Shown here: piece by piece, positions 1-64,000 of the stretch
Layout: every line of letters begins with the position of its first letter
Numbering within the stretch: the stretch's first letter is position 1
Source: a virus
Length of the DNA stretch: 64,000 bases
Direction: 5' to 3' (one strand)
IMG/VR virus record: IMGVR_UViG_3300045988_132810
Location: 32,001 to 96,000 of that record
Program-made: the position numbers and the translations under genes
The notes under the pieces: generated by a model
Databases searched by the model: none
What the model was told of the DNA's origin: nothing
The model's input: only the letters and a program-made list of their open reading frames with translations

Positions 1-161
1 GTTATAAGCAACCAATTGTACCAAAGCATGAAAATATGTTAATTTTCCCTCATACTATAGGTAATATTACATATTACAACAAAGAAGAATTGATTAAATG
101 GGTTGAAGACCAGCAGAAATTTAATAAAGATACCACTTATGGAGTAGGAAATTGGTGTTAA
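1..161 (+). CDS. hypothetical protein, 3' end (truncated by window edge)
   Basis: Frame 3 is open from the window edge to TAA at 159-161 (...TTYGVGNWC*). Same strand as the downstream early genes. No motif recognised. Confidence 0.3.
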   Translation, partial: YKQPIVPKHENMLIFPHTIGNITYYNKEELIKWVEDQQKFNKDTTYGVGNWC

Positions 162-195
162 ATAACAAATAAAAATATATTTTTAAGGTGAATGT

Positions 196-510
196 ATGGA
201 ATTGTTTAAAAAAGCATTTAGAAAGAATATGGTGACTCTTCAAAAGTTTAAGCCTATTTTTACTACTGTAGACGGTCATAGGCATACTGGTTTTGAATAT
301 AATTATGGAATTGTAGAAAAATTGCTGTGTAGTGTTCCAGAATATATGATGATTGATATTAAAAGTGATGGTTACTTAGAAGATAATTGTGGGGTAATGT
401 ACCCGCTGGCAAATATTGTGTCGATTGATTGGCAACTGGTAGACGAAAAAAAAGTAGAGGATAAATTTGGAGAATATCAAATTTTCGTAACAACAAAAGA
501 TGTAGAATAA
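196..510 (+). CDS. hypothetical early protein
   Basis: 104-aa ORF with AAGGTG upstream of the ATG, packed tightly with its neighbours. Confidence 0.6.
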   Translation: MELFKKAFRKNMVTLQKFKPIFTTVDGHRHTGFEYNYGIVEKLLCSVPEYMMIDIKSDGYLEDNCGVMYPLANIVSIDWQLVDEKKVEDKFGEYQIFVTTKDVE

Positions 511-535
511 ATATGTTAAATATATGGGGGAGTAT

Positions 536-757
536 ATGAAAAATATAACTTTCGAAGAAATGTTAAATATGGAAGTGCAAGACTTGTTACATGGTTATCC
601 GTCAGGCGGTTATACATATTATTATAAAGATGGTGATGGCGGGTATCATGAAATTGTTGAATTGGATCTGTTGCGTGGTAGATTTGTGACGGATGACGGT
701 GACTTCTCAGAGTTTGAATGGGAGCTTAAAGAGAGTCATATTTACATAGATGAATGA
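536..757 (+). CDS. hypothetical early protein
   Basis: ORF 524-757. The internal ATG at 536 is preceded by GGGGGAG, so I prefer it as the start. Confidence 0.55.
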   Translation: MKNITFEEMLNMEVQDLLHGYPSGGYTYYYKDGDGGYHEIVELDLLRGRFVTDDGDFSEFEWELKESHIYIDE

Positions 758-792
758 TAAAAATTACATTTTAATATAAGGAGTTAAGGTAT

Positions 793-936
793 ATGAATAA
801 GAGTGCATGGTGGGCATGGGCAATCAGAAATAGCGTATGTGTAATTTGCTGGACTACTCTTGCGATTGTTTTAACAAGTGGTGGATATGTCTTTTCTCCA
901 TGCTATTTCTTTGTTCTCTCCAGACTAACACTGTAA
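793..936 (+). CDS. small hydrophobic protein (47 aa)
   Basis: AAGGAG lies 8 nt upstream of ATG 793. Product MNKSAWWAWAIRNSVCVICWTTLAIVLTSGGYVF... has one predicted TM-like stretch. Below the ORF-track size cutoff. Confidence 0.4.
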   Translation: MNKSAWWAWAIRNSVCVICWTTLAIVLTSGGYVFSPCYFFVLSRLTL

Positions 937-1094
937 AGGAATATTGTAGAATTTGCGACAAATGCGGCAAGCATAGTGAATATGCAGATAGCTACGATGC
1001 AGCATTAGACAAGGCGAAGAAAGCAGGATGGATTCATTATGCAGATGGCAATAAAGATTATTGCCCAGAATGTAAGGACAAATTAGACGAATAA
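900..1094 (+). CDS. small zinc-ribbon-like protein
   Basis: The C-terminal part of ORF 837-1094 has CRICDKCG...CPEC (two CxxC pairs). The start is uncertain (ATG 837 or 900) and it overlaps 793-936 in another frame. Confidence 0.4.
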   Translation: MLFLCSLQTNTVKEYCRICDKCGKHSEYADSYDAALDKAKKAGWIHYADGNKDYCPECKDKLDE

Positions 1095-1104
1095 GGAGTA
1101 ACTC

Positions 1105-1293
1105 ATGGATCTTGAAAATTATTTTGTGAAAGCGGTTGAAGAGTGTAATATGACCAAGCCTTTAGAAATTCTTAATTGGTATCGTAATCTTTATTATAAA
1201 GAAGAAGTACATACCGAGCACAGAATCATGGCAGAGGCCATCAATAATTTGTTTATGGAATATAAGGACGTATTTTGCGACGATGAGGAGTAA
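1105..1293 (+). CDS. hypothetical early protein
   Basis: 62-aa ORF with AAGGAG upstream. Confidence 0.55.
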   Translation: MDLENYFVKAVEECNMTKPLEILNWYRNLYYKEEVHTEHRIMAEAINNLFMEYKDVFCDDEE

Positions 1294-1297
1294 AGTT

Positions 1298-1465
1298 ATG
1301 ACAGACAATAAAGAATTTGCAACATGTAGCTGTTGTGGAAAAACTGTTCAACAAGGTGATATGTATTTCGAGGCAGGGTTTTTTGACAGATATGAAATTG
1401 TAGATGGCGAATATGTATATAAAGGATACGCGGTTTGTGAAGATTGCCATAATAACGGCAAGTAA
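1298..1465 (+). CDS. hypothetical Cys-rich small protein
   Basis: ORF 1283-1465. ATG 1298 follows GAGGAG. Contains CSCCG...CEDC. Confidence 0.5.
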   Translation: MTDNKEFATCSCCGKTVQQGDMYFEAGFFDRYEIVDGEYVYKGYAVCEDCHNNGK

Positions 1466-1493
1466 AAAATAGAATTTATGGAGAAAAAATTGT

Positions 1494-1838
1494 ATGGATT
1501 ATGAATTTCATGTAGGAGATTATGTTGAAACAAAGGATGGCACCATTGGTTATATCAGCTCTGTACGTGCCACTGGTGATGTATTGTGGATGTGTACTAG
1601 CGATGGCCATGGTTATCATGCAGGTCAAGAATATGGGATTATGCATAATGTTGATTTTCCTTATTTCTATAACCGTATTGGCCAGTACACTTTTACATAC
1701 CAAGACAAAAAGCTTAAAAAGTTGACAAGTTATGGTTGGAATATGGGCGTATCTGGCGATGATCTTATTTTAAAAATCAACGAACTTATAGATGCTGTAA
1801 ATGAATTGAGGGATAAAAATGACAGGCAAGCAAAATAA
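1494..1838 (+). CDS. hypothetical early protein
   Basis: 114-aa ORF, the longest in its region, on the same strand as its neighbours. Confidence 0.6.
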   Translation: MDYEFHVGDYVETKDGTIGYISSVRATGDVLWMCTSDGHGYHAGQEYGIMHNVDFPYFYNRIGQYTFTYQDKKLKKLTSYGWNMGVSGDDLILKINELIDAVNELRDKNDRQAK

Positions 1839-1849
1839 GTTTAATAGAT

Positions 1850-2041
1850 ATGCACTTATATACTGTCGAATACGCGCCAAGCATCCAAATTGGAGCCATG
1901 GACAGATTAAATATTGTACTATATATGCTTGGAGAAGGACACAACATGACAAGAAGTGAATATGATCAGCTTCATAAACTGTTGCACACATTGCAGACAG
2001 AGGCTCCTTGTCATAATAGATCTTGTAAATGCTGTAAATAA
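1850..2041 (+). CDS. hypothetical protein
   Basis: 63-aa ORF that fills a gap. No clear ribosome-binding site. Confidence 0.35.
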   Translation: MHLYTVEYAPSIQIGAMDRLNIVLYMLGEGHNMTRSEYDQLHKLLHTLQTEAPCHNRSCKCCK

Positions 2042-2056
2042 ATGGAGGAATAAATA

Positions 2057-2248
2057 ATGGGTATTTATTATTTTGCAAGACCTAATCAGATGGTTGGGCA
2101 TAAGTTTACTGATGATGTTGCAGTTGTATATGCAATGAGCAAGGGATCTGCAATTAAGAAGTTCTCTGTATTATATAAAGATGTGCAGGATAATGAAGTC
2201 AAGAAGATTAGTTTCTGGAATAGAGCCATAGTCTTAACAGACTACTAA
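2057..2248 (+). CDS. hypothetical protein
   Basis: 63-aa ORF with GGAGG upstream. Confidence 0.5.
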   Translation: MGIYYFARPNQMVGHKFTDDVAVVYAMSKGSAIKKFSVLYKDVQDNEVKKISFWNRAIVLTDY

Positions 2249-2280
2249 AATAAACAAAAAAATAAGCTAGGAGATAAAAT

Positions 2281-2517
2281 ATGGAATCAGTATGCAGAAA
2301 TTGTGATTTAGGATTAAAGCGTTCAGAATGTACTGACAAAGAACATACTGAATGTGAATGTCGTAAATGGATAATTAAAGAAATTAATCAAACTACTTTA
2401 TTAGGTTTGATGCATCTTTTAGATGAAGTTCTTGAAACAGTTTCTGAGAACAAAAATGATTTACGAAACAATAAAGCTAGAATGATCGAATTTCTGAGTA
2501 GAGGGATGATTGAGTGA
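2281..2517 (+). CDS. hypothetical Cys-rich protein
   Basis: 78-aa ORF with AGGAG upstream. Its stop overlaps the ligase start. Confidence 0.5.
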   Translation: MESVCRNCDLGLKRSECTDKEHTECECRKWIIKEINQTTLLGLMHLLDEVLETVSENKNDLRNNKARMIEFLSRGMIE

Positions 2518-4451
2518 ATAAAATTGAAACTATTAAAAATCTGACAGCCAAACTGCTGCAGTATTGCGATGAATATTATAATTTAGACCGTCCGACTATC
2601 TCTGACGCAGAATATGATAAGAAGTTTGACGAACTTAAATCACTTGAGGATGAAACAGGATTTTGGCTTGCCAATTCTCCTACTCGTAAGGTACAGGGGC
2701 AAGCGCTTGATTGTTTTACGAAAGTTAAGCATAGTAAACCAATGCTTTCTGCAGCAAAGACTAAAGATGCGAATGAAATTAAAAAATTTATTGGCAATCA
2801 GCCATTTTATTGTAGCTACAAGTTAGATGGGCTTACACTCGTGGTTCGCTACGAAAATGGAGAATTTATTCAGGCTGTAACTCGTGGCAATGGTGAAATT
2901 GGTGAAGATGTGACCGCTCAAGCAAGAATGATTTCAAATCTTCCAATGCATATTGATTACAACGATAAACTTGAACTTCGCGGCGAATGTGTGATTTCTT
3001 GGAAGAATTTTCACAAGATTAATGAGTCTCTTGATGAGCCTTATAGTCATCCTCGCAACTTAGCAGCGGGGAGCCTCCGTCAGCTTGATACAAATATTAC
3101 AAAGCAGCGCAATCTTTCTTATGTGGTTTTTGAGTGTGTATCAAATCTATATGATAACAATACACTATTTGATTCTAAATTAGACGAACTTGGATATCTA
3201 GATTGCCTTGGATTTGAAACTGTTGGGCGATGTATTGGAAATGTTGATGATTGTATCGAAGGTATGCAACCAGATTGGTATCAATATCCTTGTGATGGAT
3301 TAATCTTTGAAATGTGCATGAAGTCATATTCCAAGACACTACCAGTTACCGCACATCATGAGGGATGTCGTATGGCTCTTAAGTGGGCTGATGAAATGTA
3401 TGAGACAACTCTTCGAGATGTAGAGTGGAATCCAACAAGAAGCGGATTAATCGCACCTGTCGCAATCTTTGATGAAATAGATTTAGATGGGGCATTAACT
3501 ACAAGAGCAACACTCCATAATCTTTCTATCATTGAGCAGCTTGAACTTGGGATTGGTGATACTATTACGGTATACCGCAGCAATATGGTGATTCCTAAAG
3601 TTTATGACAATCTAACTCGTAGCAATACACTAACAATTCCAACTACGTGTCCTTGTTGTGGAGAGCCTACTGAGATTAAATATACTGATAATAGTAAAGT
3701 TCTCATGTGTACTAATCCAAATTGCGCAGCAAAGAAATTGGCACAGTTTACGCATTTTGTAAGTCGTAAAGCAATGAGCATTGATGGTCTATCAGAGAAG
3801 ACACTTGAGCTGCTAATTTCCCATGGATTTTTGCATAATTATAAGGACATTTATCGTTTGAAAGAACATAAGAATGAAATTACACAACTGCCGGGGATGG
3901 GGGTAAAATCTGTAGATAAACTGCTAGATTCTATTGAAAAATCAAGGACAGTAACGCTTGATAGATTTATTACTGCGCTTGGTATTCCTAATATTGGCTC
4001 TTCTGCGGCAAAAGCTATTAGTAAGCAATTTAATGGAGACCATTATGATTTTGTACAAGCATTAGCTAATGGATATGATTTTTCGCAAATTGATGATTTC
4101 GGAGAAATTACAAATAAGTCAATTCATGATTGGTGGAATAGCAAAGATCCAATGGTTGAATTGCTTCCTGTTGAGATGAACTTTATCGTTGAGAATGATG
4201 TGGGTTCTAGTTCCAATCTTGATGGTAAAAGCTTCTGCATTACAGGAAGTTTAACTCATTACCCAAATAGGGATGCACTTGTTAAAGCCATTGAAGACAA
4301 TGGCGGCAAATATGTATCTGGAGTGAGCAAGAAGACTGACTATCTTATTAATAATGATACCACAAGCACAAGCGGCAAGAATAAGAAGGCTATTGAATTA
4401 AATATTCCAATTATTAGCGAGGAGGATTTTCTTAAAATGCTATCAGAATAA
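2514..4451 (+). CDS. ligA: NAD-dependent DNA ligase
   Basis: GTG start after GAGGGA. N-terminal Ia-type region (YYNLDRPTISDAEYDKKFDEL), adenylation motif SYKLDG, Cys4 zinc finger CPCCGEP...CTNPNC, HhH region and a C-terminal BRCT-like segment (GKSFCITGSL). Confidence 0.95.
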   Translation: MNKIETIKNLTAKLLQYCDEYYNLDRPTISDAEYDKKFDELKSLEDETGFWLANSPTRKVQGQALDCFTKVKHSKPMLSAAKTKDANEIKKFIGNQPFYCSYKLDGLTLVVRYENGEFIQAVTRGNGEIGEDVTAQARMISNLPMHIDYNDKLELRGECVISWKNFHKINESLDEPYSHPRNLAAGSLRQLDTNITKQRNLSYVVFECVSNLYDNNTLFDSKLDELGYLDCLGFETVGRCIGNVDDCIEGMQPDWYQYPCDGLIFEMCMKSYSKTLPVTAHHEGCRMALKWADEMYETTLRDVEWNPTRSGLIAPVAIFDEIDLDGALTTRATLHNLSIIEQLELGIGDTITVYRSNMVIPKVYDNLTRSNTLTIPTTCPCCGEPTEIKYTDNSKVLMCTNPNCAAKKLAQFTHFVSRKAMSIDGLSEKTLELLISHGFLHNYKDIYRLKEHKNEITQLPGMGVKSVDKLLDSIEKSRTVTLDRFITALGIPNIGSSAAKAISKQFNGDHYDFVQALANGYDFSQIDDFGEITNKSIHDWWNSKDPMVELLPVEMNFIVENDVGSSSNLDGKSFCITGSLTHYPNRDALVKAIEDNGGKYVSGVSKKTDYLINNDTTSTSGKNKKAIELNIPIISEEDFLKMLSE

Positions 4452-4457
4452 AATTTA

Positions 4458-4483
4458 GGGGAGAACTTATCTCCCCATTTTTT
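4458..4483 (+). terminator. rho-independent terminator after ligA
   Basis: 7-bp GC-rich stem GGGGAGA/TCTCCCC with a 5-nt loop, followed by ATTTTTT. Confidence 0.7.
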
Positions 4484-4497
4484 ATGCATTTAACTAC

Positions 4498-4525
4498 TTG
4501 ACAAATCAAAATTTTGTGATATTAT
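4498..4525 (+). promoter_or_regulatory. sigma-70-type promoter with extended -10
   Basis: TTGACA, a 16-nt spacer, then TGaTATTAT. The spacer holds the palindrome CAAAATTTTG. Confidence 0.65.
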
Positions 4526-4538
4526 ATGTATAGTTGAA

Positions 4539-4552
4539 CAATACAAAATTAT
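4539..4552 (+). promoter_or_regulatory. conserved intergenic 14-mer CAATACAAAATTAT (copy 1)
   Basis: Exact 14-mer lying between the promoter and the ribosome-binding site of the 4566 ORF. Confidence 0.5.
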
Positions 4553-4565
4553 AGTTAAGGAGTTG

Positions 4566-4742
4566 ATGCATGATATGATTGAATATAATAATTGCTGTGT
4601 CGCATGTGGTGAAATTATTCCTGAAGGAAGACAGGTTTGCTCACAGTGTGAGAGAAAATATGAAGCAAAAGATGATGCGACTGATAATATTCAGAAAAAA
4701 CAAAACACATTTATAAATTACATTAAAAAATATTTTATTTAA
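4566..4742 (+). CDS. small zinc-ribbon protein (58 aa)
   Basis: AAGGAG upstream. Product MHDMIEYNNCCVACGEIIPEGRQVCSQCERKYE... has two CxxC pairs. Below the ORF-track cutoff. Confidence 0.45.
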   Translation: MHDMIEYNNCCVACGEIIPEGRQVCSQCERKYEAKDDATDNIQKKQNTFINYIKKYFI

Positions 4743-4757
4743 GAAAGGATTTACATT

Positions 4758-5000
4758 ATGAAAAAGAACAACACGAACAATCAGAACGCGACGCTAATGG
4801 TTACTAGTCTAGAGGATAATGGCGACTATATTCTCTCGTATATTCCGCTGTCTATTGACATGGATCTGCTTCAGCATATTCTAGCTGAGGGCAAGAGCAC
4901 TAATAGCGAAGTCGTGCAGTACGTGCTAGATTGTGACGAAAAGACTTATTGGAAGGATATGTGGGAGAGTTTCAAGGAGGAGCCAGAGAATGACGCATAA
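4758..5000 (+). CDS. hypothetical protein
   Basis: 80-aa ORF with AAAGGA upstream. Confidence 0.55.
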   Translation: MKKNNTNNQNATLMVTSLEDNGDYILSYIPLSIDMDLLQHILAEGKSTNSEVVQYVLDCDEKTYWKDMWESFKEEPENDA

Positions 5001-5235
5001 GCTTTATTTTTATAATAGTTATCACGAGGCACGAGAGCTTGCTACATTTGAGGATGGCCTAACTGACGAAGAAGTGCGTAAGGCTGCGTATAAAGAAATT
5101 ACAAAGTTTTGCAATGAACGTTACTTCGCAATTTATTATACGAGAATGTGGAATGCCGCAGGAGATACTATTATTGACGTAGGAAGCCATACAGAATTCT
5201 TTCACATTTCTCCTGCAGTGAGTATTGCCGAGTAA
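4990..5235 (+). CDS. hypothetical protein
   Basis: ORF 4933-5235. ATG 4990 follows AAGGAGGAG and overlaps the previous stop. Confidence 0.55.
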   Translation: MTHKLYFYNSYHEARELATFEDGLTDEEVRKAAYKEITKFCNERYFAIYYTRMWNAAGDTIIDVGSHTEFFHISPAVSIAE

Positions 5236-5239
5236 TATA

Positions 5240-5253
5240 CAATACAAAATTAT
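5240..5253 (+). promoter_or_regulatory. conserved intergenic 14-mer CAATACAAAATTAT (copy 2)
   Basis: Exact 14-mer immediately upstream of the ribosome-binding site of gene 5270. Confidence 0.5.
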
Positions 5254-5269
5254 ATAGGAGGTTGGTTGA

Positions 5270-5455
5270 ATGAGTAAAAAGTGTACGTGCGCTTATTGTA
5301 AGTGCAAATTAAATAAAGAAGATGCGTTCGTAAAGCATGCAGGCAAGCATAATACCTATTATTGCTCGGAAGAGCACTATAAATATGCAGTAGATCGCAA
5401 GAAGAAAAGAGAGGAATTTAAGAAAAGACAGGCAATGAAAAGTGGTGAGGTTTAA
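5270..5455 (+). CDS. hypothetical Cys-rich basic protein
   Basis: 61-aa ORF with AGGAGG upstream. Contains CTCAYCKC...YYCSEEH. Confidence 0.5.
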   Translation: MSKKCTCAYCKCKLNKEDAFVKHAGKHNTYYCSEEHYKYAVDRKKKREEFKKRQAMKSGEV

Positions 5456-6598
5456 TTGGAGCTAACAGATGGACAGAAGAAAGGACTAGAAATTGCTTGC
5501 CAGCGGTATAAAGAGAATAAGTCATATACTGTTATTGCAGGCTTTGGCGGAACTGGTAAAAGTTTCCTAGTTTGTCATATTATCAAAGAACTAAAGTTAA
5601 AAGACAATGAAGTGGTCTTTATCGCGTTTACAGGCAAAGCCGCTCTGGTTCTTAAAGAAAAGGGCAATAAAAATACAATGACGGCGCATAAGTTGTTATA
5701 CCACTCAGAAGAGCAAGCTGATGGCACATATATTCATACTCCGAAGACCAAACTTGACCATAAATACAAGCTTATTGTCGTTGACGAGGCGAGTATGTTG
5801 CCGCAGGAAATGATTGATTTGTTGCTGTCTCATCATGTATACACCATTTTCCTTGGTGATCCAGCGCAGCTTCCACCAATCTCTGGAGAACAAACTATTT
5901 TGAACAATCCACACGTTTTTCTTGATGAAATTGTGCGACAGGCTCTTGATAATCCGATTATTAAACTTTCTATGGATGTTCGGCATGGAATGAAGCTGCA
6001 TTATACTGCAGAGGATAAACGATGCCGTGTTCTTCCTAGAAGTAAAGTGTCAGATAAAATGTTGCTTGGTGCAGATCAGATTCTTTGTGGGAAAAATAAA
6101 ACTAGGAATGAGCTTAATTACTACATGAGAAAACTAATTCTCGGAGATAACTACAGCGACGAGCCAGTAGAAGGAGATAAAGTAATTTGCCTTAAAAATA
6201 GCTGGAACAAAATTAATAACGTTGGTAACGAGCTTGTCAATGGCACTATCGGCACGTTACAGAATATCCGCATTATGGAATCAAACTTTTATGGCAAAGT
6301 GATTTATGCTACCTTTGCTTCTAATGACGGAGGAATTTATAAAGACTTGATGATTGATTATCAGTTACTTACTACTGGCAAGCCGACTGTGAATGCTGAT
6401 AATTGGAAGCAATTCGCGGGGATTGAGAAGCCACTACAGTTTGCTTTTGGGTATGTGTGCACTGTTCACAAATACCAAGGCTCAGAGGCTGACAGAGTTG
6501 TAGTTTTTGACGAAGCGTTTGGAGATGCGGACGAACAAAGAAAATGGCGATACACAGCGGTGACACGCGCCGCCAAGCAATTGGTATTAGTGGAATAA
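5456..6598 (+). CDS. SF1 RecD/Dda-like DNA helicase
   Basis: TTG start after GGTGAGG. Walker A (GFGGTGKS), Walker B (LIVVDEASM) and the C-terminal motif TVHKYQGSEADRVVVF. Confidence 0.85.
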   Translation: MELTDGQKKGLEIACQRYKENKSYTVIAGFGGTGKSFLVCHIIKELKLKDNEVVFIAFTGKAALVLKEKGNKNTMTAHKLLYHSEEQADGTYIHTPKTKLDHKYKLIVVDEASMLPQEMIDLLLSHHVYTIFLGDPAQLPPISGEQTILNNPHVFLDEIVRQALDNPIIKLSMDVRHGMKLHYTAEDKRCRVLPRSKVSDKMLLGADQILCGKNKTRNELNYYMRKLILGDNYSDEPVEGDKVICLKNSWNKINNVGNELVNGTIGTLQNIRIMESNFYGKVIYATFASNDGGIYKDLMIDYQLLTTGKPTVNADNWKQFAGIEKPLQFAFGYVCTVHKYQGSEADRVVVFDEAFGDADEQRKWRYTAVTRAAKQLVLVE

Positions 6599-6616
6599 AT
6601 AAAAAAGGAGAAAACA

Positions 6617-7003
6617 ATGAAAAAGAATAATGTAACATTTAAGTATTGCGGACTTAACAAGAAGAATAATTTTCTAGAAGCGCCAATTTGTCCATGTGGA
6701 TGTGGGAATCGTATAAGTCTCGTACTAGAGAATGATAACGATGTATTTGACTTCATGTATACTATGCTAGATGAGCATGAATGCAATCATTGCGCTATCT
6801 TTGCACTGAAGAACGATGGACATATTCTCATAGCGTTGAAGTTTTCGCCTGATGAGATTCAGTGCTATGTAGTCAGAAATAATAATGTTCGAGCAAGTAG
6901 ATGGCGCAATGTATTTGCTGGTCTTCAGAGTGAGTGCGAGTTCCATTGCTATGGACTGCTTGAGCAGGTCGATAACGAACATTATAAAATTGTAATGGAT
7001 TGA
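6617..7003 (+). CDS. hypothetical protein
   Basis: 128-aa ORF with AAGGAG upstream. Confidence 0.6.
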   Translation: MKKNNVTFKYCGLNKKNNFLEAPICPCGCGNRISLVLENDNDVFDFMYTMLDEHECNHCAIFALKNDGHILIALKFSPDEIQCYVVRNNNVRASRWRNVFAGLQSECEFHCYGLLEQVDNEHYKIVMD

Positions 7004-7009
7004 TAGTGG

Positions 7010-7023
7010 GAATACAAAATTAT
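7010..7023 (+). promoter_or_regulatory. conserved intergenic 14-mer (GAATACAAAATTAT, copy 3)
   Basis: 13 of 14 positions match the motif. It sits directly upstream of the endonuclease gene's ribosome-binding site. Confidence 0.45.
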
Positions 7024-7039
7024 TGTTGGGGGTGAGAAG

Positions 7040-8017
7040 ATGGGGAAAGTGACTTGGACTAAAGAACAGGAAGAGTATCTAGAAAAATTATATTCACAAT
7101 ACCTTCCATTAAAAGATATTGTTGAGAAAATAAATGATTTTTCTGGGATTGCCCGTACATATACGGCAGTCTCTAATAAAGCAGGAAGTATGGGGTTAAC
7201 TAAAAAATATATAAAGCAAAATAATGCTCATTTTGAAGCGATTTATCAAAATTACAATTGGTATTATGACATGTTCGTTGAAAGAGGATTGAATCATGAC
7301 GAAATGGCAAAAATCGCGAGCTGTACAAAACGAGTAATAGAGAAATGGGGACAAGAAAAGCACCATATAGACACATACACTAGGATGAAAAATAAACAAA
7401 TAAATGCACAACAGCATGATTTAATTATTGGTTCATTGCTAGGAGATGGACACATTGATAAAAGAGAAGATTTCCCATTGTTTATTGTAAGTCATGCAAA
7501 AAATCAAAAAGATTATCTGTATTATAAATATGAAATTATGAAAGATTTGTGTGAGATGACTCCAACGGAGTACAATGGGAAAAAAGAATATTCTATAATG
7601 GGCAGTGTATGTAATTGTCAAGATTTTTATAGATTCAATACTAGGACATACTATTCGTTAAAGCCGTTTCGAGATATGACAAAAATAGACTTAATTCGTT
7701 GTCTTAATGAATATTCATTCTCTATTTGGATGTTAGACGATGCGCATTGTAATATAAAAGGATATTGGGAGTTGTGCGCTCCATTGGAAACAGAGTCTGA
7801 AAGAAAAGAGCTGATATCATCCCTTCAAAACAAATTTGGCCTATCAACAGTTCAGAAAAAAGACAATAGATATTTTCGATTTCATTCAGAAGATTCTTTA
7901 AAAATTACAAAAATAATATTAAACAACATCCCCCACAATTTAGATATTGTGCAAGATAAGATATTGTCTAAAAATAAATATCGTGCATTAGGAGGTGAAA
8001 AAAATGAGTTTCGTTAA
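7040..8017 (+). CDS. free-standing double-motif LAGLIDADG homing endonuclease
   Basis: Two LAGLIDADG-type motifs (LIIGSLLGDGHI and SIWMLDDAH) follow an N-terminal HTH-like region. The 3' end overlaps the dnaE start by 14 nt. Confidence 0.8.
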   Translation: MGKVTWTKEQEEYLEKLYSQYLPLKDIVEKINDFSGIARTYTAVSNKAGSMGLTKKYIKQNNAHFEAIYQNYNWYYDMFVERGLNHDEMAKIASCTKRVIEKWGQEKHHIDTYTRMKNKQINAQQHDLIIGSLLGDGHIDKREDFPLFIVSHAKNQKDYLYYKYEIMKDLCEMTPTEYNGKKEYSIMGSVCNCQDFYRFNTRTYYSLKPFRDMTKIDLIRCLNEYSFSIWMLDDAHCNIKGYWELCAPLETESERKELISSLQNKFGLSTVQKKDNRYFRFHSEDSLKITKIILNNIPHNLDIVQDKILSKNKYRALGGEKNEFR

Positions 8018-10322
8018 TCTCCACGTACATAGCGCTCAAGGCTCACTTCTTGACTCTATTCTTACTGTAAAACAAATTGCTCAGTATGCGAAAGACAATG
8101 GGCAACCAGCAATTGCTCTAAGTGACCATGGCTTTATGTATGCGTCAATGAATCACGTTATTGAATGTCAAAAGCTTGGCATCAAACCTATCACTGCATG
8201 TGAAATTTATGAATGTGATGACCATATGCTTAAAAACGATACAAAAGACAATGTGCAACCAAGATATCATTTGCTTTTAATTGTAAAAAATCAAATCGGG
8301 AAAGATAACCTTTTTAAAATAGTATCAGAAGGATGTACGAATGGCATGTATAAAAAGCCAAGAGTGTCAATTCAGTGGATCAAAGACAACAATTTAGGGG
8401 AAGGTATTATTTGTCTCACTGCATGTCAAGCTGGACGACTAGCAAAATACCTTGACACAGGAATGTATCAAGAAGCAGAAGAATTTGTTAATCTGCTTAA
8501 AGACACATTTGATTATGTTGCTTGTGAGATTCAGTCACATCCAACAGAGTCTCAGCTAAGGTCAAACACTCTTATTTGGAAATTTGCTAATCATCTTCAA
8601 ATTCCATATGTCATTACAACAGATGCTCATATGCTGAGAGCAGATCAACTAGATACACATTCAATCTTTGTAGAAATTGGAGAAGGCAGAGAAGCAGGAG
8701 AAACTTATATTGGATGCCACCTTCAAAATGAAGAAGACATTTATAAATATCTTGGAAATTGGAATCTAGACAGGGTAATTCAGCATGGTATTGATGAAAC
8801 AATTCACATTGCCAATATGGTGGATGACAATATTGATTATGAGTTAAATAAGGGTACAATAATGCCAAAGGCTCATATCCCAGACGGATATGACACAGAG
8901 TCATATTTTAGATATTTAGTATATTCTACATTTGATGAAAAGTTTGGGCATATGCCACAAGAAGAGCAGGATGCACGTAGAGAAAGAATTGAGTCTGAAA
9001 TTCCCGTCTTGAAAGAATTAGACTTTTTGAACTATCTTTTAATTCAGTATGAATTTTGTAATGAATGTGATAGGCGTGGAATCCCAAGAGGGTATAGTCG
9101 TGGTTCCGCTGCAAATTGCCTTTGCGTTTTTATGCTAAATATTACTCAAATAGATAGTGTAAAATATGATCTAGACTTTACAAGATTCGCGAATCTAGGT
9201 CGTAAAGGCTCGGCAGCAGATATTGACTTGGATATTTCAAAAGCTAGAAGACAAGAAGCAATCCAAGTCCTGTGTGATATTTTTGGACAAGATCACGTTG
9301 CACCAATGGCAACATTTAATACACTCAGCACTAAAGTAGCAATTAGTGATATTGGAAAAGTATTAAATGACAAACAGGACAGCCCATACTTTGGGCAAAT
9401 CCCATATAGTCTGAGGAACGAAGTAACAAAAATGATTCCTACAATCAAGACATTAAACGATCTTGGTGAGTCGGAAGACAAAGACATGTTGCTTAAAGAC
9501 CTTATTGGCAAGAACGAAAAACTTGATAAAATTTATAAACAATTCCCTTTATGGTTTAAATATGTTATGGAGCTTGAAGGGCTCCCAAAATCGCGGGGTC
9601 GTCATGCAAGCGGTACTCTATTAACTCCTAAACCAGTATTACATTATGCCCCATTATGTTTAGATAATGAAAAGCATGTTATGGCACAATTTGAAATGCA
9701 TATATGCCAAGATACTGATGGTGGAATGGGCCTCGTTAAGGAAGATGCACTTGGGCTTGAAACATTAGACATCCTCGATTCGGCTTTAAAAAATGCCAAT
9801 TTAACATGGAAAGACGTTGATATTAATCATTTAAATATTGATGATAAGAAAGTATTTAAAGAAATCTATGCTTCTGGCAATACTGTTGGGATCTTCCAAT
9901 TTGAAAGCGCCGAGGCAAGGAACATGAGTATTGCGGCGCATGTTGACAACATTGAGGATGTTATCGCCATAAATGCAAGTAATCGTCCCGGAACAAAAAA
10001 TAGTTTTCCTGATTATTGCAAAAATAAATTGTGCCCAGAATCCATTCAATGTATACATCCAGATTTAAAAAAACTATTTCAAAAAACATGGGGAATTCTT
10101 TTATATCAAGAAGATTCGCTCCATTTGCTTGCATATGCAGGTTTTAATGAGGTAGAACAGGACACTGGACGTAGGGCCATCGGCAAAAAAAAGAAAGATG
10201 TTATGGCCTCTTTGTATACACAATTTGCAGATGGGCTAAGAAAAAAACAATGGACAGAGCAACAAATCAAAGAAGTTTGGGCTTTACTTGAGAAACAAGC
10301 AGAATATAGCTTCAATCGTGGT
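8004..10322 (+). CDS. dnaE: DNA polymerase III alpha subunit (DnaE-type), exon 1
   Basis: GGAGG lies 8 nt upstream of ATG 8004. PHP domain start FVNLHVHSAQGSLLDS. The ORF stops at a TAA immediately after ...YSFNRG, in the middle of the conserved FN(K/R)xHAxAY motif. Confidence 0.9.
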
Positions 10323-10532
10323 TAACACAATGGCCCCTTATATTGGCGACAATATATTGAACACCGAATATGCTGGAACACCCTTAGAGCTTCACATACC
10401 AAGGCGTAATAGTTGTGGAGATTGGGCAATCAGCAGGGAGTAATGACCCTCAACGACCACCAAGGTGCTTCTCTCAGAGAAGATGGTATGGTCTAATCCC
10501 TTTTAAATACTGCGAAAGCAGGGGTATAAATG
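10323..10532 (+). ncRNA. putative ORF-less group I intron in dnaE (210 nt)
   Basis: Excision joins FNRG to HAVAYSLLSYLTAWMKVYYP in frame. The exon ends in U and the intron ends in G. Its 5' end TAACACAATGGCC resembles that of the tape-measure intron. There is a CTGC-GAAA-GCAG tetraloop hairpin at 10510-10521. P1 is weak: GUGGU/GCCCC with one mismatch. Confidence 0.7.
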
Positions 10533-11552
10533 CATGCTGTTGCTTATAGTCTGTTATCTTATCTTACCGCATGGATGAAAGTATATTATCCAGTAGAATT
10601 TATGACCGCACTTTTGACAGCGAAGTCGGACAATACTTCAAAGCTTAGTGTTATTATTACAGATTGTCATAGAATGGGAATCAAAGTACTTCCGCCTAAG
10701 ATTAATGAGTCTGAATTTTCTTTTAAGGCTAAGCCAGAGACTAAAGAAATCCTTTTTGGTTTTGGCGCAGTAAAAGGCATTGGCGAGTCAGTAATTACTA
10801 AGATTATTGAGAACCAGCCATATAGCAGCTTTGATGATTATCTGTCAAAAATCCAAGATAAAGCGGCCACAATTGCTCTAATTAAAGCTGGTGCTTTCCC
10901 TACTTCTAATAAAATGAAGCTGATGAGAAAGTATGCTACCTTATCGTATGATAAGAAAGAATATAAACCAGTTCAATCATATGGGACAAAAGCAAAATTA
11001 TTGCTAAATTGGGATATCAACGTAGATGATTACAAGGCTGGCAAAAAAGTAGATAAAGAAGCCGTGCTGCAATTGTATAATGCAAAGCGTAAAGAAAAGT
11101 TCGACCAAGTGCAAGAGGTCAAATATAAAGCGTATATGACAGAGTTCCAACAAAAATATGCTAGAGATCAATTCCTATGGGAATACGAAAGCTTATCAAT
11201 GTTTTTGACAGAGAACCCATTGCAAGAAGGTGTAGATTTAATAAACGCTAATTGGGATGATGTCCCGAATGGAGAAAAAACAGTTGTCTTGTGTGTTATA
11301 TCAGACATAAAGCGCAAGAAAGATAAAAACAACAATCCCTTCGCATATCTAGATTTGATTACTTCTGATAGAATTATTGAAGCGACTATTTGGAGTAGAC
11401 AACTAAAAGAATATTTTGATCTTATCTCGAAGGGCAAGTGCCTTGCAATTCTTGGAAGGAAAGAAGACGATCATTTGTTCGTTGAAAAAGTTAAACCCTA
11501 CACCGTTTGGCTCGAAAAAATAAAACATACACGTGCCAAAAAGACATCTTGA
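10533..11552 (+). CDS. dnaE: DNA polymerase III alpha subunit, exon 2
   Basis: Continues as HAVAYSLLSYLTAWMKVYYPVEFMTALL..., then an HhH-like segment (GFGAVKGIGES) and an OB-like C-terminus. In frame with exon 1 once 10323-10532 is removed. Confidence 0.9.
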   Translation, partial: HAVAYSLLSYLTAWMKVYYPVEFMTALLTAKSDNTSKLSVIITDCHRMGIKVLPPKINESEFSFKAKPETKEILFGFGAVKGIGESVITKIIENQPYSSFDDYLSKIQDKAATIALIKAGAFPTSNKMKLMRKYATLSYDKKEYKPVQSYGTKAKLLLNWDINVDDYKAGKKVDKEAVLQLYNAKRKEKFDQVQEVKYKAYMTEFQQKYARDQFLWEYESLSMFLTENPLQEGVDLINANWDDVPNGEKTVVLCVISDIKRKKDKNNNPFAYLDLITSDRIIEATIWSRQLKEYFDLISKGKCLAILGRKEDDHLFVEKVKPYTVWLEKIKHTRAKKTS

Positions 11553-11577
11553 CAGCACAAAATTATTGTGATATAAT
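11549..11577 (+). promoter_or_regulatory. sigma-70-type promoter with extended -10
   Basis: TTGACA, a 17-nt spacer, then TGaTATAAT. The spacer holds the palindrome CACAAAATTATTGTG. The -35 element overlaps the dnaE stop codon. Confidence 0.7.
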
Positions 11578-11610
11578 CGCATTACAAACTAGAAGAAGGA
11601 GTGATTCAAC

Positions 11611-11976
11611 ATGGATGAAAATGAAAACTATGAACAGCCAGAGAGCGTTGAAAGCGTAGAAGAAGCAGACGAGCAAGCACCGCCAGCATCTGAACTTGCA
11701 AACGACGAGCTCAAAGAAGCAATTACTACACAGATGAAGAAGGTACAGATGGCGGCTTTGCTCAGTGGCTCGAAAGCAATTTGTGGCGTTGTGCTTCAGT
11801 ACATCGCGGAGTTCAAGCGTCAACCGGGCAAGAAGTCGGCGAACGACTATAAGAGACTAATCAAGAAGATTGAACATTTTTGTTCAATTAGTCTGGGCAA
11901 GGACGTTAACGAGAATGGTGATATTGTTGATGTAAAGAAGGAAGAAGAAAACACTTCCGAACCAGAGCAGGATTAA
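11611..11976 (+). CDS. hypothetical acidic protein
   Basis: 121-aa ORF with AAGGAG upstream and very acidic termini. Confidence 0.6.
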   Translation: MDENENYEQPESVESVEEADEQAPPASELANDELKEAITTQMKKVQMAALLSGSKAICGVVLQYIAEFKRQPGKKSANDYKRLIKKIEHFCSISLGKDVNENGDIVDVKKEEENTSEPEQD

Positions 11977-11990
11977 CAATACAAAATTAT
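11977..11990 (+). promoter_or_regulatory. conserved intergenic 14-mer CAATACAAAATTAT (copy 4)
   Basis: Exact 14-mer between the stop of gene 11611 and the ribosome-binding site of gene 12002. Confidence 0.5.
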
Positions 11991-12001
11991 TGGAGGCAAC
12001 T

Positions 12002-12592
12002 ATGCAGAAGTTTACTGTTGCTCTAGATTGTGATGAGGTACTTAATAATCTCATTGAGAAAACTCTAGAGCTATATAACACGAGACATGACACAGAACTA
12101 ACGACAGAGATTTTCACGCAATATGACTTTTACAAATGCCTTCCATTTGAAGTAGCTGAGGAACTAACTTCTATTTTTATGGAGAAAGAGCTGTGGGATT
12201 CACTATCCCCAGCTCCTGATTCTCAGTGGGGTGTTAAGAAGCTAATTGATAATGGGTATGATGTCTACGTTGCAACAGCAACGCATTACTCAAATTTTGC
12301 GTGGAAAGTTGATTGGTTCGCTAATAACTTCCCATTTATTGACCAGAAACATATTATCTGTATTCAAAACAAGTCGCTATTGCATGTAGATGTACTTGTT
12401 GATGATTGTGCAGAGAATTTAATGGCTACAAATTATGCGGTTGATAGAGTGCTTCTTGACAAGCCATGGAATCGAAACGTACATGATGATGTGTATGGAA
12501 TTTACAGAGCTAATAACTGGGAAGAAATTGTAGATTATGTGAATGAACTATATAAAGAAAACCAAGGGCTTTATTTGATGGAGGGATGCTAA
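12002..12592 (+). CDS. 5'(3')-deoxyribonucleotidase (HAD / NT5C-like)
   Basis: HAD motif I ALDCDEV near the N-terminus, plus VLVDDCAENL...LLDKPWNRN, typical of the NT5C family. GGAGG upstream of ATG 12002. Confidence 0.7.
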   Translation: MQKFTVALDCDEVLNNLIEKTLELYNTRHDTELTTEIFTQYDFYKCLPFEVAEELTSIFMEKELWDSLSPAPDSQWGVKKLIDNGYDVYVATATHYSNFAWKVDWFANNFPFIDQKHIICIQNKSLLHVDVLVDDCAENLMATNYAVDRVLLDKPWNRNVHDDVYGIYRANNWEEIVDYVNELYKENQGLYLMEGC

Positions 12593-13837
12593 TTGATTGT
12601 AACTAAGCGTGATGGACGAAAGGTAGAATTTGATAAAACAAAGATCGAGAACGCTATTTTAAAAGCACATAAAAGTATTTACCATGGAGAGAATTTTGAA
12701 GATATTCAAGATTTTGCTGCAAAAGTTGCTTTCGATATCGAGTCAAGCAATTCTGCTTCTGAACTTTCCGTTGAAGACATTCAGGATATGGTTGAACGAA
12801 AGCTAATGGCGTCTCGGTTCAAAACAACTGCCAGAGCATATGTAAATTATCGTTTCTTGCATGAAATGGCGAGAAATCAATATCAAGAGCTAATGCAGAC
12901 CGTGTCAGAAAAGCTAACAGCGAATAATATCCAAAACCAAAATGCAAATGTTGACGAAGCTTCATTTGGTGGCCGTATTGGAGAGGCGAGCGATGTTGTG
13001 ACAAGACGTTATGCTCTAGAATACCTTGTCTCACCAATGGCAAAGGCCAACCATGAGAATAATGAGGTTTACATTCATGACCTTAATGCTTATGCGGTTG
13101 GTTCTCATAACTGTCTTAGCATTCCGTTCGACGATCTGCTTGCGAATGGATTCAATACTAGACAGACGGATGTGCGTCCTGCACAAAGTATTAATACGGC
13201 ATTTCAGCTTGTTGCGGTTATCTTTCAACTTCAGAGCTTACAACAGTTTGGCGGCGTAAGTGCTACGCATTTAGACTGGACGATGGTTCCTTATGTAAGA
13301 AAGAGCTTTTATAAGCACTTTAAGGATGGGGTCAAATATTGCCTACGAGATGAATGGGACGAACATTGGGACAGCGACTTTAATGATTCTCGTCCGATTG
13401 ACTGGGATGAATATAAAAACTATCCAGAGGCATATGAGTATGCACTGGATATGACAACAAAGGAAATTTATCAGGCCGTTGAGGGAATGTACCACAATTT
13501 AAATACACTTCAAAGTCGTTCTGGAAATCAGCTCCCATTTACATCAATTAATTATGGTACTTGTACGCTTCCAGAAGGACGTATGGTAACTAAAGCACTA
13601 CTTGATGTTTCTATCAAAGGCATTGGCAAACTTCATCGCACTAGTATTTTCCCATGTGGAATCTTTCAGTGCATGAAGGGAGTAAACCGCAAGCCAGAAG
13701 ATCCGAATTATGATCTATTCCAGTTGGCTCTAAAGTCTACAAGTCTTAGACTTTATCCTAATTATGCCAATGTAGATTGGAGTAATAATGCTGGATATGA
13801 CATTAATGATCCAAGAACGTACTTCAGTACCATGGGT
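12593..13837 (+). CDS. nrdD: anaerobic ribonucleoside-triphosphate reductase, exon 1
   Basis: TTG start after GGAGGG. N-terminal ATP-cone (IVTKRDGRKVEFDKTKIENAI). The ORF reads on into non-conserved sequence after ...YFSTMG. Confidence 0.9.
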
Positions 13838-14167
13838 AAGCGTAAACTTATAGCTCATGTAAAACCTTTTGAACCTCGCCAGAGGGTGTCTAATTTAGGC
13901 TAACGGTTAGGACTCTACGAGTTGAGACCGTGCTAAGTAATTAAGAATAGATTATTTCAGGGCAATGGATGGTGATATGTGCGACAATTTATAAAATAAC
14001 TATTCTTAATTAAAAGTGTATCGACTATCCCTGATGAATGTATGGGAGTAGGGGCAGAGATTGGCGCTGCCGTTGTTTTAGGAAACGAAGCAACTGAGAA
14101 CCGAAGCGGAAGGCTATCGAAAGATAGAAGATATAGTCAGTGCAGATGGCAACATCTGATAAACACG
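13838..14167 (+). ncRNA. putative ORF-less group I intron in nrdD (330 nt)
   Basis: Excision gives YFSTMG|CRTANGYD in frame. The exon ends in U and the intron ends in G. 7-bp P1: CAUGGGU (13831-13837) pairs with GCUCAUG (13853-13859), with U.G at the splice site. S-element-like AAGATATAGTC at 14128-14138. GAAA tetraloop hairpin at 14114-14127. Perfect 13-bp stem 13938-13950 / 14000-14012. Confidence 0.85.
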
Positions 14168-15166
14168 TGTAGAACAGCAAATGGATATGACATTAATGGT
14201 TTTGGTCAGCTAAAAGACGGTAGAGGAAATATCTGCCCTGTGACAATCATTATGCCAACATTGGCAATGGAAGCAAAAGAAGCTGCTCTCAAAAATTCAG
14301 AGCCTTTTGAAGAAGATTTAGAAGGATTGGCCGTTGATAATTTCATGAAACTTTTGAATGAAAAAATCAATGAAGCAAAAGATATGCTTCTTGAACGTTT
14401 TGATTGGATTTGTTCTCAATCTCCAGAAGCGGCAAAGTTTATGTATGAAAATAATGTTATGGCTGGATATGTACCAGAAGAAGGTATTCGTTCTGCTTTA
14501 AAACATGGAACTTTAGCACTAGGCCAATTAGGTTTAGCCGAAACACTGCAAATTCTCATTGGTTGTGATCATACAGAGCCAGAGGGAATGAAATTGGCAA
14601 AGCACATTGAGCAACTATTCAAAGATAGATGTGCAGAGTTTAAGCAAGAATATCATCTCAACTTTGGTGTATATTATACACCTGCAGAGAATCTTTGTTA
14701 CACTGCTATGCAGAAATTTAAAATGAAGTATGGAGAAATTCCTAATGTGTCTGACAAAGACTTCTTTACTAATTCAATTCATGTTCCTGTTTGGAAAGAA
14801 GTAAATCCATTTGAGAAGATTGATATTGAATCACAGCTAACAGGATATTCAAATGCAGGATGCATTACTTATGTTGAATTAGACTCTGGAGCAAAAAACA
14901 ATGTTAAAGCTCTTGAAACAATTGTAAATTATGCGATGAATAAAGATATACCTTATTTTGCTTTGAATGTCCCAAACGACCAGTGTATGAACTGTGGATA
15001 TTGCGATGAAATGAACGATGTTTGCCCAATGTGCAACAGTAATGATATTAAAAGGTTGCGTCGTGTAACCGGATATTTGACAAATGATTACAAAACTGCA
15101 TTTAATAAGGGCAAGCAACAAGAAGTTGAAATGCGTGTTAAACACGACAAAATTATTAGTAGGTGA
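14168..15166 (+). CDS. nrdD: anaerobic ribonucleoside-triphosphate reductase, exon 2
   Basis: CRTANGYD...GRGNICPVTIIMPTLA, a C-terminal Cys cluster (CMNCGYCDEMNDVCPMC) and the glycyl-radical motif RRVTGYL. Confidence 0.9.
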   Translation, partial: CRTANGYDINGFGQLKDGRGNICPVTIIMPTLAMEAKEAALKNSEPFEEDLEGLAVDNFMKLLNEKINEAKDMLLERFDWICSQSPEAAKFMYENNVMAGYVPEEGIRSALKHGTLALGQLGLAETLQILIGCDHTEPEGMKLAKHIEQLFKDRCAEFKQEYHLNFGVYYTPAENLCYTAMQKFKMKYGEIPNVSDKDFFTNSIHVPVWKEVNPFEKIDIESQLTGYSNAGCITYVELDSGAKNNVKALETIVNYAMNKDIPYFALNVPNDQCMNCGYCDEMNDVCPMCNSNDIKRLRRVTGYLTNDYKTAFNKGKQQEVEMRVKHDKIISR

Positions 15167-15171
15167 TTCAT

Positions 15172-15711
15172 ATGAATTATTTAGGAATCAATAAATGCTC
15201 AATCGCAGACGGCCCCGGAGTACGAGTAGTACTCTGGGTGTCTGGATGTAATGTACATTGTAATAATTGTCAAAACCCTCAGTCATGGGATTTTAATGCG
15301 GGCGAACAATTTGATGATCTTGCGAAGCAAAAGCTGTTTGACGCATTAAATAAGCCATGGGTACAAGGTTTAACATTATCTGGTGGCCATCCTTTAGAAT
15401 ATGAAAATCTGCAAGAAGTATATTGTATCATTAATGAATTTAGAGAGAAATTTCAAGACAAAGATATCTGGCTATATACCGGATACACATTAACAATCAA
15501 TGACTTTGATACATCGGTTGATGTTTGTTTCGACAATAGTCTATTGACAAATTACATTCTTGCAATGTGCGATGTTGTAGTTGATGGCCCATATATAGAT
15601 TCTATGCGAGATATTACATTACCATTTCGTGGGAGCACAAATCAGCGTCTTATTGACGTTCATGAGACAATCAAACAACAAGAGATTGTTTTATACAATA
15701 CAAAACTATAA
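15172..15711 (+). CDS. nrdG: anaerobic RNR activating enzyme (radical SAM)
   Basis: DGPGVRVVLWVSGCNVHCNNCQNPQSW (CxxxCxxC cluster). AGGTGA upstream of ATG 15172. Directly follows nrdD. Confidence 0.9.
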   Translation: MNYLGINKCSIADGPGVRVVLWVSGCNVHCNNCQNPQSWDFNAGEQFDDLAKQKLFDALNKPWVQGLTLSGGHPLEYENLQEVYCIINEFREKFQDKDIWLYTGYTLTINDFDTSVDVCFDNSLLTNYILAMCDVVVDGPYIDSMRDITLPFRGSTNQRLIDVHETIKQQEIVLYNTKL

Positions 15712-15728
15712 TAAAGGAGTAATGAATA

Positions 15729-16031
15729 ATGGGTGATATTACAAGAGAGAAGACAATTGAAGAACTAGAAGAGGAACTTAAGACAGCATCTGAAGAATAC
15801 AAGAGACTTAGCTCACTAGTTAAGCAGAAGAAGGATGCTGAAGAGGAAGAGAGAAATAAAAAGATCGAGGCTGCAAAGAAGAATCGTGCAGCAACTATTG
15901 AAAAAATGCTAACAGATGTAGATAATGAGATCAAGAAATATCTTGAGGATTATGGCACTTTCCGCATCAATAAGAGCTTCTATTATCTAAATTATATTTT
16001 TAACGGCAAGAGTCCAATTTGGTTTTGGTAA
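15729..16031 (+). CDS. hypothetical coiled-coil protein
   Basis: 100-aa ORF rich in Glu/Lys with heptad-like sequence. Confidence 0.5.
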   Translation: MGDITREKTIEELEEELKTASEEYKRLSSLVKQKKDAEEEERNKKIEAAKKNRAATIEKMLTDVDNEIKKYLEDYGTFRINKSFYYLNYIFNGKSPIWFW

Positions 16032-16045
16032 TGGAGGGCTTGCTT

Positions 16046-16537
16046 ATGAACGCACATATTAAGTTTGCAAAGACAAGACCAGATGCAAAGATCCCTAGTA
16101 AGCGGCAAGGGGATGGATGCTATGATCTTTATGTTTGCTTCGATGAAGAATTTGTTGTGATTCAGCCTCATACAGTCAAGCTAGTTCCAACAGGAATCTG
16201 TAGCACTTTTGATAGCAATTACCGCATTGGGTTTAGAGAACGCGGAAGTAATACAAAGTCCGCAATGTTCGTTATGGCTGGACAGATTGATTCTAACTTT
16301 ACAGGAGAGTGGTTTGTAGCGCTCTATAATGGCAATGACATTCCTATCGAAATTACCAAAAATGTTTCAGAAGTTACAAAGGAAGAAGATTTCATTCGTG
16401 TTCCATATAGCAAGGCTGTTGCACAGTTTGCTGTAGAAGAAGTGCCGCAGGTTGAGATCGAAGAAGTCGATGTAGACGATATTACCAATCTCAAGACTGA
16501 GCGCGGCGCAGGAATGCTTGGGAGTAGTAATAAGTGA
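16046..16537 (+). CDS. dut: dUTP diphosphatase
   Basis: Trimeric dUTPase motifs: DGCYDLY, GFRERGSNTKS, GQIDSNFTGEW and a C-terminal RGAGMLGSS. GGAGGG upstream of ATG 16046. Confidence 0.85.
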   Translation: MNAHIKFAKTRPDAKIPSKRQGDGCYDLYVCFDEEFVVIQPHTVKLVPTGICSTFDSNYRIGFRERGSNTKSAMFVMAGQIDSNFTGEWFVALYNGNDIPIEITKNVSEVTKEEDFIRVPYSKAVAQFAVEEVPQVEIEEVDVDDITNLKTERGAGMLGSSNK

Positions 16538-16578
16538 ATATTGGACAAATAATGACCGAGAAGATAAGGAGAGGTAAT

Positions 16579-17172
16579 ATGAAGAAAAAGCCACTAGGAT
16601 ATCTTGGAGGAGATATAATGAGCTTCGGCTCAAATCTTGCAAGGCAGTATGAATATGATAAGTTTCTTAAAATGGGTCTGCCTGTGGAAGTATACAGCCC
16701 TGTAATGAATAAATCTATTAATGATAAATCTAATATGACAGAAGAAGAAAACAATCACCTTGCAGAAAAGATTACAGAAGCAGATATTGACCGTCTTTGG
16801 AATAGTGATTTTGTCGTTATGTGCCCTGAACAAAGTGCAATTGGTTCAATGTGTGAGACTGGTTGCCTATTCGGTTGGAAGTATATGGCAGACAAGCTTA
16901 CAGAGATCATCACAGAATGCGAAAATAATCACGCCCCATCTGAAGGGGCACTAGCTTGTCTAAAGAGAGAAATTAATCGTATTGCCGATAAACAAAATTA
17001 TTTTCATTACTTTGATATTCGCACAAATCATCTTAATGAAAAGGATTGGCGTAGAAGTTTCAGTATTAATCAATTGCTATATGGCATGATCCTTTATGCA
17101 GCTAAAAATGGCGATTTCGAAACATTTGATGAAATATTAGAGCATTTGGAGGGATTATATGGGAACAAGTAA
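16579..17172 (+). CDS. nucleoside 2-deoxyribosyltransferase-like protein
   Basis: AAGGAGAGG upstream of ATG 16579. N-terminal GYLGGDIMSFG and DIDRLWNSDFVVMCPEQSAIGSMCETGCLFG resemble the NDT-family pattern (YxAGxxF ... DxGTxxExG) as I remember it. Confidence 0.5.
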   Translation: MKKKPLGYLGGDIMSFGSNLARQYEYDKFLKMGLPVEVYSPVMNKSINDKSNMTEEENNHLAEKITEADIDRLWNSDFVVMCPEQSAIGSMCETGCLFGWKYMADKLTEIITECENNHAPSEGALACLKREINRIADKQNYFHYFDIRTNHLNEKDWRRSFSINQLLYGMILYAAKNGDFETFDEILEHLEGLYGNK

Positions 17173-18412
17173 TATGATTTATGGAATTGGCGACAAGCCG
17201 CCGTTTGGGAAAATGATACTCTTTGGAGTACAAATGGTGTTGTCTGTGTTCGTTGCCACAGTGCTTATTGCAAACATTTGTGGAATTGCTACGTCTGGAG
17301 CACTTATAGGAGCAGCACTTTCAACTTTTATTTACATCTTTATAACTAAAGGCCAATCTCCTATGTTCCTAAGTAACAGCGGAGCCTTCGTCGCACCAGT
17401 ATTGTTTGCACTTAGTATAGGTGGTTATACTGGTATAGCAATTGGAGGTTTAACGGCATGTATTGTATATTGTATTTTGGGATTCATCTTCACTAAAATT
17501 CCATACCAATCAATTTACAAGGTGTTCCCTCCAGCTCTTATTGGCGCTGTCACAACAGTAATTGGAGTGAATCTAATGGGATTCATTTCTGGCTATGTTG
17601 GAGAAACTGGACAGTGGGGAATCGTTGTGGCACTAATTACAACATTCTCTATTGCACTTATTTCTCATTATGCTAAAGGTATTGTGAGAATACTGCCATT
17701 TTTGCTTGGTATATTAATTGGATATGCAATCGCCGTACTCCTTACAGTTACAGGAGTATGTGCCCTTGTAGACTTTTCCGTATTTAATAATCTTAAATTT
17801 GTACAAATGCCAGATTTTGCTTTTACTCATTGGGGAGCAATTGAATGGAGTACTATTATCCCTATAGCTGTTATGTTTATAGCATATACTGTGTCTGCTT
17901 GTATGGAAGCTCTTAGTGACCATGCAGCACTAGGCGGAATTATCGGAATAGATCTTTATTCAAAGCCCGGACTTGGGAGAATCTTCTTTGGTGAAGGACT
18001 AGGCAATTTAATTAGTGCATGCTTTGGCGGTCTTGGCTCATGTAGTTACGGAGAAAGTGTGGCGACGATTGGATTCAGTCGTGTAGCATCTGTATGTGTA
18101 ACAGCAACCGCAGCAGTTCTACTCGGACTACTTGGTTTTGTTGCTCCAGTTCAAGCATTTATCGCTTCAATTCCAAGCTGTGTATTTGCAGGAGCGGCTA
18201 TTATTCTTTATGGCTTTATCGCATGTTCTGGTGTTAAGATGCTACAGAAAGTAAATCTTAATGTACAGAAGAATCTGATTATAGTATCTGCAGTTTTGTC
18301 TCTTGGCATCAGTGGGCTAGTTGTTGGTGGTAAAATAATATCATTCTCTGCAACTGCACTAGCTTTGATTGTCGGCGTAATTCTTAATCTAATTCTTCGT
18401 GACAAGGAGTGA
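17159..18412 (+). CDS. nucleobase:cation symporter-2 family permease (uracil/xanthine permease-like)
   Basis: 417-aa polytopic membrane protein. Segments such as SNSGAFVAPVL and VFPPALIGAVTTVIGVNLMGF closely resemble the UraA-type SSFAFISPVL and LFPPAAMGAIVAVIGLELAGV. Confidence 0.8.
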   Translation: MGTSNMIYGIGDKPPFGKMILFGVQMVLSVFVATVLIANICGIATSGALIGAALSTFIYIFITKGQSPMFLSNSGAFVAPVLFALSIGGYTGIAIGGLTACIVYCILGFIFTKIPYQSIYKVFPPALIGAVTTVIGVNLMGFISGYVGETGQWGIVVALITTFSIALISHYAKGIVRILPFLLGILIGYAIAVLLTVTGVCALVDFSVFNNLKFVQMPDFAFTHWGAIEWSTIIPIAVMFIAYTVSACMEALSDHAALGGIIGIDLYSKPGLGRIFFGEGLGNLISACFGGLGSCSYGESVATIGFSRVASVCVTATAAVLLGLLGFVAPVQAFIASIPSCVFAGAAIILYGFIACSGVKMLQKVNLNVQKNLIIVSAVLSLGISGLVVGGKIISFSATALALIVGVILNLILRDKE

Positions 18413-18417
18413 CAAAT

Positions 18418-18966
18418 ATGCACACAATTTTCCTAATTGTTGGCAAGAGTGGGTCTGGAAAAGACTCACTCGTTAACCAGCTATGTAAAGAACATGGATA
18501 TAGACAGCTTAAATCATATGCAACCCGCGCTCGTAGAGATGGAGAGGGAGATACTCATACATTTATTACACCAGAGGAAGTAGCTCAGTATAAAGATCAA
18601 ATGGTTGCTTATACGTGCATCTCTGGTTATGAATATTTCTCAACAAAGCAGCAATTACTAGATTCAGATTTTTATGTAATCGACTATAGAGGGATCGAGT
18701 ATATGCACAATCTCTCGCTTGATCTTTCTGATGTTCGATTCGTAACTATCTATATTCACGTACCAGATGAAGTTCGTGAAGAACGAGCCATTAATGGACG
18801 AAAAGATGATGCACTAACCTTCTATAAACGTTGTTTTAATGAAAATGAACAGTTCACAGAAATGATAATGAGAGATGATTTTGATTACGCAATTTCAAAT
18901 ATTAATTTTGATAAAGCATACAAGGTTCTTAAAACAATTGTAGAGGAGGAGCTAAAAAATGATTAA
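18418..18966 (+). CDS. guanylate-kinase-like P-loop nucleotide kinase
   Basis: P-loop GKSGSGKDS, followed by SYATRARRDGEGDTHTFITPEE (compare guanylate-kinase S-TTR-PR-GE--G--Y-F). AAGGAG lies 8 nt upstream of ATG 18418. Confidence 0.65.
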   Translation: MHTIFLIVGKSGSGKDSLVNQLCKEHGYRQLKSYATRARRDGEGDTHTFITPEEVAQYKDQMVAYTCISGYEYFSTKQQLLDSDFYVIDYRGIEYMHNLSLDLSDVRFVTIYIHVPDEVREERAINGRKDDALTFYKRCFNENEQFTEMIMRDDFDYAISNINFDKAYKVLKTIVEEELKND

Positions 18967-19168
18967 ACGCAATATTGTAGAAACTATTTATGAATATGAC
19001 AAAGACGGCAAGTTGACGAGAAAGTCCGTCACAGAAACGCATGAGACAGATGACGAAACGAGATATCCTCTTACCAATTCTATGCTCACAACTTTATACA
19101 ACAATTGCACCACAACGACTTCGTGTGAATGCCAAGACAAGTGTGGTTCTTGTAATGATGATTTTTGA
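18959..19168 (+). CDS. hypothetical protein
   Basis: 69-aa ORF overlapping the previous stop. Last gene before the terminator. Confidence 0.45.
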   Translation: MIKRNIVETIYEYDKDGKLTRKSVTETHETDDETRYPLTNSMLTTLYNNCTTTTSCECQDKCGSCNDDF

Positions 19169-19207
19169 TTATAAAGTGCATATAAATATACAAAATTAAA
19201 TAACAAC

Positions 19208-19248
19208 ATGTCGGTAGTGTAATCTTGCATTACCGACATATTTATTTA
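19208..19248 (+). terminator. rho-independent terminator ending the early operon
   Basis: 9-bp stem ATGTCGGTA/TACCGACAT, with possible further inner pairs, followed by ATTTATTTAT. Confidence 0.55.
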
Positions 19249-19269
19249 TCAAAAATGCAATGATATAAT
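19238..19269 (+). promoter_or_regulatory. possible extended -10 promoter for the excisionase-like gene
   Basis: TGaTATAAT at 19261-19269. The -35 region is weak and AT-rich. Confidence 0.4.
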
Positions 19270-19304
19270 GTAAAATAGAGCAAATATGATAGGAGAGTGA
19301 TAAT

Positions 19305-19499
19305 ATGAAATACATAACAGTAAAACAGTTATATGAAAAATTAAACGCAGAGCATCCGGGATTAATAGGAATTAATAGTGTTTACGAACTTGTCAAACGT
19401 AAAGATTTCCCATCAGTAAGAAACGGACGAAAATTTCTTATTATTGAGGACAAAGTTGATGAATGGTTTGAAAAGAAAAGTTTAGCTTATAAAAGATAG
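19305..19499 (+). CDS. xis: excisionase / helix-turn-helix DNA-binding protein
   Basis: 64 aa. ITVKQLYEKL...SVYELVKRKDFPSVRNGRKFLIIEDKVDEWFEKK fits the excisionase-family HTH pattern. Lies next to attP and int. Confidence 0.65.
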   Translation: MKYITVKQLYEKLNAEHPGLIGINSVYELVKRKDFPSVRNGRKFLIIEDKVDEWFEKKSLAYKR

Positions 19500-19515
19500 A
19501 TAAACTATATTGAAT

Positions 19516-19562
19516 TGTGGTCAAAAGATGTGGTACAATAAAATTGTGGTAAATGATGTGGT
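19516..19562 (+). repeat. four direct (A/T)TGTGGT(A/C) repeats (candidate integrase arm-type sites)
   Basis: TGTGGT at 19516, 19529, 19545 and 19557, all in the same orientation. Confidence 0.6.
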
Positions 19563-19809
19563 CATTCAGCAAAAACATATCACTTAAATCTAGGAGAATC
19601 AATGACTTGAGTTGTTTTTATTTATGGACACTTATGATTCATATAGCCTGAGAAACAGCCATAAAAACATAATAGAACAGCTATTCACAAACACAAGTCT
19701 AAAGCATTGGAGCTAGAATATATGCTGGTTTAAGCTTGCTTTGGAAGAAAATTGTATTCACTCGATATCACCAATAATCTTGTACTGTTATGATAAATAA
19801 TCAAAAAAT

Positions 19810-19837
19810 TGTGGTATTATTGTGGTACGATTGTGAA
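19810..19837 (+). repeat. two to three direct TTGTGGTA repeats (candidate arm-type sites)
   Basis: TGTGGT at 19810 and 19821, plus a degenerate TTGTGAA at 19831. Confidence 0.55.
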
Positions 19838-19928
19838 TAAAAATTGCCATTGACCATATTGTTTTCATCAAATATAATAATGATATGAACTATAATTTTG
19901 TATTGTTAGAAAATGGAGGAATATATTT

Positions 19929-21071
19929 ATGGCAAAGAAAAGAAGTAATGGGGAAGGATCGTGGACGCAAAGAGACAATGGCACTTGGAAATTGTCTGTA
20001 GCTTATAAAGGAATAGGAAGAAAATATTTTTACGGGGACAAGCAAACTTGTTTAAAGAAAAAACGTGAATTTGAAGTATTACTTAATAAAAATATCGTTG
20101 GGAATAAGGATATATTATTTGAAGATTTTATTCATTCTTGGCTTTTCACAGTCAAACAGCCAACATTGAAACCTTCATCATTTGATAGAATGGAACGTGT
20201 ATTAAAAGAAAAACATGTGACAAGATTATATAATTTAGAAATGAAACAAATAGATGGACATTTAATTCAAACTTTTATTATTAATAAAATGAAAGACGAT
20301 GGGCTCGCATATGAAACAATTAAGAAAACATGTTCTGTATTAGGAGAAATATTCAATTATGCATTACTACGAGAAAAGATTGATAGAAACCCGATGGGGG
20401 AAGTTAGACTACCAAAAAAGTCGCTATTTGTACAAAAAGAAAGAAGATATTTGTCTCAACAAGAAAGAGAAAAATTAATACAAACATGCTATTCTAGGCA
20501 TAAAAATGGAGTGCGTATTTATAAGAATGGCGCTTTGTATGTATTTTTACTATATACTGGATGCAGAGTTGGAGAAGCTTTAGCTTTAAGGTGGAGCGAC
20601 ATTGATTTTGAAACGCGTACTGCGAAAATTTATAAAACTGTCGCTCGTATCAATGACAGAAGCAAGAGTAAAAATAAGACCATTGAAATTGTATCCAATT
20701 CTACAAAAACAGGAGTCGCAAGAACTATTTATTTGTCAGACATGGCAATTGCTGCGTTAAGAGATCTGCAAGAGCAGATTGGATGGGAGCCAAACGGATA
20801 CATTGTCCATGTGAATCATACAAAACCAATTTGTAAAGTCGCTGCACAAAACACATTTGATCGTATTATTAATAGAGCAGGAATAAAGCATTGTGGAGTC
20901 CACGCACTTAGGCACTCTTTTGTGAGCTTAATGTTACACAACAATGTCCCGATAACAATGATATCTCAAATGGTTGGGCATTTAAATATAAATATGACAA
21001 TGCAGGTCTATTCTCATTTGCTAGACGAAACTAAAATTGAGTCTATGTCAATTATAAAAAACATTAAATAA
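19929..21071 (+). CDS. int: tyrosine recombinase / phage integrase
   Basis: Catalytic signature TGCRVGEALALRWSDID (Arg), HALRHSF (H-x-x-R) and VGHLNINMTMQVYSHL (His...Tyr). GGAGG upstream. Confidence 0.93.
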   Translation: MAKKRSNGEGSWTQRDNGTWKLSVAYKGIGRKYFYGDKQTCLKKKREFEVLLNKNIVGNKDILFEDFIHSWLFTVKQPTLKPSSFDRMERVLKEKHVTRLYNLEMKQIDGHLIQTFIINKMKDDGLAYETIKKTCSVLGEIFNYALLREKIDRNPMGEVRLPKKSLFVQKERRYLSQQEREKLIQTCYSRHKNGVRIYKNGALYVFLLYTGCRVGEALALRWSDIDFETRTAKIYKTVARINDRSKSKNKTIEIVSNSTKTGVARTIYLSDMAIAALRDLQEQIGWEPNGYIVHVNHTKPICKVAAQNTFDRIINRAGIKHCGVHALRHSFVSLMLHNNVPITMISQMVGHLNINMTMQVYSHLLDETKIESMSIIKNIK

Positions 21072-21176
21072 CAGGATGTTCTTTATAATTGACATTAACT
21101 CCACTCCCCTACTGCCAACTTCAAAAAGGTGCCATCACTTTGTCAATTTTACCCCTAGTTTTTGCTATAAGGGTGA

Positions 21177-21205
21177 TTGCACTTTTTAACGAAAAATGTT
21201 ATGAT
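21177..21205 (+). promoter_or_regulatory. sigma-70-type promoter with extended -10
   Basis: TTGCAC, a 17-nt spacer, then TGtTATGAT, upstream of the RHH gene. Confidence 0.5.
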
Positions 21206-21228
21206 ATTCATATAAAGGTGGTGTGAAT

Positions 21229-21390
21229 ATGACATGCAAACCGGGAACAAAATCCATTACATTTAGGCTTCCAGAAGAAGAAAAATTCCAAATAGAGCTT
21301 GCAGCTCACGCAGAGAATAGGTCAGTGAATAATTGGATACTAAATGTGATTAGAATTCATTTAAAAGCGCAGCAGGGCGCAAAAAAATAG
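21229..21390 (+). CDS. ribbon-helix-helix (Arc/CopG-like) DNA-binding protein, 53 aa
   Basis: SITFRLPEEEKFQIELAAHAENRSVNNWILNVIRIHL fits an RHH beta-alpha-alpha pattern. AAGGTGG upstream. Below the ORF-track cutoff. Confidence 0.6.
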   Translation: MTCKPGTKSITFRLPEEEKFQIELAAHAENRSVNNWILNVIRIHLKAQQGAKK

Positions 21391-21419
21391 GGACTAGAGA
21401 TTTTATTCTCTAGTCCCTA
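21388..21419. terminator. bidirectional terminator at the convergent junction
   Basis: Perfect 13-bp stem TAGGGACTAGAGA/TCTCTAGTCCCTA. An A7 run on the + side gives T7 after the hairpin on the - strand. Confidence 0.7.
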
Positions 21420-21427
21420 AGCGTTTA

Positions 21428-21946
21428 TTATGCTTTTAACCAATCTTGGCTCTCATAATATTTCGTAATGGTATGATATAGTTCTGACCCCATAGAATTA
21501 CAATGAAGCTCATTAATATACTTCGAATAGATTTCATCAATATGATTTTTCTCTTCTGGATAAAGTTTTATTCCACGAGCACATCTAGACACACATTCAG
21601 ACAACTCTGCCTTGATCCGATCCCGCTCATTTTCAAAGACTCTATTGTCAAGCGTACACAACTTAGAATCAACGTTATTCAGTCTCGTATCAACATCTTT
21701 TAGATGATTGATAATTTGTTCATCCGCTTTCTTGCTTTTCGTTTCTTGCTGATCAATCTTGTATTCTAAATTATTAAGCTGCTTCGTATGAGCTTTCATC
21801 GTATTAGTTAGCTCCTCGGCATTTGTTGTGTTTCTGAGCCATGTTTCTATTTTTTTTCTTATTGGTTTAATCAGAACGCCCAAGAACGCAACGATTACCA
21901 TAATCCCGCTTATTAGGCTGGATATGTTTGTAATTAAATCTATCAT
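21428..21946 (-). CDS. hypothetical membrane-anchored coiled-coil protein
   Basis: N-terminal hydrophobic helix (ISSLISGIMVIVAFLGVLI) followed by a coiled-coil-like region. Last gene of the late strand. Confidence 0.6.
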   Translation of the reverse strand: MIDLITNISSLISGIMVIVAFLGVLIKPIRKKIETWLRNTTNAEELTNTMKAHTKQLNNLEYKIDQQETKSKKADEQIINHLKDVDTRLNNVDSKLCTLDNRVFENERDRIKAELSECVSRCARGIKLYPEEKNHIDEIYSKYINELHCNSMGSELYHTITKYYESQDWLKA

Positions 21947-21973
21947 TGTTTATATCACTCCAAACAATATAAT

Positions 21974-23752
21974 TTATTCTCCTTTTAATATATCAATCTC
22001 GCGCTGAAGTTCTTGGCATTTTTTTACTAGTAACGGGATAATCTCATCATAGGCTAATGAATAATTTTTATGTTCTTTTGTACTTTCATCTTCGTCATAA
22101 TGAACAATTCCCGTTTTCTGTTTTGATTCATTTGAACTTAATAGTACTTGCTCTACATCTTGTGCGATAAATCCATAATGTATTGTATCAGAATCGTCAT
22201 TCTTTAATACATATTGAACCGGCTTTAGCTTGTCAATGATGTCAATATCAATATCGTTAATGTCGCGCTTTAAATTTCTATCAGAATCCACTTGTGGAGA
22301 CGAAGCAAAACTTGCTGCCCATTCACAGCGGAATAACCCTTTGTTGTCAGCTTGTTTTTGTGCAAAACCACCAATTGCAATTGAGCTATTGTCACCAGAA
22401 ATATTTAATGGTACATTCTTTGTCCCAACATTTGTGTAAAACATAGCGTATTGACCAACACTGTCAGAAATAACAATTTTGAAATCATATGCGGTGTCTA
22501 CAGCGAAAGAAGCATCTTTATACGTATATGTGTAGCTAGTTCTATCACTCTCGTCATCTTTCACAATAACACTATTTGATTCGGAATACGTAGCATCTGA
22601 ACGTTTTTTACTATATGCTTTAATTTTGATATTGTTATTGTCACCTAACGTATAAAACGACGCATTTAACTGGTGCGTAACATATTGCCCAGACCCATTC
22701 ATGCTACCATCTGCGTTGCTTCTAAACGAAGTTATTGAAGTAATAGTTGGGGGATTATAATCACTAACATAAATACTTTGAGTCTTAGTCGCAGTTCTAC
22801 CACGACTATCTGTTATTGTGACAGTGTATATTTTAGTTCCACAAGTTGTTAAAGTAGCACTTGTTGCCATATAAGATCTAGATGAAATTGTAGACGTATA
22901 AGACAAATTTGGGCCACTAATTACACATTTACGTATTGTTGAACCGTATATTCCAGAAGCAGATACGGCCCACTGTACAGTTGAATTATTTTTAACATAT
23001 AACCCACATCCAGAAGGCTTAGTACTTGCAATAGACGATGTAAAAGCACTTATAGAAGGTCTCACATCAGAAGGGACTTTTAAAGTAAAATTAATAGATT
23101 TTTTTCCAACCTCTGTATTCCCATTATATGTTATACATGTTAATGTTCCTGTGCCTGATTCAGAATTAGGGATTTGGGATGCTAATTGCTTAGAAAGAGG
23201 AGTCCATGTTACAGATGAATTTGAAGTTTGCGAAACAATTGTTCCATTTTCATTTCCAAAAGACCAAACTAATGTGTGAGTAAAAGAAGATTCTGCTTTT
23301 GATATTTGGATAGTTATTGTAGAATCCATTGTACTCCCACTTACACTAATACTTGAAGCTCTTGGAATTTGAGGAAGATTAATATAATAGTCATATCTCG
23401 TACTGCTGATCGCATATGTATAAAGAGCTGCCTCTGCCCATGCAGAAAATGATTGTGTCCCATTGGAATTATGAGTTAAAGTGAAGCTTCCTGAACCTAA
23501 CGGTTGGTCGACATACATTTTAAACCTGTCAGCTCGACTCACTACAGTAACTCCTGCGATACTAACAGTTATTGGGCCAGCCATAACATAGTGGCCACCA
23601 TATCCACCAGCAGATGTAACAGTCCAATATATGGTTGATGTATTATTTGCAACACTTTGAGAAGAAGACCATTCTACTCTAATTCTATTTGGGAATGCAT
23701 CACCAACATCATATACACTTGTCTCAAACGCACCACTTGATGCAGTTGCCAT
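21974..23752 (-). CDS. tail fibre/spike protein with C-terminal intramolecular chaperone (peptidase S74-type) domain
   Basis: The C-terminus DSDRNLKRDINDIDIDIIDKLKPVQYVLKNDDSDTIHYGFIAQDVEQVL...YDEIIPLLVKKCQELQ matches the S74 auto-cleaving chaperone pattern. Ser/Thr-rich repeats lie upstream. Confidence 0.8.
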   Translation of the reverse strand: MATASSGAFETSVYDVGDAFPNRIRVEWSSSQSVANNTSTIYWTVTSAGGYGGHYVMAGPITVSIAGVTVVSRADRFKMYVDQPLGSGSFTLTHNSNGTQSFSAWAEAALYTYAISSTRYDYYINLPQIPRASSISVSGSTMDSTITIQISKAESSFTHTLVWSFGNENGTIVSQTSNSSVTWTPLSKQLASQIPNSESGTGTLTCITYNGNTEVGKKSINFTLKVPSDVRPSISAFTSSIASTKPSGCGLYVKNNSTVQWAVSASGIYGSTIRKCVISGPNLSYTSTISSRSYMATSATLTTCGTKIYTVTITDSRGRTATKTQSIYVSDYNPPTITSITSFRSNADGSMNGSGQYVTHQLNASFYTLGDNNNIKIKAYSKKRSDATYSESNSVIVKDDESDRTSYTYTYKDASFAVDTAYDFKIVISDSVGQYAMFYTNVGTKNVPLNISGDNSSIAIGGFAQKQADNKGLFRCEWAASFASSPQVDSDRNLKRDINDIDIDIIDKLKPVQYVLKNDDSDTIHYGFIAQDVEQVLLSSNESKQKTGIVHYDEDESTKEHKNYSLAYDEIIPLLVKKCQELQREIDILKGE

Positions 23753-23769
23753 ATAATATCACCTCCACG

Positions 23770-26700
23770 TTATTGTATTGCGACAATAGATAAGCTTCCA
23801 TTGCTTTCTATTTGAAGTTTAAAATTGCCTAAAGAAATAGATGATAGTTTCTCTTCTGTGCCAACTTTTAAACTACCATCAATTTCTGCTTGTTTCATGT
23901 ATGCAGTATCATTCGCAAAATAAGTAATTGGAATACCAAATTTAATTTCTGGATCTGCAAAATTTTCACCAATTGAACTTATCGGCTTATATTGGGCAGA
24001 CAAAAAATCTGGATTTTTATAATAGTCGTAATAAGTATCATTGTTTTCTTGGTGGATATATAAAATATAATCATAATTATTATATCTATTGCTTTGTGTT
24101 GGTTCAGACTCTACTGTTATAATTCTCGCCTTACGACAGAATTCAATTCTTTGTGCAGAAACTCTTGAGAAATATTCCCCAGAACCGTTGTTTTCACCAA
24201 CAACTAAACCATTATCGCCATCAAAACTAAAGAAAGAAAGCTTCTCGGCGGCATCGCCTTTATTCATAGTTACCGTTCCATCTTTATCAACCATAAAAGC
24301 ATAAGAACCATCTTCCTGCTCGCCAATACAAATTTGGCCACCAACTATACTACTACCTTCGACCAGTCCAGCACGAACACAGCCTGCTAGAATGCCCCAA
24401 TATTCTTCTCCATCAATAGTATAATTACCAAATACAGACTTAGTCGTCTGGAAATTGTCGTCTGAGTATAGGAATTTATTGTTTGTAATCCAGCCCTCAT
24501 GATTATCTAATACGCCATCTACAACTTTACGAAGGTGAATACCATAATTATCCCACGACACACTTTGTCCAGCAGAATTTGATTTAATTGAAGTCGTTGC
24601 GTCAATTAATCCGTTTCTAATCCTCTCATCAATAGCAGTGGCTACGTCATAGCCTTTTTGCCAATAAGAAGAACCACTAGCAACCGCTTTACCAGCGCTA
24701 ACTGCTTGAGACAACAAATCAGCATGGATATCGCCCTGATCCTTCGCAGATAATAAGTCTCCGAAAGTACATGAGAAATTACTTAAATCAGAAAAATTCA
24801 ACTGGACTTCGAGCAATCTTGCTTTCTTGATGAAGTCATCTCGCATTTTAACTTTTACAAAATTGCCAAGGCTAAACTGATTCAGAATAGGAGCAAACTC
24901 AGGCATTGCATAGATATTTCTCATAGAAGCAGAGAAAGACAATTTTGGCTGAGAAATCTTTTTTAATTCTTTTTGTCCAGCGACTAACAATTCTTTCTGC
25001 GTATTAATCTTGTCCAAGTCAGTATCAATTTCTGAAACATAGAAGCAATCATCCGAATATTCATCTTCTCTTAGGAACAAGGACAACCTATCCAAATTCT
25101 CTGGAGTAAAATTTTTGTTAACACTTATGTCCTCTGATATTAACGTGATTTCATCATTTACTTTTTGGATCTCCGCTTGAATATCTTCAACCTTTTTTTG
25201 TTTATTCTCTAGTTCTTTATTAATGGCATTAAGCTTATTAAGATTATTTATATAAGCCTTGTATTCATCACTATCTGCGTCCTTTTTGTCCCATTCAGCA
25301 GCAATTTGTACATCTTGGATTGACAAGTATATATCTTTTGTTTCTTTGAGAGAATTAATACCTTCTGCCCCAACAACTAAGTTTCTTTCATTCCAAACAT
25401 AAGTATACTTTTGTTCATCTTTGCCCGTCTGCTTGTTCTTCACAATAGACACTTTAATCTCGCATACATAATACTTAGAAGCAACTTCATTTCCATTGTT
25501 GTCTTGGTTGACTATTTTATAAACTTCACCAAGGTTATCTATACTTGCTTCTGGCAAATAAAGTCCTGCTTGTTCAAAGTTCTCTGGAGTAACAATCTTT
25601 TCTGTAATTTTATATTCGTCAGGGACAGAATTTTCTTCAGTTAACCGACTGTCTATAAGTTCGTATAGCCTTTTTAATGTTTCAGTATAGCCTTCTACCC
25701 ACACAACATAATCTCCGGCTTTTGGCTCGTAAGAATCCAGTTTTGGAGAGACATCTGTTCTTAATATTTTGCCATCTCCCGCATTAGACTCAACAACTGA
25801 CAAAGCGTTTTCGGCCTCGATAGTCTTTACAATAAGTTTATCTCCATTTTCAAGCGCGGCATACACTGTCAATGTTTTTTTAGTTTTGTCGTACAGATAT
25901 CCATCTTCACCTTCTGAAATTGTTTCAGTTAACATCGAATCAGGGGATTTCTTTTCAACGATATGCTTTGAACCAATGTCGTTTTGTAGCATAAAATGAT
26001 TATCTAAAAATTCAGCGGAAACTGTATCTCCAATTCCTAAACTAGTGGTAATAGTTAATATGCTAGAATTAAATGTGTAATCTTCAGTAATATTGTCATT
26101 AATTCTAACAGAAGTTAATGCTTTATTACTATTTGAAACAACAAATGATTTGTTAATAGTTTTAAACAAAACTATATCGTCCTGACTGAGCCTACTATCA
26201 TTAACAACTAAACTATTTTCATTTTTGTCATAAGTATAATCATTAACGTCAACAGTTAGCTCTTGTGTCTTCCCGTCATTTGAATGGCGCAAAATACACA
26301 CTGCCGCAATATTTTCATTTGCAGACAATTGTTTAACATCGAAATGAGTGTCAATAGACGCTACAACCACAGAGCTATTTATCAAAAGATTGTCCAGAGA
26401 AATAGTTAATTTTTTAATACTATAATCGTACTCATATTGTTTAACACCAATTTCTTTGCCATCAACGAGCACAGATACTATTTTGTCTTTTGGCAGAGAT
26501 AGAGAAAAAGATTTTGGAACAAATTCTATTACAATTTGTTCTCCACTAAACAATAAGTCTAAATTAGAAACTGTGACAACATTATCCGAAAAAGTGTAGT
26601 TAACTTTCTGAGAATTAATTTTGACAGATAATATTTGTTTATCGTACTGTTGGCTTTCAAACTTATTATTAACTAAATTTATAACAACTCTATCGCTTGG

Positions 26701-28866
26701 ATTTAATTCATTTATTGTTAAAATGTTTCCATCCAAATTATATCCCTGCTGCTTCTCGCCATTTACCATTACGGACACAATTTCCTTGTCGTCATCATCG
26801 GATAAATCAAACTGCGTATCAATTGATTCAACTCTAATAGTATCTCCTACGGACAAGCCATTGATAGTTAGTTGTGCCCCGTCCAGTTCATACTTAGAAA
26901 AGTCCGTGTCATTTATCTCCACGGAAACGACTTTGTCTCGAAGTTTTTTTAAAGTAAAACGATTTTGAATATATTCTACTTCAATAATGCTTCCATATTT
27001 TATTGCGTCAGTGTCATTAATAGTAATAGTTGACCCAGTAGTGTTCACAGTATATTTAACATCATTTTCATCCACTTTAACAGCAGCTATTGCATATCCG
27101 CTTGGAATAGACACCTGAACGCTTGTAAACAATGTGCCATTTGGTGTGCTGATTTTTATTTCGTCTCCAACAGATAACGAGACATTGATTGTTAAATATT
27201 TTTCATTGCCATTTGTCACATAAGAATATTCAGATGACATCAACTCACGAGCGCCATTAATAATAATCTTGCTGTCTTTTGTAATCACGCTCTCTATTAC
27301 GAACTTATTCTCACATGTGATTACTTCAACTGTATTACCAGTTGTTAACAAAGACTTATTAGTGATTTCTAATTTGTTGTTTGAATATTCATAGTTGGTG
27401 TTATCTACTTCTTTGCCTTCAATTTTTACAATGCTATTCTCATTAAAGTTAAAATCTGAGGGAAGAGTAAATATATACGAGCCATCGAAAGTGAAAGTTG
27501 CAACATCTTCTTGTGCAGTGATCGTTTCGACCTGCATATTTGGCTCATTAAAAGTTTCATTTTTGCTATTAACGGCAATCTCTTCAATCTCGCTGTTAAT
27601 TTTATATTCCTTAATAACTTTATCTATATTATATGAAACTGTATCTCCATTTACATTGAATTGTTCTTGTGCGCTTTGTACGGGGAGCTGTTGTACAACG
27701 CCAGCGACAAAATCCTCGCTCGTCGTCTTTACATCAAAATACTCTTCTGTTGATCCGCTGATATCCTTGCTATAAAACCCACTCATGTACTTAGACTGCT
27801 TGTCCATATAGTATTTATATTCTTGGTACAAGCTATCTCCCATCCACTCTGGAGTGCAATAATAATCTAAATTCATAATAGAAGGTAGTCCAAAGTTAAC
27901 ATTTCGAATATCTAAATCATCCGACCCTTTAACTGTAAGAACGGTCTTTATATCATCTGCCGAATAATTAACTTTCATATCATTTGATAAATTTTCAAAC
28001 GCAATAATAACATCAGTATCATATTTATGCTTAAATTCGTTAGAAACTTCAATAATGTCTCCTTGCGCAGGTACATTATCAAAAGACAATTCTTTTGTAG
28101 TCAAATTGTATTTATACTCTGTGACAACATGGCCATTAATTGTGATATCAGTATCTGTAGAAATATCATTTTGTAAATTGAAAATGTTCGTTTCTCCATC
28201 TCCAATAAAGCGTTCAACTTCATTTTCTGCATAAATGCTAATTGTATTATTAATTGTGTCGAACTCAACATAACATTTAAATGTTTCGCACATATCATTC
28301 ATAATGAAATCATAAATGGACTGACGATCAATTTCAAAACTACGGCTCTGTTTTGCTAATTCTTCATCAACATGTCCTACTGTCCACCCATATGCTTTTT
28401 GTAAAACAAGATGAATTAAACTATGTTCGATATCATCTGGATTATATAGAACGGCTCCATCAATACTACCAACAGTATCTCCAACGTCGCCTTCGTTGAT
28501 AATGAAATTTTCAAGATATCTTTGAGACAGAGAATACTCTAGAGAATAGGCATTGATATGTTTATACTCTTGAATACCATTTCCATCAATTTCTGGGTCT
28601 TGCAATTGGAAATAACCAAATCCCTCTAGATATACAAGCCTAAGTCCTTCAACATAATCATAGTACGGCGTTGGCTTTGTCTCTCCAGTAATAATATCGC
28701 AATAAATAGAAGGAACATCAAATGAAATTTCACTATATGCGTTAAATTTGAAAGTGCCTTCTAGATTAGTCACATTTAATTTACAAATCTTTTCTTTATT
28801 TGTCTGGCACAAAACTACATTAGGGGCACGATAAGTGTCAGACAATAAATCTTTTGGTAGTTGCAT
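23770..28866 (-). CDS. tail-associated (Tal-like) baseplate/minor structural protein
   Basis: About 1700 aa, immediately downstream of Dit and the tape-measure gene. The start is ATG 28866 or GTG 28875. Has a central array of about 10 divergent 45-55-aa repeats and a C-terminal coiled coil. Confidence 0.7.
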   Translation of the reverse strand: MQLPKDLLSDTYRAPNVVLCQTNKEKICKLNVTNLEGTFKFNAYSEISFDVPSIYCDIITGETKPTPYYDYVEGLRLVYLEGFGYFQLQDPEIDGNGIQEYKHINAYSLEYSLSQRYLENFIINEGDVGDTVGSIDGAVLYNPDDIEHSLIHLVLQKAYGWTVGHVDEELAKQSRSFEIDRQSIYDFIMNDMCETFKCYVEFDTINNTISIYAENEVERFIGDGETNIFNLQNDISTDTDITINGHVVTEYKYNLTTKELSFDNVPAQGDIIEVSNEFKHKYDTDVIIAFENLSNDMKVNYSADDIKTVLTVKGSDDLDIRNVNFGLPSIMNLDYYCTPEWMGDSLYQEYKYYMDKQSKYMSGFYSKDISGSTEEYFDVKTTSEDFVAGVVQQLPVQSAQEQFNVNGDTVSYNIDKVIKEYKINSEIEEIAVNSKNETFNEPNMQVETITAQEDVATFTFDGSYIFTLPSDFNFNENSIVKIEGKEVDNTNYEYSNNKLEITNKSLLTTGNTVEVITCENKFVIESVITKDSKIIINGARELMSSEYSYVTNGNEKYLTINVSLSVGDEIKISTPNGTLFTSVQVSIPSGYAIAAVKVDENDVKYTVNTTGSTITINDTDAIKYGSIIEVEYIQNRFTLKKLRDKVVSVEINDTDFSKYELDGAQLTINGLSVGDTIRVESIDTQFDLSDDDDKEIVSVMVNGEKQQGYNLDGNILTINELNPSDRVVINLVNNKFESQQYDKQILSVKINSQKVNYTFSDNVVTVSNLDLLFSGEQIVIEFVPKSFSLSLPKDKIVSVLVDGKEIGVKQYEYDYSIKKLTISLDNLLINSSVVVASIDTHFDVKQLSANENIAAVCILRHSNDGKTQELTVDVNDYTYDKNENSLVVNDSRLSQDDIVLFKTINKSFVVSNSNKALTSVRINDNITEDYTFNSSILTITTSLGIGDTVSAEFLDNHFMLQNDIGSKHIVEKKSPDSMLTETISEGEDGYLYDKTKKTLTVYAALENGDKLIVKTIEAENALSVVESNAGDGKILRTDVSPKLDSYEPKAGDYVVWVEGYTETLKRLYELIDSRLTEENSVPDEYKITEKIVTPENFEQAGLYLPEASIDNLGEVYKIVNQDNNGNEVASKYYVCEIKVSIVKNKQTGKDEQKYTYVWNERNLVVGAEGINSLKETKDIYLSIQDVQIAAEWDKKDADSDEYKAYINNLNKLNAINKELENKQKKVEDIQAEIQKVNDEITLISEDISVNKNFTPENLDRLSLFLREDEYSDDCFYVSEIDTDLDKINTQKELLVAGQKELKKISQPKLSFSASMRNIYAMPEFAPILNQFSLGNFVKVKMRDDFIKKARLLEVQLNFSDLSNFSCTFGDLLSAKDQGDIHADLLSQAVSAGKAVASGSSYWQKGYDVATAIDERIRNGLIDATTSIKSNSAGQSVSWDNYGIHLRKVVDGVLDNHEGWITNNKFLYSDDNFQTTKSVFGNYTIDGEEYWGILAGCVRAGLVEGSSIVGGQICIGEQEDGSYAFMVDKDGTVTMNKGDAAEKLSFFSFDGDNGLVVGENNGSGEYFSRVSAQRIEFCRKARIITVESEPTQSNRYNNYDYILYIHQENNDTYYDYYKNPDFLSAQYKPISSIGENFADPEIKFGIPITYFANDTAYMKQAEIDGSLKVGTEEKLSSISLGNFKLQIESNGSLSIVAIQ

Positions 28867-28884
28867 TTCTTTCACCTGCCTTTA

Positions 28885-29976
28885 TTATGAAATACTTACT
28901 TGTCGTATAGGTTTATTAATAATTAACTCTCCGTTTACGACCTCTGCATCAAATTCATTAAATGGGCATACGCTTCCATCGTCTTCAAGCGTAAGTACAC
29001 CATTGGAGACGTCCGTACCAATTTCTAGCTTCACGTCCTTGAGTTCTCCTCTTACAATCATTTTGTGTCCCTCAACTTTGATATTAGTCCAAATTGGAGG
29101 GTTCTTAGTTGTGTCGCCTTTGATTTTTAATACCTTGCCTTCTACCCAAACGGTTAAGCCATCTTTAAGGTCATAATCATTTAGCAGGCCATCTGCTACT
29201 TTCATTGGATATCTAAACTCAATTTTTAATGTTCCGGTACCATTCGCGGAAAAATAATTAGTTCCGGGGAGCAACGTTGGAAACATAAAATTGAAATCAT
29301 CGTCAAAGATTCTCTTCTCATTCGTAGAATATACAACAAAATTATTATCTATTGTAACTGTTTCGTCCTGTTGTAAATTCTTAAACTCCGTCTCATTATT
29401 CAATGATTTGTTTTTAATGAGTAAATTTCCATGAGATGAGCCATTCTGAAATGTTAACTTTGGATAAATATAAGAATAAACGTCATCACTTTGGTTGTCT
29501 ATTGCGAATTCAGTCTCTCCTGCAATTTTGATTTCTACAGGATATACTTTTGAATACGCCCACGGACTTACTGCAGTAAATGTTGCTACGATGCCAATAA
29601 CTCTTGCATCCATCTTCTGAAGCTGCACATTCGTGAATCTACCAAGATATGAGCACACAACATCACCATCTTTGTCGCAGACATCCATCCATGCGTTGCT
29701 TCTAGAACCAGTAAGCCAACGCAATGTGTTTCTAACCTTGTATGGGCCAATATCAGACCCGTCTACTTCGATAAATGTTACAGACGGAGTTGCGACAGAA
29801 TTATATTTCGCACCATAGTCTGTGCGCATTGTACCATCATAGCTATCAGTAAAAACAGGCTCCATATCTAAGTATGAATCCACTGTCCCGTTATCTGGAT
29901 TGAATGTACTTACTACAAGCTCTAAATCATAATTTGTTTGATTGCGGAAACGAATTTTAGGATGATATATCGCCAA
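28885..29976 (-). CDS. distal tail protein (Dit-like)
   Basis: 363 aa with a TTG start after AGGAGGTG. Canonical position between the tape-measure gene and Tal. Confidence 0.6.
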   Translation of the reverse strand: MAIYHPKIRFRNQTNYDLELVVSTFNPDNGTVDSYLDMEPVFTDSYDGTMRTDYGAKYNSVATPSVTFIEVDGSDIGPYKVRNTLRWLTGSRSNAWMDVCDKDGDVVCSYLGRFTNVQLQKMDARVIGIVATFTAVSPWAYSKVYPVEIKIAGETEFAIDNQSDDVYSYIYPKLTFQNGSSHGNLLIKNKSLNNETEFKNLQQDETVTIDNNFVVYSTNEKRIFDDDFNFMFPTLLPGTNYFSANGTGTLKIEFRYPMKVADGLLNDYDLKDGLTVWVEGKVLKIKGDTTKNPPIWTNIKVEGHKMIVRGELKDVKLEIGTDVSNGVLTLEDDGSVCPFNEFDAEVVNGELIINKPIRQVSIS

Positions 29977-30015
29977 GATATCACACCTCCTACTAACTAC
30001 TTGAAATTATATAAA

Positions 30016-30043
30016 TAGGAGAGAGCTGTTGTGCTCTCTCCTA
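30016..30043 (-). terminator. hairpin / possible terminator-attenuator after the tape-measure gene
   Basis: 11-bp stem TAGGAGAGAGC/GCTCTCTCCTA, followed on the - strand by a T-rich tract. Confidence 0.45.
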
Positions 30044-30053
30044 TAATTTTGTG

Positions 30054-33000
30054 TTATCTAACACGATTATAAAGCTTTTTATTGATATTTTTCATATAAT
30101 TGTCCATCTGGTCTTGCACCGCCTTGGTAATGTTCTGGATGGAACTATTATCTGCTCTGTCAATATGGACAACCTCTCCGACTTGGAGGTTCAACTCAAG
30201 ATTGTTGTTAATAACATGAGGCGCACTAACAACAGGTCTAGATTGCTCTAGAACACTAGATGGATCTAGTTTGCCCCATTCCATAAGTCTTTCTGTTAGG
30301 TCTGCAGGAATAATTCCTGTTCCTTTCTTAATATAAGAAAGCCTACCTGCACCGTCTGGAACAAGCTGCAACTCTTCACCAAGCTCGTCAAGGAATGCGA
30401 ACTGGTCTTTATCAATTGATTTAGCTCCACTACTGTAACCCTCTATGTCGCTCAGACGCACCCAGCCAGTGTAGCCACCATTTCTGCCAATGAGAACTTC
30501 CGAGTCGGTTGCCTGATAAACTGTAAATGTAGATCCCGGCACCCAAGACTGCATTCTTGTTCCGTTTCCACCATCTCTAGAGAAGTGAGTCGCTGAACTC
30601 TTAACAGTTACAGATGACCCCTTAGTTGGGGCTGCTGGAGTGGATGGCTCAGTAGCTGGTGATTGCTGCGGCGTCGAAGGAGTTGGCGGAGTATACTTCG
30701 CGCTCTCAGTCGAATTCTTCTTGCTATTTGTGGCCTTAATTATGCTATCTGCGGTCTTATCAGCCTCAACTTGTAAATCTACAAGCTCTTGTTTTAATGC
30801 GCGTAATTGCTCAGTAAATGCGCTCGCAGAAGTGTCTAATTGCTCCTGATAAGTACCAATGGCATCTACGCCTTCCAGCCAAGGCTTAGTTACAGAATCA
30901 GAAAGAGTGATTCCATACTTGTCGGCTATTTCAGATAGGTTTTGTGCTAATGAATCTGTATTCGCAGCGATAACAGCATAGCTATCTTGAATGACTTGGT
31001 TCTCATTCTTAAGCGATTCATCAAGCGCATCCATTTCGTCTTGCTTGTTGTCTTGATAATTCTCAAGAGACTTGTCAAGGGCTTCTTGCTGCTTTTCAAT
31101 ACTATGGTCATAATACAGGTCGTTTAACTCGTCTTGCGCTTGCTTCAGTTCGGCTTCTAATTTTTTCTTCTGCGCAATTGCGGAAGCTGAATTGTCGCCA
31201 GAAATTACTGCAAGCCTCTTCTGAATGTCTGCAATATTCTTCTGCTGCTCGGCAACTTGCTTCGCAAAGTCATTTGCATCTTTTTGGAGGCTAAGTTCCT
31301 CTTTCTTTTTATCTATAAGCTTCGAAAGAGCGTCTATCTCCGCCTGCATAGATGTTTTGACACTTTCTATACGAGTCTTATTCAGATCAATAATAGACTT
31401 CTTCGCGGATTCTTGCGCCTCAATTGCGTCCCATTGATTCTCTTTAAGCTCGGCAAGCTTTTCGTTATACTCATCTGTGCTATAAAGCCCAGCGGAATAA
31501 TCTTTCTCCAGACGTGCAATCGCTTCGCCGTATTGCTCAACTTTAAAGTTTGCAACTTCTAGCTGCTGTGCAAGTAGACCAAGAGCAGTCACGCCATCTT
31601 TAGTCCAATTGCCAAATTCGTCTACTACTTTTTCTTCGTCAGAAACCAAGTTATACAAATGAGAAAGCTCAGAATCAACATTATCAATTTTGCTAATTAA
31701 CTTGTCAAGATTATCCCAGTAAAGGTCATTAATACTATTCTGGAAGCCTTCGATATCTTTCTTACATGAAAGGATTGAGTCGTCAACGTCATAAATGGCG
31801 TTAACCATTTCGTACCAATCATCAGTTCCAACTCTAACATCTCCAGAAGCGACAGCTTGATCTAGGATACTTTGTAGTGAAGCACGCTTATTATTTAGGT
31901 CTTCAATTTGCTTCTGAGAGTCTTTCATTAATTCCTTATAGAAGTTTTCAGAAAGTCTTTCTCCCGCTTCGTCAAGAAGATCCATCTCGGCCTGAATGAG
32001 GTTTGAGTGCTGTTCGACTAAACCAACAATATTCTCAAAGTCATCCGCAATATCATTTAGCTGTTCAAGACGTTTAGCGGAAATTTCAGCAATAGATTCT
32101 AGATAGCTATTCTCTGCATCTTCTGCTTTTGTAGACCATGTACGATATTCTTCAATGGCATCAGCAATTTCGCCTTCGCTTTCCCCGATAAAGTCTTTAA
32201 TTGCGATAGCGCCGTTCTTTGCCATTTCTTGATACTCGGCGGGAACTTTAGACAGTAGCTCCGTTGCCTTCTGGTTGTAAAGCTCTGCTGCAGCAAAATA
32301 TGTAGATGCTTTCTGTTTTTCTGCTCCGACTAAGTCATCATATAAGCTGTTCTTATCTCCAATTTGAGAAGTATCGTCAAGGAAATTCTCAATTCTATTG
32401 GTCATATGAGTAATTGCCTTCTCGATTTCTTCAAGCTTATATTCAATAAAGTCAATGGTTTGCTCTGCATCATCGGCTGCGTCAGATACATCACTTGCCG
32501 CATCAGATAGGTCACTAGCAGCATCACTTAAGTCCCAACCCATTTGAGACCAGTCTTTGTCACTGCCATCTCCCCACGCAGCATTCGCTCCAGTGTCAGT
32601 TTTCTTTGTATAAGTACCATAATTCCAGTGAGCATTGCCTTTAGCAAACGACAAGCCGCCAGTGTATGTCCCACGAGACGTGTACCCATTCTTTAATAAC
32701 TCTTCTGTCTGCTTGTGGTTATAGATTATTGCACCCTTCGGCAAATCAAGCATTTCCGTGCCATGTTCTCCAACAGTATAATAAACGCCCTTGTTTGCGT
32801 CTACTACTAGTTCACGACCAAGCTCGCCTACAATGGCATTGTGCTCATTTGCTTTTAATCCGGGCTTCTTGCCTGAATGCGCATTGCCTTTTGCCAAAGC
32901 ATTTCCAAGCGCACTAGACGCACCGTCAGGATTATAGCCACTTCCGCTTTTTGCATCTTCACGACCTTGTGTAAATTTACTCTTCAGGTTGTTCCAAAAA

Positions 33001-36000
33001 TTTCTCGCTTGTGTACTAATCCAAGAAGAAACCGATTCCCAAAGACCATTAATGGCACTAGGAACAGTTTCTGTGAAGAATGTAGAAATGCCAGTTTTAA
33101 TATTTTCTAAAGTAGTAGGTACTGTTTCTGTAAGAAATGTCCCGACTCCTTCCCAAAATTCATTCCATTTTGTCGGAAGCGTTGCTGTAAAGAATTCTAA
33201 AATCTTTTCTCCCGCTGTGACCAACGCTGGGCCAATCACTTCATCAACATAAGTGCCGACACTCTCCCAGAAAGAATGCCATTTTTCAGGAACTGTCTCG
33301 GTAAAGAATCCATACACGCTATCCCACGCCGCGCTTAAGGCTGGCGCGATTGTGCCATCAATATATTGGCCAACGCTAGTCCAAAATTCACTCCATTTTG
33401 TAGGAATTGTTGTCGTGAAGAACTCAACAACTTTATCTTTCAAAGCAATAGCGTCTTCTTTTAAATTGTTTAATTCTTCGCCAACACCATCCCAAAATTC
33501 ATCCCATTTTTCTGGAATAGTTTCTGTAAAGAATGTAACTACCGCATCTTTAAGATCGCTTGCCCATTGTTTTACTTTGTCGAAATCTTCACTAACATTA
33601 TCCCAAAACTCTCCCCATTTCTCAGGGACAGTCTCTGTAAAGAATTCTTCCACTTTCGCAGATATATATCCAACTGCGTAAGGGATGTCGCCAAGGAATT
33701 CCCCAACACTTCCCCAAAACTCGTTCCATTTTTCTGGAATCGTTTCGGTAAAGAATGTATTAACGCCTTCTTCTACATTAGCAGCCCAATCTTTTACTCC
33801 GTCAAGACATTCGCCAACACCGTTCCAGAACTCATCCCATTTTTGAGGCAATGTGTCTGTGAAAAATGTATTTATGTCTTCCCATAGTCCTTGCGCCCAT
33901 TCTTCTGCACCAGATAATTTGTCTCCAATACCGCTCCACAAATTGTCCCATACAGTTGGCAATGTTTCTGTAAAGAAAGTAGATATGCCACTCCAAATAT
34001 TGTTGGCGAATTGCTGTACCTCAACAACCACCTCGTCCACTAATGCGTTCCAACCTGCAATTACTTGATCAGGGCTTTGTGCTTCAAATCCCGTAACGTT
34101 GGAAGTAGAAGTTGTGCTTGCACTTTTTTCAGTACTCGTCGAAGTTGTACCAGAGCTTGTTTTTGTTGTATCAGTTGTTTTAGTATCTTGCTTCTTGTTT
34201 TTGTCTGGAGATTGAATGGCATCCAAAATGTTGTCAAGGACTTCTTTGACCTGAGTTATTCCATCAGTTATTGGGTCAACTTCTTGATTAGTTAACACCT
34301 CAAGTTGTTGTTCGTCATTTTTTAAATCAACATATTCTTGAATCTTCTGTTGCTGATCTTCGTCTAATTCAAGCGTTGCCGGGATCTTCCAAACGCCATC
34401 TTTATCTTGCTCTAGCTTTGGAACTACCTCAGTAACTAGAGTTGCATTTTCTTCTTTCCACTGATCAATTTTAGATTGGACATCAGTCAATACAACCTGA
34501 AAATCCATTACGGTTGGCTGTTCTAGACCATATTTAATTTTTAAAGCTTCTGCTAACTGCTCTTTTGCTTTTTCGAGCTCATCCGTCTTTATTTGGATCT
34601 CTTCATCCGAAGCTCCAGCATCTTTTAACTCTTGTAATTCTCTTGTAAGTGTTGATACATTTTCTTTTGCAGTATCAACGGTATTGTTTGCATCGATCCA
34701 AGCTTTTGTATTGTCAACAATTGCCTGCTGCGCATTATTCAACGAATCTGTAGCGCCATCAATTTCTTGCTGAATCGCATTATATTCTTCTGCATTTTCG
34801 CCAAGTGGATCTTTACCAGCCTTGAAAAACTCTTCTTGCTTCGCAAGTGCCTTGTCCAAAGAGTCGGTAGTATCTCTAAGTTTTTTGTCAAGTTCTGTCA
34901 TAGTTAGGTCAGAAACGATATCTCCCCAACTTGCATCATATTTTGACAGCTCTGTCAACATTGCAATAGTTGCGGCCTTTGTTAATCCCATTGCATTTGC
35001 AAGGTCGTCAACGCTCTTTATACTACTATCAAGAGTAAATGTGCCGTCCGCATTTTCAATAAAAGCACTAGCTTCTTTCGCGTCGGCAATAAATGCTTCT
35101 ATGTTCTTTAAGCCTATTGAAAAATTTCCATCATCATCAATAGTGAAATAGTCTGCAAACTTTGAGTTTTCAAAATAATCATCAATGGCGTCAAGACGTT
35201 CTTCAAAAGTTTTACAGTTTGCAATGACGCTCGGAGGAACTAATGCCTCACATGCCGCCTTAAATGCTTCCGTCCCAACTTTGCCACTCAACAATCCGTC
35301 GCTAATGGTCTCAAGCATTTCAACCATTGAGTCGCCATACGCCATTTCTGAATCTCTGTTTTTGGCATCTTCAAATTCATCATATGCATTGGTAACATCT
35401 GATAATTTCAACTCTAAAATTGAATATTCTTTAACTGCATTCTTGAGTGCTTGTATCTGACTACGCAGCGCGCTAATATTATCATAAGTTGCTTTTGTAA
35501 CATATCCATACGCCTTGTAATCCGCATACATTGCCTTAACAGCCTGTTGTAGTTGTTTTACAACTTTTGTATACTGCGACTGACTTTGTGCTTTCGCCGC
35601 ACTTACTGTTGCCTTTTGTTCTTTTTTCTTCTGTGCAATTAATGCTCTTAATAGACGTGTATTCTTAACGACCTTGCCATTCGTAGTATCAATTGCGTCA
35701 CCGAAGCTCTCTTCGCCAACAGTTACATCTCCAAGATACTCTTGGAGTGCAGTATAATAATCGTCAGAAATCGCTTGCCCGTCAAATGTTATGTCATTAA
35801 CTGTCTGTAACACTGACGCATACGAATCATAAGCAGAAGTAAGGCTTGCTATGTCGCTAACAGCCACAGAAGTGGCTTCACTAGTCTGTTGCATAGCACC
35901 GCTAATGTTCAAGAAATATCTTGCAACATCTTCTGCACTAATTCCAAGAGAGTCTAATTGTACTTTAAACTGTGGATTTTCAGCAATTAAGCTCTCAACC

Positions 36001-37850
36001 TCTCCAGTGACTCCTTCAATAGCAGATTCGTAATCTCCGAATTTATCAACGTCAACATTGATCTCTCCAGATTCAATTTTCGCGTTAAATGCTTCTTGGA
36101 ATGCTTGTCCTGCCTCAGAACCACGCTCGCCGAATAAGCGGTCAAGAGCAGACTCTTTTGCTCCAGCAGAACCAAACATGATTTCTGCTCGATCATTGTA
36201 ATTTTGCATCGAACTAAGAAGACCATTTACTGCCTTTTGTGCCTCTGTTAAATTGTCACCATCAAACCATTCCAAGTCGCTGACGCCATATTCTTCTTCT
36301 TTGCCTTTCATAAACTCGTCCCAATTGGACTGTGCGTCGGCATAATCTTCTTGCGCAGACTCTAAATTCTTTTCTAGCTTTTGGAACTTTTTGCTATTGG
36401 TGTCCATACCAGAGTCTAAGACATCCTGTACTTCTGCTTCCGCTTTGTCTAGTTTATCTTTGGCGTTCTTTACTTTACCTAATTCGTCTTCGAAATTGTT
36501 TGTTAAATCAGCCTCGCCAGCCGCTCGCGGCTTAAAATCTTGATCTGTATCTAATGCGCCCTTTACAGCCTCTGCTTGCTTGTTTTTCGCACGCTCTTCT
36601 CTTGCTTCTTCTAACCGAATCTGACGTTCAAGCTCGGCATTTTGCTCTTTTAATTTGTCAAGCTCTTCTTGCTCTGTAAGAGTTAATGGACCTTTAGATT
36701 CGAGCTCTTCTATACGATTCTTTGTAGTTTCTAATTCGGAGTTGAGAGACTCTATATTCGAACGAATATTGTCTAGTTCCTCACTAGTGTCTTTAAGTTC
36801 TTCTACGTAATCTTTATGAGACTTAGTTAATGCACAAATAGTCACAGTCAACGCAGCAATTGCAGCAACGGCCAAAATCGCCCAGCCAACAGGATTTGTT
36901 ACGAGCCAAGCTGCCGCAGTCGCCACTGCCTCCCAGATGCTTGCGGCCAATGCTTTAAAAGACACTATCAGTCCAGTATTCGCAGTAGTTAGCCCCATGG
37001 CAGCAATAATTGCTTCAGCGTCCGCACCAACAATTCCTTGCGTTGCAAGTGCTTCTCTAATCTTCGCTGCAGTATTTAAGTTCGTTGCAACAGTTTCTTC
37101 TCCTGCTTTACCAGTTAGGATTGTCCTTATAGCGGCTTCTTTTGTTGCATCACCAATTTTAGTCGAATTTAAAATCGCTTCTTTTACTTTTGCTCCATTT
37201 AGCGCTTCTATCGCTGCAGTTTCTCCTGCGTATGTGGCTATGTTGCTCTTGATTGCATTAGTTAACTTTGACCATAGGTCTGGCAAGAAAAACTTGCCGA
37301 GTTGGATACCAGCAATTGTAATAAGTGCGCTTTGCAACACGCCAACTTTGTCTATGATATTTACTAATCCAGTGCCAACATCCACAAGGAATTTAACAGC
37401 ATCAGACCTTATAAAATTCATCCACATTGTTTGGACTGCATTTGTAAACTGATCAATCTTTCCTTGAATACTATCCAAGTATTTTTCATTTTCGGCCATT
37501 GCACTGCCAGCAGAATCTGCAGATGTTTGCATCGCATCTTCTACTAAGTCAAAATTCTTAATAACGGCGGATAAAACATTTGCTTGTCTTTTCCCGCCTA
37601 GCAATTCTAGTGCGGCTGCTCGATTTACGTCCGTCATGTCGTCCCATACTTGAGACATTTCACGTAAAATTTCTGTAGTGTTCTTGAATGTATTCTCATC
37701 GAGCATAATGTCAACTTTACCGCCTGTTAAAGCTAACAATTTTTTCTGCAGTTCTGAGACGCTATTGGCCATGCCATCAACGTCCTCACCTGCATCTTCT
37801 AATTCTACCTTGGCTCCGCGAATACGAAGCGATAAGGTTTTCATTGCTGT
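30054..37850 (-). CDS. tail tape-measure protein, exon 2
   Basis: Begins TAMKTLSLRIRGAKVE (second half of the TP901-type tape-measure core). Followed by hydrophobic helices, long coiled coils, a Trp-rich repeat array and the C-terminal GNAHSGKKPG...IVGELGRELVV motif. Confidence 0.9.
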   Translation of the reverse strand, partial: TAMKTLSLRIRGAKVELEDAGEDVDGMANSVSELQKKLLALTGGKVDIMLDENTFKNTTEILREMSQVWDDMTDVNRAAALELLGGKRQANVLSAVIKNFDLVEDAMQTSADSAGSAMAENEKYLDSIQGKIDQFTNAVQTMWMNFIRSDAVKFLVDVGTGLVNIIDKVGVLQSALITIAGIQLGKFFLPDLWSKLTNAIKSNIATYAGETAAIEALNGAKVKEAILNSTKIGDATKEAAIRTILTGKAGEETVATNLNTAAKIREALATQGIVGADAEAIIAAMGLTTANTGLIVSFKALAASIWEAVATAAAWLVTNPVGWAILAVAAIAALTVTICALTKSHKDYVEELKDTSEELDNIRSNIESLNSELETTKNRIEELESKGPLTLTEQEELDKLKEQNAELERQIRLEEAREERAKNKQAEAVKGALDTDQDFKPRAAGEADLTNNFEDELGKVKNAKDKLDKAEAEVQDVLDSGMDTNSKKFQKLEKNLESAQEDYADAQSNWDEFMKGKEEEYGVSDLEWFDGDNLTEAQKAVNGLLSSMQNYNDRAEIMFGSAGAKESALDRLFGERGSEAGQAFQEAFNAKIESGEINVDVDKFGDYESAIEGVTGEVESLIAENPQFKVQLDSLGISAEDVARYFLNISGAMQQTSEATSVAVSDIASLTSAYDSYASVLQTVNDITFDGQAISDDYYTALQEYLGDVTVGEESFGDAIDTTNGKVVKNTRLLRALIAQKKKEQKATVSAAKAQSQSQYTKVVKQLQQAVKAMYADYKAYGYVTKATYDNISALRSQIQALKNAVKEYSILELKLSDVTNAYDEFEDAKNRDSEMAYGDSMVEMLETISDGLLSGKVGTEAFKAACEALVPPSVIANCKTFEERLDAIDDYFENSKFADYFTIDDDGNFSIGLKNIEAFIADAKEASAFIENADGTFTLDSSIKSVDDLANAMGLTKAATIAMLTELSKYDASWGDIVSDLTMTELDKKLRDTTDSLDKALAKQEEFFKAGKDPLGENAEEYNAIQQEIDGATDSLNNAQQAIVDNTKAWIDANNTVDTAKENVSTLTRELQELKDAGASDEEIQIKTDELEKAKEQLAEALKIKYGLEQPTVMDFQVVLTDVQSKIDQWKEENATLVTEVVPKLEQDKDGVWKIPATLELDEDQQQKIQEYVDLKNDEQQLEVLTNQEVDPITDGITQVKEVLDNILDAIQSPDKNKKQDTKTTDTTKTSSGTTSTSTEKSASTTSTSNVTGFEAQSPDQVIAGWNALVDEVVVEVQQFANNIWSGISTFFTETLPTVWDNLWSGIGDKLSGAEEWAQGLWEDINTFFTDTLPQKWDEFWNGVGECLDGVKDWAANVEEGVNTFFTETIPEKWNEFWGSVGEFLGDIPYAVGYISAKVEEFFTETVPEKWGEFWDNVSEDFDKVKQWASDLKDAVVTFFTETIPEKWDEFWDGVGEELNNLKEDAIALKDKVVEFFTTTIPTKWSEFWTSVGQYIDGTIAPALSAAWDSVYGFFTETVPEKWHSFWESVGTYVDEVIGPALVTAGEKILEFFTATLPTKWNEFWEGVGTFLTETVPTTLENIKTGISTFFTETVPSAINGLWESVSSWISTQARNFWNNLKSKFTQGREDAKSGSGYNPDGASSALGNALAKGNAHSGKKPGLKANEHNAIVGELGRELVVDANKGVYYTVGEHGTEMLDLPKGAIIYNHKQTEELLKNGYTSRGTYTGGLSFAKGNAHWNYGTYTKKTDTGANAAWGDGSDKDWSQMGWDLSDAASDLSDAASDVSDAADDAEQTIDFIEYKLEEIEKAITHMTNRIENFLDDTSQIGDKNSLYDDLVGAEKQKASTYFAAAELYNQKATELLSKVPAEYQEMAKNGAIAIKDFIGESEGEIADAIEEYRTWSTKAEDAENSYLESIAEISAKRLEQLNDIADDFENIVGLVEQHSNLIQAEMDLLDEAGERLSENFYKELMKDSQKQIEDLNNKRASLQSILDQAVASGDVRVGTDDWYEMVNAIYDVDDSILSCKKDIEGFQNSINDLYWDNLDKLISKIDNVDSELSHLYNLVSDEEKVVDEFGNWTKDGVTALGLLAQQLEVANFKVEQYGEAIARLEKDYSAGLYSTDEYNEKLAELKENQWDAIEAQESAKKSIIDLNKTRIESVKTSMQAEIDALSKLIDKKKEELSLQKDANDFAKQVAEQQKNIADIQKRLAVISGDNSASAIAQKKKLEAELKQAQDELNDLYYDHSIEKQQEALDKSLENYQDNKQDEMDALDESLKNENQVIQDSYAVIAANTDSLAQNLSEIADKYGITLSDSVTKPWLEGVDAIGTYQEQLDTSASAFTEQLRALKQELVDLQVEADKTADSIIKATNSKKNSTESAKYTPPTPSTPQQSPATEPSTPAAPTKGSSVTVKSSATHFSRDGGNGTRMQSWVPGSTFTVYQATDSEVLIGRNGGYTGWVRLSDIEGYSSGAKSIDKDQFAFLDELGEELQLVPDGAGRLSYIKKGTGIIPADLTERLMEWGKLDPSSVLEQSRPVVSAPHVINNNLELNLQVGEVVHIDRADNSSIQNITKAVQDQMDNYMKNINKKLYNRVR
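33030..34010 (-). repeat. in-frame tandem repeat array in the tape-measure gene (about 10 x about 37 aa, FFTETxPxKWxEFWxxVG)
   Basis: Repeated peptide units are visible in the translation. They also generate a stack of spurious + strand ORFs. Confidence 0.8.
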
Positions 37851-38163
37851 CGATCTATTACTTTCCCACGAAAACCAAATGGTACTGACCGATTATGTAA
37901 TCGGCGGCAAGGTCTTTCGGCCTTGCTCTACGATTTTATTTTTAGATTATTGTCGTAGTCTAGACTGGATCTTCACCCTCATTCCCGTCATTATACGGAG
38001 TAGGGGAACAGCGGAACCTGTTATGTTACCATAAAAGGTCTTACAGTCGTTACGGATACTTTGCACACTGCAAAGTCTTTCCTCGGTCTTGACCATCTCT
38101 GGCTTTTAACCGATATAGCTGTTTTCTTTCAATATATTACTATATTGTTAGGCTATTATGTTA
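37851..38163 (-). ncRNA. putative ORF-less group I intron in the tape-measure gene (313 nt)
   Basis: Excision gives ...VVQNPESVG|TAMKTLSLRIRG in frame. The exon ends in U and the intron ends in G. 5-bp P1 UAGGU/GCCUA with U.G at the splice site. The 3' end AGTAATAGATCG|ACAGC nearly matches that of the CotH-gene intron. Confidence 0.8.
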
Positions 38164-41100
38164 ACCTACAGATTCTGGATTTTGCACAACGCTATTGGCG
38201 GCTGTAATTAACCCAATAGACTCATCAAGTGTATTGCCAGCCTCTGCCATAGCACTAGCAGAACGCAATAGCGCTTGTCCAATACCTGATGAACTGATTG
38301 CAAAGTGGTTTCCCACCTCGTTGAATTTATCTACGATTCCCATAGCATGAGACGCTTCAATACCAAATCCGTGCATTGTAGAAATGATACTGTCAGAAGC
38401 CTCACCAATATCGGCTAGGTCATCACCAACGTTATAATAAACGGAAGCGGCCTTTGCCAAGTCAGATGCTTGTTCAATGTTATATCCTAACCTTGCGAAA
38501 TCTGCTGTAGCATTAGTAAAATCTTTAACGGTAGAGCCGATCTGCCCAGCAGTTTTAGACGCATCTTGTAAGAATCTCTTATAACTTTCATCAGTTTCGT
38601 CAGTAACTTTTTTCAGTTCAGTTAACGCTGCGTCAATTTCTCTTACATATGTAATACCTTGCTTAATTTGAGCAACAGTTTTATACACCATATTTGCGCC
38701 AGTAAAGTATGTAAGAATTTCACCAGACTTTTTCTTAACATTGCTAAAGAAAGAGCCAAGCGTACTACTTGCTTTGCCCATATTCTTAGCGGAAGCATTA
38801 ATAGCATTTCCCGCTTGATTAAACGATGCAGTTAGTTTTTCTACTTCGCCATTGCCATTCTTTATTGTAAAAGTAACCTTGGAATAGTTGTCAGCGAACT
38901 GAATAGATTTTTTATCTAACCCATCAAAAGAATTAGCAAATGCTTCTAATTCACTTCTTCTGCTTGCTTCGTCGCCAATATCAAAGCCATCAGAGACTGC
39001 ACGAGTGATATTACCAACTTTGTTTTTCATCTCTTCGGACTTCTTAATGATATTTTCAATTGCTTTGCCATATTTATTAAATGACTCAACTGCACTATCA
39101 AACTCTGCGGCCTTTTGCTTACCCAAATCCGAAGTGATGTCTATGTTTGCAAGCTCTTTTTGAAGTGTAATTATTCTTTGATATGCTTGCTCGTATTGCT
39201 GTAATTGAGTAGTAACCCCGGAGGCATTGGCATAGCCTTTGCTATTAACGCTATTAATTAACCCAGTATGCTTTGTTTCGACTTGTCCGACAACATCTGC
39301 CCCATACAAAGTATTGTTTTGCTTTGCTGAGTCCTTCTTTACCTTTGCGTACTGTTCAAAATCGCTCATGAGCTGCTTTGTCGCAGCACTCAACCTTTGC
39401 ATGTCATCTTCTGACACTTTACCAAAGGCTTCTTCGGACTTTGTTAGATCTTGTATCTCCTTTGATAGAGTTTCATATCTACTCTTTAACTGGCCAAGAT
39501 CACTATCTTTATCTACGAAGACTTCCGTATCAATTTTCCTAAAAGCAGAAGATAGCTTTTGATTTGCATCTATTAATGTTTTATAATTGTCTAGTTCTTT
39601 ATAGCTGTCGTTAGAACTTTTAGAACTACTAGAATGAGAAGTTATCCCTTTTCTTGTGCCCTTGCTGGAATCAGCTTCATTTCCAAGTGATTCAGCAGTT
39701 TTATCCGCGCTATCTTTTACATTTTGGTTTGCATTAGCAAAATCATTTTTCGCTTGAGTGGCTGACGCGAAAGCCTCGCTCGCTTCTCTCGCCTTTTCTA
39801 TTTCTTTTTCTATAGCAACCGCAGAAGCTTCCGCACTTTCCTTAACTCGTGCATTAGCTTCAACAAACTGATTTTTTTGTTCCGTCGCCGCCGCAAATGA
39901 TTCCTGTACACCACTAACGCTGGCTACTTCGGGAGCAGTCGTTGCAGGATCTCCTGTATTTTGACCATTAGCAATCTCACCAGTTGCTGTCTTCGAAACC
40001 TTTGACGCATCGCTCTGATTTTGTTTTTCTTTTTCTTTTGTAATTTGCTGTTGCGTTTCCAATTGTTGCTTTGCTTCTTCATTTTGTTGTTTCTCTACTG
40101 CCAACTCTTGCTCTGCCGCATCGGTGCCTTTTTGCTTTGCTTCTGTCGCACTACCTAATTGTACTTTTGCTTCAGCAAGCTTGGTTTTTAATTCATCAAT
40201 TACAGAAGACAAATTTTCAATTTTTGCTCTATATTCATCTACGACATCATTTGAAGTCATATTATCGACTTCGCTCATCGGGACAGAATTATCTAGAGCA
40301 TTTTGGATGTCGTAATAACTATTCTTCCACGAATCTAAAGCACCTTCCATACGAAGGATTTCTTCTTCCAATTCTTGTACTTGTTTTTGTGCCGCGTCAA
40401 GCTCGGAAGCGTCAACAGGATTTGTCGGAATAGCATTTAATTTTTCTTTAAGAGCGGCAATTTCTTGCATAAGCTCTTTTTCTTTTTCAAGCTGCGCGGT
40501 TTGATTGTCCATTTGATTAGACTGAGTTGAAGGCTGCCCAGACTGAATCTGATTAAGCTTTTCTTGCGCGGTAGTCTCCTCGTTGATAGCCTCAGTAGTT
40601 TTTTGATGTGCTTCTGCTGCTTGCGCTTCGATTTCCTTAATTCTAGCTACGCTTTGATTCCAAGCATTAGTAGAGTCAATTTCTCCACTCTCGAACGAGC
40701 TAAAAATATCTTTAAACTTGTCCCAATCGGCGGTGTGCGATGGATTTAATGTTGCCAATAAACTTTTTAATTTTTCAATTGGTGCAACAGAATTTTCTCC
40801 ATTCTTTTGTATTTCGGCTAAATAAGATGACAACTCTGGTAGCTGTTCCATTGTATATGTCTTAACAGTCGAAGCTAACCCATTGTCTGTAAACGCCTTA
40901 TCTAGGGCTTGATTGACTTTTTCATTAAACGCAGCAATCAACTGTTCATATGAAATGCCCGCTTGCGCCGCTTTTTCTTCTGCTCCTTTTATTAATCCAA
41001 CTTCTCCGTCATTATATTCCATCAGAGGAAATTCTTTTGTAGCTGCTTTTAAATTTTGAGAGTAAGATTCTCCAATTTTGATGGCCATTTCTTTAGAAAT

Positions 41101-42840
41101 GCCAGTAAAATCAATTGTTTTAACAACGCCATCTGCAATGATACCATTAATTTTTGTGCCTTGGTCATAAAACAACTTGGTAAATGAATTAATATCCGAC
41201 GGCGTAAATGCACTCATTCCATCTGGGTGATTGTGCAAAGACATTACGATATTTTCTTTTAGATTGTTGACAAGTTGTGATACTATTGCGTCTGTATCTA
41301 CCTGAAAATCCTTCCCAGAAAAAGAACTTACCACTTTGTCCGCGCCAAAAAGCGTCATAGACTCTTTTGCGTCGCCGCTACCTTTTGAATAACCAACCTC
41401 TTGCCCCGACGCAACATTTAATAATTCTTGTAGCTCGCCAGTTACACCGCTAACTTCTTTTGCGCTTTTTTGTGCAGCCGTAGGAATTTCAACATTAAGT
41501 AGCTCACAGATTTTAGAAAGTGCTTCGGCTCCGGTAATGTCTCCAAAGTCTAAATCTGAAAAGATCTGTTCAATTGCAGTCCCTGCCTCTTTAGACGCCT
41601 GAGAAACTTCTTTAATTTCATCGACAAGTGCCATTAACTTCTCTTCGTTTTGGGCCCCTTCGTCTGTCCCTGACAATAACGAGACATATTCTTTAACTCT
41701 TTTATTTAACTCATCATATAAAGAAATCTTTTTTTCTTCCGAAGTTCCATTTTCTTTTTCTACAAAATCATCTGGATTTTCAATGTTTTTAAGGTTGTCT
41801 ATTTCTAAATTAATATCTGCAATTTTTTGCTTATACTCGCTCTTTATCTTTTCAAGCGTAGCATTCTGCTTTGCTCTAAACTCTTCTAAAAACTCTTCGG
41901 CCCTATCATATTCTCTAGAATTTGCAGCATATGCCGTAGCGTCATCGCTACCATGCTCGAACACATAATCCATTGTGCTCTTTAACTGGCTTGCTGCCTT
42001 TATTTTTCTTACAAAAGCTTCTTCTTTCCCTGACTTGCCAGTTCTCTCTAATTCCGCAAGTTCTTGCTCTGCTTTTTTAAAATCTTCAACAAGGCCAGCT
42101 AGAACAGTAGTATCATTTTTCTTTGTTGTTTTTACTCTTTTGTCTTTGCCATTAAAAATGTCTAATGCTTCTTGATATCTTGCCTTTTGTTTTTCCAGTT
42201 CATCAATTTGTCGTTGAACTTCTTCGGAAATTTTATTACCTGCATCTTTGATATCGCTAGACACTTCATCCCCAGCAGACTTGATATTATCTCCAACTTT
42301 AGATAAATCAATCTCGCCAAATGCGATATTTAATTTACCATTTAACTCGCTGGCATATTGGATTAATGCATTAAACTGTTCTTCAACACTTTTAGTGTTA
42401 AAAAGGTCTAAGTCAATTTGTTTATCAATGCCAACGTTCTTGAGGATTGTATTTAATTGCTCTGCGTAGCTCAGTAATTCTTTCGTCGCACCTTTGTCTT
42501 TTAAATTAACACCACTAAGCCCAGTAAAAACGTTTTTAGACAACTCTGAAATCTGAGACATCTGTTCAACCATTTTATCAAAAGACTTCATATATCCGCT
42601 ATTAAGCTTATCTCCAAGACCTGCTTTGACGGAATCCAAATCTTTCCTAAGTGCCTTAACAGCATCGTCCATAGCGACAAACTGCTTAATAAAATTATTA
42701 AGATTTCCACGCTTGCCAATGTTTGCTAAAACTCCATCCACCTGTTCAGCTTGAGTCTTACATGCAACAAGGCTACTCATAAGATCATCAATACTATATT
42801 TAATTTTCGAAGTATAACTCGCTTCTGCCAAAAGAATCAC
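38164..42840 (-). CDS. tail tape-measure protein, exon 1
   Basis: 1559 aa, mostly coiled coil. Ends with the first half of the tape-measure core (...FAISSSGIGQALLRSASAMAEAGNTLDESIGLITAANSVVQNPESVG). Has an embedded JAB/MPN-like motif HNHPDGMSAFTPSD. Confidence 0.85.
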
Positions 42841-42848
42841 CTCCTACT

Positions 42849-43406
42849 TTATAAATATACTTTTAGCAATTGAGCTATTGTTTTTTGAAAATTATCTTCA
42901 AAATATCTACTGCCGTAATTGTTAATAAAATCTTTTAAAAATTCGTCTGGAATTTCTTTGCCAACAGTTTCACCATACATATATTCTCCGTCTTTAAAAT
43001 ATGTCCATGGGTGTTCGCCTTGTAAGAAATTCTCGAAGACATAATCGCCTTCAACTTGGCCACCACTTTCCCAAGAACCACCGCCTTGGTGTTTACTTGA
43101 GTTACTATGGTATGCACCTTCCAACGGAGCAGAATTCATATCAATATTTGTTGTTAGAGTAAATGTTCTTCCTCTTTTCTTTAAATCAGAATTTACTTTA
43201 TAAATATCATACAAATTATGTTGTCTCCCATACTTTGTATAAGCTCCATTTTTGTATTCATAATATTTGTCTACTGCCGTTTTTGCTGCGTCATTAAAAT
43301 CTTTTTCTGCTTGCATTCTACATATGTTTCCTGCAATTTCACTAACAGTTTCGACATTATCTATTAGTTTTTGTATAGCATCGCCTAATGTTTTTTCTGC
43401 GGCCAT
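42849..43406 (-). CDS. hypothetical protein (upstream of the tape-measure gene)
   Basis: 185-aa ORF with AGGAG upstream. Its position suggests a tail-assembly role, but I recognise no motif. Confidence 0.55.
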   Translation of the reverse strand: MAAEKTLGDAIQKLIDNVETVSEIAGNICRMQAEKDFNDAAKTAVDKYYEYKNGAYTKYGRQHNLYDIYKVNSDLKKRGRTFTLTTNIDMNSAPLEGAYHSNSSKHQGGGSWESGGQVEGDYVFENFLQGEHPWTYFKDGEYMYGETVGKEIPDEFLKDFINNYGSRYFEDNFQKTIAQLLKVYL

Positions 43407-43430
43407 ATGCCATCAACTCCTATAAAATAA

Positions 43431-43967
43431 TTATTTTAATTTATCAAGTGTGCTTAAAAGCTCATCAATATCTGCACCTTCTGGAAGGATGCTATTGATA
43501 TCGAAACCATCAACCTTCTTAGCAAGAGCATCTGCTAAAGTTGTCAGGCTTGAACTAATTCCATTAGCCATCTGCGCAAACGAAGCCTCAATTGAATTCT
43601 GACGCATTAATTTTTTCTCTTCATAATGCAACACTTCCTCAACATGGTTGTAATCCTTCCTGCACAGTTGCTCAACTGTGTCTAAAATATCATTGCTGCG
43701 TAGCATGTCATACTCCTTTAGCAGCGCTTCGAAATCTTCGCCAATATCTACGCCTGTATAGGCATTGAACGCAAACATAGAAAAATAAATATTTTTTTCA
43801 AAATCGTCCACATAGAAATAGCCATTATTGTCCGCAGAACATTTTTCTAAAGTGCGTAATGCAATATCATGTTTAGTCTGAATTGGAATATACCAAACCT
43901 TAATCATATCTGCTGCATTGTTGAACTGTCCTTCTTTAACTTTCTTAACAAATGTATTAACTTTCAT
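43431..43967 (-). CDS. hypothetical protein (tail assembly chaperone position)
   Basis: ORF 43431-43991. ATG 43967 follows GGAGGAA. Confidence 0.5.
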   Translation of the reverse strand: MKVNTFVKKVKEGQFNNAADMIKVWYIPIQTKHDIALRTLEKCSADNNGYFYVDDFEKNIYFSMFAFNAYTGVDIGEDFEALLKEYDMLRSNDILDTVEQLCRKDYNHVEEVLHYEEKKLMRQNSIEASFAQMANGISSSLTTLADALAKKVDGFDINSILPEGADIDELLSTLDKLK

Positions 43968-44033
43968 AATTGTTCCTCCATTTTTATTCAAAATTTTATA
44001 TATTAAATAACGTTTTGTTATTAATTTTCGTAT

Positions 44034-44534
44034 TTAATCTTCGCCCCAAACTTCTTCGTTGGCGAAATTATAAATTTTATGCGCCGCAACTCCTATGCAA
44101 ATTGCTTCACATTCATCTTCTGATAGATCAAGACCAAAATTTTCTTTTACATAATCAATACTCTGTTGCTTAAGCTCTTGGCGTTTTACTTTCGCCCCCT
44201 GAGAATATCCTAATGCTTTGCGCCATTGGCTTGGCAACAAAATATGCACATTGACATTATGAGCTTCCGCATAACCAATTATCATACCAGCCAATCTTGC
44301 CAAAATTATCATAGTCGCTGGGTTCGATTGTTGTTGCACATTTTCTAGAACAAGTTTCTCTGGTTTATACTTTTTAATAACCTTCCAAAGTTCTTTCGCC
44401 ATTTCAAAAGATCTTTTATCTGTTTCTAATTTGCTCTTGTTCATATCAACAACGCCAGATTCTATATATTGACCGTTTTCAAATATGGCATAACCAGAAC
44501 GACGTGTGCTTTGATCAAAACTTATGACACGCAT
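44034..44534 (-). CDS. ruvC: RuvC-like Holliday junction resolvase
   Basis: RVISFDQSTRRSGYAIFE (first catalytic Asp), LVLENV (Glu) and SEDECEAICIG (Asp) fit the RuvC fold signature. Confidence 0.8.
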   Translation of the reverse strand: MRVISFDQSTRRSGYAIFENGQYIESGVVDMNKSKLETDKRSFEMAKELWKVIKKYKPEKLVLENVQQQSNPATMIILARLAGMIIGYAEAHNVNVHILLPSQWRKALGYSQGAKVKRQELKQQSIDYVKENFGLDLSEDECEAICIGVAAHKIYNFANEEVWGED

Positions 44535-44584
44535 AACAATTCCTCCTTTCCGAGAGATTCATATTTACACTAATTTTAAATATA

Positions 44585-44608
44585 AAAAGAAGAAACCATT
44601 TGGCTTCT
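44585..44608 (-). terminator. possible rho-independent terminator after the lysis genes
   Basis: On the - strand: AGAAGCC-AAAT-GGTTTCT hairpin followed by TCTTTTTATATTT. Confidence 0.45.
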
Positions 44609-44639
44609 CCTTTAAACTACGATATACAATTTTTTGTTA

Positions 44640-45587
44640 TTAACTGTATAGAGCATCTACTCTGTTTTGTACTATTTGATAGTCATATCCCGCTGCTTCA
44701 AGGCGTGCTTGACGTTCTAAACCATTTCCCCATTCGCCTTGATATACCTCCAATACAATTTCATCTAATGTTTTACCTGAAGCAACAACTGATTCCGTAT
44801 TTGGAACAAGAATCTTTTGTCCTATATAAATAACATTAGGATCAGAAATTCCATTGTAGGAAGCAAGTTGTTGATATGTAATGCCATATTTTGTGGCAAT
44901 GTCAGAAAGAGTGTCACCAGATTTTACAGTATAAACTGTTTCTGTTTGACTTTGCGAAAAAGTTAATCCATTTTTACCAGCTTCTCTAATCAATGCAGGA
45001 TAATCAAAATAAGAAATGTTCATATCAACGCACCCAGAAATACCATTGACAATTCCAGAACTAGAATACTGCCAAATTCCATAGTCCTTGTTATACTGAC
45101 ATTCAGAATTATATTGAGCAATCCATCTTGCCTTAGTGTCATACCAAGAATCAGTCAGATATGCCTCATTCCAATATAAATTGGCATAAATACCAACCCA
45201 ATAACCAGCGTCTTCTAAAATGCCAACAAATTTTTTAGACATTTGAAGAATTAAATCTTGACTACATTTCCCAGTAGTATTAACGTCTTCTAAATCATAA
45301 TAAACGGGATATTCAAGTTTACGACCTTTTATCAATCTAAGTACATGTGTTGCTTCCGAAGCAGCTTTTTCTACTGTATCTGCATAACTGTACAAATACA
45401 CACCATAAGGTATACCAACTCTTTCGCATTCTAAAGCATTCCTTTTAAACCAAATATCATCTTGTTCTTCTAAGTTCATTCCATAGCCACAGCGAAGAAT
45501 TGCAAAATCAATTTCATCCTTTTTTACTGCATCCCAATCAATTTGTCCTTGCCATTCGCTCACATCAACACCTTTTAATTTTTTCAT
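44640..45587 (-). CDS. endolysin: GH25 muramidase with LysM and Cpl-7-like wall-binding modules
   Basis: GH25 start [31 protein letters not shown]. Lys[31 protein letters not shown]-terminal [31 protein letters not shown] (Cpl-7-like). Confidence 0.9.
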
Positions 45588-45605
45588 ATTATCCCTCCTT
45601 TTTGT

Positions 45606-45642
45606 CCATAAAAAATGAGGGAGTGTATTGCTACACTCCCTC
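45606..45642 (-). terminator. rho-independent terminator
   Basis: Perfect 11-bp stem GAGGGAGTGTA/TACACTCCCTC with a 4-nt loop, followed on the - strand by ATTTTTT. Confidence 0.65.
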
Positions 45643-45682
45643 GCCCATATAACTACTTCATATAGGCTATTTGTTTATAAAA

Positions 45683-46609
45683 TTAATTCTCTTTATTGTC
45701 CGTACTATGATTAGAATCAAACATTCTCTGACAGACAACCAACATGCGCAGCATATCATATGATATATCTAGTTTGCCATTACCAGTGCCAGCAATTGCA
45801 CCAGTGTCGATTAAATGCTGCACGGTGTCACGCGCCCAAGATGGGATATCTTCGATTGTCTCATAATGCTTATTGCATGCATCAAACATATGCTTCATGA
45901 CATACAGCATACGTATCATATCAGCAGACAAATCAAGATTGCCTCCACCAGTGCCAGAAATTAAACCTTCATCAATCATATCACTAATAGTTTCTCTTGC
46001 CCAGCTAGGGATATCATCAATAGTATTGTATCTCATTACGTCTTCCTCCTCTTCATCATTTCCATTATTTTTGTTCATGGCCTCATATACATCCTGACGG
46101 AACCCGTCCATAGTGTAACCCATGCCATATGTATTCCACAGAAGTTCTGGATCCGCATGGTTGCTGGCCACACCTCTACGATGACCTTCTGCATGACCAA
46201 TAATCACACCGTCTTCCAGTGGATTAAGCCCATAAGTGTTGCAAAGCTGTGCGAATAATTCCACGGCTGTGCGATATGTCCCAGCAATCTGTTCAGCAGC
46301 TTCCGCATAACTCATTCTAGAGCTAGGTTCCGTCATTTCGATGCCGATATGGGTATTATTTGCAGCGCCACCGCAGTGCCATGCTCTCATCCACCAAGGC
46401 AATGTCTGATATACAGAGCCATCTGCCTGTATAAATGCGTGTACGCAAACTGATTGACCACCCGGCTGATACTGGTTGAAGTTGCGAGCAAACACCGCAG
46501 CACTAGGCTGTGGGCATCCAACGCTATGCAACATCAAACCACTTGGAGTAAGTGTCGAACCAATCTTATAACATTTATTTTGTGTCGCAAACGCTTCAAT
46601 AATTTCCAT
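45683..46609 (-). CDS. endolysin: N-acetylmuramoyl-L-alanine amidase (amidase_2/PGRP type) with two SLH-like repeats
   Basis: HSVGCPQ...VHAFIQ...RAWHCGGAANNTHIGIEM amidase_2 pattern. Two C-terminal repeats of about 45 aa (DIPSWARETISDMIDEGLISGTGGGNLDLSADMIRML and DIPSWARDTVQHLIDTGAIAGTGNGKLDISYDMLRML). Confidence 0.85.
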   Translation of the reverse strand: MEIIEAFATQNKCYKIGSTLTPSGLMLHSVGCPQPSAAVFARNFNQYQPGGQSVCVHAFIQADGSVYQTLPWWMRAWHCGGAANNTHIGIEMTEPSSRMSYAEAAEQIAGTYRTAVELFAQLCNTYGLNPLEDGVIIGHAEGHRRGVASNHADPELLWNTYGMGYTMDGFRQDVYEAMNKNNGNDEEEEDVMRYNTIDDIPSWARETISDMIDEGLISGTGGGNLDLSADMIRMLYVMKHMFDACNKHYETIEDIPSWARDTVQHLIDTGAIAGTGNGKLDISYDMLRMLVVCQRMFDSNHSTDNKEN

Positions 46610-46627
46610 TTAAATCACCTCAATATA

Positions 46628-46912
46628 TTACTTTCCGCCCTTAACTCTTTCAATAATTTCTGAAACAGCAGAGCTACCAGACATTAAAGCAAGTGCGGTA
46701 ATTACTGTGCCAATCACAGATCCCTCCTGCACAAGACCTAGAGCAAGAATAATATCTACGCCAAAGCCGAAAGAAATGACGAATGCGAACACTGCAGAAA
46801 CAGCCATAGTGATATACTTGCCATACTTTGTGCCTTCCCACATTTCCTTAAAGCGATCAATAATATACCACATAATAATTGATAAAGAGATAATTAGAGT
46901 TAACATTTCCAT
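46628..46912 (-). CDS. holin
   Basis: 94 aa with hydrophobic segments and a charged C-terminus, directly upstream of the endolysins. Confidence 0.7.
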   Translation of the reverse strand: MEMLTLIISLSIIMWYIIDRFKEMWEGTKYGKYITMAVSAVFAFVISFGFGVDIILALGLVQEGSVIGTVITALALMSGSSAVSEIIERVKGGK

Positions 46913-46975
46913 AATTTATTCCTCCTATAAATTTAAAATTTTTAATTGCCAAATAGTATTCCAATGATAAAGATA

Positions 46976-48400
46976 TTAGCCACCGTCAGCTCCAGCTTCA
47001 TACTCTTGATGAGTTACTCTTCTCCACATATAAACAGCCAAGTACGGCGGCATGTTATTATGCGCTCCGTCACCGCCAGCAGCGGATGTTTTTGAACCCG
47101 TTGCCCACCACGTTTTGTTGCTGGTGTAGGCGATGTTCGGCCAGCCACTATAACCGCTTGGTGCGCTGTCCGACCCGCCATCGTTGCCCAAGTATTCGTC
47201 GTGGTAGTGGCTAGGGATTTCAGACCTCGTTAACGTGTGCGTAGCCTCGCCACCCATTGTGCCAGCTTTATAGGTATCACCTGCACCAAGCAGGAATCTA
47301 TTGTAAATCGGTAGCCAATATGTCCCAGTGAATCGAGACTGCGGATTTGTAGTATCCGTGCTCATATAAATAGATCCAATCGGATAAAACAAATCAACAA
47401 GAGTTGCCGTATCCACCCCGATATCGCTTTTTAGCTCAGCAAGTGTGCGAGAATACACCCACCCGGAACCATCCAGCACTGCAACCTTGCTCGGTGTGCT
47501 GCCAAGATCGGTCGCGTCCGTCGTTTGCAGCCATGTTCCAGTCAGATACTGACCTGTCAAATTACCGGTCAGCGTGCCGCCACTTGTATTTAATTTGCTG
47601 TCCAAAGCAGCCTTAACCGCCTTATTCTGCACCGGATTAGTCGAGGTCGTACTTAACGCAGAATCAACAGTCGTTTTATTTGCGCCAGTAGCGATCCCGT
47701 TGAGTTTTGTCTTATCAGACGCACTCATCAATCCATTAGCACTCGTAGTCGCAACAGAAGTGGAAGCCTTCCCAGATAAAGCAGTATTGATAACCTTGTT
47801 TTGAACTGGATTGGTAGAAGTGGTGCTTAGAGAAGAATCAATAATCGTTTTGTTGGCTCCATCGGCAATGCCATCTAATTTTGATTTGTCGCTAGAAGAC
47901 ATTAAACCATTAGCACTTGTCGTAGCAACAGCAGTACTTGCTTTGCCACTAAGAGCTGTATTAACCGCCTTGTTCTGAATCGCATTAGTTGAAGTGCTAG
48001 ACAAAGACGAATCCACCGACGGGATCGCCACTGACTTAGCTGCGCTACCATCATAGCTACCAGTAACAGCACCAGTAAAAGTCAAAGCATGCGGATTCTT
48101 AAGCGCCGTAGTCGTGCTAGGCAAGGCTCCTACATCTGAAGCGGTCAGGCTGATATCTGAGCTTAGAGCTTTATTGTTAATCTTTCGTGTAGTTTTAACA
48201 TAGTTTGCTAATGTAGCCGCATCTTGAAATGGAAGTTGAGAATACCTCTTTGTACCATCTCCGACTTTGAACCTTGTTTCACCGCTAGTTGTGTCAACAA
48301 TAGCAATCTCTCCATTTAGCAAAACAGGGTTTTTACTCGTCCAATTGGCCTCTGTATCTCTTTTATTTTTTACGCGCGTATTAAAAATCTTATTTGCCAT
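46976..48400 (-). CDS. tail fibre protein (conserved fibre N-terminus, ST-rich repeats, C-terminal tail-collar domain)
   Basis: ATG 48400 follows AAGGAGG. N-terminus RVKNKRDTEANWTSKNPVLLNGEIAIVDT...FKVGDGTKRYSQLPF. About 46-aa tandem repeats (SSLSTTSTNPVQNK...). Collar-type C-terminus YPIGSIYMS...GGEATHTLT..EIPSHYH...HNNMPPYLAVYMW. Confidence 0.8.
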   Translation of the reverse strand: MANKIFNTRVKNKRDTEANWTSKNPVLLNGEIAIVDTTSGETRFKVGDGTKRYSQLPFQDAATLANYVKTTRKINNKALSSDISLTASDVGALPSTTTALKNPHALTFTGAVTGSYDGSAAKSVAIPSVDSSLSSTSTNAIQNKAVNTALSGKASTAVATTSANGLMSSSDKSKLDGIADGANKTIIDSSLSTTSTNPVQNKVINTALSGKASTSVATTSANGLMSASDKTKLNGIATGANKTTVDSALSTTSTNPVQNKAVKAALDSKLNTSGGTLTGNLTGQYLTGTWLQTTDATDLGSTPSKVAVLDGSGWVYSRTLAELKSDIGVDTATLVDLFYPIGSIYMSTDTTNPQSRFTGTYWLPIYNRFLLGAGDTYKAGTMGGEATHTLTRSEIPSHYHDEYLGNDGGSDSAPSGYSGWPNIAYTSNKTWWATGSKTSAAGGDGAHNNMPPYLAVYMWRRVTHQEYEAGADGG

Positions 48401-48480
48401 CCGTTCAACCTCCTTTAATATATAATAAAGGCGCTGGAATAAACCAACGCCTTCTTTAGACTTTATTTTATTCATTTCAC

Positions 48481-50469
48481 TTAGACACTCCCGCCATACA
48501 CATAGTTGGTGGAGCTTCCACTCGACACATCATTAAACAGGCTTTCAACATCAGTTTGTTCAACCCATGCCCCAGATACTTTCTTGTAAACTTTTGTTGC
48601 GGATTTATATGACCCGTTGACCTTGAAATACAACATGTCGGATCTCCCAGTTGTTGATCGTGCTCGCGCATATAAAGTCAACTCTGACGTCGCTGCCTCG
48701 CCGTCCTGCGGGTCTGCAGAATCCTTATTAACAGAAGGAGTGGCGATAGATAATGGATTATTAGAGCTTATAAAAGTTGTACATCCTTCGTCAGAATACC
48801 AACCTTTGAATGTATATCCTTCTTTAACTATTGCCGTAAACATTGCATCCTTCCCCGCGAATGTGGGTGTAGTTGCATCAGCATATTCAATTCCACCTTT
48901 TGCAATAGCAGTACAAATGCACGCGCTATCTGAATAATAACAAAAATATTCTTTATCCTGTGTCGGAGTAAAAATATAATATGGCCAATATGTCAGCATA
49001 CTCCTTTCGCCAAGACTAATGTCTCCGCTTTCCGCAAAACATGTTACTGGAGCATCTGAGAGTTGACACCATATAGCACACGTAGTATTGGCTGGAACTT
49101 GCAATGATGCTTTAACTGCTGCTATCGTGTCAATTCCAGTTTTTGTTGCTTGCCCAAACACTTTAGATGATTCAATTTTATCAAATTCGCCAGTTTTAAC
49201 ATATTGCTTTTCATTATAAGTTAATTGATCGTAATATAATGCGGCAATTTTCAAGGTCCACGTACCGGATCGTCCCGCAACCCCTTTTAATCCACGTGTT
49301 AATTTAATTGTATACATTATAGCGCCTGATTTTGGGTATAATTTATAATCCGTTGTTGGCGTACAGGTATACGGATTATCTTCACTAACTAGTTGTGTTA
49401 ACCCTTCATCTGCATACCAGCCATACAATTTATAATCATCACTCTCGGGGGTAAATGTAAATATCGCATTGTCGCCATAAGTAATGACAGAAGCATTAAC
49501 GCTTGCCGTTCCATGTTCTGCCCGTCCAACGCTAATATTCAAATTGCTTAGATGAGCCTTTGCATACAGTGTTGTATTCGCGGTAATAGTAACTACATAT
49601 GGATTCGCTGTACTCACTAGATTTGTGCAGTTCTCATCTGAATACCATCCATCAAAAACGCATCCAGTATTAGCTGTCGCAGAGAAAGTGCAACTGCCAT
49701 TTGCTGGAACTGCTGAGTCGCTTACGCTAACAGATGATATATTTGCGCCGGCAACTGCCGCACATGTAAATAATTTTACATCATGTGTATCTTTAGCATA
49801 TAATGTTAAATCCGATGTTGGACTAACTGAATAAATTTGATCTGTGCTTACAAGATTCGTGCAAGCGACGTCACTATACCATCCTTCGAATGTTTCTCCA
49901 TCTGCTACTGTAGCTGTAAAAGTTACAATGTCGCCATCATAAGCTTCAACTTTATCAACAGTAGCCGTTACAGTGTTACTAACAGATTTGGCAGCACAAG
50001 CATACTGCATGAAATACAGTGATAAATTAATCTCCTGAAGTGTTACCGCATTTACTGTATTATTTGCATGTAAATGGAAACGAATAACACTATTTTTAGA
50101 TGATTGCAAGATAGCTTCGTCCTTGAGACCTTTAACATCTGTATAGATGCCACTCGCAGGCGGGACTTGTGAGGCTACTTGAGAATCGTCAAACAGCAGA
50201 CCAACAAGGCAATTTTTATTATTTGTTAGCACAGATGTGAAAAAATTAACGTCTGCCTCTACTGGATGCGCTTTGTCATTCGGGTATAAAATGGCTTTTG
50301 ACGTATCATTCAAAATTGCGTATCCATTTTTTCCACCATTCATATAAAGCCTCGCCAATATATAATTACCAAAAGAAGTAATACCAAGACTTACGCCATC
50401 TGCATTTAAATATGTTTTAGCGTCATCCTTATTGGTTACAAGTAGTGTTCTTTTTACTTTAGTTGGCAT
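48481..50469 (-). CDS. structural protein with Listeria-Bacteroides (InlB B-type) repeats
   Basis: At least five copies of the pattern ...F.GWYSD..CT.LVS...Y.V....TLYAK. Confidence 0.65.
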   Translation of the reverse strand: MPTKVKRTLLVTNKDDAKTYLNADGVSLGITSFGNYILARLYMNGGKNGYAILNDTSKAILYPNDKAHPVEADVNFFTSVLTNNKNCLVGLLFDDSQVASQVPPASGIYTDVKGLKDEAILQSSKNSVIRFHLHANNTVNAVTLQEINLSLYFMQYACAAKSVSNTVTATVDKVEAYDGDIVTFTATVADGETFEGWYSDVACTNLVSTDQIYSVSPTSDLTLYAKDTHDVKLFTCAAVAGANISSVSVSDSAVPANGSCTFSATANTGCVFDGWYSDENCTNLVSTANPYVVTITANTTLYAKAHLSNLNISVGRAEHGTASVNASVITYGDNAIFTFTPESDDYKLYGWYADEGLTQLVSEDNPYTCTPTTDYKLYPKSGAIMYTIKLTRGLKGVAGRSGTWTLKIAALYYDQLTYNEKQYVKTGEFDKIESSKVFGQATKTGIDTIAAVKASLQVPANTTCAIWCQLSDAPVTCFAESGDISLGERSMLTYWPYYIFTPTQDKEYFCYYSDSACICTAIAKGGIEYADATTPTFAGKDAMFTAIVKEGYTFKGWYSDEGCTTFISSNNPLSIATPSVNKDSADPQDGEAATSELTLYARARSTTGRSDMLYFKVNGSYKSATKVYKKVSGAWVEQTDVESLFNDVSSGSSTNYVYGGSV

Positions 50470-50473
50470 TTAA

Positions 50474-50740
50474 TTACTCACCACCATATGTGACAGTAGA
50501 AACACTCCCGTCTGAATTTGAAAAATAAATAGTAAGGCTATTAACCCCATCTTCAAATGCAACGACTAAATGATACACAGTCCCATCGTAATACCACATC
50601 GGTGCATCATTAAGAATAAATCCGATAATATCATTAATAGTTGTTCTCTTATCAAGAATTTGGATGCCGTTAACAACTTGTGCCGTAGAAAGATGATGAA
50701 AAATAAGCTCATTATAAGTTAAATTAGCGTTTTCACTCAT
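50474..50740 (-). CDS. hypothetical protein
   Basis: 88-aa ORF with GGAGGG upstream. Confidence 0.5.
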   Translation of the reverse strand: MSENANLTYNELIFHHLSTAQVVNGIQILDKRTTINDIIGFILNDAPMWYYDGTVYHLVVAFEDGVNSLTIYFSNSDGSVSTVTYGGE

Positions 50741-50743
50741 TTA

Positions 50744-51592
50744 TTATCCCTCCGTTTTCAAGTATAAATCGCCGTCCGCCCCAAGGGTGTTAACTGGATC
50801 TGCAGTGCCAGTATAATATGTCGCAGTTGTGACGGATAGGGTGCCATCAGCGGAGATAGACAAGCCATTGCCGACTTTAATTGCTCCAATAGAAGTTGTA
50901 GTGGCGGTGGAAAGATATTTGGAGTCAAGTTTAACCACATTTTCAGGAAATACTAATTTAGAGGTATAAGTTGTTGCGTTAGACCTTTTTACGAGAGTAA
51001 AATATATGCCTTTATTTTTACATATAAGTGCATTTTCATCGGTCGTCTTACGAATGATAAGAATATATATATCATTAGACGCATCTCCAAATTGAATTGA
51101 GATATCATCTTCACTCTCGCTAATATTACTGCTGGTACAAATCACTTCATCACCGGAGCTAAGAACTATTTTTGCTCCAATAAGCGCACTACTTGAGATG
51201 ACCTCATTAGATACCAATACATAGTCTGTAGAGCCTGTCATCTCTTCTACATGCTGAGATTCTTTATTCCCGATTACGCCATCCCATATAATATCTTCAA
51301 AAGCTTTTTTATTATAGAATGGTCTATTCTTAATATAATCACTTGCAGTTTCATCATTCTGATTCCAATCGCTCTGAACCGGTGTACCAGTTCCGCCACC
51401 AGATGGTAACGTAGCTGGCTCCCATTCCGTGGGTACACCATTACTGTCAACCGCCTTTACCTTCGGTATCTGACCGACAGCCGCAGAAGTAAGACCAAGA
51501 GATTTTGATTCATCCGCCAGTGTCACATCACCAGTTTGTCCATTAACTGAAGTTACAATAGGAGTTACAATTTGTAATTTTTTTGTTGACAT
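50744..51592 (-). CDS. tail-fibre-like protein
   Basis: The N-terminus VTSVNGQTGDVTL is a motif I associate with Firmicutes phage fibre proteins. AAGGAGGG upstream. Confidence 0.5.
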   Translation of the reverse strand: MSTKKLQIVTPIVTSVNGQTGDVTLADESKSLGLTSAAVGQIPKVKAVDSNGVPTEWEPATLPSGGGTGTPVQSDWNQNDETASDYIKNRPFYNKKAFEDIIWDGVIGNKESQHVEEMTGSTDYVLVSNEVISSSALIGAKIVLSSGDEVICTSSNISESEDDISIQFGDASNDIYILIIRKTTDENALICKNKGIYFTLVKRSNATTYTSKLVFPENVVKLDSKYLSTATTTSIGAIKVGNGLSISADGTLSVTTATYYTGTADPVNTLGADGDLYLKTEG

Positions 51593-51627
51593 TTTTTACA
51601 TCACCCTCCTTATTCTTAATATTTAAA

Positions 51628-51654
51628 AGGTGCAGAGTGGTTATCCCTGCACCT
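51628..51654 (-). terminator. possible terminator/attenuator hairpin
   Basis: 8-bp stem AGGTGCAG/CTGCACCT, followed on the - strand by TTTAAATATT. Confidence 0.4.
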
Positions 51655-51666
51655 CATGTGTTTAAT

Positions 51667-52311
51667 TTATTTAATCTTAACTGCAGACAAGCGGATTGCC
51701 TCTGCCTTAGTTGCTGCAGTGTACTGATGATAAGTTTCATATTTAATGGTAGTTTGTTCTGTCAATTCTACTATTGTAGCAACAACAGCACCACCACCGC
51801 CAATCATATCACTTCTCACAATACAATAAACAACACTATCATCAGATTTAGTTAATCTAGAAATATACATACATCCAGTGCCATTTACTTCCCATTGATG
51901 ATTACCAACAATTGCATAAGTACCTGCTGGCAACGTTAAAGATGCAATCGTTGTCATCTCCATTTTTGCGACAGATTTACTGTTTGGCGTAGCAGAATAC
52001 ACTTTCCCAATATTGCCAATATTAGTTAATATACCATTAACAGTACTTGCCCCAGTACCACCTTTAGATATTGGTAAGATTCCACTTGTGATATCTAACG
52101 CAGAATGCTTATGAGATGTAGTAGCATAATCAGAATGAGTATGACTTATCAGTGCGTACTCAGTATGCACATGACTTAAATTTGCTTTGCCTGTTTGTAA
52201 AGATGAAATGTCCGATTCAATATCTTCCAAATTGTTAGTCAAACAGGAATTCATATCAGTATCTATCCAAATATTGTTACTCGAATACATAGGGTCAAAT
52301 GTTCCATCCAT
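51667..52311 (-). CDS. tail fibre tip paralogue 3 (HxH-repeat type)
   Basis: Shares the N-terminus MDGTFDPMYSSNNIWIDT...LQTGKAN with the two upstream genes. Three HxH motifs (HVHTEY, HTHSDY, HKHSA). Divergent C-terminus. Confidence 0.7.
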   Translation of the reverse strand: MDGTFDPMYSSNNIWIDTDMNSCLTNNLEDIESDISSLQTGKANLSHVHTEYALISHTHSDYATTSHKHSALDITSGILPISKGGTGASTVNGILTNIGNIGKVYSATPNSKSVAKMEMTTIASLTLPAGTYAIVGNHQWEVNGTGCMYISRLTKSDDSVVYCIVRSDMIGGGGAVVATIVELTEQTTIKYETYHQYTAATKAEAIRLSAVKIK

Positions 52312-52329
52312 GTTGCATACCTCCTAACG

Positions 52330-52977
52330 TTACTTCCATCTACCTATGGCATAGACATCAATATAGAATGGAATGTTGGAACCACCATCAGAACCAATGG
52401 CAGTCCAATTAAATTTAGTTGTTGTGGATAATGCACCACGTGCGGCAATTGCATACCCAGAACCTATATAACAATTATATTGAACACTTGGATTAGCAAT
52501 AAATAATCCAGTCGGCCAATCCGCGCTGCCTGTGAACACATTAAATCCATTCCATGTTGTATAGTGAGTAATATGTCCAGAATCTTGCCGCCAACACTCA
52601 GACATTCCGCTATTCCATTTTCTGTATGTCCATTCTCCAGAAGGGCCAGAAGCTACAACATAATCAGATGGTTCAATTAACCCAGAAATTTGAGACTTAT
52701 TGTGAGTATGAGAACTCACAGCGAAATCACTTGCATGTTTACCATCTAACGTATCTGCATTACCACCATTCGCTGGAAGAGAAGTTGGAATAACTGGTAT
52801 AGATGGCTTGTCAGTTAAATCGTTATAGCTATGAATATGATCTGAGTTTGCCTTGCCAGTTTGTAATGCGTCAATATCAGACTCCATGCCCTCAAGATGT
52901 GTCGTAAGACATCTATCCGCATAAATGTCCATAAAAATGTTGTTTGAACTATACATAGGATCAAATTCACCGTTCAT
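52330..52977 (-). CDS. tail fibre tip paralogue 2
   Basis: MNGEFDPMYSSNNIFMD...LQTGKAN...LPANGGNADTLDGKHASDF. The C-terminus ...AIGRWK resembles that of paralogue 1. Confidence 0.7.
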   Translation of the reverse strand: MNGEFDPMYSSNNIFMDIYADRCLTTHLEGMESDIDALQTGKANSDHIHSYNDLTDKPSIPVIPTSLPANGGNADTLDGKHASDFAVSSHTHNKSQISGLIEPSDYVVASGPSGEWTYRKWNSGMSECWRQDSGHITHYTTWNGFNVFTGSADWPTGLFIANPSVQYNCYIGSGYAIAARGALSTTTKFNWTAIGSDGGSNIPFYIDVYAIGRWK

Positions 52978-52994
52978 ATAGAAGCCCCCTTATA

Positions 52995-53639
52995 TTATTT
53001 CCATTTCCCAATAACGTGAATAGAAACGTACCCACCAGAAACAGTTGTAGAGTATGGGCACCAAATACGATATACCATTTTACTCTTAATAGCACTGGCA
53101 ACTTGAAAATTCAAATATGCTGAACCATATATATTTCCAACCGCCGTTGGGATATCAATAAACAACCCATTTGGGAAATTTACAATACGGCCATTATATA
53201 ATGAATTAGACCAAACACCACTTATCATTGACGTAGTTAAAGGTATCTCTCCAAGAACTTCATAATACCACGCTTCTGACACACCACTTTTCCATTTTCG
53301 ATAAGTCAAGTTTCCAGATGTGCCTTTATCAACCACAATATCTGCAGTTCCATTAACTAAAGTTTGAAGTGTAGACACAGAACTTGCTGTAGCAAAACTA
53401 TTAGCATGCTTCCCGTCAACTGTATCTGCATTGCCTCCGTTTGCTGGAAGTGTAGTCGGAATTGTTGGCTTGCCTGTTAAATTATTATAGCTGTGAGTAT
53501 GATTTACATCTGCTTTATTGGATTGCAGAGAAGAAACATCTCCTTCAATGCCCTCTAAATGAGTTGTAAGACATTCATTTAGATTTGTATCCATCCAAAT
53601 CTGATTGGAGCTATATGTTGGATCAAATGTACCGTTCAT
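52995..53639 (-). CDS. tail fibre tip paralogue 1
   Basis: MNGTFDPTYSSNQIWMD...LQSNKAD...LPANGGNADTVDGKHANSF. C-terminus ...VIGKWK. Confidence 0.7.
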   Translation of the reverse strand: MNGTFDPTYSSNQIWMDTNLNECLTTHLEGIEGDVSSLQSNKADVNHTHSYNNLTGKPTIPTTLPANGGNADTVDGKHANSFATASSVSTLQTLVNGTADIVVDKGTSGNLTYRKWKSGVSEAWYYEVLGEIPLTTSMISGVWSNSLYNGRIVNFPNGLFIDIPTAVGNIYGSAYLNFQVASAIKSKMVYRIWCPYSTTVSGGYVSIHVIGKWK

Positions 53640-53705
53640 TGGGATTCCTCCTTTAGGTATAAAAAGGTTTCATCATTGGTTAAATTTCATGTCAATAGAT
53701 GCCAA

Positions 53706-53954
53706 TTAAAGTAAAGCACTAGTCCATGGAATAGTTCCTGCACTGTCTTTATACCAACTTCCATCCGTGCATTCATAACTAAACTCTGGATGATTATCAC
53801 AAAGATAATATTTAAAAATATATTCCTCGTCATAAACAGGGATTGGAATTAAATTGTCTGTACCAGAATCGTCAGAAGTTGTAGTTCTAACTTCTAAACA
53901 CATATGTGTAGTCGGATCAATTCTTGCAAAATTATAATAATAATTAACACTCAT
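53706..53954 (-). CDS. hypothetical protein
   Basis: 82-aa ORF with AAGGAG upstream. Confidence 0.5.
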   Translation of the reverse strand: MSVNYYYNFARIDPTTHMCLEVRTTTSDDSGTDNLIPIPVYDEEYIFKYYLCDNHPEFSYECTDGSWYKDSAGTIPWTSALL

Positions 53955-53956
53955 AA

Positions 53957-54466
53957 TTAATCAATCTCCTTATATGTGAAGTATCTTAAAACAATAGTAT
54001 CAGAGCTACTATTCGTTATTCCAAGATTTATTGTTTTTGTGTCTGCATTTTTCGAAACATTGGAAATTGCTACTGTACTTCCAACATTATAAAGACAATC
54101 ATTGATGACAACTTTTTCTGCTGAAACGGAATCCAACAAACTAGTATTATATGAACATACTACAACTTGGAGTTTAGTATAATCATATTTGTCCATATTA
54201 GACAATTGTATCTCACAATTATTCCCCGGAAGAATCGCAACACTTCCTTCTGTCGTGTGATAACTTGGAATAACCTTCGTCCCAGTAGACACGCCTTCAT
54301 CTCCAGCATACACTAATCCTGACCTTACATCATTGTCTGTTGCTGTAAAAACAGTCTTTTCTCCAACCACTACTCCAGTCGCAATTTCATTCCCATTCTC
54401 ATCCTCAAGAAGCACAGTATTTAATGCCGATGATGCCATTATTGGATTGCCATATAAACCACTCAT
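53957..54466 (-). CDS. hypothetical structural-module protein
   Basis: 169-aa ORF. Its start overlaps the upstream stop (ATGA). Confidence 0.55.
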   Translation of the reverse strand: MSGLYGNPIMASSALNTVLLEDENGNEIATGVVVGEKTVFTATDNDVRSGLVYAGDEGVSTGTKVIPSYHTTEGSVAILPGNNCEIQLSNMDKYDYTKLQVVVCSYNTSLLDSVSAEKVVINDCLYNVGSTVAISNVSKNADTKTINLGITNSSSDTIVLRYFTYKEID

Positions 54467-55353
54467 ACGACAACCACCTCCTGCACTTTAACCTGAATAG
54501 ATATAGAGTCACTAGGCTTACCACCGGCCACATAAACTCGAACGGTTCCATTACCGCTTTGAGTAGTAAATGCTAATCCACTATCCTGCCAAGATGCAAG
54601 CTGTGCGGGAGTTGGCTGGAGGTCAACAACACTCGTTTCTGTAGCACAGCTAAGTGTCACGTCTTGATAATATGGGCTTGCGGTTCCATTCCATCCCGAC
54701 GCCAACGTAATTGTAGTAACTTTCGGAAGCATGTTCTGCAGCATAGCAATTGTTGCATAAGTGTCTGTAATAACATTACCAGATGCGTCTGATGTAGCTT
54801 GAGGCACTGCACCATATACATCTGCACCAACTGGCTTAGGCATACCTTCTACAACCCACGCAGCTCCATCATACACAATTTGGAATGGCTTATTAATAGA
54901 TATCCAAGTATTACTATATCCTGATTGCAAACTTGTTGTAATCGCGCTTAATCTACGTCTAATCTTTTTAGCTCCAAGTCCATTGACATCTATTGTTGGC
55001 TCTTTGCTTGCACTAGTTTTATCTGGAATCATAATAAAACTTGCTCCTGAGCTCAAAGACTCAATTCCCGGAACTGTCGCAATATATGCCACACCATCAG
55101 AACTGGATGCAACAGCAGTATATACTCCTGCATCAATTGCTGCCTTATTATTGATTTCATTCTTTAAAACTTCATCTAAAAATGGCAATTGGATATAGGT
55201 TTTTACACCATCTCCAATCTTGACTCTAGTCTCCCCACTTGCTGTAGTAACAACTATTATTTCGCCATCTAAAATTAGTGGATTCTTTTTCTCCCAATTT
55301 GCTTCAGTATCTCGTTTGTTTCTCAAGCGTATATTAAATATTTTATTCGGCAT
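54463..55353 (-). CDS. tail fibre protein (conserved fibre N-terminus)
   Basis: The N-terminus RLRNKRDTEANWEKKNPLILDGEIIVVTT...VKIGDGVKTYIQLPF is paralogous to that of 46976-48400. Confidence 0.7.
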   Translation of the reverse strand: MPNKIFNIRLRNKRDTEANWEKKNPLILDGEIIVVTTASGETRVKIGDGVKTYIQLPFLDEVLKNEINNKAAIDAGVYTAVASSSDGVAYIATVPGIESLSSGASFIMIPDKTSASKEPTIDVNGLGAKKIRRRLSAITTSLQSGYSNTWISINKPFQIVYDGAAWVVEGMPKPVGADVYGAVPQATSDASGNVITDTYATIAMLQNMLPKVTTITLASGWNGTASPYYQDVTLSCATETSVVDLQPTPAQLASWQDSGLAFTTQSGNGTVRVYVAGGKPSDSISIQVKVQEVVVV

Positions 55354-55392
55354 AATATTCCATCCATATTATTATTCACCATGCAAAGAATA

Positions 55393-56805
55393 TCAGCTTA
55401 CACGTTGCCACATGTATACAGATAAGTATGGAGGCATATTATTGTGGGCTTGACCACCACCTGCTTCACTTGTTTTTGAACCTTTCGCCCAATATGTGTT
55501 TTTACTTGTAGAAGCAATACTAGTAAATCCATAATATCCTTCTGGCACACTACCATCTCCACCATCATTGCCAACATACTCATCATGATAATGAACAGGA
55601 ATTTCTTTCTCCTTTAACACATGTTCTTCTTCGCCACCAATTTCTCCAGCTTTATGCAACGCACTGTTGGCGAAAAGGAATGCACCATGTATTTCATCCC
55701 AGTTTCCGCCAAACAAAGTTGCCGGACTTGTTGCATTCGTGCTGATGTAAATAGAACCAATTGGATATGCTTCCAAAACAGACAATGGGTCTCCCTTATC
55801 TCCCTTTGGGCCTCTTAATGCCTCAAGCTGTGCTGATGTAAAATCAGCATAAGTAAATGCGTCTCCCTTTGGGCCTTTTATATTAACACTTGCAGGATTG
55901 GTTTTGCCCTTGTCATTTGTCCAACTTAAAACGCCATCTGAAGAAACAGATGGAGTGAACGTTGCACCATCAAGTGCCCCAAAGCCACCAGTTTTTATGG
56001 CATCTACAACGTACTTTTTATTTGCCGCATCATCATCATTAACAGGTGTAGCAACGGCCATTCTTGCCAAATCTGTTTCAGTTTTACCAACAAACTTTCC
56101 TGCATTTTCACCAGTACATAAAGCTGTAATCTCTTTTGATATATCTCCTCGCTGACAAATTGTGACTCCATATTTTGCGTAAAACTTTTGATCCGCAGTC
56201 AATGCACCAGCAACCTCTAAATCTCCAGAAACTTTGCCACCAGCCTTATCTAACTTCTTGTTAAACTCAGCAGAAGTCTCCGTCTTGCTATTTGCAACCG
56301 CAGTATCAGCATATTCTTTTGCAGAAGAAAGAGCTGTACTAGACTGGCCATCTGCATACGTCTTTGCGCTGGATAGTGTAGATGCATCACCAGACTCCAT
56401 GTCGCTTCTTAGCGTTGTGATTTTTCCGTCTAATTCGGTATCTTTCTGTTCAGAACTATTAGTTAGCGTTGTAATCTTTCCGTCAAGCTCTGTGTCTTTT
56501 TCTTTCATATCTGCCGATAACTGTTTAATTTCATTTTCCAATTCTGTATCTTTTTCGTTTACAGAGCTCGTCAAATTAGCAATTTTCGTATCTAACTGAT
56601 TGTCCTGCTCGTTTAATACACGGCCTTGATTTGCCGAAAGTGGTTTGTTCGACTGATAACTATTCAGTTTATCCTCGACATCTCCTTGAAGCAAAAATAC
56701 GCCATTCTGTTTTAGCTCTGGTAAATCAACAACATAATTTCCGTCTGTCAGATTTTCTAAATTATATGTTGTTCCGTTAATGTCCACAGTATTTATGTAA
56801 GGCAT
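55393..56805 (-). CDS. tail fibre protein with coiled-coil repeats and C-terminal tail-collar domain
   Basis: ATG 56805 follows GGAGGTG. Repeats KDTELDGKITTL. The C-terminus YPIGSIYIS...GGEEEHVLK..EIPVHYH...HNNMPPYLSVYMW is paralogous to that of 46976-48400. Confidence 0.8.
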   Translation of the reverse strand: MPYINTVDINGTTYNLENLTDGNYVVDLPELKQNGVFLLQGDVEDKLNSYQSNKPLSANQGRVLNEQDNQLDTKIANLTSSVNEKDTELENEIKQLSADMKEKDTELDGKITTLTNSSEQKDTELDGKITTLRSDMESGDASTLSSAKTYADGQSSTALSSAKEYADTAVANSKTETSAEFNKKLDKAGGKVSGDLEVAGALTADQKFYAKYGVTICQRGDISKEITALCTGENAGKFVGKTETDLARMAVATPVNDDDAANKKYVVDAIKTGGFGALDGATFTPSVSSDGVLSWTNDKGKTNPASVNIKGPKGDAFTYADFTSAQLEALRGPKGDKGDPLSVLEAYPIGSIYISTNATSPATLFGGNWDEIHGAFLFANSALHKAGEIGGEEEHVLKEKEIPVHYHDEYVGNDGGDGSVPEGYYGFTSIASTSKNTYWAKGSKTSEAGGGQAHNNMPPYLSVYMWQRVS

Positions 56806-56839
56806 CGTTTCACCTCCATTATTTTCCATTGTTATAACA

Positions 56840-56867
56840 AGGGGCACTCTATATAACAAGTGCCCCT
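56840..56867 (-). terminator. possible attenuator hairpin
   Basis: 8-bp stem AGGGGCAC/GTGCCCCT between genes 56876 and 56805. Confidence 0.35.
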
Positions 56868-56875
56868 GTTATTAA

Positions 56876-57625
56876 TTACAGTCCTAATTCAGACTTTAAA
56901 GCAATATAAACTTCCGACTGATATTTGCTTGGGATACTCCTGCCATAAGTAATTGCTGCAATTTTTGCCACACTACGTAATGAGCCAATATACGTTTTTA
57001 ACGAATTAAAGTACGCGACATGGTACGTTTTGAAAGCATTTGCCTTGGCAATAATCTTTTCCATATCTTCAGAAGTATAATATTTGCACAATTCCCCATC
57101 TGCATGATAGGGAATAGTTTCTGCTCCGTCTGCAACCATTTGAGACGAAGTAATTAAATTCAATTGGTCTTGTACCGTTAAAGAAAAATGATGCGATTGA
57201 TTGTCACTCAGTTCAACATCAAAACCATTTGTAATCATTTTGTTACATTCTGTTTTCATTTCTTTAACTTTTGCTTCTTTTACATAATCAATTGTGATAT
57301 CAGTGCCATCATTCTCGTTTGTCGCATCTTGTTCAGGCTCTTCTTGTTCGATCTCAATCTGCTTATTAGACCTGATAGCATTATATAAAGCCTCATATTC
57401 TTCCTGCGGAATCTCTGTAATCTGAAGCACAGGGAATTCTTTTGCATTGGAATCTACTGGCAGCATCCAAGTAGCACGATAGATCGCACCATTGCATTGC
57501 ATGTATTGAGCTTCAGACTCGTCGCATACAAGAAAAATGCCATGCTTCTTTTGAAATCGACGCATGTCTAGCGACGTTCCGATACCAACAAATTCATTGT
57601 TATTAATTAGTTTATAATATCTCAT
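56876..57625 (-). CDS. hypothetical structural-module protein
   Basis: 249-aa ORF with GGAGG upstream. I cannot make a secure family call. Confidence 0.55.
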   Translation of the reverse strand: MRYYKLINNNEFVGIGTSLDMRRFQKKHGIFLVCDESEAQYMQCNGAIYRATWMLPVDSNAKEFPVLQITEIPQEEYEALYNAIRSNKQIEIEQEEPEQDATNENDGTDITIDYVKEAKVKEMKTECNKMITNGFDVELSDNQSHHFSLTVQDQLNLITSSQMVADGAETIPYHADGELCKYYTSEDMEKIIAKANAFKTYHVAYFNSLKTYIGSLRSVAKIAAITYGRSIPSKYQSEVYIALKSELGL

Positions 57626-57640
57626 GTGTCGTCGCCTCCA

Positions 57641-60600
57641 TTAAATAGAAATACATGGACAAATACCATGAGCTCTGTTAGATGGCATATAGCTACTCAT
57701 ATCACCCTGAATGCCAACCGCTCTAAAGTAAGAATTGTACGCCACTTCTGGTGAACGTAGATAATATATGCTCGCAGTATCCCCAATAGACTTAACTCTA
57801 TCTGCAGATGAACCAAAGAATTCAATTGCTTTACCTTCGGAGCTATATGGCGCTTCGGATGTGTTAAACATTTCCACATACGACGGTAGATATACATAGT
57901 CTTTTGAATAAACAATATCAGATGCCATATTACCAGCGGTTGCAGGAATCTGCACTTGCTTAATAATTGATTTCCACTCTGTTGGGAAAGCCGCATAAAC
58001 TCTACTATTACAGAACGCTCTCATTTTAGAGTCATTCCATCCGCCAAGGTTGGTGTTCGTAGAATTCATATTGTGAGTGAGAGATAGCAAATTCGCCGGA
58101 ATGAACGAAGCTCCAGTAATTTTACTAGAATCTTGCGCACATCTATATCTCTTATCACCATAATATTCATAGCGCCAAGTTTCATGCGGCCATGCAGCAA
58201 GCTGTCTAGCCGCAGTGTCTCCAATATCATCAAGCCATACTTTGGCCCAGTGAATTGTGCCCTTACCTAGCGTTACGCTATCAATTGTTCCATTTGACAG
58301 GAACTTAAATCCACCAAGCATAATTGTCGCCTCAGTATTAGTTGTACGATTGCGCACAAGCTCTGTATAAGCCATTTCGTCAGCATAAACACCAGTTGTA
58401 GAAGCTCCAGAGTTAAACGAGTAGATATAAAGTTTACTTTCTCCCTTGCGGTGACGAAGCACAACGATATCTCTTTGGCCTCCTTTGCCTACTACTTTAC
58501 TAGTATTTCCCCACTGGATTTCTGGATTTGTACCATTATACTTTAGTCTAAATCCTTCAGAGCCATCATATTCAAAGCAAGACAATAGCGTAGCATCAGC
58601 GATATTGTCGCCAAACTCAAAATCTATAGCCATTGTAAATGAACCAGAATCTGCGCCAAATAGCTTAACGCCAGAATCTACTACTTTTGAGGAAGTGCCA
58701 TCAAAAGTAATTTCATCTCCAAGCATATGTTCTTCAACATTTGAGAACGAGAAATCCTGCCCAACACGGACGTCAAAATAGTCTTTCTGCTCGAAATAAT
58801 CATTTGCTCTCCCAGCAGTTGTTACGGCATAAATCTGTACTGGAGTCATATCTTTCAAGTCAGTTCCAGATGCTGGGAGCCCATTTTGTGTCTCCCACTT
58901 AGCATAGACGTCAGTATCTCCAGTGATATAGCCTGTGCTCTTATCCCAGCCAGTGAATAGATTATAAATATAAGAATCCTCATTATCGCTCATAGTTGGG
59001 TTGTCGCCTTCATATTCCGCAACAGCACCATATTCTACGCCAGTTTTAGTCGCAAGAACAACGCCTGCTTGCTGGAACCAACGCACAGTATATGTTCTTA
59101 CTGACTCGCTATATTTTGCTGTCACAGTTACAGGAGCAGTAACATTCACATCAATGCCATCCCAGCCAGAGAAGGTATAATTGTACTGTGCGGTACTTGG
59201 AATTGTCGGAGTGTCAATTTCACCACTTGCGACAGGATCAGTAATCTTGCCGCCTTGGTCAACATACTGAACATAATCATTGCCACTCTTGTCTTTAATA
59301 GCAGTACCATCGGAATTCATAAACGTCACTTTATACTGAGTAATAATACCATTATAAGTGACAGCTAAATCAGGCCATGCTGCCGCATAAGCATCGAGTT
59401 CTCTCTGCCTTGCTTGGCCAGCAATATGAACCTTACCAGCAAGTAAATTGTTATTCATCTTCAAAATAGCATTTAACAATTCAGTGCTTGTCACAGTCCA
59501 GTCAATGCCAGTTAAACGAAGTGTCTGCAACGTGTCAATTGCATCCTCAACAATTGGATAAGCATCAATTACAGAGTTCTCAATAGTTAACGATTCAAGA
59601 TTGTCATATGTCGCCTGTAAATCGGTTAAGTAATTTAGATTCTTAAAGCTTAAGCTATTGATTGTATTTGGTAAGTGAGCAAGTGCAATCTTACCATTTG
59701 CCGCGAATAGCACACCAGTTACAGATGTCCCCTCTGCATAAAGCTTCTCTAAGTTGCCACAGCTTGACAGATTGATCGATCCAGTCAATTTAGGGCAATT
59801 ACGAATGTCAAGTTCTTCAAGTAACGCATTGTTGCCAAGGTTTAGATTGGTTAAGAATGCATTAGAATAACCAGAAGTTTTATTGCCAATTACAAGCGTC
59901 TTAAGCTTTGAAGCCTTACTAAAATCATTATCGTGAATATAGCAAGCAGAAAGATCATTCAATGCCTGAATGCGAGAAGCACAATAAATTAGTACTGCCG
60001 TATCATCCATCTTGGTAAATGGACATTGAATTTCATAAGATTGTCCTGCCTTTGCACGAATCTGCTGTGCACTTGGAGAGTTGCCAAATAGCACAGACAG
60101 ATACATATCTGAATAAGGCACAATGTTTAGAGTGTAATTAGGTGCAACAACTACACCAGAAGGAGTATTGCATCTAAACATAATTTGATCTGCCTTGACA
60201 GTTGTAGACAGATATTTCGTTCCCATATAAGCCGCTTGGTCACGTTCAAATTGTCTACGCTGATATTTCTTACGACCATTCATCATAGACTCTAAGAAAC
60301 GAGGCGTTGGCTCTGGAGTTGCACCAGCATTGAGGCCACCACCTTGATATGTCCTGTAATACTTACGCTCAATATCAAGTCTCCAAAGCTCTTCTGGGAA
60401 TTGTGCTTGCCAATTGTCAAATTCATTAATTAGAGATGTTGCACTAAAGCAACCTTCTCCTTCAAGAGTTTGATACATTACTGCAAGCTCATCGTGGAAT
60501 AAATCACGTATCCTACACCAAAATACATTGTCTGCTGCATTAAATATATAACCCGAAGATTTATCGCCTTCGGTGCGATAGTCAGTGTCTTCCTTGCCAT

Positions 60601-60643
60601 ATGTCATGGTAAGCTCGCCACTGTTGTTAATTCCAAGGGCTGT
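57641..60643 (-). CDS. giant CotH-domain / LRR / B-repeat / LamG-like protein, exon 2
   Basis: Begins TALGINNSGELTMTYGKEDTD, completing the CotH WDYD..G motif. Followed by leucine-rich repeats (LEELDIRNCPKLTGSINLSSCGNLEKLYAEGTSVT...), B-type repeats (YKVTFMNSDG..., YTFSGWDG...) and a LamG-like segment. Confidence 0.85.
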   Translation of the reverse strand, partial: TALGINNSGELTMTYGKEDTDYRTEGDKSSGYIFNAADNVFWCRIRDLFHDELAVMYQTLEGEGCFSATSLINEFDNWQAQFPEELWRLDIERKYYRTYQGGGLNAGATPEPTPRFLESMMNGRKKYQRRQFERDQAAYMGTKYLSTTVKADQIMFRCNTPSGVVVAPNYTLNIVPYSDMYLSVLFGNSPSAQQIRAKAGQSYEIQCPFTKMDDTAVLIYCASRIQALNDLSACYIHDNDFSKASKLKTLVIGNKTSGYSNAFLTNLNLGNNALLEELDIRNCPKLTGSINLSSCGNLEKLYAEGTSVTGVLFAANGKIALAHLPNTINSLSFKNLNYLTDLQATYDNLESLTIENSVIDAYPIVEDAIDTLQTLRLTGIDWTVTSTELLNAILKMNNNLLAGKVHIAGQARQRELDAYAAAWPDLAVTYNGIITQYKVTFMNSDGTAIKDKSGNDYVQYVDQGGKITDPVASGEIDTPTIPSTAQYNYTFSGWDGIDVNVTAPVTVTAKYSESVRTYTVRWFQQAGVVLATKTGVEYGAVAEYEGDNPTMSDNEDSYIYNLFTGWDKSTGYITGDTDVYAKWETQNGLPASGTDLKDMTPVQIYAVTTAGRANDYFEQKDYFDVRVGQDFSFSNVEEHMLGDEITFDGTSSKVVDSGVKLFGADSGSFTMAIDFEFGDNIADATLLSCFEYDGSEGFRLKYNGTNPEIQWGNTSKVVGKGGQRDIVVLRHRKGESKLYIYSFNSGASTTGVYADEMAYTELVRNRTTNTEATIMLGGFKFLSNGTIDSVTLGKGTIHWAKVWLDDIGDTAARQLAAWPHETWRYEYYGDKRYRCAQDSSKITGASFIPANLLSLTHNMNSTNTNLGGWNDSKMRAFCNSRVYAAFPTEWKSIIKQVQIPATAGNMASDIVYSKDYVYLPSYVEMFNTSEAPYSSEGKAIEFFGSSADRVKSIGDTASIYYLRSPEVAYNSYFRAVGIQGDMSSYMPSNRAHGICPCISI

Positions 60644-60916
60644 CGATCTGTTACTATATAGGCTTGGCCCTATATTATGACTTACATTTCTGTAAGCGGA
60701 GCAGGTTCTTCTTTAAGCGGTCTGATTACCGTTGACCCACTCTCTGCAATTTCATTATTAGATTATAGTTGCAGTCCAGACTGTTGCATACTTCATAACT
60801 CGCGTCACAAAGCCCTTTGTACTCAGTCGTTGCAGGCGGAAAATTTCCTTCCTGAGCGTTGCCAATCTCTTGGTTTTCGCCATTAATCAACAAAGGTTTT
60901 ACAACGACAAAATTTT
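60644..60916 (-). ncRNA. putative ORF-less group I intron in the CotH-like gene (273 nt)
   Basis: Excision gives FELWDYDND|TALGINNSG in frame. The exon ends in U and the intron ends in G. 6-bp P1 AACGAU/GUCGUU with U.G at the splice site and an 8-nt loop. It shares a hairpin and its 3' end with the tape-measure intron. Confidence 0.8.
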
Positions 60917-63900
60917 ATCGTTATCATAGTCCCACAGCTCAAAACGATATTTACCATCTACACATTTAGCATAATGATAAAAAGAATTTTTCGCTCTGTT
61001 ATCGATCATAGTATATCTCTCAGTGAACACATACCAATAAAGAGCAGAATCTTTGATTACCCAATTATCAAGCTGTGTGACAAACTCTTCATCAGTAGAA
61101 GTAATTACCCATTCATAGAAATCACGCCACACCTGCTTGTTCAATGCTCTTTGTGCCTCTTGCTCTTCTGTAGTGGCAGTTGTCATTCCATCCTTCGTTT
61201 CGCCACCCATTTCATAGCGGAACTCGAATGAACCATCCCAGTCATTGTAAAGAGCGTCATAAGCAGTGTTACCAGCCTTCCACTGTTCTTTCGTGATAGG
61301 ATAAGTCATATTACCATCGCTGTCGGTTACACCAGTTTGGAAAGTACTGTTAGGTAGAGTATTGTCACTTACTTCAATGACAAACTCTTTTAGGTCAGAG
61401 ACATCATTGACTCTGGTAGCATCGGTTTTTTTTGAATCACCAATATTTCCCAGCCCGTAGAAGTGCCAATCATTATCCTTAAATTCCATATGTTTAGAAA
61501 CATCAGGATCGGTTTCTTTAATGAACACTACGCAATTTTGGAACTCCATGCTATTCTTACACTTTGGATCATTTTCCATAGCAACAGTTTTATATGGCAG
61601 ATAGTCATTATAACGCTTCTGGAGCAATGCGTTATTTGCATTTTCAGAGCTTGCGATATTCAGCTTGATGTTCCACCAGTTGTTTGGCACAGAGTTCCTA
61701 GTCAAACTAACCTTACCAGAACCATCAGAATACTTTGTTCCATCTCCAAGAATAAGCTCCGTTACATAACTCGTATCCAAAGGAATCTTGCTGATAATCT
61801 GCTTCTTGCCATCAGCACAAGCAATAATATCAATATTTCTACCAGCGTAACCATATTCGTTAGAAGTCGTTCCCTGTCCAGAAAGATAAGTGTTCATGAA
61901 CTTCCAGTTATCTAGCACCGGGTCTCCACCCTTATAGATGCATTCGACATTTACGCCTTTTACAAAATCTTTTTTGTCCTTAGTAAAACGAGGACACTCA
62001 ATCTTAATAACTCTTAACTGTGGGCATGCATTTGCCACAGATTCAGGAGTTAGCGCATTATTTTCGTTATAAATCTGATTACGATTATATCTTGCAATCA
62101 TCTCATCAGAGTCTCTTGCATCAGCAACGAAGTTTGACAAAATGTTAGAGTCAGTCAGTGAAGCACTATAAGCCTTCATCCTATAGATGTGAACATCACA
62201 ATCTGTAGAACCAATAGTAATAGGCACTGGCTCGTACTGATATAGTCTATGCGTTGAATCGTAAATCATAGGTCTTAGACCAACACCATCTTCATAGCTC
62301 ATAATGACTGCAGTCGCATCTGAATTGTCCTTATCAATTGTATTAATATTGAACTCAAATTCAATAATATCTTCCTCGCTATAAGGAATATATAGACTCT
62401 TAATACTAGACTTCAAATACGCCTCATGAACATTCATTTGCAGGCCCACAACAGTAGAATCTGCTTGGCAAGTCAGGAATGTTGCATTTGCATTACTAAC
62501 ATTCGTAGTTTTAAAAACGCATTTAAATTCAGAACCATAAACACTTGCGTCTCTCTCAAAAAGCTTATAATTGATAGTGGCAGTTGTTCCAGCCTTAACA
62601 CAGAAATACTGGTTGCCATCTTCGTCAATCTGATAGCCGCCATTGCTCCAGTCGAAGTTATTTGAAACTGTCATTGCAACATCAGTGTTTGCGTCTTTCC
62701 ACAGTCTGTCTTCATCGCTATTGGAAAGGCCAGTAGGATTAAAGTCAAATGCCAAATTTGCAGTAATTGGCTCGATAGTAATACCGAGCTCCTCAATATT
62801 CATAATAATTTTAACAGTTGTGTCTCTGCAAGTAATGAGCAAAGTATGTTCACCAACATCAGAAGATTTATATGCCCAGACATCAGAATTGCCACTCATG
62901 ACCTGAGTCGCAACAACTTTGCCGTCAACACTTCTTGTAACAGTCGGAGTTGCCGTCTTCGGGTCATAAACATAGAACTGAATATTCGTTGAATTATACT
63001 GTTTGGCAGTTACTTTACCATAATGGTCATATCTATAAACGCATCCGATAACAGGAGCATCACCATTCTCGTCATACCACATAATGTCCTTGAAGATATG
63101 CTCAGTTTCAATGCTTTTACTATTAATCGTTGCTGTAATATAGCACTCAAATAAATGCGCACCATGGGCCTGAGCTGGAATTGTATAAGACTGCAATGTA
63201 CCAGAGGAACCAGTCGAAACAGTTCCAATTTCAACACCATCAAGCACAAAATGCACAGTTTTATTTACTGCGCCATATGGAGTGTATGTGAAATTGACAA
63301 CACTATTTGCCTGATATGTAATCTTATCATTAAACGAAGATTCGAGTCTTACGTCTACCTTTTGCACAGTCCAAGACTTAACAGCAGTAGTGCCAGCAGC
63401 ATCCACAACAGTCAACGTAAACTTCTGAGTGCCAATATTGGTGTAATCAGACATATCAAACGTATTCACGCCCTGCACTAATGCACCAGTTGATAGAACA
63501 GTGCTACCAGACTTCCAAGTGTAAGTGCCATCCACAGCTTCTCCATCACTATCCACTGAAGAATAATTAAAGCTAATCTCTACCTTATCTGTCGTAGTAA
63601 CAATAACTGGAGATTCAGTAATACGCTCGACTTTAAGAGTAGTAGTAACAGTAGAACCACCGCCACCACCAGTAATTACGAATTGGCTCTTTACTTCTTC
63701 TTTTTCATCTTTAACTTCGTAAAGTGTAAAAACATTCTCTTTCTCTTCGCCAGTTGCTAGAGTAGCATTTCCATATGTAGCATAGTATGTATAACCTTCT
63801 GTGTCGATACCGTCAACGGTTTGTCTTAGCGTATCAATATTTCTACTTAGAGAAGCAATGTTTGTCGTGTTTGCTTCAATGTTTTGTGCGTTTGTGTCTA

Positions 63901-64000
63901 CAGATGCCTTAAGTGTAGAAACCTTGCTGTCAATTTGAGACTTTGTATAATTGTCTCCCCCGATAATGCAGAACTCATCATTAATATAGCGATAATGCAC
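60917..64000 (-). CDS. giant CotH-domain protein, exon 1 (5' end outside the window)
   Basis: Open to the window edge. N-terminal coiled coil, Ig-like and LamG-like regions, then the CotH-type core ending ...KNSFYHYAKCVDGKYRFELWDYDND (compare B. subtilis CotH HNYALYRS..FEVIPWDYDATWG). Confidence 0.8.

What the first reader, a model, noticed from the sequence alone, without database searches (positions are those of the whole stretch)
10323..10532. 210-nt intron-like insert splits dnaE within the FN(K/R)xHAxAY motif
Exon 1 stops at TAA directly after ...AEYSFNRG. Exon 2 continues HAVAYSLLSYLTAWMKVYYPVEFMTALL. The join FNRG|HAVAYS reproduces the spacing of the conserved Pol III alpha motif (E. 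coli GFNKSHSAAYA).

The boundaries are U|...G|. The 5' end TAACACAATG-GCC parallels that of the tape-measure intron (TAACATAATA-GCC). A GAAA-tetraloop hairpin lies near the 3' end.

P1 is only GUGGU/GCCCC with one mismatch, so this is the least secure of the four. At 210 nt it would be among the smaller group I introns.
Basis: partly seen in the sequence, partly recalled or inferred. Interest (0 to 1): 0.65.

Follow-up and report, generated by a model that had tools for sequence, protein, structure and literature searches.

The report
Self-splicing intron in phage dnaE
It is a well-known kind of element, but the standard RNA-family model misses it and I found no earlier description of one in dnaE.

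Summary
dnaE stops at ...AEYSFNRG-TAA (10323) and resumes in the same frame at HAVAYS... (10533).

About 70 related phage contigs carry the uninterrupted ...YSFNRGHAVAYS... allele. The insert is therefore exactly 10323-10532, between GGU and CAU.

Rfam RF00028 finds nothing in the window. However, an 18-nt core word of the insert occurs in more than 102 viral contigs, and Rfam calls many of those group I introns. A covariance model built only from eight such unrelated introns hits 10357-10495 at 95.3 bits (E = 4.5e-23, full length).

Covariation is strong. Across 18 family members, 95% of cells pair and 21 of 34 pairs change on both sides, including the P3/P7 pseudoknot. Against the diverged same-site intron in L027, all 57 pairs are kept and 12 changed on both sides.

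Its guide sequence nevertheless sits where the genome's other introns have theirs.

Related dnaE genes carry related introns one codon downstream and six codons upstream. The cyanobacterial DnaE intein sits in the same motif.

Verdict: a genuine ORF-less group I intron, a new member of a known kind, of moderate interest.

The parts
8004..10322 (+). dnaE exon 1 (PHP, Pol III alpha NTPase and finger domains), ending ...AEYSFNRG with GGU as its last codon
   Evidence: ORF list and translation. Pfam PF02811, PF07733, PF17657.
10323..10532 (+). ORF-less group I intron, 210 nt. It begins with an in-frame UAA and ends with the terminal G (omega-G) of AAAUG.
   Evidence: Empty-site alleles in relatives. 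CM R1 hit at 95.3 bits. Covariation. No Pfam hit for the 51-aa and 44-aa ORFs inside it.
10318..10337 (+). P1. The 5' strand is exon GUGGU (10318-10322) plus intron UA (10323-10324). It pairs with the internal guide UGGCCCC (10331-10337). There is a U.G wobble at the splice site (10322/10333) and one mismatch (10319 x 10336).
   Evidence: Sequence. Six pairs are kept in window, L008 and L027 but never vary. Weak in isolation, -3 kcal/mol. The guide lies in the same position as in the TMP, fibre and nrdD introns, each matching its own exon.
10339..10356 (+). P2 hairpin UAUAUUG-GCGA-CAAUAUA (GNRA loop)
   Evidence: z = -11 in isolation. Four pairs changed on both sides in L027.
10362..10365 (+). 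P3 5' strand CACC, pairing with 10464-10467 GGUG
   Evidence: Two double changes versus L027. Four of five P3 pairs covary in the family.
10372..10434 (+). P4-P5-P5a domain. P4 is GCUGG (10372-10376) with UCAGC (10430-10434). P5 is CCC (10381-10383) with GGG (10424-10426). P5a is CUUCACA (10390-10396) with UGUGGAG (10414-10420). J4/5 is AA.. and J5/4 is CAA. The CCUUAG/AUUGG internal loop resembles the 11-nt GAAA-tetraloop receptor; that resemblance is an inference.
   Evidence: P4 is invariant and P5a covaries in 5 of 6 pairs. The 18-mer GATTGGGCAATCAGCAGG occurs in >102 viral contigs.
10435..10450 (+). P6: AGGG (10435-10438) with CCCU (10447-10450)
   Evidence: Closing pair G-C in the window, C-G in L027. 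The family alignment shows GC, AU and CG at this pair.
10453..10459 (+). P7 5' strand (R element, CAACGACCA): A10453, bulged C10454, GACCA 10455-10459. It pairs with 10489-10494 UGGUCU (S element). The G10455-C10493 pair sits at the position of the guanosine-binding pair.
   Evidence: Pseudoknot pairs counted: two double changes versus L027, and 4 of 6 pairs covary in the family.
10468..10482 (+). P8 hairpin CUUCUC-UCA-GAGAAG
   Evidence: Two double changes versus L027. All five pairs covary in the family.
10489..10494 (+). P7 3' strand UGGUCU (S element, within GAUGGUAUGGUCUA)
10498..10524 (+). P9 (CCC 10498-10500 with GGG 10522-10524) and P9a (CUGC-GAAA-GCAG, 10510-10521)
   Evidence: MFE of the isolated 3' end. 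One double change in P9a versus L027.
10532..10532 (+). Terminal G (omega-G), the last intron base. The ATG at 10530-10532 is the intron's 3' end, not necessarily a start codon.
   Evidence: Empty-site comparison. The related L173 dnaE intron ends AAAGG with no ATG.
10533..11552 (+). dnaE exon 2 (HAVAYS..., HhH and OB-fold part), stop codon included
7040..8017 (+). Free-standing LAGLIDADG homing-endonuclease gene abutting the dnaE start. A functional link to the intron is not shown.
   Evidence: Pfam PF03161, E = 6.5e-17. Present only in the eight near-identical intron-bearing loci L002-L009.

Best explanation
Window 10323-10532 is a compact, ORF-less group I intron inserted between the Gly (GGU) and His (CAU) codons of the conserved ...AEYSFNRG|HAVAY... 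motif of a phage dnaE (Pol III alpha) gene.

Inferred mechanism, by analogy with characterised group I introns:

1. The primary transcript folds into P1-P9.
2. The guide sequence GGCCCC (10332-10337) pairs with the exon end GUGGU, giving a U.G wobble at the 5' splice site.
3. An external guanosine, bound at the G10455-C10493 pair of P7, attacks after U10322.
4. The terminal G10532 then takes that site, and the freed exon-1 3' OH attacks after it.
5. This ligates ...CGUGGU to CAUGCU... and yields mRNA for one 1112-aa DnaE.

The UAA at the first intron codon stops ribosomes that enter unspliced RNA.

What is shown: the exact insertion site, the fold, its homology to recognised group I introns, and selection on the fold. 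What is inferred: that it splices in vivo.

The intron has no endonuclease gene of its own. Its patchy distribution therefore reflects past homing followed by loss of the endonuclease gene, or mobilisation in trans.
For: 1. Exact empty site. 71 of 80 related loci read ...YSFNRGHAVAYS... without interruption, for example L010, a continuous 1111-aa ORF.
2. The joined product aligns without a gap to E. coli Pol III alpha across the junction.
3. The core word GATTGGGCAATCAGCAGG occurs in >102 viral contigs. Rfam RF00028 introns in 9 of 12 sampled loci at 58-90 bits, and L173 at 48.2 bits.
4. CM R1 was built from eight of those, none from the window's lineage. It hits 10357-10495 at 95.3 bits, E = 4.5e-23, over model positions 1-160 of 160.
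5. Family covariation over 18 sequences and 34 pairs, including the P7 pseudoknot: 95.4% paired against 77% in shuffles and at most 46% when partners are slid. 21 pairs change on both sides.
6. Same-site intron in L027 (80% identical; flanking exons about 74%). All 57 pairs are kept, 12 with changes on both sides. All 25 differences in paired columns preserve pairing.
7. The neighbouring-site intron in L012 has the same core, a perfect 6-bp P1 (GGACAU/GUGUCC, -8.4 kcal/mol) and a LAGLIDADG ORF in the P6 loop.
8. Each of the genome's other introns has a guide sequence at the same place, matching its own exon.
Against: - Rfam RF00028 gives no hit in the window, even at E <= 10 on a 451-nt slice.
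- The MFE of the whole region is no better than shuffles, z = +0.43.
- P1 is weak: six pairs including two G.U, plus one internal mismatch that persists in all three same-site introns. It shows no covariation within this lineage.
Splicing is not observed.
- An ATG directly precedes exon 2, with AGGGG five nt upstream. Separate translation of the C-terminal 340 aa from unspliced RNA therefore cannot be excluded.
- The covariation alignment A3 was fitted to the model's structure, which biases the counts towards that structure. A4 is a plain MAFFT alignment.
Confidence: 0.9

Rival explanations
1. Split polymerase. The insert is a splicing-dead relic or a plain spacer. DnaE is made as two polypeptides, 773 aa ending FNRG and 340 aa starting M-HAVAYS from the ATG at 10530, which assemble non-covalently.
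For: - ORF 10530..11552 has its own ATG, with AGGGG five nt upstream.
- Phage phiT1 has dnaE annotated as two CDSs.
- P1 is weak.
- No RNA evidence for splicing is available.
Against: - Every substitution in paired columns between the window and L027 preserves pairing, with 12 double changes. This is expected only if the RNA fold is under selection.
- The break lies inside a conserved motif that is continuous in about 70 relatives and in E. coli.
- In L027 the G-run is 11 nt from the ATG.
- The related L173 dnaE intron ends AAAGG. Its exon 2 has no start codon before the motif.
- No intein or other association domain lies at either end.
Confidence: 0.06
2. Active ribozyme fold that depends on a host or phage factor, or is regulated. 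The intron is real, but the weak P1 makes splicing inefficient or conditional, so it throttles DnaE production.
For: The P1 mismatch is kept in all three same-site introns, and P1 is only -3 kcal/mol in isolation.
Against: There is no positive evidence for regulation. In group I ribozymes P1 is also stabilised by tertiary contacts (established knowledge, not tested here). The alleles persist in at least 9 contigs of an essential gene.
Confidence: 0.03
3. Another kind of insert, such as a group II intron fragment, a MITE or other repeat, or a translational bypass element.
For: No Rfam hit. The insert length is a multiple of three in both lineages, 210 and 216 nt.
Against: - The full-length, high-scoring match to a group I model and the P3/P7 pseudoknot covariation point to a group I intron.
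- There is only a single copy in the 152-kb genome.
- Four in-frame stops and 210 nt are far beyond known bypass gaps, which is general knowledge rather than a test here.
Confidence: 0.01

Closest known systems
Group I introns in phage DNA-polymerase and other replication genes (SPO1/SP82 and Bastille DNA polymerase introns; T4 td, nrdB, sunY; Twort). Reviewed in Hausner, Hafez and Edgell 2014, PMC3984707.
   Same: - A self-splicing-type intron in a conserved motif of an essential phage replication gene.
- An exon ending in U, an intron ending in G, and a stop codon at the start of the intron.
- Canonical R/S elements (CAACGACCA ... GAUGGUAUGGUC).
- Patchy distribution among related phages.
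   Different: - The host gene is dnaE (family C polymerase), not a family A or B polymerase. My literature searches found no description of a dnaE group I intron.
- It has no homing-endonuclease ORF.
- It lacks the P7.1/P7.2 extension seen in many family members.
- Rfam RF00028 does not detect it.
Compact bacterial tRNA group I introns of Azoarcus/cyanobacterial type (subgroup IC3)
   Same: - About 200-210 nt with no peripheral domains.
- GNRA loops on P2 and P9, and a tetraloop-receptor-like internal loop in P5 (CCUUAG/AUUGG against the canonical CCUAAG/UAUGG). I recognised this by eye, from my own knowledge.
- Some family members found here do sit in tRNA genes (L164, L137).
   Different: - It is inserted in a protein-coding gene.
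- I did not test subgroup assignment. Many members of the same sequence family carry P7.1/P7.2, which is typical of IA2.
- I therefore do not file it under IC3.
Collaborative (trans) homing: an ORF-less intron plus a free-standing endonuclease that cuts the intron insertion site (cyanophage psbA/F-CphI and a second phage system; PMC3984707, section 12)
   Same: An ORF-less intron in a conserved gene, and a free-standing LAGLIDADG gene directly next to that gene (7040-8017).
   Different: - The endonuclease gene is 2.3 kb from the intron, and its target is unknown.
- It co-occurs with the intron only within one near-identical clade, L002-L009.
- L027 has the intron without it.
- Other upstream endonuclease-like genes occur next to intron-less dnaE alleles.
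Cyanobacterial DnaE split intein (Ssp/Npu), native exteins AEY|CFNK (PMC3759424)
   Same: It uses the same conserved Pol III alpha motif as insertion site. The window reads AEY-SFNRG^HAVAY, so the intron lies five codons downstream of the intein position.
   Different: The intein is removed at the protein level and the gene is truly split into two loci. Here there is no intein domain, and removal is at the RNA level.

Membership tests
Group I intron | Precise insertion relative to intron-less alleles, restoring a continuous conserved reading frame | tested here: met
   71 of 80 related loci read YSFNRGHAVAYS without interruption. The joined protein aligns without a gap to E. coli Pol III alpha.
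Group I intron | Conserved core P3-P9 with the P4-P6 and P3-P8 domains and the P3/P7 pseudoknot | tested here: met
   CM R1, built from Rfam-recognised introns, hits at 95.3 bits over its full length. 95.4% of cells pair, and 21 of 34 pairs change on both sides. Against L027, 57 of 57 pairs are kept.
Group I intron | 5' splice site after a U that forms a U.G wobble in P1 with an internal guide sequence | tested here: met
   GUGGU|UA pairs with UGGCCCC, with U10322.G10333. The helix is weak, with one mismatch. The guide is at the same position as in the genome's other three introns.
Group I intron | Terminal G at the 3' splice site | tested here: met
   The intron ends ...AAAUG|CAU. The end is fixed by the empty-site alleles.
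Group I intron | Guanosine-binding G-C pair in P7 next to a bulged nucleotide | tested here: met
   A10453-U10494, bulged C10454, G10455-C10493. This pair is G-C in 17 of 18 family members. Its function as the binding site is inferred.
Group I intron | Match to Rfam RF00028 at or above the gathering score | tested here: not met
   No hit at gathering or at E <= 10. Relatives sharing the core score 48-90 bits. I read this as a sensitivity gap of the model, not as evidence against membership.
Group I intron | Guanosine-dependent self-splicing, or a spliced transcript | not testable with these tools
Mobile group I intron with its own homing endonuclease | Endonuclease ORF inside the intron | tested here: not met
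   Only 51-aa and 44-aa ORFs overlap the insert, with no Pfam match. The neighbouring-site intron in L012 does carry a LAGLIDADG_3 ORF.
Collaborative homing pair (ORF-less intron plus free-standing endonuclease) | The free-standing endonuclease cleaves the intron insertion site of intron-less alleles | not testable with these tools
   The LAGLIDADG_2 gene at 7040-8017 is present. Co-occurrence is confined to one clade. Comparable upstream genes also occur beside intron-less alleles.
Split-intein 'fractured' dnaE | Intein N and C halves at the broken ends | tested here: not met
   Pfam finds only PHP, Pol III alpha and finger domains in ORF1, and HHH_6 and OB in ORF2. Exon 1 ends directly at FNRG.

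The most novel reading that the evidence does not exclude
This reading has two parts.

1. The eight-codon stretch E-Y-S-F-N-R-G-H-A of Pol III alpha is a shared homing hot spot for several independent selfish elements. These are three distinct group I intron sites (D|Y in L173, G|H here and in L027, H|A in L012) and the cyanobacterial DnaE intein site (Y|C). The three intron sites are supported by my data.
2. The ORF-less intron here is kept mobile in trans by the free-standing LAGLIDADG endonuclease that abuts dnaE (collaborative homing). This part is speculative, and the probability given below refers to it.
Probability: 0.12. Interest if true: 0.55.

Novelty: new member of a known kind. Interest (0 to 1): 0.36.

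Why it matters
For annotation: gene callers will report this phage's replicative polymerase as two fragments or as a pseudogene, and the standard Rfam model does not flag the intron. The same intron family is abundant in viral metagenomes, with more than 102 contigs holding an exact 18-mer match. Part of it is therefore probably under-annotated.

For biology: it extends the list of phage replication genes colonised by group I introns to the family C polymerase. It also shows that one short catalytic-domain motif has been hit at three different codon boundaries by related introns, in the same motif that carries the cyanobacterial DnaE intein. This is a clean example of selfish elements converging on invariant sequence.

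It does not reveal a new mechanism.

Tried and rejected
- **Rfam scans.** I ran cmscan at gathering on the whole window, at E <= 5 on the whole window, and at E <= 10 on 10200-10650. None gave a group I hit. I rejected this as evidence of absence after relatives scored 48-90 bits and the custom model hit the window.
- **Whole-region MFE.** z = +0.43, uninformative.
- **blastn against GenBank phages.** Only a 78-nt exon match to Clostridium phage Amboise.
- **Copies in the same genome.** None besides the insert itself. Core motifs are single-copy in the window.
- **Link between the intron and the upstream endonuclease gene.**
  - The LAGLIDADG gene occurs only in the near-identical clade.
  - L027's upstream ORF belongs to a cluster also found next to intron-less alleles. 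It has no Pfam hit itself, and its L016 homologue hits AP2 at 32.4 bits, just under the cutoff.
  - I therefore did not adopt the link.
- **Recent horizontal transfer.** Intron identity between the window and L027 is 80%, against about 74% for the flanking exons. This is not decisive.
- **R1 hit at 38724-38911 (-).** It lies inside a continuous 1559-aa ORF and is probably a false positive.
- **P1 for the L173 intron.** I could not find a convincing pairing by hand, so I left it unassigned.
- **Literature.** No paper describing a dnaE group I intron turned up.

Full report
**1. Observation**

The window is bases 32001-96000 of a 152,388-bp IMG/VR virus record with direct terminal repeats.

- An ORF running 7995..10325 carries PHP, Pol III alpha NTPase and finger domains. 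Its probable start is the ATG at 8004.
- It ends ...QAEYSFNRG followed by TAA.
- An ORF at 10530..11552 begins M-HAVAYSLLSYLTAWMKVYYPVEFMTALL and carries the HhH and OB part of DnaE.
- The two ORFs are in the same frame, 210 nt apart, with four in-frame stops between them.
  - the ends GGU|UAA...AUG|CAU;
  - the GAAA hairpin at 10510-10521;
  - the similar 5' end of the tape-measure intron (GGU|UAACAUAAUAGCC);
  - the weak P1.

**2. Exact insertion site**

I fetched 80 viral-contig loci encoding relatives of the DnaE segment just upstream of the break.

- Seventy-one read straight through ...YSFNRGHAVAYS(L/G)L.... Examples are L010 and L011 (83% identical over the queried segment just upstream of the break) and L013-L026. 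L010's dnaE is one continuous 1111-aa ORF.
- Eight loci, L002-L009, carry the same 210-nt insert at 97-100% identity.
- L027 has a more distant dnaE (flanking exons about 74% identical in nucleotides). It carries a diverged 216-nt insert (80% identical) at exactly the same GGU|CAU boundary.
- The insert is therefore 10323-10532, with no sliding ambiguity.
- The joined protein aligns without a gap to E. coli Pol III alpha. AEYSFNRG|HAVAYSLLSY matches AGYGFNKS|HSAAYALVSY, between S759 and H760 of 2HNH.

**3. What the insert is**

Rfam gives no group I hit anywhere in the window, at gathering or at permissive E-values. The MFE of the region is unremarkable.

By eye, the insert contains canonical R and S elements (CAACGACCA ... 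GAUGGUAUGGUC) and a P4/P6 segment GAUUGGGCAAUCAGCAGG.

- In a sample of 12 of those loci, Rfam RF00028 called 11 introns in nine loci at 58-90 bits. L173 scored 48.2 bits, just below the 50-bit threshold.
- I aligned the core, from the P3 5' strand to the P7 3' strand, of eight such introns. None is from the window's lineage. I gave the alignment a hand-checked structure and built covariance model R1.
- R1 hits the window at 10357-10495 on the plus strand, at 95.3 bits and E = 4.5e-23, covering model positions 1-160 of 160. L027 scores 100.4 bits and L008 98.6 bits.
- The insert is thus a member of a large phage group I intron family that RF00028 recognises only in part.

**4. Structure and covariation**

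Intron numbering below uses 1 = 10323.

| Element | Positions | Note |
|---|---|---|
| P1 | exon GUGGU + U1A2 with U9-C15 | U.G wobble at the splice site, one U x C mismatch |
| P2 | 17-23 / 28-34 | GCGA loop |
| P3 | 40-43 / 142-145 | |
| P4 | 50-54 / 108-112 | |
| P5 | 59-61 / 102-104 | |
| P5a | 68-74 / 92-98 | |
| P6 | 113-116 / 125-128 | |
| P7 | 131, 133-137 / 167-172 | bulged C132 |
| P8 | 146-151 / 155-160 | |
| P9 | 176-178 / 200-202 | |
| P9a | 188-191 / 196-199 | GAAA loop |
| Terminal G | 210 | |

A three-pair P10 (exon-2 CAU with A8-G10) is possible.

*Family alignment (18 compact members, A3), including the P3/P7 pseudoknot.*
- 95.4% of cells form standard pairs. Shuffles give 77%, and sliding the partners gives at most 46%.
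- 21 of 34 pairs change on both sides.
- The covariation score is 0.55 against 0.18 in shuffles, with 0 of 500 shuffles reaching it.
- P3, P5a, P6, P7 and P8 all covary. P4 is invariant.
- Caveat: A3 was fitted to the model's structure.

*Plain MAFFT alignment of the three same-site introns (A4).*
- All 57 proposed pairs are standard pairs in all three sequences.
- 12 pairs change on both sides: four in P2, two in P3, one in P6, two in P7, two in P8 and one in P9a.
- All 25 differences in paired columns between the window and L027 preserve pairing.
- This pattern is expected only if the fold has been under selection in both lineages, which argues for a working ribozyme rather than a relic.

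**5. P1, the weak point**

- P1 does not vary among the three same-site introns, and in isolation it is no more stable than shuffled sequence.
- The guide sequence lies at the same place, just 5' of P2, as in the genome's other introns. Each of those matches its own exon: tape-measure UAGGU/GCCUA, fibre AACGAU/GUCGUU, nrdD CAUGGGU/GCUCAUG.
- The neighbouring-site intron in L012 has a perfect GGACAU/GUGUCC P1 at -8.4 kcal/mol, z = -3.1.
- I accept the P1 assignment and note that it may limit efficiency.

**6. The split-polymerase alternative**

The ATG at 10530 and an AGGGG five nt upstream could in principle start translation of the C-terminal piece. Several points argue against this.

- In L027 the G-run lies 11 nt from the ATG.
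- Other family members show an AAAUG shortly downstream of P9, in unrelated host genes. I did not map their 3' splice sites.
- The closely related intron in the L173 dnaE ends AAAGG. Its exon 2 has no start codon before the FNKSH motif.
- The fold is under selection (section 4).
- No intein or association module is present.

**7. Context and mobility**

The intron has no endonuclease ORF. Its distribution is patchy: closer relatives such as L010 lack it, while the more distant L027 has it.

Related dnaE genes carry related introns at nearby sites.
- L012 has a roughly 1.1-kb intron one codon downstream (CAU|GCA). It shares the same core and carries a LAGLIDADG_3 ORF in the P6 loop.
- L173, a distant dnaE (30% identical), has a 349-nt intron six codons upstream (GAU|UAU). 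Its P7-P9 region is very similar to the window's, and the joined protein is gapless against the window's.

The cyanobacterial DnaE split intein has native exteins AEY|CFNK (PMC3759424). This is the same motif, five codons upstream of the window's site. Convergence of introns and inteins on conserved motifs is an established pattern (PMC3984707; PMC2814812).

A free-standing LAGLIDADG_2 gene at 7040-8017 abuts dnaE, which recalls collaborative homing (PMC3984707). The link is not supported, for three reasons.
- The gene occurs only in the near-identical clade L002-L009.
- L027 lacks it.
- Other endonuclease-like genes sit upstream of intron-less alleles. One is an AP2-domain cluster that includes both L027 and intron-less L016 and L019-L023. 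Another is a LAGLIDADG gene in L069, L072 and L077.

**8. Comparison and novelty**

The element works like the classical phage group I introns in polymerase, ribonucleotide-reductase and thymidylate-synthase genes. It meets every structural membership feature I could test, and fails only the RF00028 score.

It is compact, with no P7.1/P7.2 and with GNRA loops on P2 and P9, which resembles Azoarcus-type introns. I did not assign a subgroup.

Four full-text searches and six papers opened, three of them read for dnaE or 'polymerase III', turned up no described dnaE group I intron. A negative search of that library is not proof of absence.

I classify it as a new member of a known kind, with modest extra interest from the multi-site hot spot and the detection gap.

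**9. Earlier notes of this scan**

I treated all of these as leads only.

My model R1 hits those other introns only weakly, at 26.7, 20.2 and 19.4 bits. The dnaE intron's nearest relatives are therefore in other phages (L173, L138, L027) rather than in its own genome, although its first 45 nt or so resemble the tape-measure intron.

Noticed in passing
L012:3787-4880 (approx.): A related phage dnaE carries a roughly 1.1-kb group I intron one codon downstream of the window's site (after CAU). It has a perfect 6-bp P1, the same P4-P6 core, and a 268-aa LAGLIDADG_3 ORF in the P6 loop.
   Followed up: partly
L173:656-1004: A distant dnaE (30% identical) has a 349-nt group I intron six codons upstream (GAU|UGA...AGG|UAU). 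Its P7-P9 region is nearly the same as the window's. Rfam scores it 48.2 bits, just under threshold.
   Followed up: partly
L029, L030, L034, L035, L046, L051 (about 560-1770 of each locus): In these relatives the dnaE N-terminus lies about 1.2 kb further from the rest of the gene. A LAGLIDADG-like ORF, similar to L012's, lies in between. This suggests a further intron or intein at another dnaE site.
   Followed up: no
window 7040-8017; L016/L019-L023/L027 about 650-1470; L069/L072/L077 about 640-1480: The position immediately upstream of dnaE holds different endonuclease-like genes in different relatives, and a UvrD-like helicase in L010/L011. The window clade has LAGLIDADG_2, another cluster has an AP2-domain protein, and a third has LAGLIDADG_3. 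It looks like a hot spot for free-standing homing-endonuclease genes.
   Followed up: partly
window 60777-60900 (-), 37961-38127 (-), 14097-14140 (+): Model R1 gives weak hits (26.7, 20.2 and 19.4 bits) at the sites where earlier notes place the fibre, tape-measure and nrdD introns. These are only distant relatives of the dnaE intron's family. Rfam finds none of them.
   Followed up: partly
window 38724-38911 (-): An R1 hit of 15.9 bits lies inside a continuous 1559-aa ORF. It is probably a false positive.
   Followed up: yes
L085:4365-5202: Three Rfam-positive group I introns lie in tandem within about 840 nt of one viral contig.
   Followed up: no
L164 (upstream of 98-271, minus strand) and L137: Members of the same intron family sit inside tRNA-like genes; tRNA-like arms flank the intron.
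   Followed up: no
L184 (Rossellomorea phage phiT1, PV767480.1) 1501-4783; Alicyclobacillus phage KKP_3916 (OQ846916.1) 59316-64433: Cultured phages also have interrupted dnaE genes. In phiT1 dnaE is annotated as two CDSs with a 150-nt 'hypothetical protein' between them. In KKP_3916 the match comes in three pieces over 5 kb. These may be unannotated introns or inteins at other sites.
   Followed up: no
L138:10243-10429 (-): A close relative of the dnaE intron, with the same P9 (CUGC-GAAA-GCAG), sits in a tape-measure-like gene of another phage.
   Followed up: no

Follow-up and report, generated by a model that had tools for sequence, protein, structure and literature searches.

Four predicted self-splicing group I introns of three putative lineages are optional elements in genes of an uncultivated phage

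Small group I introns interrupt four genes of an uncultivated phage, namely dnaE (DNA polymerase), nrdD (anaerobic ribonucleotide reductase), the tail tape-measure (TMP) gene and the gene of a giant CotH-like protein, within the stretch of 64,000 nucleotides analyzed here (the window). The four insertions are bona fide group I introns for which self-splicing is predicted, and we consider it very likely (probability about 0.9) that these ribozymes are optional mobile elements that derive from a pool shared among phages and fall into three lineages. The positions of introns, exons and structural elements are given in Table 1.

With regard to the exons, removal of the introns restores the reading frame exactly in all four cases, as judged by homologues of known structure, Pfam domains and intron-less alleles. 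PDB homologues of DnaE and NrdD align without gaps at the predicted junctions. The spliced dnaE junction, FNRG|HAVAYS, is colinear with solved Pol III alpha structures as well as with 18 intron-less relatives; the gene likely starts with the ATG at 8004, yielding the N-terminus MSFVNLHVHS. In NrdD, the intron splits the Pfam NRDD domain into matches covering 2-268 and 262-562, and the spliced junction STMG|CRT is colinear with PDB 8p23 and intron-less relatives. Splicing of the TMP transcript restores the PhageMin_Tail domain to 5-200/201 and raises its score from 51.9 to 81.6 bits, while the Pfam CotH domain is detectable only across the spliced junction of the CotH-like gene. Intron-less alleles of all four genes occur in related contigs with the exons joined exactly where predicted, e.g., PESVG|TAMKT for TMP and WDYDND|T[ASG]LGINN for CotH. 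The same CotH site is occupied in the diverged homologues L244 and L269.

The introns themselves exhibit the features expected for the class. Exon 1 always ends in a U that lies opposite a G of the intron guide in P1 (GGU|/GCC in dnaE, CAUGGGU|/GCUCAUG in nrdD, UAGGU|/GCCUA in TMP and UAACGAU|/GUCGUUG in CotH), and the terminal intron nucleotide is a G in 4/4 cases. A complementarity test revealed a P3-P9 core in canonical order with the P3/P7 pseudoknot in each of them. The guanosine pocket in P7, a G-C pair adjoining a bulged nucleotide, is likewise present in all four, the P7 strands reading A-[C bulge]-GACUG/CAGUC-U in TMP and CotH, GACCA/UGGUC in dnaE and GACUAU/AUAGUC in nrdD. The sequence-only reading had left the fourth of its introns unnamed; it is the one in nrdD (13838-14167). 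Subgroup IA (T4-type) is distinguished by additional hairpins, P7.1/P7.2, that separate P7 from the 3' strand of P3; in this region the TMP intron carries one hairpin (GUAA loop) and the nrdD intron three or more, while the dnaE and CotH introns have none.

All proposed helices are complementary and the majority was also recovered by unconstrained folding, including those of the TMP intron (z -4.51). Folding of the dnaE intron was no better than that of shuffled sequence (z -0.83); support for its structure comes from complementarity, alignment to RF00028 and homologous annotated introns. The same three lines of evidence underlie the nrdD structure, while covariation pertains to the TMP/CotH subfamily and to the introns at the CotH site. 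Among six orthologous introns at the latter site, 97% of the cells pair and 21/73 pairs show compensatory changes, the P3 pseudoknot included.

Table 1. Introns, exons and structural elements in the window.
Feature	Position	Strand	Remarks
dnaE exon 1	7995..10322	+	PHP, polymerase core and finger domains (Pfam)
dnaE group I intron	10323..10532	+	210 nt, no ORF; in-frame UAA start, G end
dnaE intron P1 guide	10331-10335	+	intron strand of P1; complementarity
dnaE intron P2	10339-10356	+	GCGA loop; complementarity
dnaE intron P7 5' strand	10453-10459	+	complementarity
dnaE intron P8	10468-10482	+	complementarity
dnaE intron P7 3' strand	10489-10494	+	complementarity
dnaE intron P9	10498-10524	+	complementarity
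dnaE exon 2	10533..11552	+	HhH and OB domains (Pfam); PDB alignment unbroken at junction
nrdD exon 1	12593..13837	+	split Pfam NRDD domain; PDB alignment
nrdD group I intron	13838-14167	+	330 nt, no ORF
nrdD intron P1 guide	13853-13859	+	complementarity
nrdD intron P7 5' strand	14021-14028	+	complementarity
nrdD intron extra hairpins	14029-14094	+	P7 to P3 3' strand
nrdD intron P8	14114-14127	+	CUAUC-GAAA-GAUAG
nrdD intron P7 3' strand	14133-14139	+	inside AAGAUAUAGUC
nrdD intron P9	about 14142-14159	+	
nrdD exon 2	14168..15166	+	glycyl-radical domain included; split Pfam NRDD domain; PDB alignment
TMP exon 1	38164..42840	-	1559 codons
TMP group I intron	37851..38163	-	313 nt, no ORF
TMP intron P1 guide	38155-38149	-	complementarity
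TMP intron P2	38147-38130	-	GUAA loop; complementarity
TMP intron P3	38123-38118 with 38012-38007	-	complementarity
TMP intron P4-P5	38113-38083	-	GAGA loop
TMP intron P6	38082-38054	-	
TMP intron P7	38050-38044 with 37967-37962	-	complementarity
TMP intron P7.1	38039-38016	-	GUAA loop; complementarity
TMP intron P8	38005-37976	-	
TMP intron P9	37958-37928	-	
TMP intron 3' tail	37862-37851	-	AGUAAUAGAUCG
TMP exon 2	30054..37850	-	spliced TMP protein about 4158 aa
CotH-like gene exon 1	60917..64000	-	extends past window end
CotH-like gene group I intron	60644..60916	-	273 nt, no ORF, no P2
CotH intron P1 guide	60908-60902	-	complementarity
CotH intron P3	60896-60890 with 60820-60814	-	complementarity
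CotH intron P4-P5	60881-60855	-	GAGA loop
CotH intron P6	60854-60833	-	
CotH intron P7	60830-60824 with 60783-60778	-	complementarity
CotH intron P8	60812-60791	-	GCGA loop
CotH intron P9	60774-60744	-	
CotH intron 3' tail	60655-60644	-	AGUAACAGAUCG
CotH-like gene exon 2	57641..60643	-	C-terminal DUF6273 (Pfam)

An Rfam scan of the whole window gave no match at gathering or E-value thresholds. Weak yet correctly placed alignments to RF00028, the gathering score of which is 50 bits, were obtained for the introns in dnaE (24.6 bits, E 1.6e-4, helices assigned identically), nrdD (17.9 bits) and CotH (15.8 bits, over exactly the intron span), while the TMP intron was without any RF00028 match. The single RF00028 model is insensitive to phage IA-type introns, and we therefore take the sub-threshold scores to reflect a limitation of that model and not to exclude the introns from the class. 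The TMP intron scored 44-48 bits (E about 1e-6) with R1, a covariance model representing the subfamily described below. A megablast search with 20 kb against isolated phages gave no match. The failure of any match to reach the Rfam gathering threshold is the one point that speaks for split, decayed or mis-assembled genes instead of introns. Such a reading is hardly tenable in view of exact, in-frame junctions that restore conserved motifs, a complete group I fold with covariation, and the recurrence of an identical dnaE intron in six independent contigs and of the TMP intron in four contigs, with a one-base variant in a fifth. As the introns score below the Rfam threshold, automatic annotation is expected to report the DnaE, NrdD, tape-measure and CotH-like genes of this phage group as split or truncated; the intron coordinates given here repair these four genes.

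The optional nature of the introns is apparent from presence/absence polymorphism at a fixed site, which was found for all four sites. Intron-bearing and intron-less alleles differ in the exon sequence that adjoins the splice site, and many of the latter lack the 5' splice-site U or the P1 pairing, as seen for CotH, dnaE and nrdD. Endonuclease ORFs are absent from all four window introns, in agreement with the sequence-only reading, and no stop-free stretch in them exceeds 74 aa. Relatives carry an ORF of 277 aa with a NUMOD-like domain (25 bits against a cut-off of 27) in the CotH intron and one of 305 aa without a Pfam match in a TMP intron. Both are situated in P6 and are perhaps endonuclease-like, a weak assignment.

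By analogy with the established group I mechanism, we infer that the guide near the 5' end of each intron would form P1 by pairing with the final 3-7 nucleotides of the exon, placing the splice-site U opposite a G. Free guanosine would dock in the P7 pocket and attack at the 5' splice site, after which the last G of the intron would occupy that pocket, and ligation of the exons would make the reading frames of DnaE, NrdD, the tape-measure protein and the CotH-like protein whole again. On unspliced RNA, a stop codon situated at the start of each intron or close to it would bar ribosomes from the ribozyme. The dnaE and TMP introns begin with an in-frame TAA that directly follows GGT; such starts had been pointed out before, together with the possibility that splicing gates production of the tape-measure and CotH-like proteins. 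For regulated splicing as a timing gate, the residence of two introns in virion genes and a stop in frame at the exon boundary, which would lead to truncated products from unspliced RNA, are circumstantial arguments. However, bacterial and phage group I introns generally have an in-frame stop at their start (PMC2504315), a regulatory element was not found, and many close relatives lack each intron and have intact genes, so that the introns in TMP and CotH are dispensable. A timing gate is a speculative and quite improbable reading, no sign of which emerged from the analysis.

Every sequence feature listed in the sequence-only reading was recovered by motif search of the window, albeit with unequal weight. 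The 3' end shared by the introns in TMP and CotH, AGTAAYAGATCGACAGC, is confined to 37846-37862(-) and 60639-60655(-) with a chance expectation of 0.00, and the element CAGTCT[AG]GACT precedes the hairpins, starting at 37967 and 60783. The box AACGACTG, found at 38044-38051 and 60824-60831 as well as at two unrelated coding sites, has a chance expectation of 1.13 and is therefore not significant alone. These shared blocks prove to be equivalent elements, i.e., the 5' and 3' strands of P7, P9 and the 3' tail. The five exon nucleotides included in the common 3' end, ACAGC, are not conserved, other intron-bearing CotH alleles reading ACCGC or ACAGG; P10 pairing as a cause of the shared pentamer was rejected on the basis of this variation and because inspection of the two intron sequences by eye revealed no segment complementary to it. 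Between the dnaE and TMP introns, the common 5' end TAACAYAATRGCC is restricted to 10323-10335(+) and 38151-38163(-) (expected 0.02). The box AATATATTGAA is present at 10351-10361 and 38128-38138 but is weak alone (expected 0.19; 2/100 shuffles with two hits), and the box AAUAUAUUGAA lies on P2 in a register that is 3 nt apart between the two introns.

The TMP and CotH introns have in common a 6-bp P9 stem, an invariant 19-nt loop and the tail AGUAAYAGAUYG. Their stems, CUACGA/UCGUAG (37928-37958) and CUGCAA/UUGCAG (60744-60774), differ by two double-sided changes, from which a conserved helix had been deduced. This covariation is genuine: 12 stem versions occur among 26 sequences, 97.4% of the cells are paired, and the covariation score of 0.765 compares with 0.164 in shuffles, 0/500 of which scored as high. 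When P7-P8-P9 were considered over 33 distinct sequences, 96% were paired, compensatory changes affected 18/21 pairs, and the second P7 pair, G-C, was kept in 32/33. The subfamily is widespread, with dozens of metagenomic phage contigs as well as contigs from metagenome-assembled genomes (prophage context not checked), mostly from Bacillota. In relatives it also resides at two further TMP sites (z to the window TMP intron of 14.6 and 19.9), and it colonizes three or more sites in a segment of about 110 codons in tape-measure genes in addition to the conserved CotH-like site. The P1 guide of the subfamily would have been adapted to several tail-gene sites. BLAST of TMP/CotH-type introns against isolated phages returned only short P4-P5 matches. 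Whether these introns constitute an undescribed phage group I subfamily, missed by Rfam and marked by a 6-bp P9 stem that covaries freely and bears the loop xxAUAAUCUAAWAAURAAA, is a tentative proposition that we regard as rather doubtful; the invariant loop could serve as a novel module for tertiary contacts or protein binding.

A search for further copies, as had been suggested, yielded subfamily members in relatives but no convincing fifth intron in the window: the subfamily model with filters off gave noise-level hits only (e.g., 11850-11931, E 0.47, inside a normal ORF), and Rfam scans of the larger intergenic gaps gave no match.

Lineages were assigned from pairwise similarity and not from phylogeny, and a four-way MAFFT alignment of the introns was discarded as structurally meaningless. 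In local alignments within the window, the TMP-CotH pair reached a z of 9.6, dnaE-TMP 3.2 and all other pairs at most 2.1. Of the four introns, only those in TMP and CotH are each other's closest relatives, and they appear to form one subfamily and lineage. The nrdD intron is nearest to that of the T4-like phage JSE (z 19.6), with which it shares the identical site, MG|CR, and the core; the two probably form a second lineage, which we take to be the T4 sunY/nrdD intron type. A third lineage would unite the dnaE intron with the dnaE intron of Bacillus phage 0305phi8-36, the core of which it resembles (z 19.4), and with the nrdD intron of megaphage Lak-B1 (66.5% identity over 194 nt, P1-P2 module included). 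The terminase introns of phage Moonbeam and of Staphylococcus phages show partial matches of ~50 nt to the dnaE intron lineage. Cross-lineage pairs do not exceed a z of 3.2.

The sequence-only reading had regarded the four introns as one family that spread within the genome, which would mean that a single element multiplied there by transposition to new sites. A common family stands only for the TMP and CotH introns, which are clearly and specifically related, although some resemblance extends further: core boxes generic to group I, such as AACGAC with its partner strand, are common to all four, UGUAAAACCUUU is common to nrdD and CotH, and dnaE and TMP share the 13-nt 5' end and, in the same position, a GNRA-looped P2 of 7 bp. 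The shared 5' end, however, represents the intron strand of P1 plus P2, and the same module is present in the Lak-B1 relative, which makes it a deeper lineage trait; the idea that the dnaE intron borrowed its P1-P2 from a TMP intron was rejected for the same reason. The introns in dnaE and nrdD are each far closer to introns of distant phages, the site taken by the JSE nrdD intron is identical, and the TMP/CotH covariance model recovers neither of them, the dnaE intron remaining at noise level (15.3 bits, E 0.65) and the nrdD intron not being found in a search of the window. Furthermore, each intron is present or absent independently among near-identical phages, which argues for exchange in the phage population rather than duplication in one genome. 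Derivation of all four from one element is therefore very unlikely, and acquisition from a shared pool is the preferred reading.

In comparison with known systems, the four introns are a well-known kind of phage mobile element and no new kind of system. T4 (td, nrdB, nrdD) and Twort are multi-intron phage genomes. The rarity claimed for the arrangement did not hold up: there are published examples of TMP genes with introns, of phage genomes with several introns and of introns that start with an in-frame stop (PMC2504315; PMC11878797). The window nevertheless offers a compact case of one phage with optional introns from three lineages, and the tail-gene subfamily provides good material for studying P1 retargeting and the role of the strictly conserved P9 loop. 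The JSE nrdD intron (EU863408) agrees with its window counterpart in the site, after ATGGGT (..MG) and before TGTAGA (CR..), in P7, P7.1, P8 (CUAUCGAAAGAUAG) and the element AAGAUAUAGUC; the 3' cores of the two are 81% identical. The window copy differs by the lack of an endonuclease ORF and by a 13-bp AU-rich stem with a 49-nt loop at the assigned P6, and JSE is a T4-like phage of E. coli while the window phage is of Bacillota type. The mobile intron in the Pol III alpha gene of Bacillus phage 0305phi8-36 (ORF240/ORF036) has a P6-P7-P8-P9 core close to that of the window dnaE intron but is inserted at another dnaE site, PPD|IDVDF, and carries an ORF, which the window dnaE intron lacks, while the Lak-B1 intron is inserted at the nrdD C-terminus and not in dnaE. 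Tape-measure genes of Bacillus cereus-group prophages contain the group I introns TMP-IVS1, IVS2 and IVS3 (Tourasse and Kolsto 2008, PMC2504315), which are similar to the introns described here in occupying several sites per TMP gene, in retargeting through P1, in the existence of ORF-less copies, in stops at or near the intron start and in polymorphism among related phages. They belong to another phage group, and the window subfamily differs from them by its additional occurrence in a CotH-like gene and its invariant P9 loop. A single Siophivirus genome with six introns in two genes is listed among the Bastillevirinae (PMC11878797). As in T4, Twort and the Bastillevirinae, several group I introns with partly homologous cores reside in one genome; the targets in those phages are DNA polymerase, terminase, thymidylate synthase and ribonucleotide reductase, whereas 2/4 introns reported here reside in tail/virion genes.

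Four adjacent same-strand ORF pairs, among the 60 window ORFs that are 100 aa or longer, constitute the halves of interrupted genes, namely dnaE, nrdD, the tape-measure gene (TMP) and a CotH-like gene. According to Pfam, DnaE is broken between the finger and HhH domains, the NrdD halves meet at profile positions 268/262, the PhageMin_Tail domain of the tape-measure protein is broken at position 132 of 201, and the CotH domain is matched only once the gene halves are joined. When spliced, DnaE (AEYSFNRG/HAVAYS, slash marking the junction) and NrdD (STMG/CRT) align without gaps to solved structures of Pol III alpha and anaerobic reductases, respectively. Related metagenomic phage contigs contain intron-less alleles of all four genes that join exactly as predicted (FNRG/HAVAYS for dnaE, STMG/CRTANG for nrdD, PESVG/TAMKT for TMP and WDYDND/T[ASG]LGINN for the CotH-like gene). 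All four junctions are exact. The motif GYDIN(D/G), present on either side of the nrdD junction, was considered as a target-site duplication and rejected; it is native to NrdD because intron-less alleles have it too. Together with nrdG, nrdD forms part of a nucleotide-metabolism block that includes a xanthine/uracil permease-family protein (5e-50) beside a guanylate-kinase-like protein, a 5'-nucleotidase (NT5C) and a dUTPase-like ORF. The window also encodes an integrase and three tandem ORFs of ~214 aa each that lack a family match and may be paralogous to each other.

Introns and other features in the window and in related contigs (L numbers); limits of the four window introns are from DNA reading
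Feature	Position	Strand	Length	Remark
dnaE intron	10323-10532	+	210 nt	
nrdD intron	13838-14167	+	330 nt	
TMP intron	38163-37851	-	313 nt	
CotH-like gene intron	60916-60644	-	273 nt	
Site A intron, TMP of relatives	L001 1397-2585		1189 nt	residues 51/52 of 300-aa query; 305-aa ORF
Site B intron, TMP of relatives	L127 1678-2152; L130 1026-1500		475 nt	residues 110/111 of 300-aa query
P2, dnaE intron	10339-10356	+		
P2, TMP intron	38147-38130	-		
P9 loops	37952-37934; 60768-60750	-	19 nt	
Paired P9-loop members	L242 4721-4836 and 5049-5155			
Paired P9-loop members	L235 9594-9705 and 11169-11256			
Paired P9-loop members	L172 4943-5049 and 6708-6829			
GYDIN(D/G) motifs	13793-13810; 14183-14200	+		
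LAGLIDADG-type ORF	7040-8017	+	325 aa	
Permease and guanylate-kinase-like genes	17159-18966	+		
Integrase	19929-21071			
Tandem ORFs (51667-53639)	51667-52311; 52330-52977; 52995-53639	-	~214 aa each	

The four insertions are group I introns. In each case exon 1 ends with U and the intron with G, and helices P1 to P9 could be assigned, all of them complementary, with the splice-site U facing G in P1 and a bulged nucleotide plus a G-C pair in P7. Most of these helices were recovered by unconstrained minimum-energy folding, and folding z-scores versus shuffled sequences amounted to -4.51 (TMP), -2.58 (CotH), -2.22 (nrdD) and -0.83 (dnaE). RF00028, Rfam's single group I intron model, gave weak, correctly placed matches on short stretches of the introns in dnaE (24.6 bits, E 1.6e-4), nrdD (17.9 bits) and the CotH-like gene (15.8 bits) and none in the TMP intron, short stretches included; the threshold of 50 bits was reached by none of the four.

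Two double-sided changes between the hairpins at 37928-37958 and 60744-60774 had led the sequence-only reading to propose a conserved RNA helix. Both changes are present, and the helix proved right because covariation was found in P9, in P7-P8-P9 and at the CotH site; on the same grounds the whole fold is supported for the subfamily of TMP and CotH type introns. A scan for the P9 loop pattern across viral contigs of IMG/VR yielded 149 matches over all sequences gathered, and every match with the P7 3'-strand motif at a fixed upstream distance had a 6-bp stem. With one bulged stem omitted, 26 distinct sequences comprising 12 different stems showed 97.4% paired cells and a covariation score of 0.765 vs. 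0.164 in shuffles (equaled by 0 of 500), and pairing dropped to 14-58% when the 3' partner was shifted by 1-3 columns. A P7-P8-P9 covariance model built from nine sequences collected 33 distinct family members with 96% of cells paired, double-sided changes in 18 of 21 pairs and the second P7 pair, G-C, conserved in 32, pairing counts that are biased towards structure since the alignment was fitted to its model. Six orthologous CotH-site introns, aligned with MAFFT after ORF-bearing P6 loops had been cut out, were paired in 97% of cells along the whole intron, with compensatory changes in 21 of 73 pairs (5/7 in P3, the pseudoknot partner of P7, 3/4 in P5 and 6/9 in P8). The P9 loop, xxAUAAUCUAAWAAURAAA, is near-invariant in the 26 sequences, which is partly owed to loop-based retrieval, and its stem is freely variable. 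Its AUCU is complementary to AGAU of the 3' tail in three of four subfamily introns and could be engaged in a tertiary pairing.

It had further been proposed that all four introns represent one family that spread within the genome. Judged by local alignment with shuffle controls (z), TMP and CotH introns are indeed kin (z 9.6), but this does not extend to all four, as cross-cluster values between window introns do not exceed 3.2. Instead, three clusters emerged: TMP plus CotH, dnaE, and nrdD. Two further TMP-site introns of relatives (sites A and B, which precede the TMP intron site of the window by 108 and 49 codons) belong to the first cluster, in which z is lowest between CotH and site B (3.7) and highest between TMP and site B (19.9). 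By eye, the C-terminus of the site A ORF, which has no Pfam match, looks like a PD-(D/E)xK nuclease; the site B intron has an AU-rich remnant within P6. A single intragenomic family is also hard to reconcile with the best matches of the other two introns, the annotated mobile dnaE intron of Bacillus phage 0305phi8-36 (z 19.4), inserted at a different site, and the nrdD intron of E. coli phage JSE (z 19.6), at the identical site (MG/CR). An intron at the nrdD C-terminus of megaphage Lak-B1 is 66.5% identical to the dnaE intron over 194 nt. The subfamily model scored 100 bits for the CotH intron, 44-48 bits for the TMP intron and 15.3 bits (E 0.65) for the dnaE intron, and did not recover the nrdD, JSE and 0305phi8-36 introns.

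All motifs quoted in favor of one family were located at the positions given for them. The 17-mer shared by TMP and CotH introns at the 3' end (intron end plus first exon nucleotides) and the 13-mer shared by dnaE and TMP introns at the 5' end occur only at the respective two sites (expected 0.00 and 0.02); two boxes are weak taken alone, AATATATTGAA (expected 0.19) and AACGACTG (4 matches vs. 1.13 expected). The exon pentamer ACAGC is not conserved, other intron-bearing CotH alleles having ACCGC or ACAGG, and a P10 partner for it was looked for and not found. The common dnaE/TMP 5' end consists of the P1 intron strand followed by a 7-bp P2 with GNRA loop (positions 17-34 in both). As the Lak-B1 relative has this P1-P2 module too, it is a deeper trait, not one exchanged recently. 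The AAUAUAUUGAA box maps to P2, offset by 3 nt in register between the two introns. Both P2 helices are made of the same 7-mers, CAAUAUA and UAUAUUG, derived from the palindrome CAAUAUAUUG, with strands exchanged, which may reflect helix-register slippage. As had been noted, ORFs are absent from all four introns, and an in-frame UAA opens the dnaE and TMP introns; the first in-frame stop follows after 5 codons in the CotH and after 21 in the nrdD intron.

Among near-identical contigs, introns are present or absent independently of one another: contigs 118701, 110231 and 100349 combine the TMP intron with an intron-less CotH gene and contig 118692 the dnaE intron with an intron-less nrdD gene. 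CotH introns of L002, L003 and L008 carry a 277-aa ORF within P6 with a NUMOD-like domain (25 bits, under the cut-off of 27); the window copies are ORF-less versions. Exon sequences flanking the splice sites differ between intron-bearing and intron-less alleles, a pattern that fits co-conversion during homing as well as P1 pairing needs. Directly upstream of dnaE and overlapping its start (MSFVNLHVHS at 8004), a LAGLIDADG-type endonuclease ORF (Pfam LAGLIDADG_2, 6.5e-17) looks like a free-standing homing endonuclease gene rather than part of an intron. In other phages, members of the P9-loop subfamily sit in TMP genes and, within diverged CotH-like genes, at the same site; 24 contigs from bacterial genomes or MAGs, mostly of Bacillota, contain the subfamily as well. 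In three phage contigs two members lie 0.3-1.8 kb apart, so clustering of these introns recurs. A noise-level subfamily-model match at 11850-11931 (+; 16 bits, E 0.47), whose pairings resemble P7 and P8, was rejected as a further intron; the 121-aa ORF around it (11611-11976) appears normal, and chance is the probable cause of the match. In dnaE of L317, divergence sets in straight after FNRGH, around 1950, and dnaE of Alicyclobacillus phage KKP_3916 matches in two pieces with ~400 nt extra between them; both may contain further introns near the same site.

The observation made in the sequence-only reading is confirmed and its interpretation half right; it overreaches on a single intragenomic family, on rarity and on splicing as a gate for virion proteins. 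Modestly new are the CotH-like gene as intron host and a widespread P9-loop subfamily with strictly conserved loop that is missed by Rfam; a literature link between phage CotH-like genes and group I introns was not found. By DnaE, the nearest isolated phage is Clostridium phage Amboise (51% identity). Phage T4 has three homologous group I introns, one within nrdD. In prophages of the B. cereus group, group I introns occupy three TMP sites, related copies were retargeted via P1, and many such introns open with, or soon reach, an in-frame stop (Tourasse and Kolsto, PMC2504315). These TMP precedents speak against rarity, as do the six introns in two genes of a single Siophivirus genome, tabulated in a study that lists 45 introns across 37 genes for the Bastillevirinae (PMC11878797).

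What the first reader, a model, noticed from the sequence alone, without database searches (positions are those of the whole stretch)
16579..18966. Phage-encoded trio: deoxyribosyltransferase-like protein, uracil/xanthine-type permease and a kinase
Three consecutive, translationally coupled genes:
- an NDT-like protein (DIDRLWNSDFVVMCPEQSAIGSMCETGCLFG);
- a 417-aa NCS2 permease closely resembling UraA in its signature segments;
- a guanylate-kinase-like P-loop protein.

They sit directly after a 5'(3')-deoxyribonucleotidase, nrdDG and dut. Together they could form a base-import and base-swap route: dNMP to deoxynucleoside, exchange with an imported base, then re-phosphorylation. That could be ordinary salvage, or a way to introduce a particular (even non-canonical) base into the dNTP pool.

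A polytopic nucleobase transporter is an uncommon gene for a phage. The pathway interpretation is inference.
Basis: partly seen in the sequence, partly recalled or inferred. Interest (0 to 1): 0.65.

Follow-up and report, generated by a model that had tools for sequence, protein, structure and literature searches.

The report
Phage base importer coupled to deoxyribosyltransferase
A 152-kb gut phage carries its own membrane importer for a DNA/RNA base, fused in expression to a base-swapping enzyme and a nucleotide kinase; the importer-enzyme pair recurs in dozens of related phages that all lack thymidylate synthase, so it is most likely a way to make DNA precursors (probably thymidine nucleotides) from scavenged bases.

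Summary
Three tightly packed genes lie at 16579-18966:
- an NDT-family protein;
- a full-length NCS2 nucleobase permease;
- a guanylate-kinase-fold NMP kinase.

They end a 7.7-kb promoter-to-terminator operon that also holds NT5C, nrdD/nrdG and dut. The phage genome is complete, at 152 kb.

The conserved core is the NDT-permease pair. It is adjacent in 71 of 79 related viral loci, down to 38% permease identity, and also in Clostridium phages c-st and D-1873. There it sits with a thymidine kinase and, in c-st, an NT5C homologue.

The permease keeps both uracil-binding glutamates of UraA. Every NDT-paired phage copy has Gly or Ala where uracil-specific UraA has Phe73. The uracil/thymine carrier RutG has Ala there.

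None of 19 genomes searched, 18 of them with an NDT-paired permease, encodes ThyA or ThyX.

Best reading: base import plus deoxyribosyl transfer as salvage, most likely of thymine.

- The kinase is an NMP kinase, not a nucleoside kinase, and it lacks the guanine-recognising residues.
- The NDT-like protein lacks the Asp that binds the 5'-OH, so base exchange on dNMPs (DmtZ-like) remains possible.

Nothing supports a non-canonical base in this genome. I rate it a new variant of a known kind.

The parts
11549..11577 (+). Consensus sigma-70-type promoter (TTGACA-17-TATAAT with TG), the likely start of the nucleotide-supply operon
   Evidence: 12 of 12 matches, the best in the region. It is a pattern match only; function is not shown.
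11611..11976 (+). orf121, the first gene of the operon, with no family match
   Evidence: It is conserved in relatives.
11990..12592 (+). NT5C-type 5'(3')-deoxyribonucleotidase (HAD fold, DCDEVL motif). It could supply deoxynucleoside donors from dNMPs.
   Evidence: PF06941 at 2.5e-25. A homologue, CST101 (YorS-like), lies near the permease cluster of phage c-st.
12593..15166 (+). nrdD, the anaerobic ribonucleotide reductase with an ATP cone. It is read as two ORFs (12593-13903 and 14042-15166) because of an insert that earlier notes call a group I intron.
   Evidence: the two pieces match PF13597 at 1-268 and 262-562, plus ATP-cone and Gly_radical. I did not test the intron boundaries here (notes e1-3639200 and e1-3455370).
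15163..15711 (+). nrdG, the activating enzyme
   Evidence: PF13353 at 1.5e-42.
15729..16031 (+). orf100, a small charged protein with no family match
   Evidence: It is 89-98% conserved in relatives.
16019..16537 (+). dUTPase-like protein that makes dUMP, directly upstream of the NDT-like gene. By eye its sequence shows dUTPase-type motifs.
   Evidence: PF00692 at 32 bits. TIGR00576 at 4.9e-14, below the equivalog cut-off. The motifs GCYDLY, GQIDSNFTGE and RGAGMLGSS were read by eye.
16579..17172 (+). NDT-family protein of 197 aa, the proposed base-exchange enzyme. It keeps Tyr8, Pro41, Asp69, Glu93 (the nucleophile) and Asn164. It lacks the Asp that binds the 5'-OH (LlNDT D92), which is Ala here.
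17159..18412 (+). NCS2/NAT nucleobase permease of 417 aa, the proposed importer of the acceptor base. E250 and E299 correspond to UraA E241 and E290. Gly replaces UraA F73.
18418..18966 (+). Guanylate-kinase-fold NMP kinase of 182 aa. The P-loop and the NMP-phosphate site are kept. The guanine-recognising Glu and Tyr are replaced by Ala and His.
18959..19168 (+). orf69, a small protein with a Cys-rich C-terminus. It is translationally coupled to the kinase and is the last gene of the operon.
   Evidence: no family. It is 91-100% conserved in relatives.
19208..19239 (+). Intrinsic-terminator-like hairpin (14-bp stem followed by a T-rich tail) that ends the operon

Best explanation
The trio is the distal part of a phage nucleotide-supply operon. 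Its functional core is a two-gene cassette.

**Proposed mechanism (all steps inferred).**
1. The NCS2 permease imports a free nucleobase, using the proton gradient.
2. The NDT-family enzyme, through its conserved Glu nucleophile, moves a 2-deoxyribosyl group from an available deoxynucleoside onto that base.
3. Donor deoxynucleosides can come from dNMPs through the NT5C nucleotidase in the same operon, for example dU from dUMP made by the dUTPase and the phage dCMP deaminase.
4. The new deoxynucleoside is phosphorylated by a host nucleoside kinase. Phage c-st carries its own thymidine kinase for this step.
5. The GK-fold NMP kinase then takes the dNMP to the dNDP.

**Most likely base.** The imported base is probably a uracil-type pyrimidine, and thymine is the best guess. 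That would give a folate-independent route to dTTP for phages that have a ribonucleotide reductase but no thymidylate synthase.

**Shown:** gene identities, conserved catalytic and binding residues, co-conservation of the pair, and absence of ThyA, ThyX and TK.

**Inferred:** direction of transport, the substrate, and every enzymatic step.
For: **1. Pairing.**
- An NDT-like gene lies next to the permease in 71 of 79 viral loci, with permease identity from 100% down to 38%.
- Four of the eight exceptions are cut by contig ends.
- The pair occurs in different phage backgrounds. One set has a DnaE/nrdDG/integrase module. Another has ATP-ligase, ClpP and PhoH.

**2. Independent lineage.**
- C. botulinum phage D-1873 has permease, then NDT (phrog_1817 at 1e-45), then tdk.
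- Complete c-st has CST091 permease, CST093 NDT and CST095 TK in one cluster, and CST101 NT5C 5.7 kb downstream.

**3. Permease type.**
- The best matches are UraA and the uracil permease models.
- The nearest cellular relatives are about 40% identical, and one sits behind PyrR (234 bits against a cut-off of 138).
- E241, E290, Y288, G289 and Y342 are invariant.

**4. Binding-site change.**
- All NDT-paired phage permeases have Gly at UraA F73 (Ala in L113). Cellular relatives and the NDT-less viral contigs L111 and L112 keep Phe.
- RutG, the uracil/thymine carrier (PMC6308229), has Ala there. Uracil-specific UraA has Phe.
- The tree allows up to three separate origins of this change.

**5. 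Missing enzymes.** No ThyA or ThyX was found in the window's genome or in 18 other phage genomes searched, 14 of them at least 90% complete. Seventeen of the 18 carry an NDT-paired permease; L111 has no NDT. TK occurs only in c-st.

**6. NDT catalytic set.** Tyr, Pro, Asp and Asn plus the Glu nucleophile are invariant or nearly so across 24 family members. The family profile hits 7m5h at 7e-34. All top Foldseek hits are NDT or DNPH1.

**7. Expression and selection.** The genes share one promoter-to-terminator unit and are translationally coupled. dN/dS is 0.05-0.17.
Against: - No transport or enzyme assay exists for any member. The substrate call rests on one binding-site position and on gene context.
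- The NDT-like protein lacks the Asp that binds the nucleoside 5'-OH (LlNDT D92). It is Ala here, and Pro or Gly in the other alleles. That is what dNMP-acting relatives look like (PMC12884076).
- This genome has no nucleoside kinase, so the scheme depends on an unidentified host kinase.
- The kinase is not part of the conserved core.
- Absence of ThyA and ThyX may simply be a lineage trait, since the genomes are related.
- Other site residues (D254, S300) differ from both UraA and RutG.
- The Foldseek match of the NDT model is weak: E of 0.01-0.1 and TM of 0.34-0.45.
Confidence: 0.55

Rival explanations
1. Base exchange happens on nucleotides, not nucleosides, in the manner of DmtZ. The dUTPase makes dUMP. 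The NDT-like enzyme moves deoxyribose 5-phosphate from a dNMP onto the imported base, for example dUMP + thymine giving dTMP + uracil. The adjacent non-guanylate NMP kinase then makes the dNDP. Neither a nucleotidase nor a nucleoside kinase would be needed.
For: - The gene order dut, NDT, permease, NMP kinase is tightly coupled.
- The NDT-like protein and most phage family members lack the 5'-OH-binding Asp. Bona fide NDTs (7m5h, 7o62, 8qc0, LlNDT) and the TK-linked D-1873 copy keep it.
- Phage DmtZ is a natural dR5P transferase encoded next to a Dut-like gene, and dNMP-acting members have small uncharged residues at that site (PMC12884076).
- The permease-adjacent kinase keeps the NMP-phosphate site but has lost the guanine-specific residues.
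- This genome has no nucleoside kinase.
Against: - The second 5'-OH ligand, Asn164 (LlNDT N123), is invariant. DmtZ lacks both ligands.
- NT5C in the same operon, and TK plus NT5C in c-st, point to nucleoside-level chemistry.
- The type A tblastn query returned no Gordonia or Arthrobacter phage among its 471 hit records. I made no direct comparison with a DmtZ sequence.
Confidence: 0.2
2. The genes are neighbours without a shared pathway. The permease simply raises uptake of uracil or another base, which host phosphoribosyltransferases turn into NMPs for RNA and, through NrdD, for DNA. The NDT-like protein has a separate role, such as dNMP hydrolysis, pool balancing or counter-defence. The kinase is a general dNMP kinase.
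For: - The cellular relatives are PyrR-linked uracil permeases.
- phrog_1817 proteins occur in hundreds of phages that have no NCS2 permease, including Staphylococcus, Vibrio and Clostridium phages.
- The kinase moves about within the module.
Against: - The pair stays adjacent over deep divergence, in unrelated phage backbones, and while NDT alleles are swapped.
- A binding-site change in the permease tracks NDT pairing.
- Other phage NDT genes also sit beside small carriers, for example a PQ-loop protein in phage CS25.
Confidence: 0.13
3. The permease imports a non-canonical base. The NDT-like enzyme and the altered-specificity kinase channel it into the dNTP pool, and the phage DNA is modified.
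For: - Loss of the stacking Phe enlarges the binding pocket.
- The kinase has a non-guanine base pocket.
- There is a precedent for NDT-family loading of a non-canonical base (PMC12884076).
- Five of 14 related genomes carry a PurA/PurZ-like gene. In one it lies beside a second small NDT, so members of this group may modify their DNA.
Against: - This genome and its closest relatives have no PurZ-like, TGT/DpdA or thymidylate-synthase-like gene.
- In the PurZ-like relative, the small NDT next to the PurZ-like gene is a different gene from the permease-linked one.
- A phage that depends on an environmental supply of an unusual base would be fragile.
- In c-st the cluster holds a thymidine kinase gene. 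By family knowledge that enzyme acts on thymidine and deoxyuridine.
Confidence: 0.07
4. The permease is a lysogenic-conversion gene (a moron) beside the integrase. It is expressed from the prophage and helps the host scavenge bases.
For: - The trio lies about 1 kb upstream of xis, attP and int.
- The phage appears to be temperate.
Against: - The permease has no promoter of its own and is translationally coupled inside a replication-phase operon.
- In more distant phages it stays with NDT and nrdDG and not with an integrase.
- No prophage copy was found in 400 sampled Clostridia genomes.
Confidence: 0.05

Closest known systems
Clostridium botulinum phages c-st (CST091-CST095, CST101) and D-1873 (CLG_B2244-B2242)
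   Same: - An NCS2 permease (phrog_20031) is followed by a phrog_1817 NDT-like gene.
- An NT5C/YorS homologue is also present.
- The backbone is a large phage that shares SPbeta-type replication genes (YorF, YorI and YorS homologues).
- The permease also has Gly at the UraA F73 position.
   Different: - The permeases are only about 22-24% identical.
- The partner kinase there is a thymidine kinase, not a GK-fold NMP kinase.
- Their NDT keeps the 5'-OH-binding Asp.
- The genes are annotated but, as far as I could find, were never studied.
Bacterial NDT-based deoxynucleoside salvage: Lactobacillus NDT/PDT, and Borrelia burgdorferi BB0426 with its purine permeases (from my own knowledge and note e1-1934185)
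   Same: Imported free bases are attached to deoxyribose by an NDT with a Glu nucleophile. Tyr7, Asp72, Glu98 and Asn123 of LlNDT are all conserved here.
   Different: - Here the genes are encoded by a virus.
- The enzyme and the carrier form one translationally coupled cassette.
- Asp92 is missing.
- The window protein has a helical insert of roughly 50 residues relative to the shorter family alleles and only weak structural matches.
E. coli UraA (uracil-specific) and RutG (uracil/thymine) NAT/NCS2 symporters; the upp-uraA and pyrR-pyrP 'trapping enzyme + permease' operons
   Same: - The alignment covers the whole length of UraA, which by family knowledge has 14 TM segments.
- Both substrate-binding Glu residues are kept.
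- The small residue at F73 resembles RutG.
- The permease is genetically coupled to the enzyme that would consume the imported base.
   Different: - Identity is about 30%, and H245 is Asp and N291 is Ser.
- The score is below NCBIfam's uracil-permease cut-off (208 against 477 bits).
- The trapping enzyme is an NDT, not a phosphoribosyltransferase.
DutZ-DmtZ of PurZ0 phages (Gordonia phage Ghobes, Arthrobacter phage Wayne; PMC12884076)
   Same: - An NDT-superfamily gene lies directly beside a Dut-like gene in a phage nucleotide module.
- A free base is loaded onto deoxyribose (phosphate).
- The 5'-OH-binding Asp is missing.
   Different: - No PurZ is present here.
- The Asn of the 5'-OH pair is retained.
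- I made no direct sequence comparison with DmtZ. The type A tblastn query returned no Gordonia or Arthrobacter phage record.
- DmtZ systems have no transporter.

Membership tests
Nucleoside 2-deoxyribosyltransferase family (PF05014; LlNDT as reference) | Significant profile match | tested here: met
   - PF05014 alone fails, at 19.8 bits against a cut-off of 28.8.
- phrog_1817 matches at 8e-36.
- The 24-member family profile matches the NDT-family structure 7m5h at 7e-34 over its full length.
Nucleoside 2-deoxyribosyltransferase family (PF05014; LlNDT as reference) | Glu nucleophile (LlNDT E98), with Tyr7, Asp72 and Asn123; the Pro of transferases | tested here: met
   E93, Y8, D69 and N164 are invariant. 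P41 is present in at least 90% of 24 sequences and aligns with LlNDT P42.
Nucleoside 2-deoxyribosyltransferase family (PF05014; LlNDT as reference) | Asp that binds the nucleoside 5'-OH (LlNDT D92, six residues before the Glu) | tested here: not met
   - The residue is Ala in the window protein.
- It is Pro or Gly in the other gut-phage alleles, and Ala in the Staphylococcus and Clostridium CS25 phage copies.
- Asp is kept in 7m5h, 7o62, 8qc0, LlNDT and the D-1873 copy.
Nucleoside 2-deoxyribosyltransferase family (PF05014; LlNDT as reference) | NDT fold | tested here: inconclusive
   - The AlphaFold model has pLDDT 81.5 and pTM 0.75.
- The top 22 Foldseek hits are all NDT, PDT or DNPH1, but they are weak: E of 0.01-0.6, TM of 0.3-0.45, about 100 aligned residues.
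- This cannot separate an NDT from a DNPH1-type enzyme.
Nucleoside 2-deoxyribosyltransferase family (PF05014; LlNDT as reference) | Deoxyribosyl transfer between a deoxynucleoside and a base | not testable with these tools
   An enzyme assay is needed.
NCS2/NAT nucleobase:cation symporter, uracil-type (PF00860; UraA/PyrP/RutG) | Profile match over the full length | tested here: met
   - PF00860 scores 170.8 bits against a cut-off of 27, over profile positions 2-384 of 389.
- The alignment to UraA covers residues 6-407.
NCS2/NAT nucleobase:cation symporter, uracil-type (PF00860; UraA/PyrP/RutG) | Substrate-binding Glu in TM8 (E241) and Gly-Glu in TM10 (G289-E290); Glu, not Gln, at the first NAT-signature position | tested here: met
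   E250, G298 and E299 are invariant across 34 representatives.
NCS2/NAT nucleobase:cation symporter, uracil-type (PF00860; UraA/PyrP/RutG) | Phe73 (TM3), His245 and Asn291 of UraA | tested here: not met
   - The residues here are Gly, Asp and Ser.
- Asp and Ser are shared with the PyrR-linked cellular relatives.
- Gly (or Ala) is specific to the NDT-paired phage copies, and RutG has Ala.
NCS2/NAT nucleobase:cation symporter, uracil-type (PF00860; UraA/PyrP/RutG) | NCBIfam equivalog cut-off for uracil permease | tested here: not met
   NF007995 scores 208 bits against a cut-off of 477. TIGR00801, the NCS2 superfamily model, scores 191 against 292.
Guanylate kinase (PF00625; TIGR03263) | Fold-level profile match, P-loop, and the NMP-phosphate site (Ec T41, R42, R45, E48, Y82) with the LID arginines | tested here: met
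   - PF00625 scores 40.6 bits against a cut-off of 25.2.
- G14, K15, T36, R37, R40, E43 and Y73 are invariant. R120, R123, R128 and R138 are conserved.
Guanylate kinase (PF00625; TIGR03263) | Guanine-recognising Glu (Ec E73) and Tyr (Ec Y54); equivalog score | tested here: not met
   - The residues are Ala and His in all permease-adjacent (type 1) kinases. The type 2 kinases upstream of nrdD in relatives keep Glu and Tyr.
- TIGR03263 scores 56.5 bits against a cut-off of 160.
DmtZ-type deoxyribose-5-phosphate transferases (NDT superfamily; PMC12884076) | No Asp or Asn at the 5' pocket; encoded beside a Dut-like gene; acts on dNMPs | tested here: inconclusive
   - The Asp is absent but the Asn is retained.
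- dut lies directly upstream.
- I compared no DmtZ sequence here, and activity cannot be tested with these tools.

The most novel reading that the evidence does not exclude
The permease-linked NDT-like enzymes, which have lost the Asp that binds the 5'-OH, may be natural phosphodeoxyribosyltransferases. In that reading the run dut, NDT, permease, kinase is a self-contained, folate-independent bypass of thymidylate synthase:
1. dUTP is converted to dUMP.
2. Uracil is swapped for imported thymine directly on the nucleotide.
3. A dedicated non-guanylate GK-fold kinase makes dTDP.

The same device could load any imported base, including a non-canonical one, into phage DNA precursors.
Probability: 0.2. 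Interest if true: 0.85.

Novelty: new variant of a known kind. Interest (0 to 1): 0.6.

Why it matters
- Large phages are known to rebuild host nucleotide metabolism from the inside. This cassette suggests that a widespread group of gut and rumen phages also reaches outside the cell, with a carrier of its own dedicated to feeding one enzyme.
- If the substrate is thymine, many 120-240-kb phages with a ribonucleotide reductase can do without thymidylate synthase. Phage replication would then depend on free bases in the gut.
- The cassette also offers a natural, compact 'import and deoxyribosylate' module, and perhaps natural phosphodeoxyribosyltransferases, of interest for making nucleoside analogues.
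- The cassette has only two or three genes and should be portable to E. coli, so the questions are directly testable.

Tried and rejected
1. **DNA-level search** of the region against 50,697 phage records found only a 239-bp, 66% match. No cultured close relative exists.
2. **Campylobacter phages A11a and A18a.** Hits to the permease (25%) and kinase (26%) looked like a link to phages that replace dG. The records are marked UNVERIFIED and carry no annotation, and the hit statistics closely mirror those of the Salmonella xanthine permease and gmk. I treated them as host-like DNA and dropped them.
3. **AzgA-like purine carrier.** I considered this because of the 'GES' motif. I rejected it because UraA and the uracil models are the best hits, and no purine-carrier (AzgA-type) structure appeared among the PDB hits.
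4. **Riboswitch search** upstream of the cellular relatives found only an unrelated glycine riboswitch. PyrR adjacency was more informative.
5. **Prophage or host search** in 400 Clostridia genomes gave a best identity of 42%. The host is not identified.
6. **Literature searches** on phage plus NCS2 or uracil permease plus deoxyribosyltransferase found no description of the pair. Botou et al. 2018 (RutG) and Kaminski & Labesse 2013 are not held.
7. **Staphylococcus phage NDT neighbours.** The small 'membrane proteins' gave only sub-threshold Pfam hits.
9. **Not used:** the second structure job and the representative-protein search. The folds of the permease and the kinase were not in doubt.


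Full report
**Setting**

The window is bases 32001-96000 of a complete 152,388-bp virus record with direct terminal repeats.
- The + strand arm carries replication and nucleotide genes: NAD ligase, an SF1 helicase, a split DnaE, a dCMP-deaminase-like gene and a tRNA-repair-like set.
- The - strand carries large structural genes.
- A tyrosine integrase and an excisionase-like gene follow the finding.

**Observation**

The three ORFs are present as described.
- The ribosome-binding sites support ATG 16579 for the NDT-like gene, ATG 17159 for the permease (14 nt overlap with the NDT stop) and ATG 18418 for the kinase (SD inside the end of the permease gene).
- A fourth small gene, orf69, overlaps the kinase stop.
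- A 12/12 sigma-70-type promoter at 11549-11577 and a strong hairpin terminator at 19208-19239 bracket one unit. Its order is orf121, NT5C, nrdD, nrdG, orf100, dut, NDT, permease, kinase, orf69. No comparable internal signals were found.
- The promoter and terminator are pattern matches, not demonstrated signals.

Profile searches support all three assignments.
- Permease: PF00860 at 5e-50.
- Kinase: PF00625 at 40.6 bits.
- NDT-like: below Pfam's cut-off, but phrog_1817 at 8e-36 and a family profile against PDB 7m5h at 7e-34.
- Against relatives, dN/dS is 0.05-0.17 for all three genes.

**What is conserved**

The permease belongs to a very large, unnamed metagenomic family. The top 120 hits are all at least 70% identical, many on contigs of 100-255 kb.

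Two scans of IMG/VR gave 79 distinct loci with 38-100% permease identity.
- Seventy-one loci carry an NDT-like gene adjacent to or within about 1.2 kb of the permease, usually immediately upstream.
- Four of the eight exceptions are cut by a contig end.
- Two more (L111, L112) carry a cellular-type permease.

Among phages that are otherwise at least 95% identical, three NDT alleles only 21-25% identical to each other replace one another. Sometimes a homing endonuclease follows. The permease and kinase stay put.

In a clade with 42-45% permease identity the backbone is different: ATP-dependent ligase, ClpP, PhoH and a DNMK-like kinase. The pair persists there too.

The GK-fold kinase is adjacent only in the closest clade. 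In the 60-70% clade a different GK-type gene sits upstream of nrdD. Further out, none lies within 6 kb.

The conserved unit is therefore NDT + permease. The kinase is a local addition.

**An independent, cultured example**

Clostridium phage D-1873 has the permease, then an NDT-like gene (phrog_1817 at 1e-45), then thymidine kinase.

The complete c-st genome has:
- CST091 'uracil permease', CST093 'nucleoside 2-deoxyribosyltransferase' and CST095 'thymidine kinase' in one cluster;
- an NT5C/YorS homologue (CST101) 5.7 kb downstream.

These permeases are only about 22-24% identical to the window's.

By family knowledge, thymidine kinase acts on thymidine and deoxyuridine.

**The permease**

- It aligns along the whole of UraA. 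It scores best against the uracil-permease models, though below their equivalog cut-offs.
- The nearest cellular proteins are Clostridia and Christensenella permeases at 35-42% identity. None of 400 sampled Clostridia genomes holds a closer copy.
- One of these cellular genes lies directly behind PyrR (234 bits against a cut-off of 138). That is the classic pyrR-pyrP arrangement.

Mapping onto UraA's site gave three results.
- E241, Y288, G289, E290 and Y342 are invariant in all 34 representatives.
- H245 is Asp and N291 is Ser or Gly, in phage and cellular relatives alike.
- F73 is Phe in UraA, in all cellular relatives and in the NDT-less viral contigs. It is Gly in every NDT-paired phage permease, Ala in L113 and Gly in D-1873.

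E. coli RutG transports uracil and thymine, whereas UraA is uracil-specific (PMC6308229). RutG has Ala at this position.

The tree places the NDT-paired permeases in at least three lineages: the main clade with the clade at about 44% identity, L113, and D-1873. The change may therefore have arisen more than once, although long branches make this uncertain.

I read this as a pocket opened for a 5-substituted uracil, with thymine the simplest candidate. It rests on one characterised example, so it is an inference.

**The NDT-like protein**

Across 24 diverse family members, these residues are invariant or nearly so:

| Window residue | LlNDT equivalent |
|---|---|
| Y8 | Y7 |
| P41 | P42, the Pro typical of transferases (PMC12884076) |
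| D69 | D72 |
| E93 | E98, the nucleophile |
| N164 | N123 |

- The AlphaFold model (pLDDT 81.5) finds only NDT, PDT and DNPH1 structures at the top, but weakly.
- The window allele has an inserted helical region relative to the shorter alleles and to 7m5h.
- One defining residue is missing. The Asp six residues before the Glu (LlNDT D92) binds the 5'-OH. It is Ala here, Pro or Gly in the other gut alleles, and Ala in the Staphylococcus and CS25 phage copies.
- That Asp is kept in 7m5h, 7o62, 8qc0, LlNDT and the TK-linked D-1873 copy.

A 2026 study showed that phage DmtZ is an NDT-superfamily enzyme encoded beside a Dut-like gene.
- It hydrolyses dAMP and transfers deoxyribose 5-phosphate onto a free base.
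- dNMP-acting members have small uncharged residues where NDTs have the Asp and Asn (PMC12884076).

Here the Asp is lost and the Asn is kept, so the choice between nucleoside and nucleotide substrates is open.

**The kinase**

It has the GK fold, the P-loop, the NMP-phosphate ligands (Ec T41, R42, R45, E48, Y82) and the LID arginines. It is therefore an NMP kinase and not a nucleoside kinase.
- The guanine-recognising Glu73 and Tyr54 of E. coli Gmk are Ala and His in all permease-adjacent kinases.
- The second kinase type, found upstream of nrdD in relatives, keeps both residues.
- Its base specificity is probably not guanine. What it is, I cannot say.

**Genome context**

- Neither this genome nor 18 other phage genomes searched (120-240 kb, 14 of them at least 90% complete; 17 with an NDT-paired permease) encodes ThyA or ThyX. 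TK occurs only in c-st.
- All controls rang as expected.
- This fits a thymine-salvage role, but the genomes are related and I lack a matched control set.
- No TGT/DpdA homologue occurs in any of 14 genomes, and this genome has no PurA/PurZ-like gene.

**Mechanism and odds**

| Reading | Odds |
|---|---|
| Permease imports a uracil-type base (thymine favoured). The NDT-like enzyme loads it onto deoxyribose from deoxynucleosides supplied by NT5C. Host kinases and the GK-fold kinase then phosphorylate it. | 0.55 |
| The same logic at the dNMP level, DmtZ-like. This would explain the gene order and the NMP kinase. | 0.2 |
| Neighbours without a shared pathway. | 0.13 |
| Import of a non-canonical base. 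| 0.07 |
| A lysogenic-conversion gene. | 0.05 |

**Novelty**

- The gene families are known. Phage 'uracil permease' and 'NDT' annotations have stood in the c-st record for years.
- NDT-based base salvage is known in bacteria.
- I found no paper that describes the conserved phage NDT-permease cassette, its site change or its link to missing thymidylate synthase.
- Other agents of this scan reported the same pairing in other genomes. Those notes are unchecked leads, and I read them after reaching my own conclusions.
- I file it as a new variant of a known kind.

Noticed in passing
L127 5685-8428 (G414, the phage of L087); also G408, G409, G410, G411: Five of 14 permease-carrying relatives encode a PurA/PurZ-like adenylosuccinate-synthetase homologue of 377-393 aa. 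In G414 it lies beside a second, 147-aa NDT-family gene (PF05014, 58 bits) and a DUF5662 gene. That resembles the PurZ0/DmtZ clusters of 2-aminoadenine phages. The window's genome has none of these.
   Followed up: partly
L001 5484-6047; L078 4371-4868; L083, L084, L103 about 4360-4868: Several relatives carry a short formate/nitrite-transporter-like gene directly after nrdG (PF01226, 70 bits). Formate is the reductant of formate-dependent class III reductases, by family knowledge. This would be a second carrier serving the same nucleotide module.
   Followed up: partly
L004 3706-6334 (also L005-L008, L010, L011, L016, L018, L019): In close relatives the ATP-cone nrdD and nrdG are replaced by a cassette of three genes: a 73-aa glutaredoxin-like protein (judged by eye, not profile-tested), a 648-aa NrdD-like protein without an ATP cone, and a 161-aa activase-like protein. 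The flanking genes stay 95-98% identical.
   Followed up: partly
L108 2167-2800; L109 4813-5460 and 6001-7260: In two relatives both the NDT-like and the permease genes contain in-frame TAG codons at positions where homologues have Gln. This points to TAG=Gln recoding in that clade.
   Followed up: partly
window 13838-14167 (nrdD); L001 1492-2286 and 3753-4343; L012 and L013 nrdD: nrdD is interrupted here by an insert of about 140-330 nt without an ORF. In relatives, inserts carry GIY-YIG or HNH genes, or an extra 1 kb or so. Some relatives (L002, L009) read straight through. Earlier notes call it a group I intron.
   Followed up: no
L013 7028-8008 (also L014, L015, L018, L020, L021): A 326-aa homing-endonuclease-like gene (phrog_3339) sits between the NDT-like gene and the permease, but only in relatives that carry the type C NDT allele. 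This suggests that the NDT allele is exchanged by homing.
   Followed up: partly
L121 3836-5270 (Clostridium phage CS25); L120 3775-5676 (Staphylococcus phage phiIPLA-C1C): In other phage families the phrog_1817 NDT gene also sits beside small membrane proteins. In CS25 an 85-aa PQ-loop (SemiSWEET-like) protein lies two genes downstream (PF04193, 36 bits). The Staphylococcus neighbours gave only sub-threshold hits.
   Followed up: partly
window 18959-19168: orf69 is a conserved 69-aa protein with the Cys-rich tail CECQDKCGSCNDDF. It is translationally coupled to the kinase and is the last gene before the terminator. It has no family match.
   Followed up: no
genome C1:18910-31477 (upstream of the window): A cluster of RNA-repair-type genes: class V aminotransferase (cysteine-desulfurase-like), RNA ligase, an RlaP-like nucleotidyltransferase, an AAA_33 kinase, and a Thg1-like protein. 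A dCMP-deaminase-like gene lies at 24245-24688.
   Followed up: no
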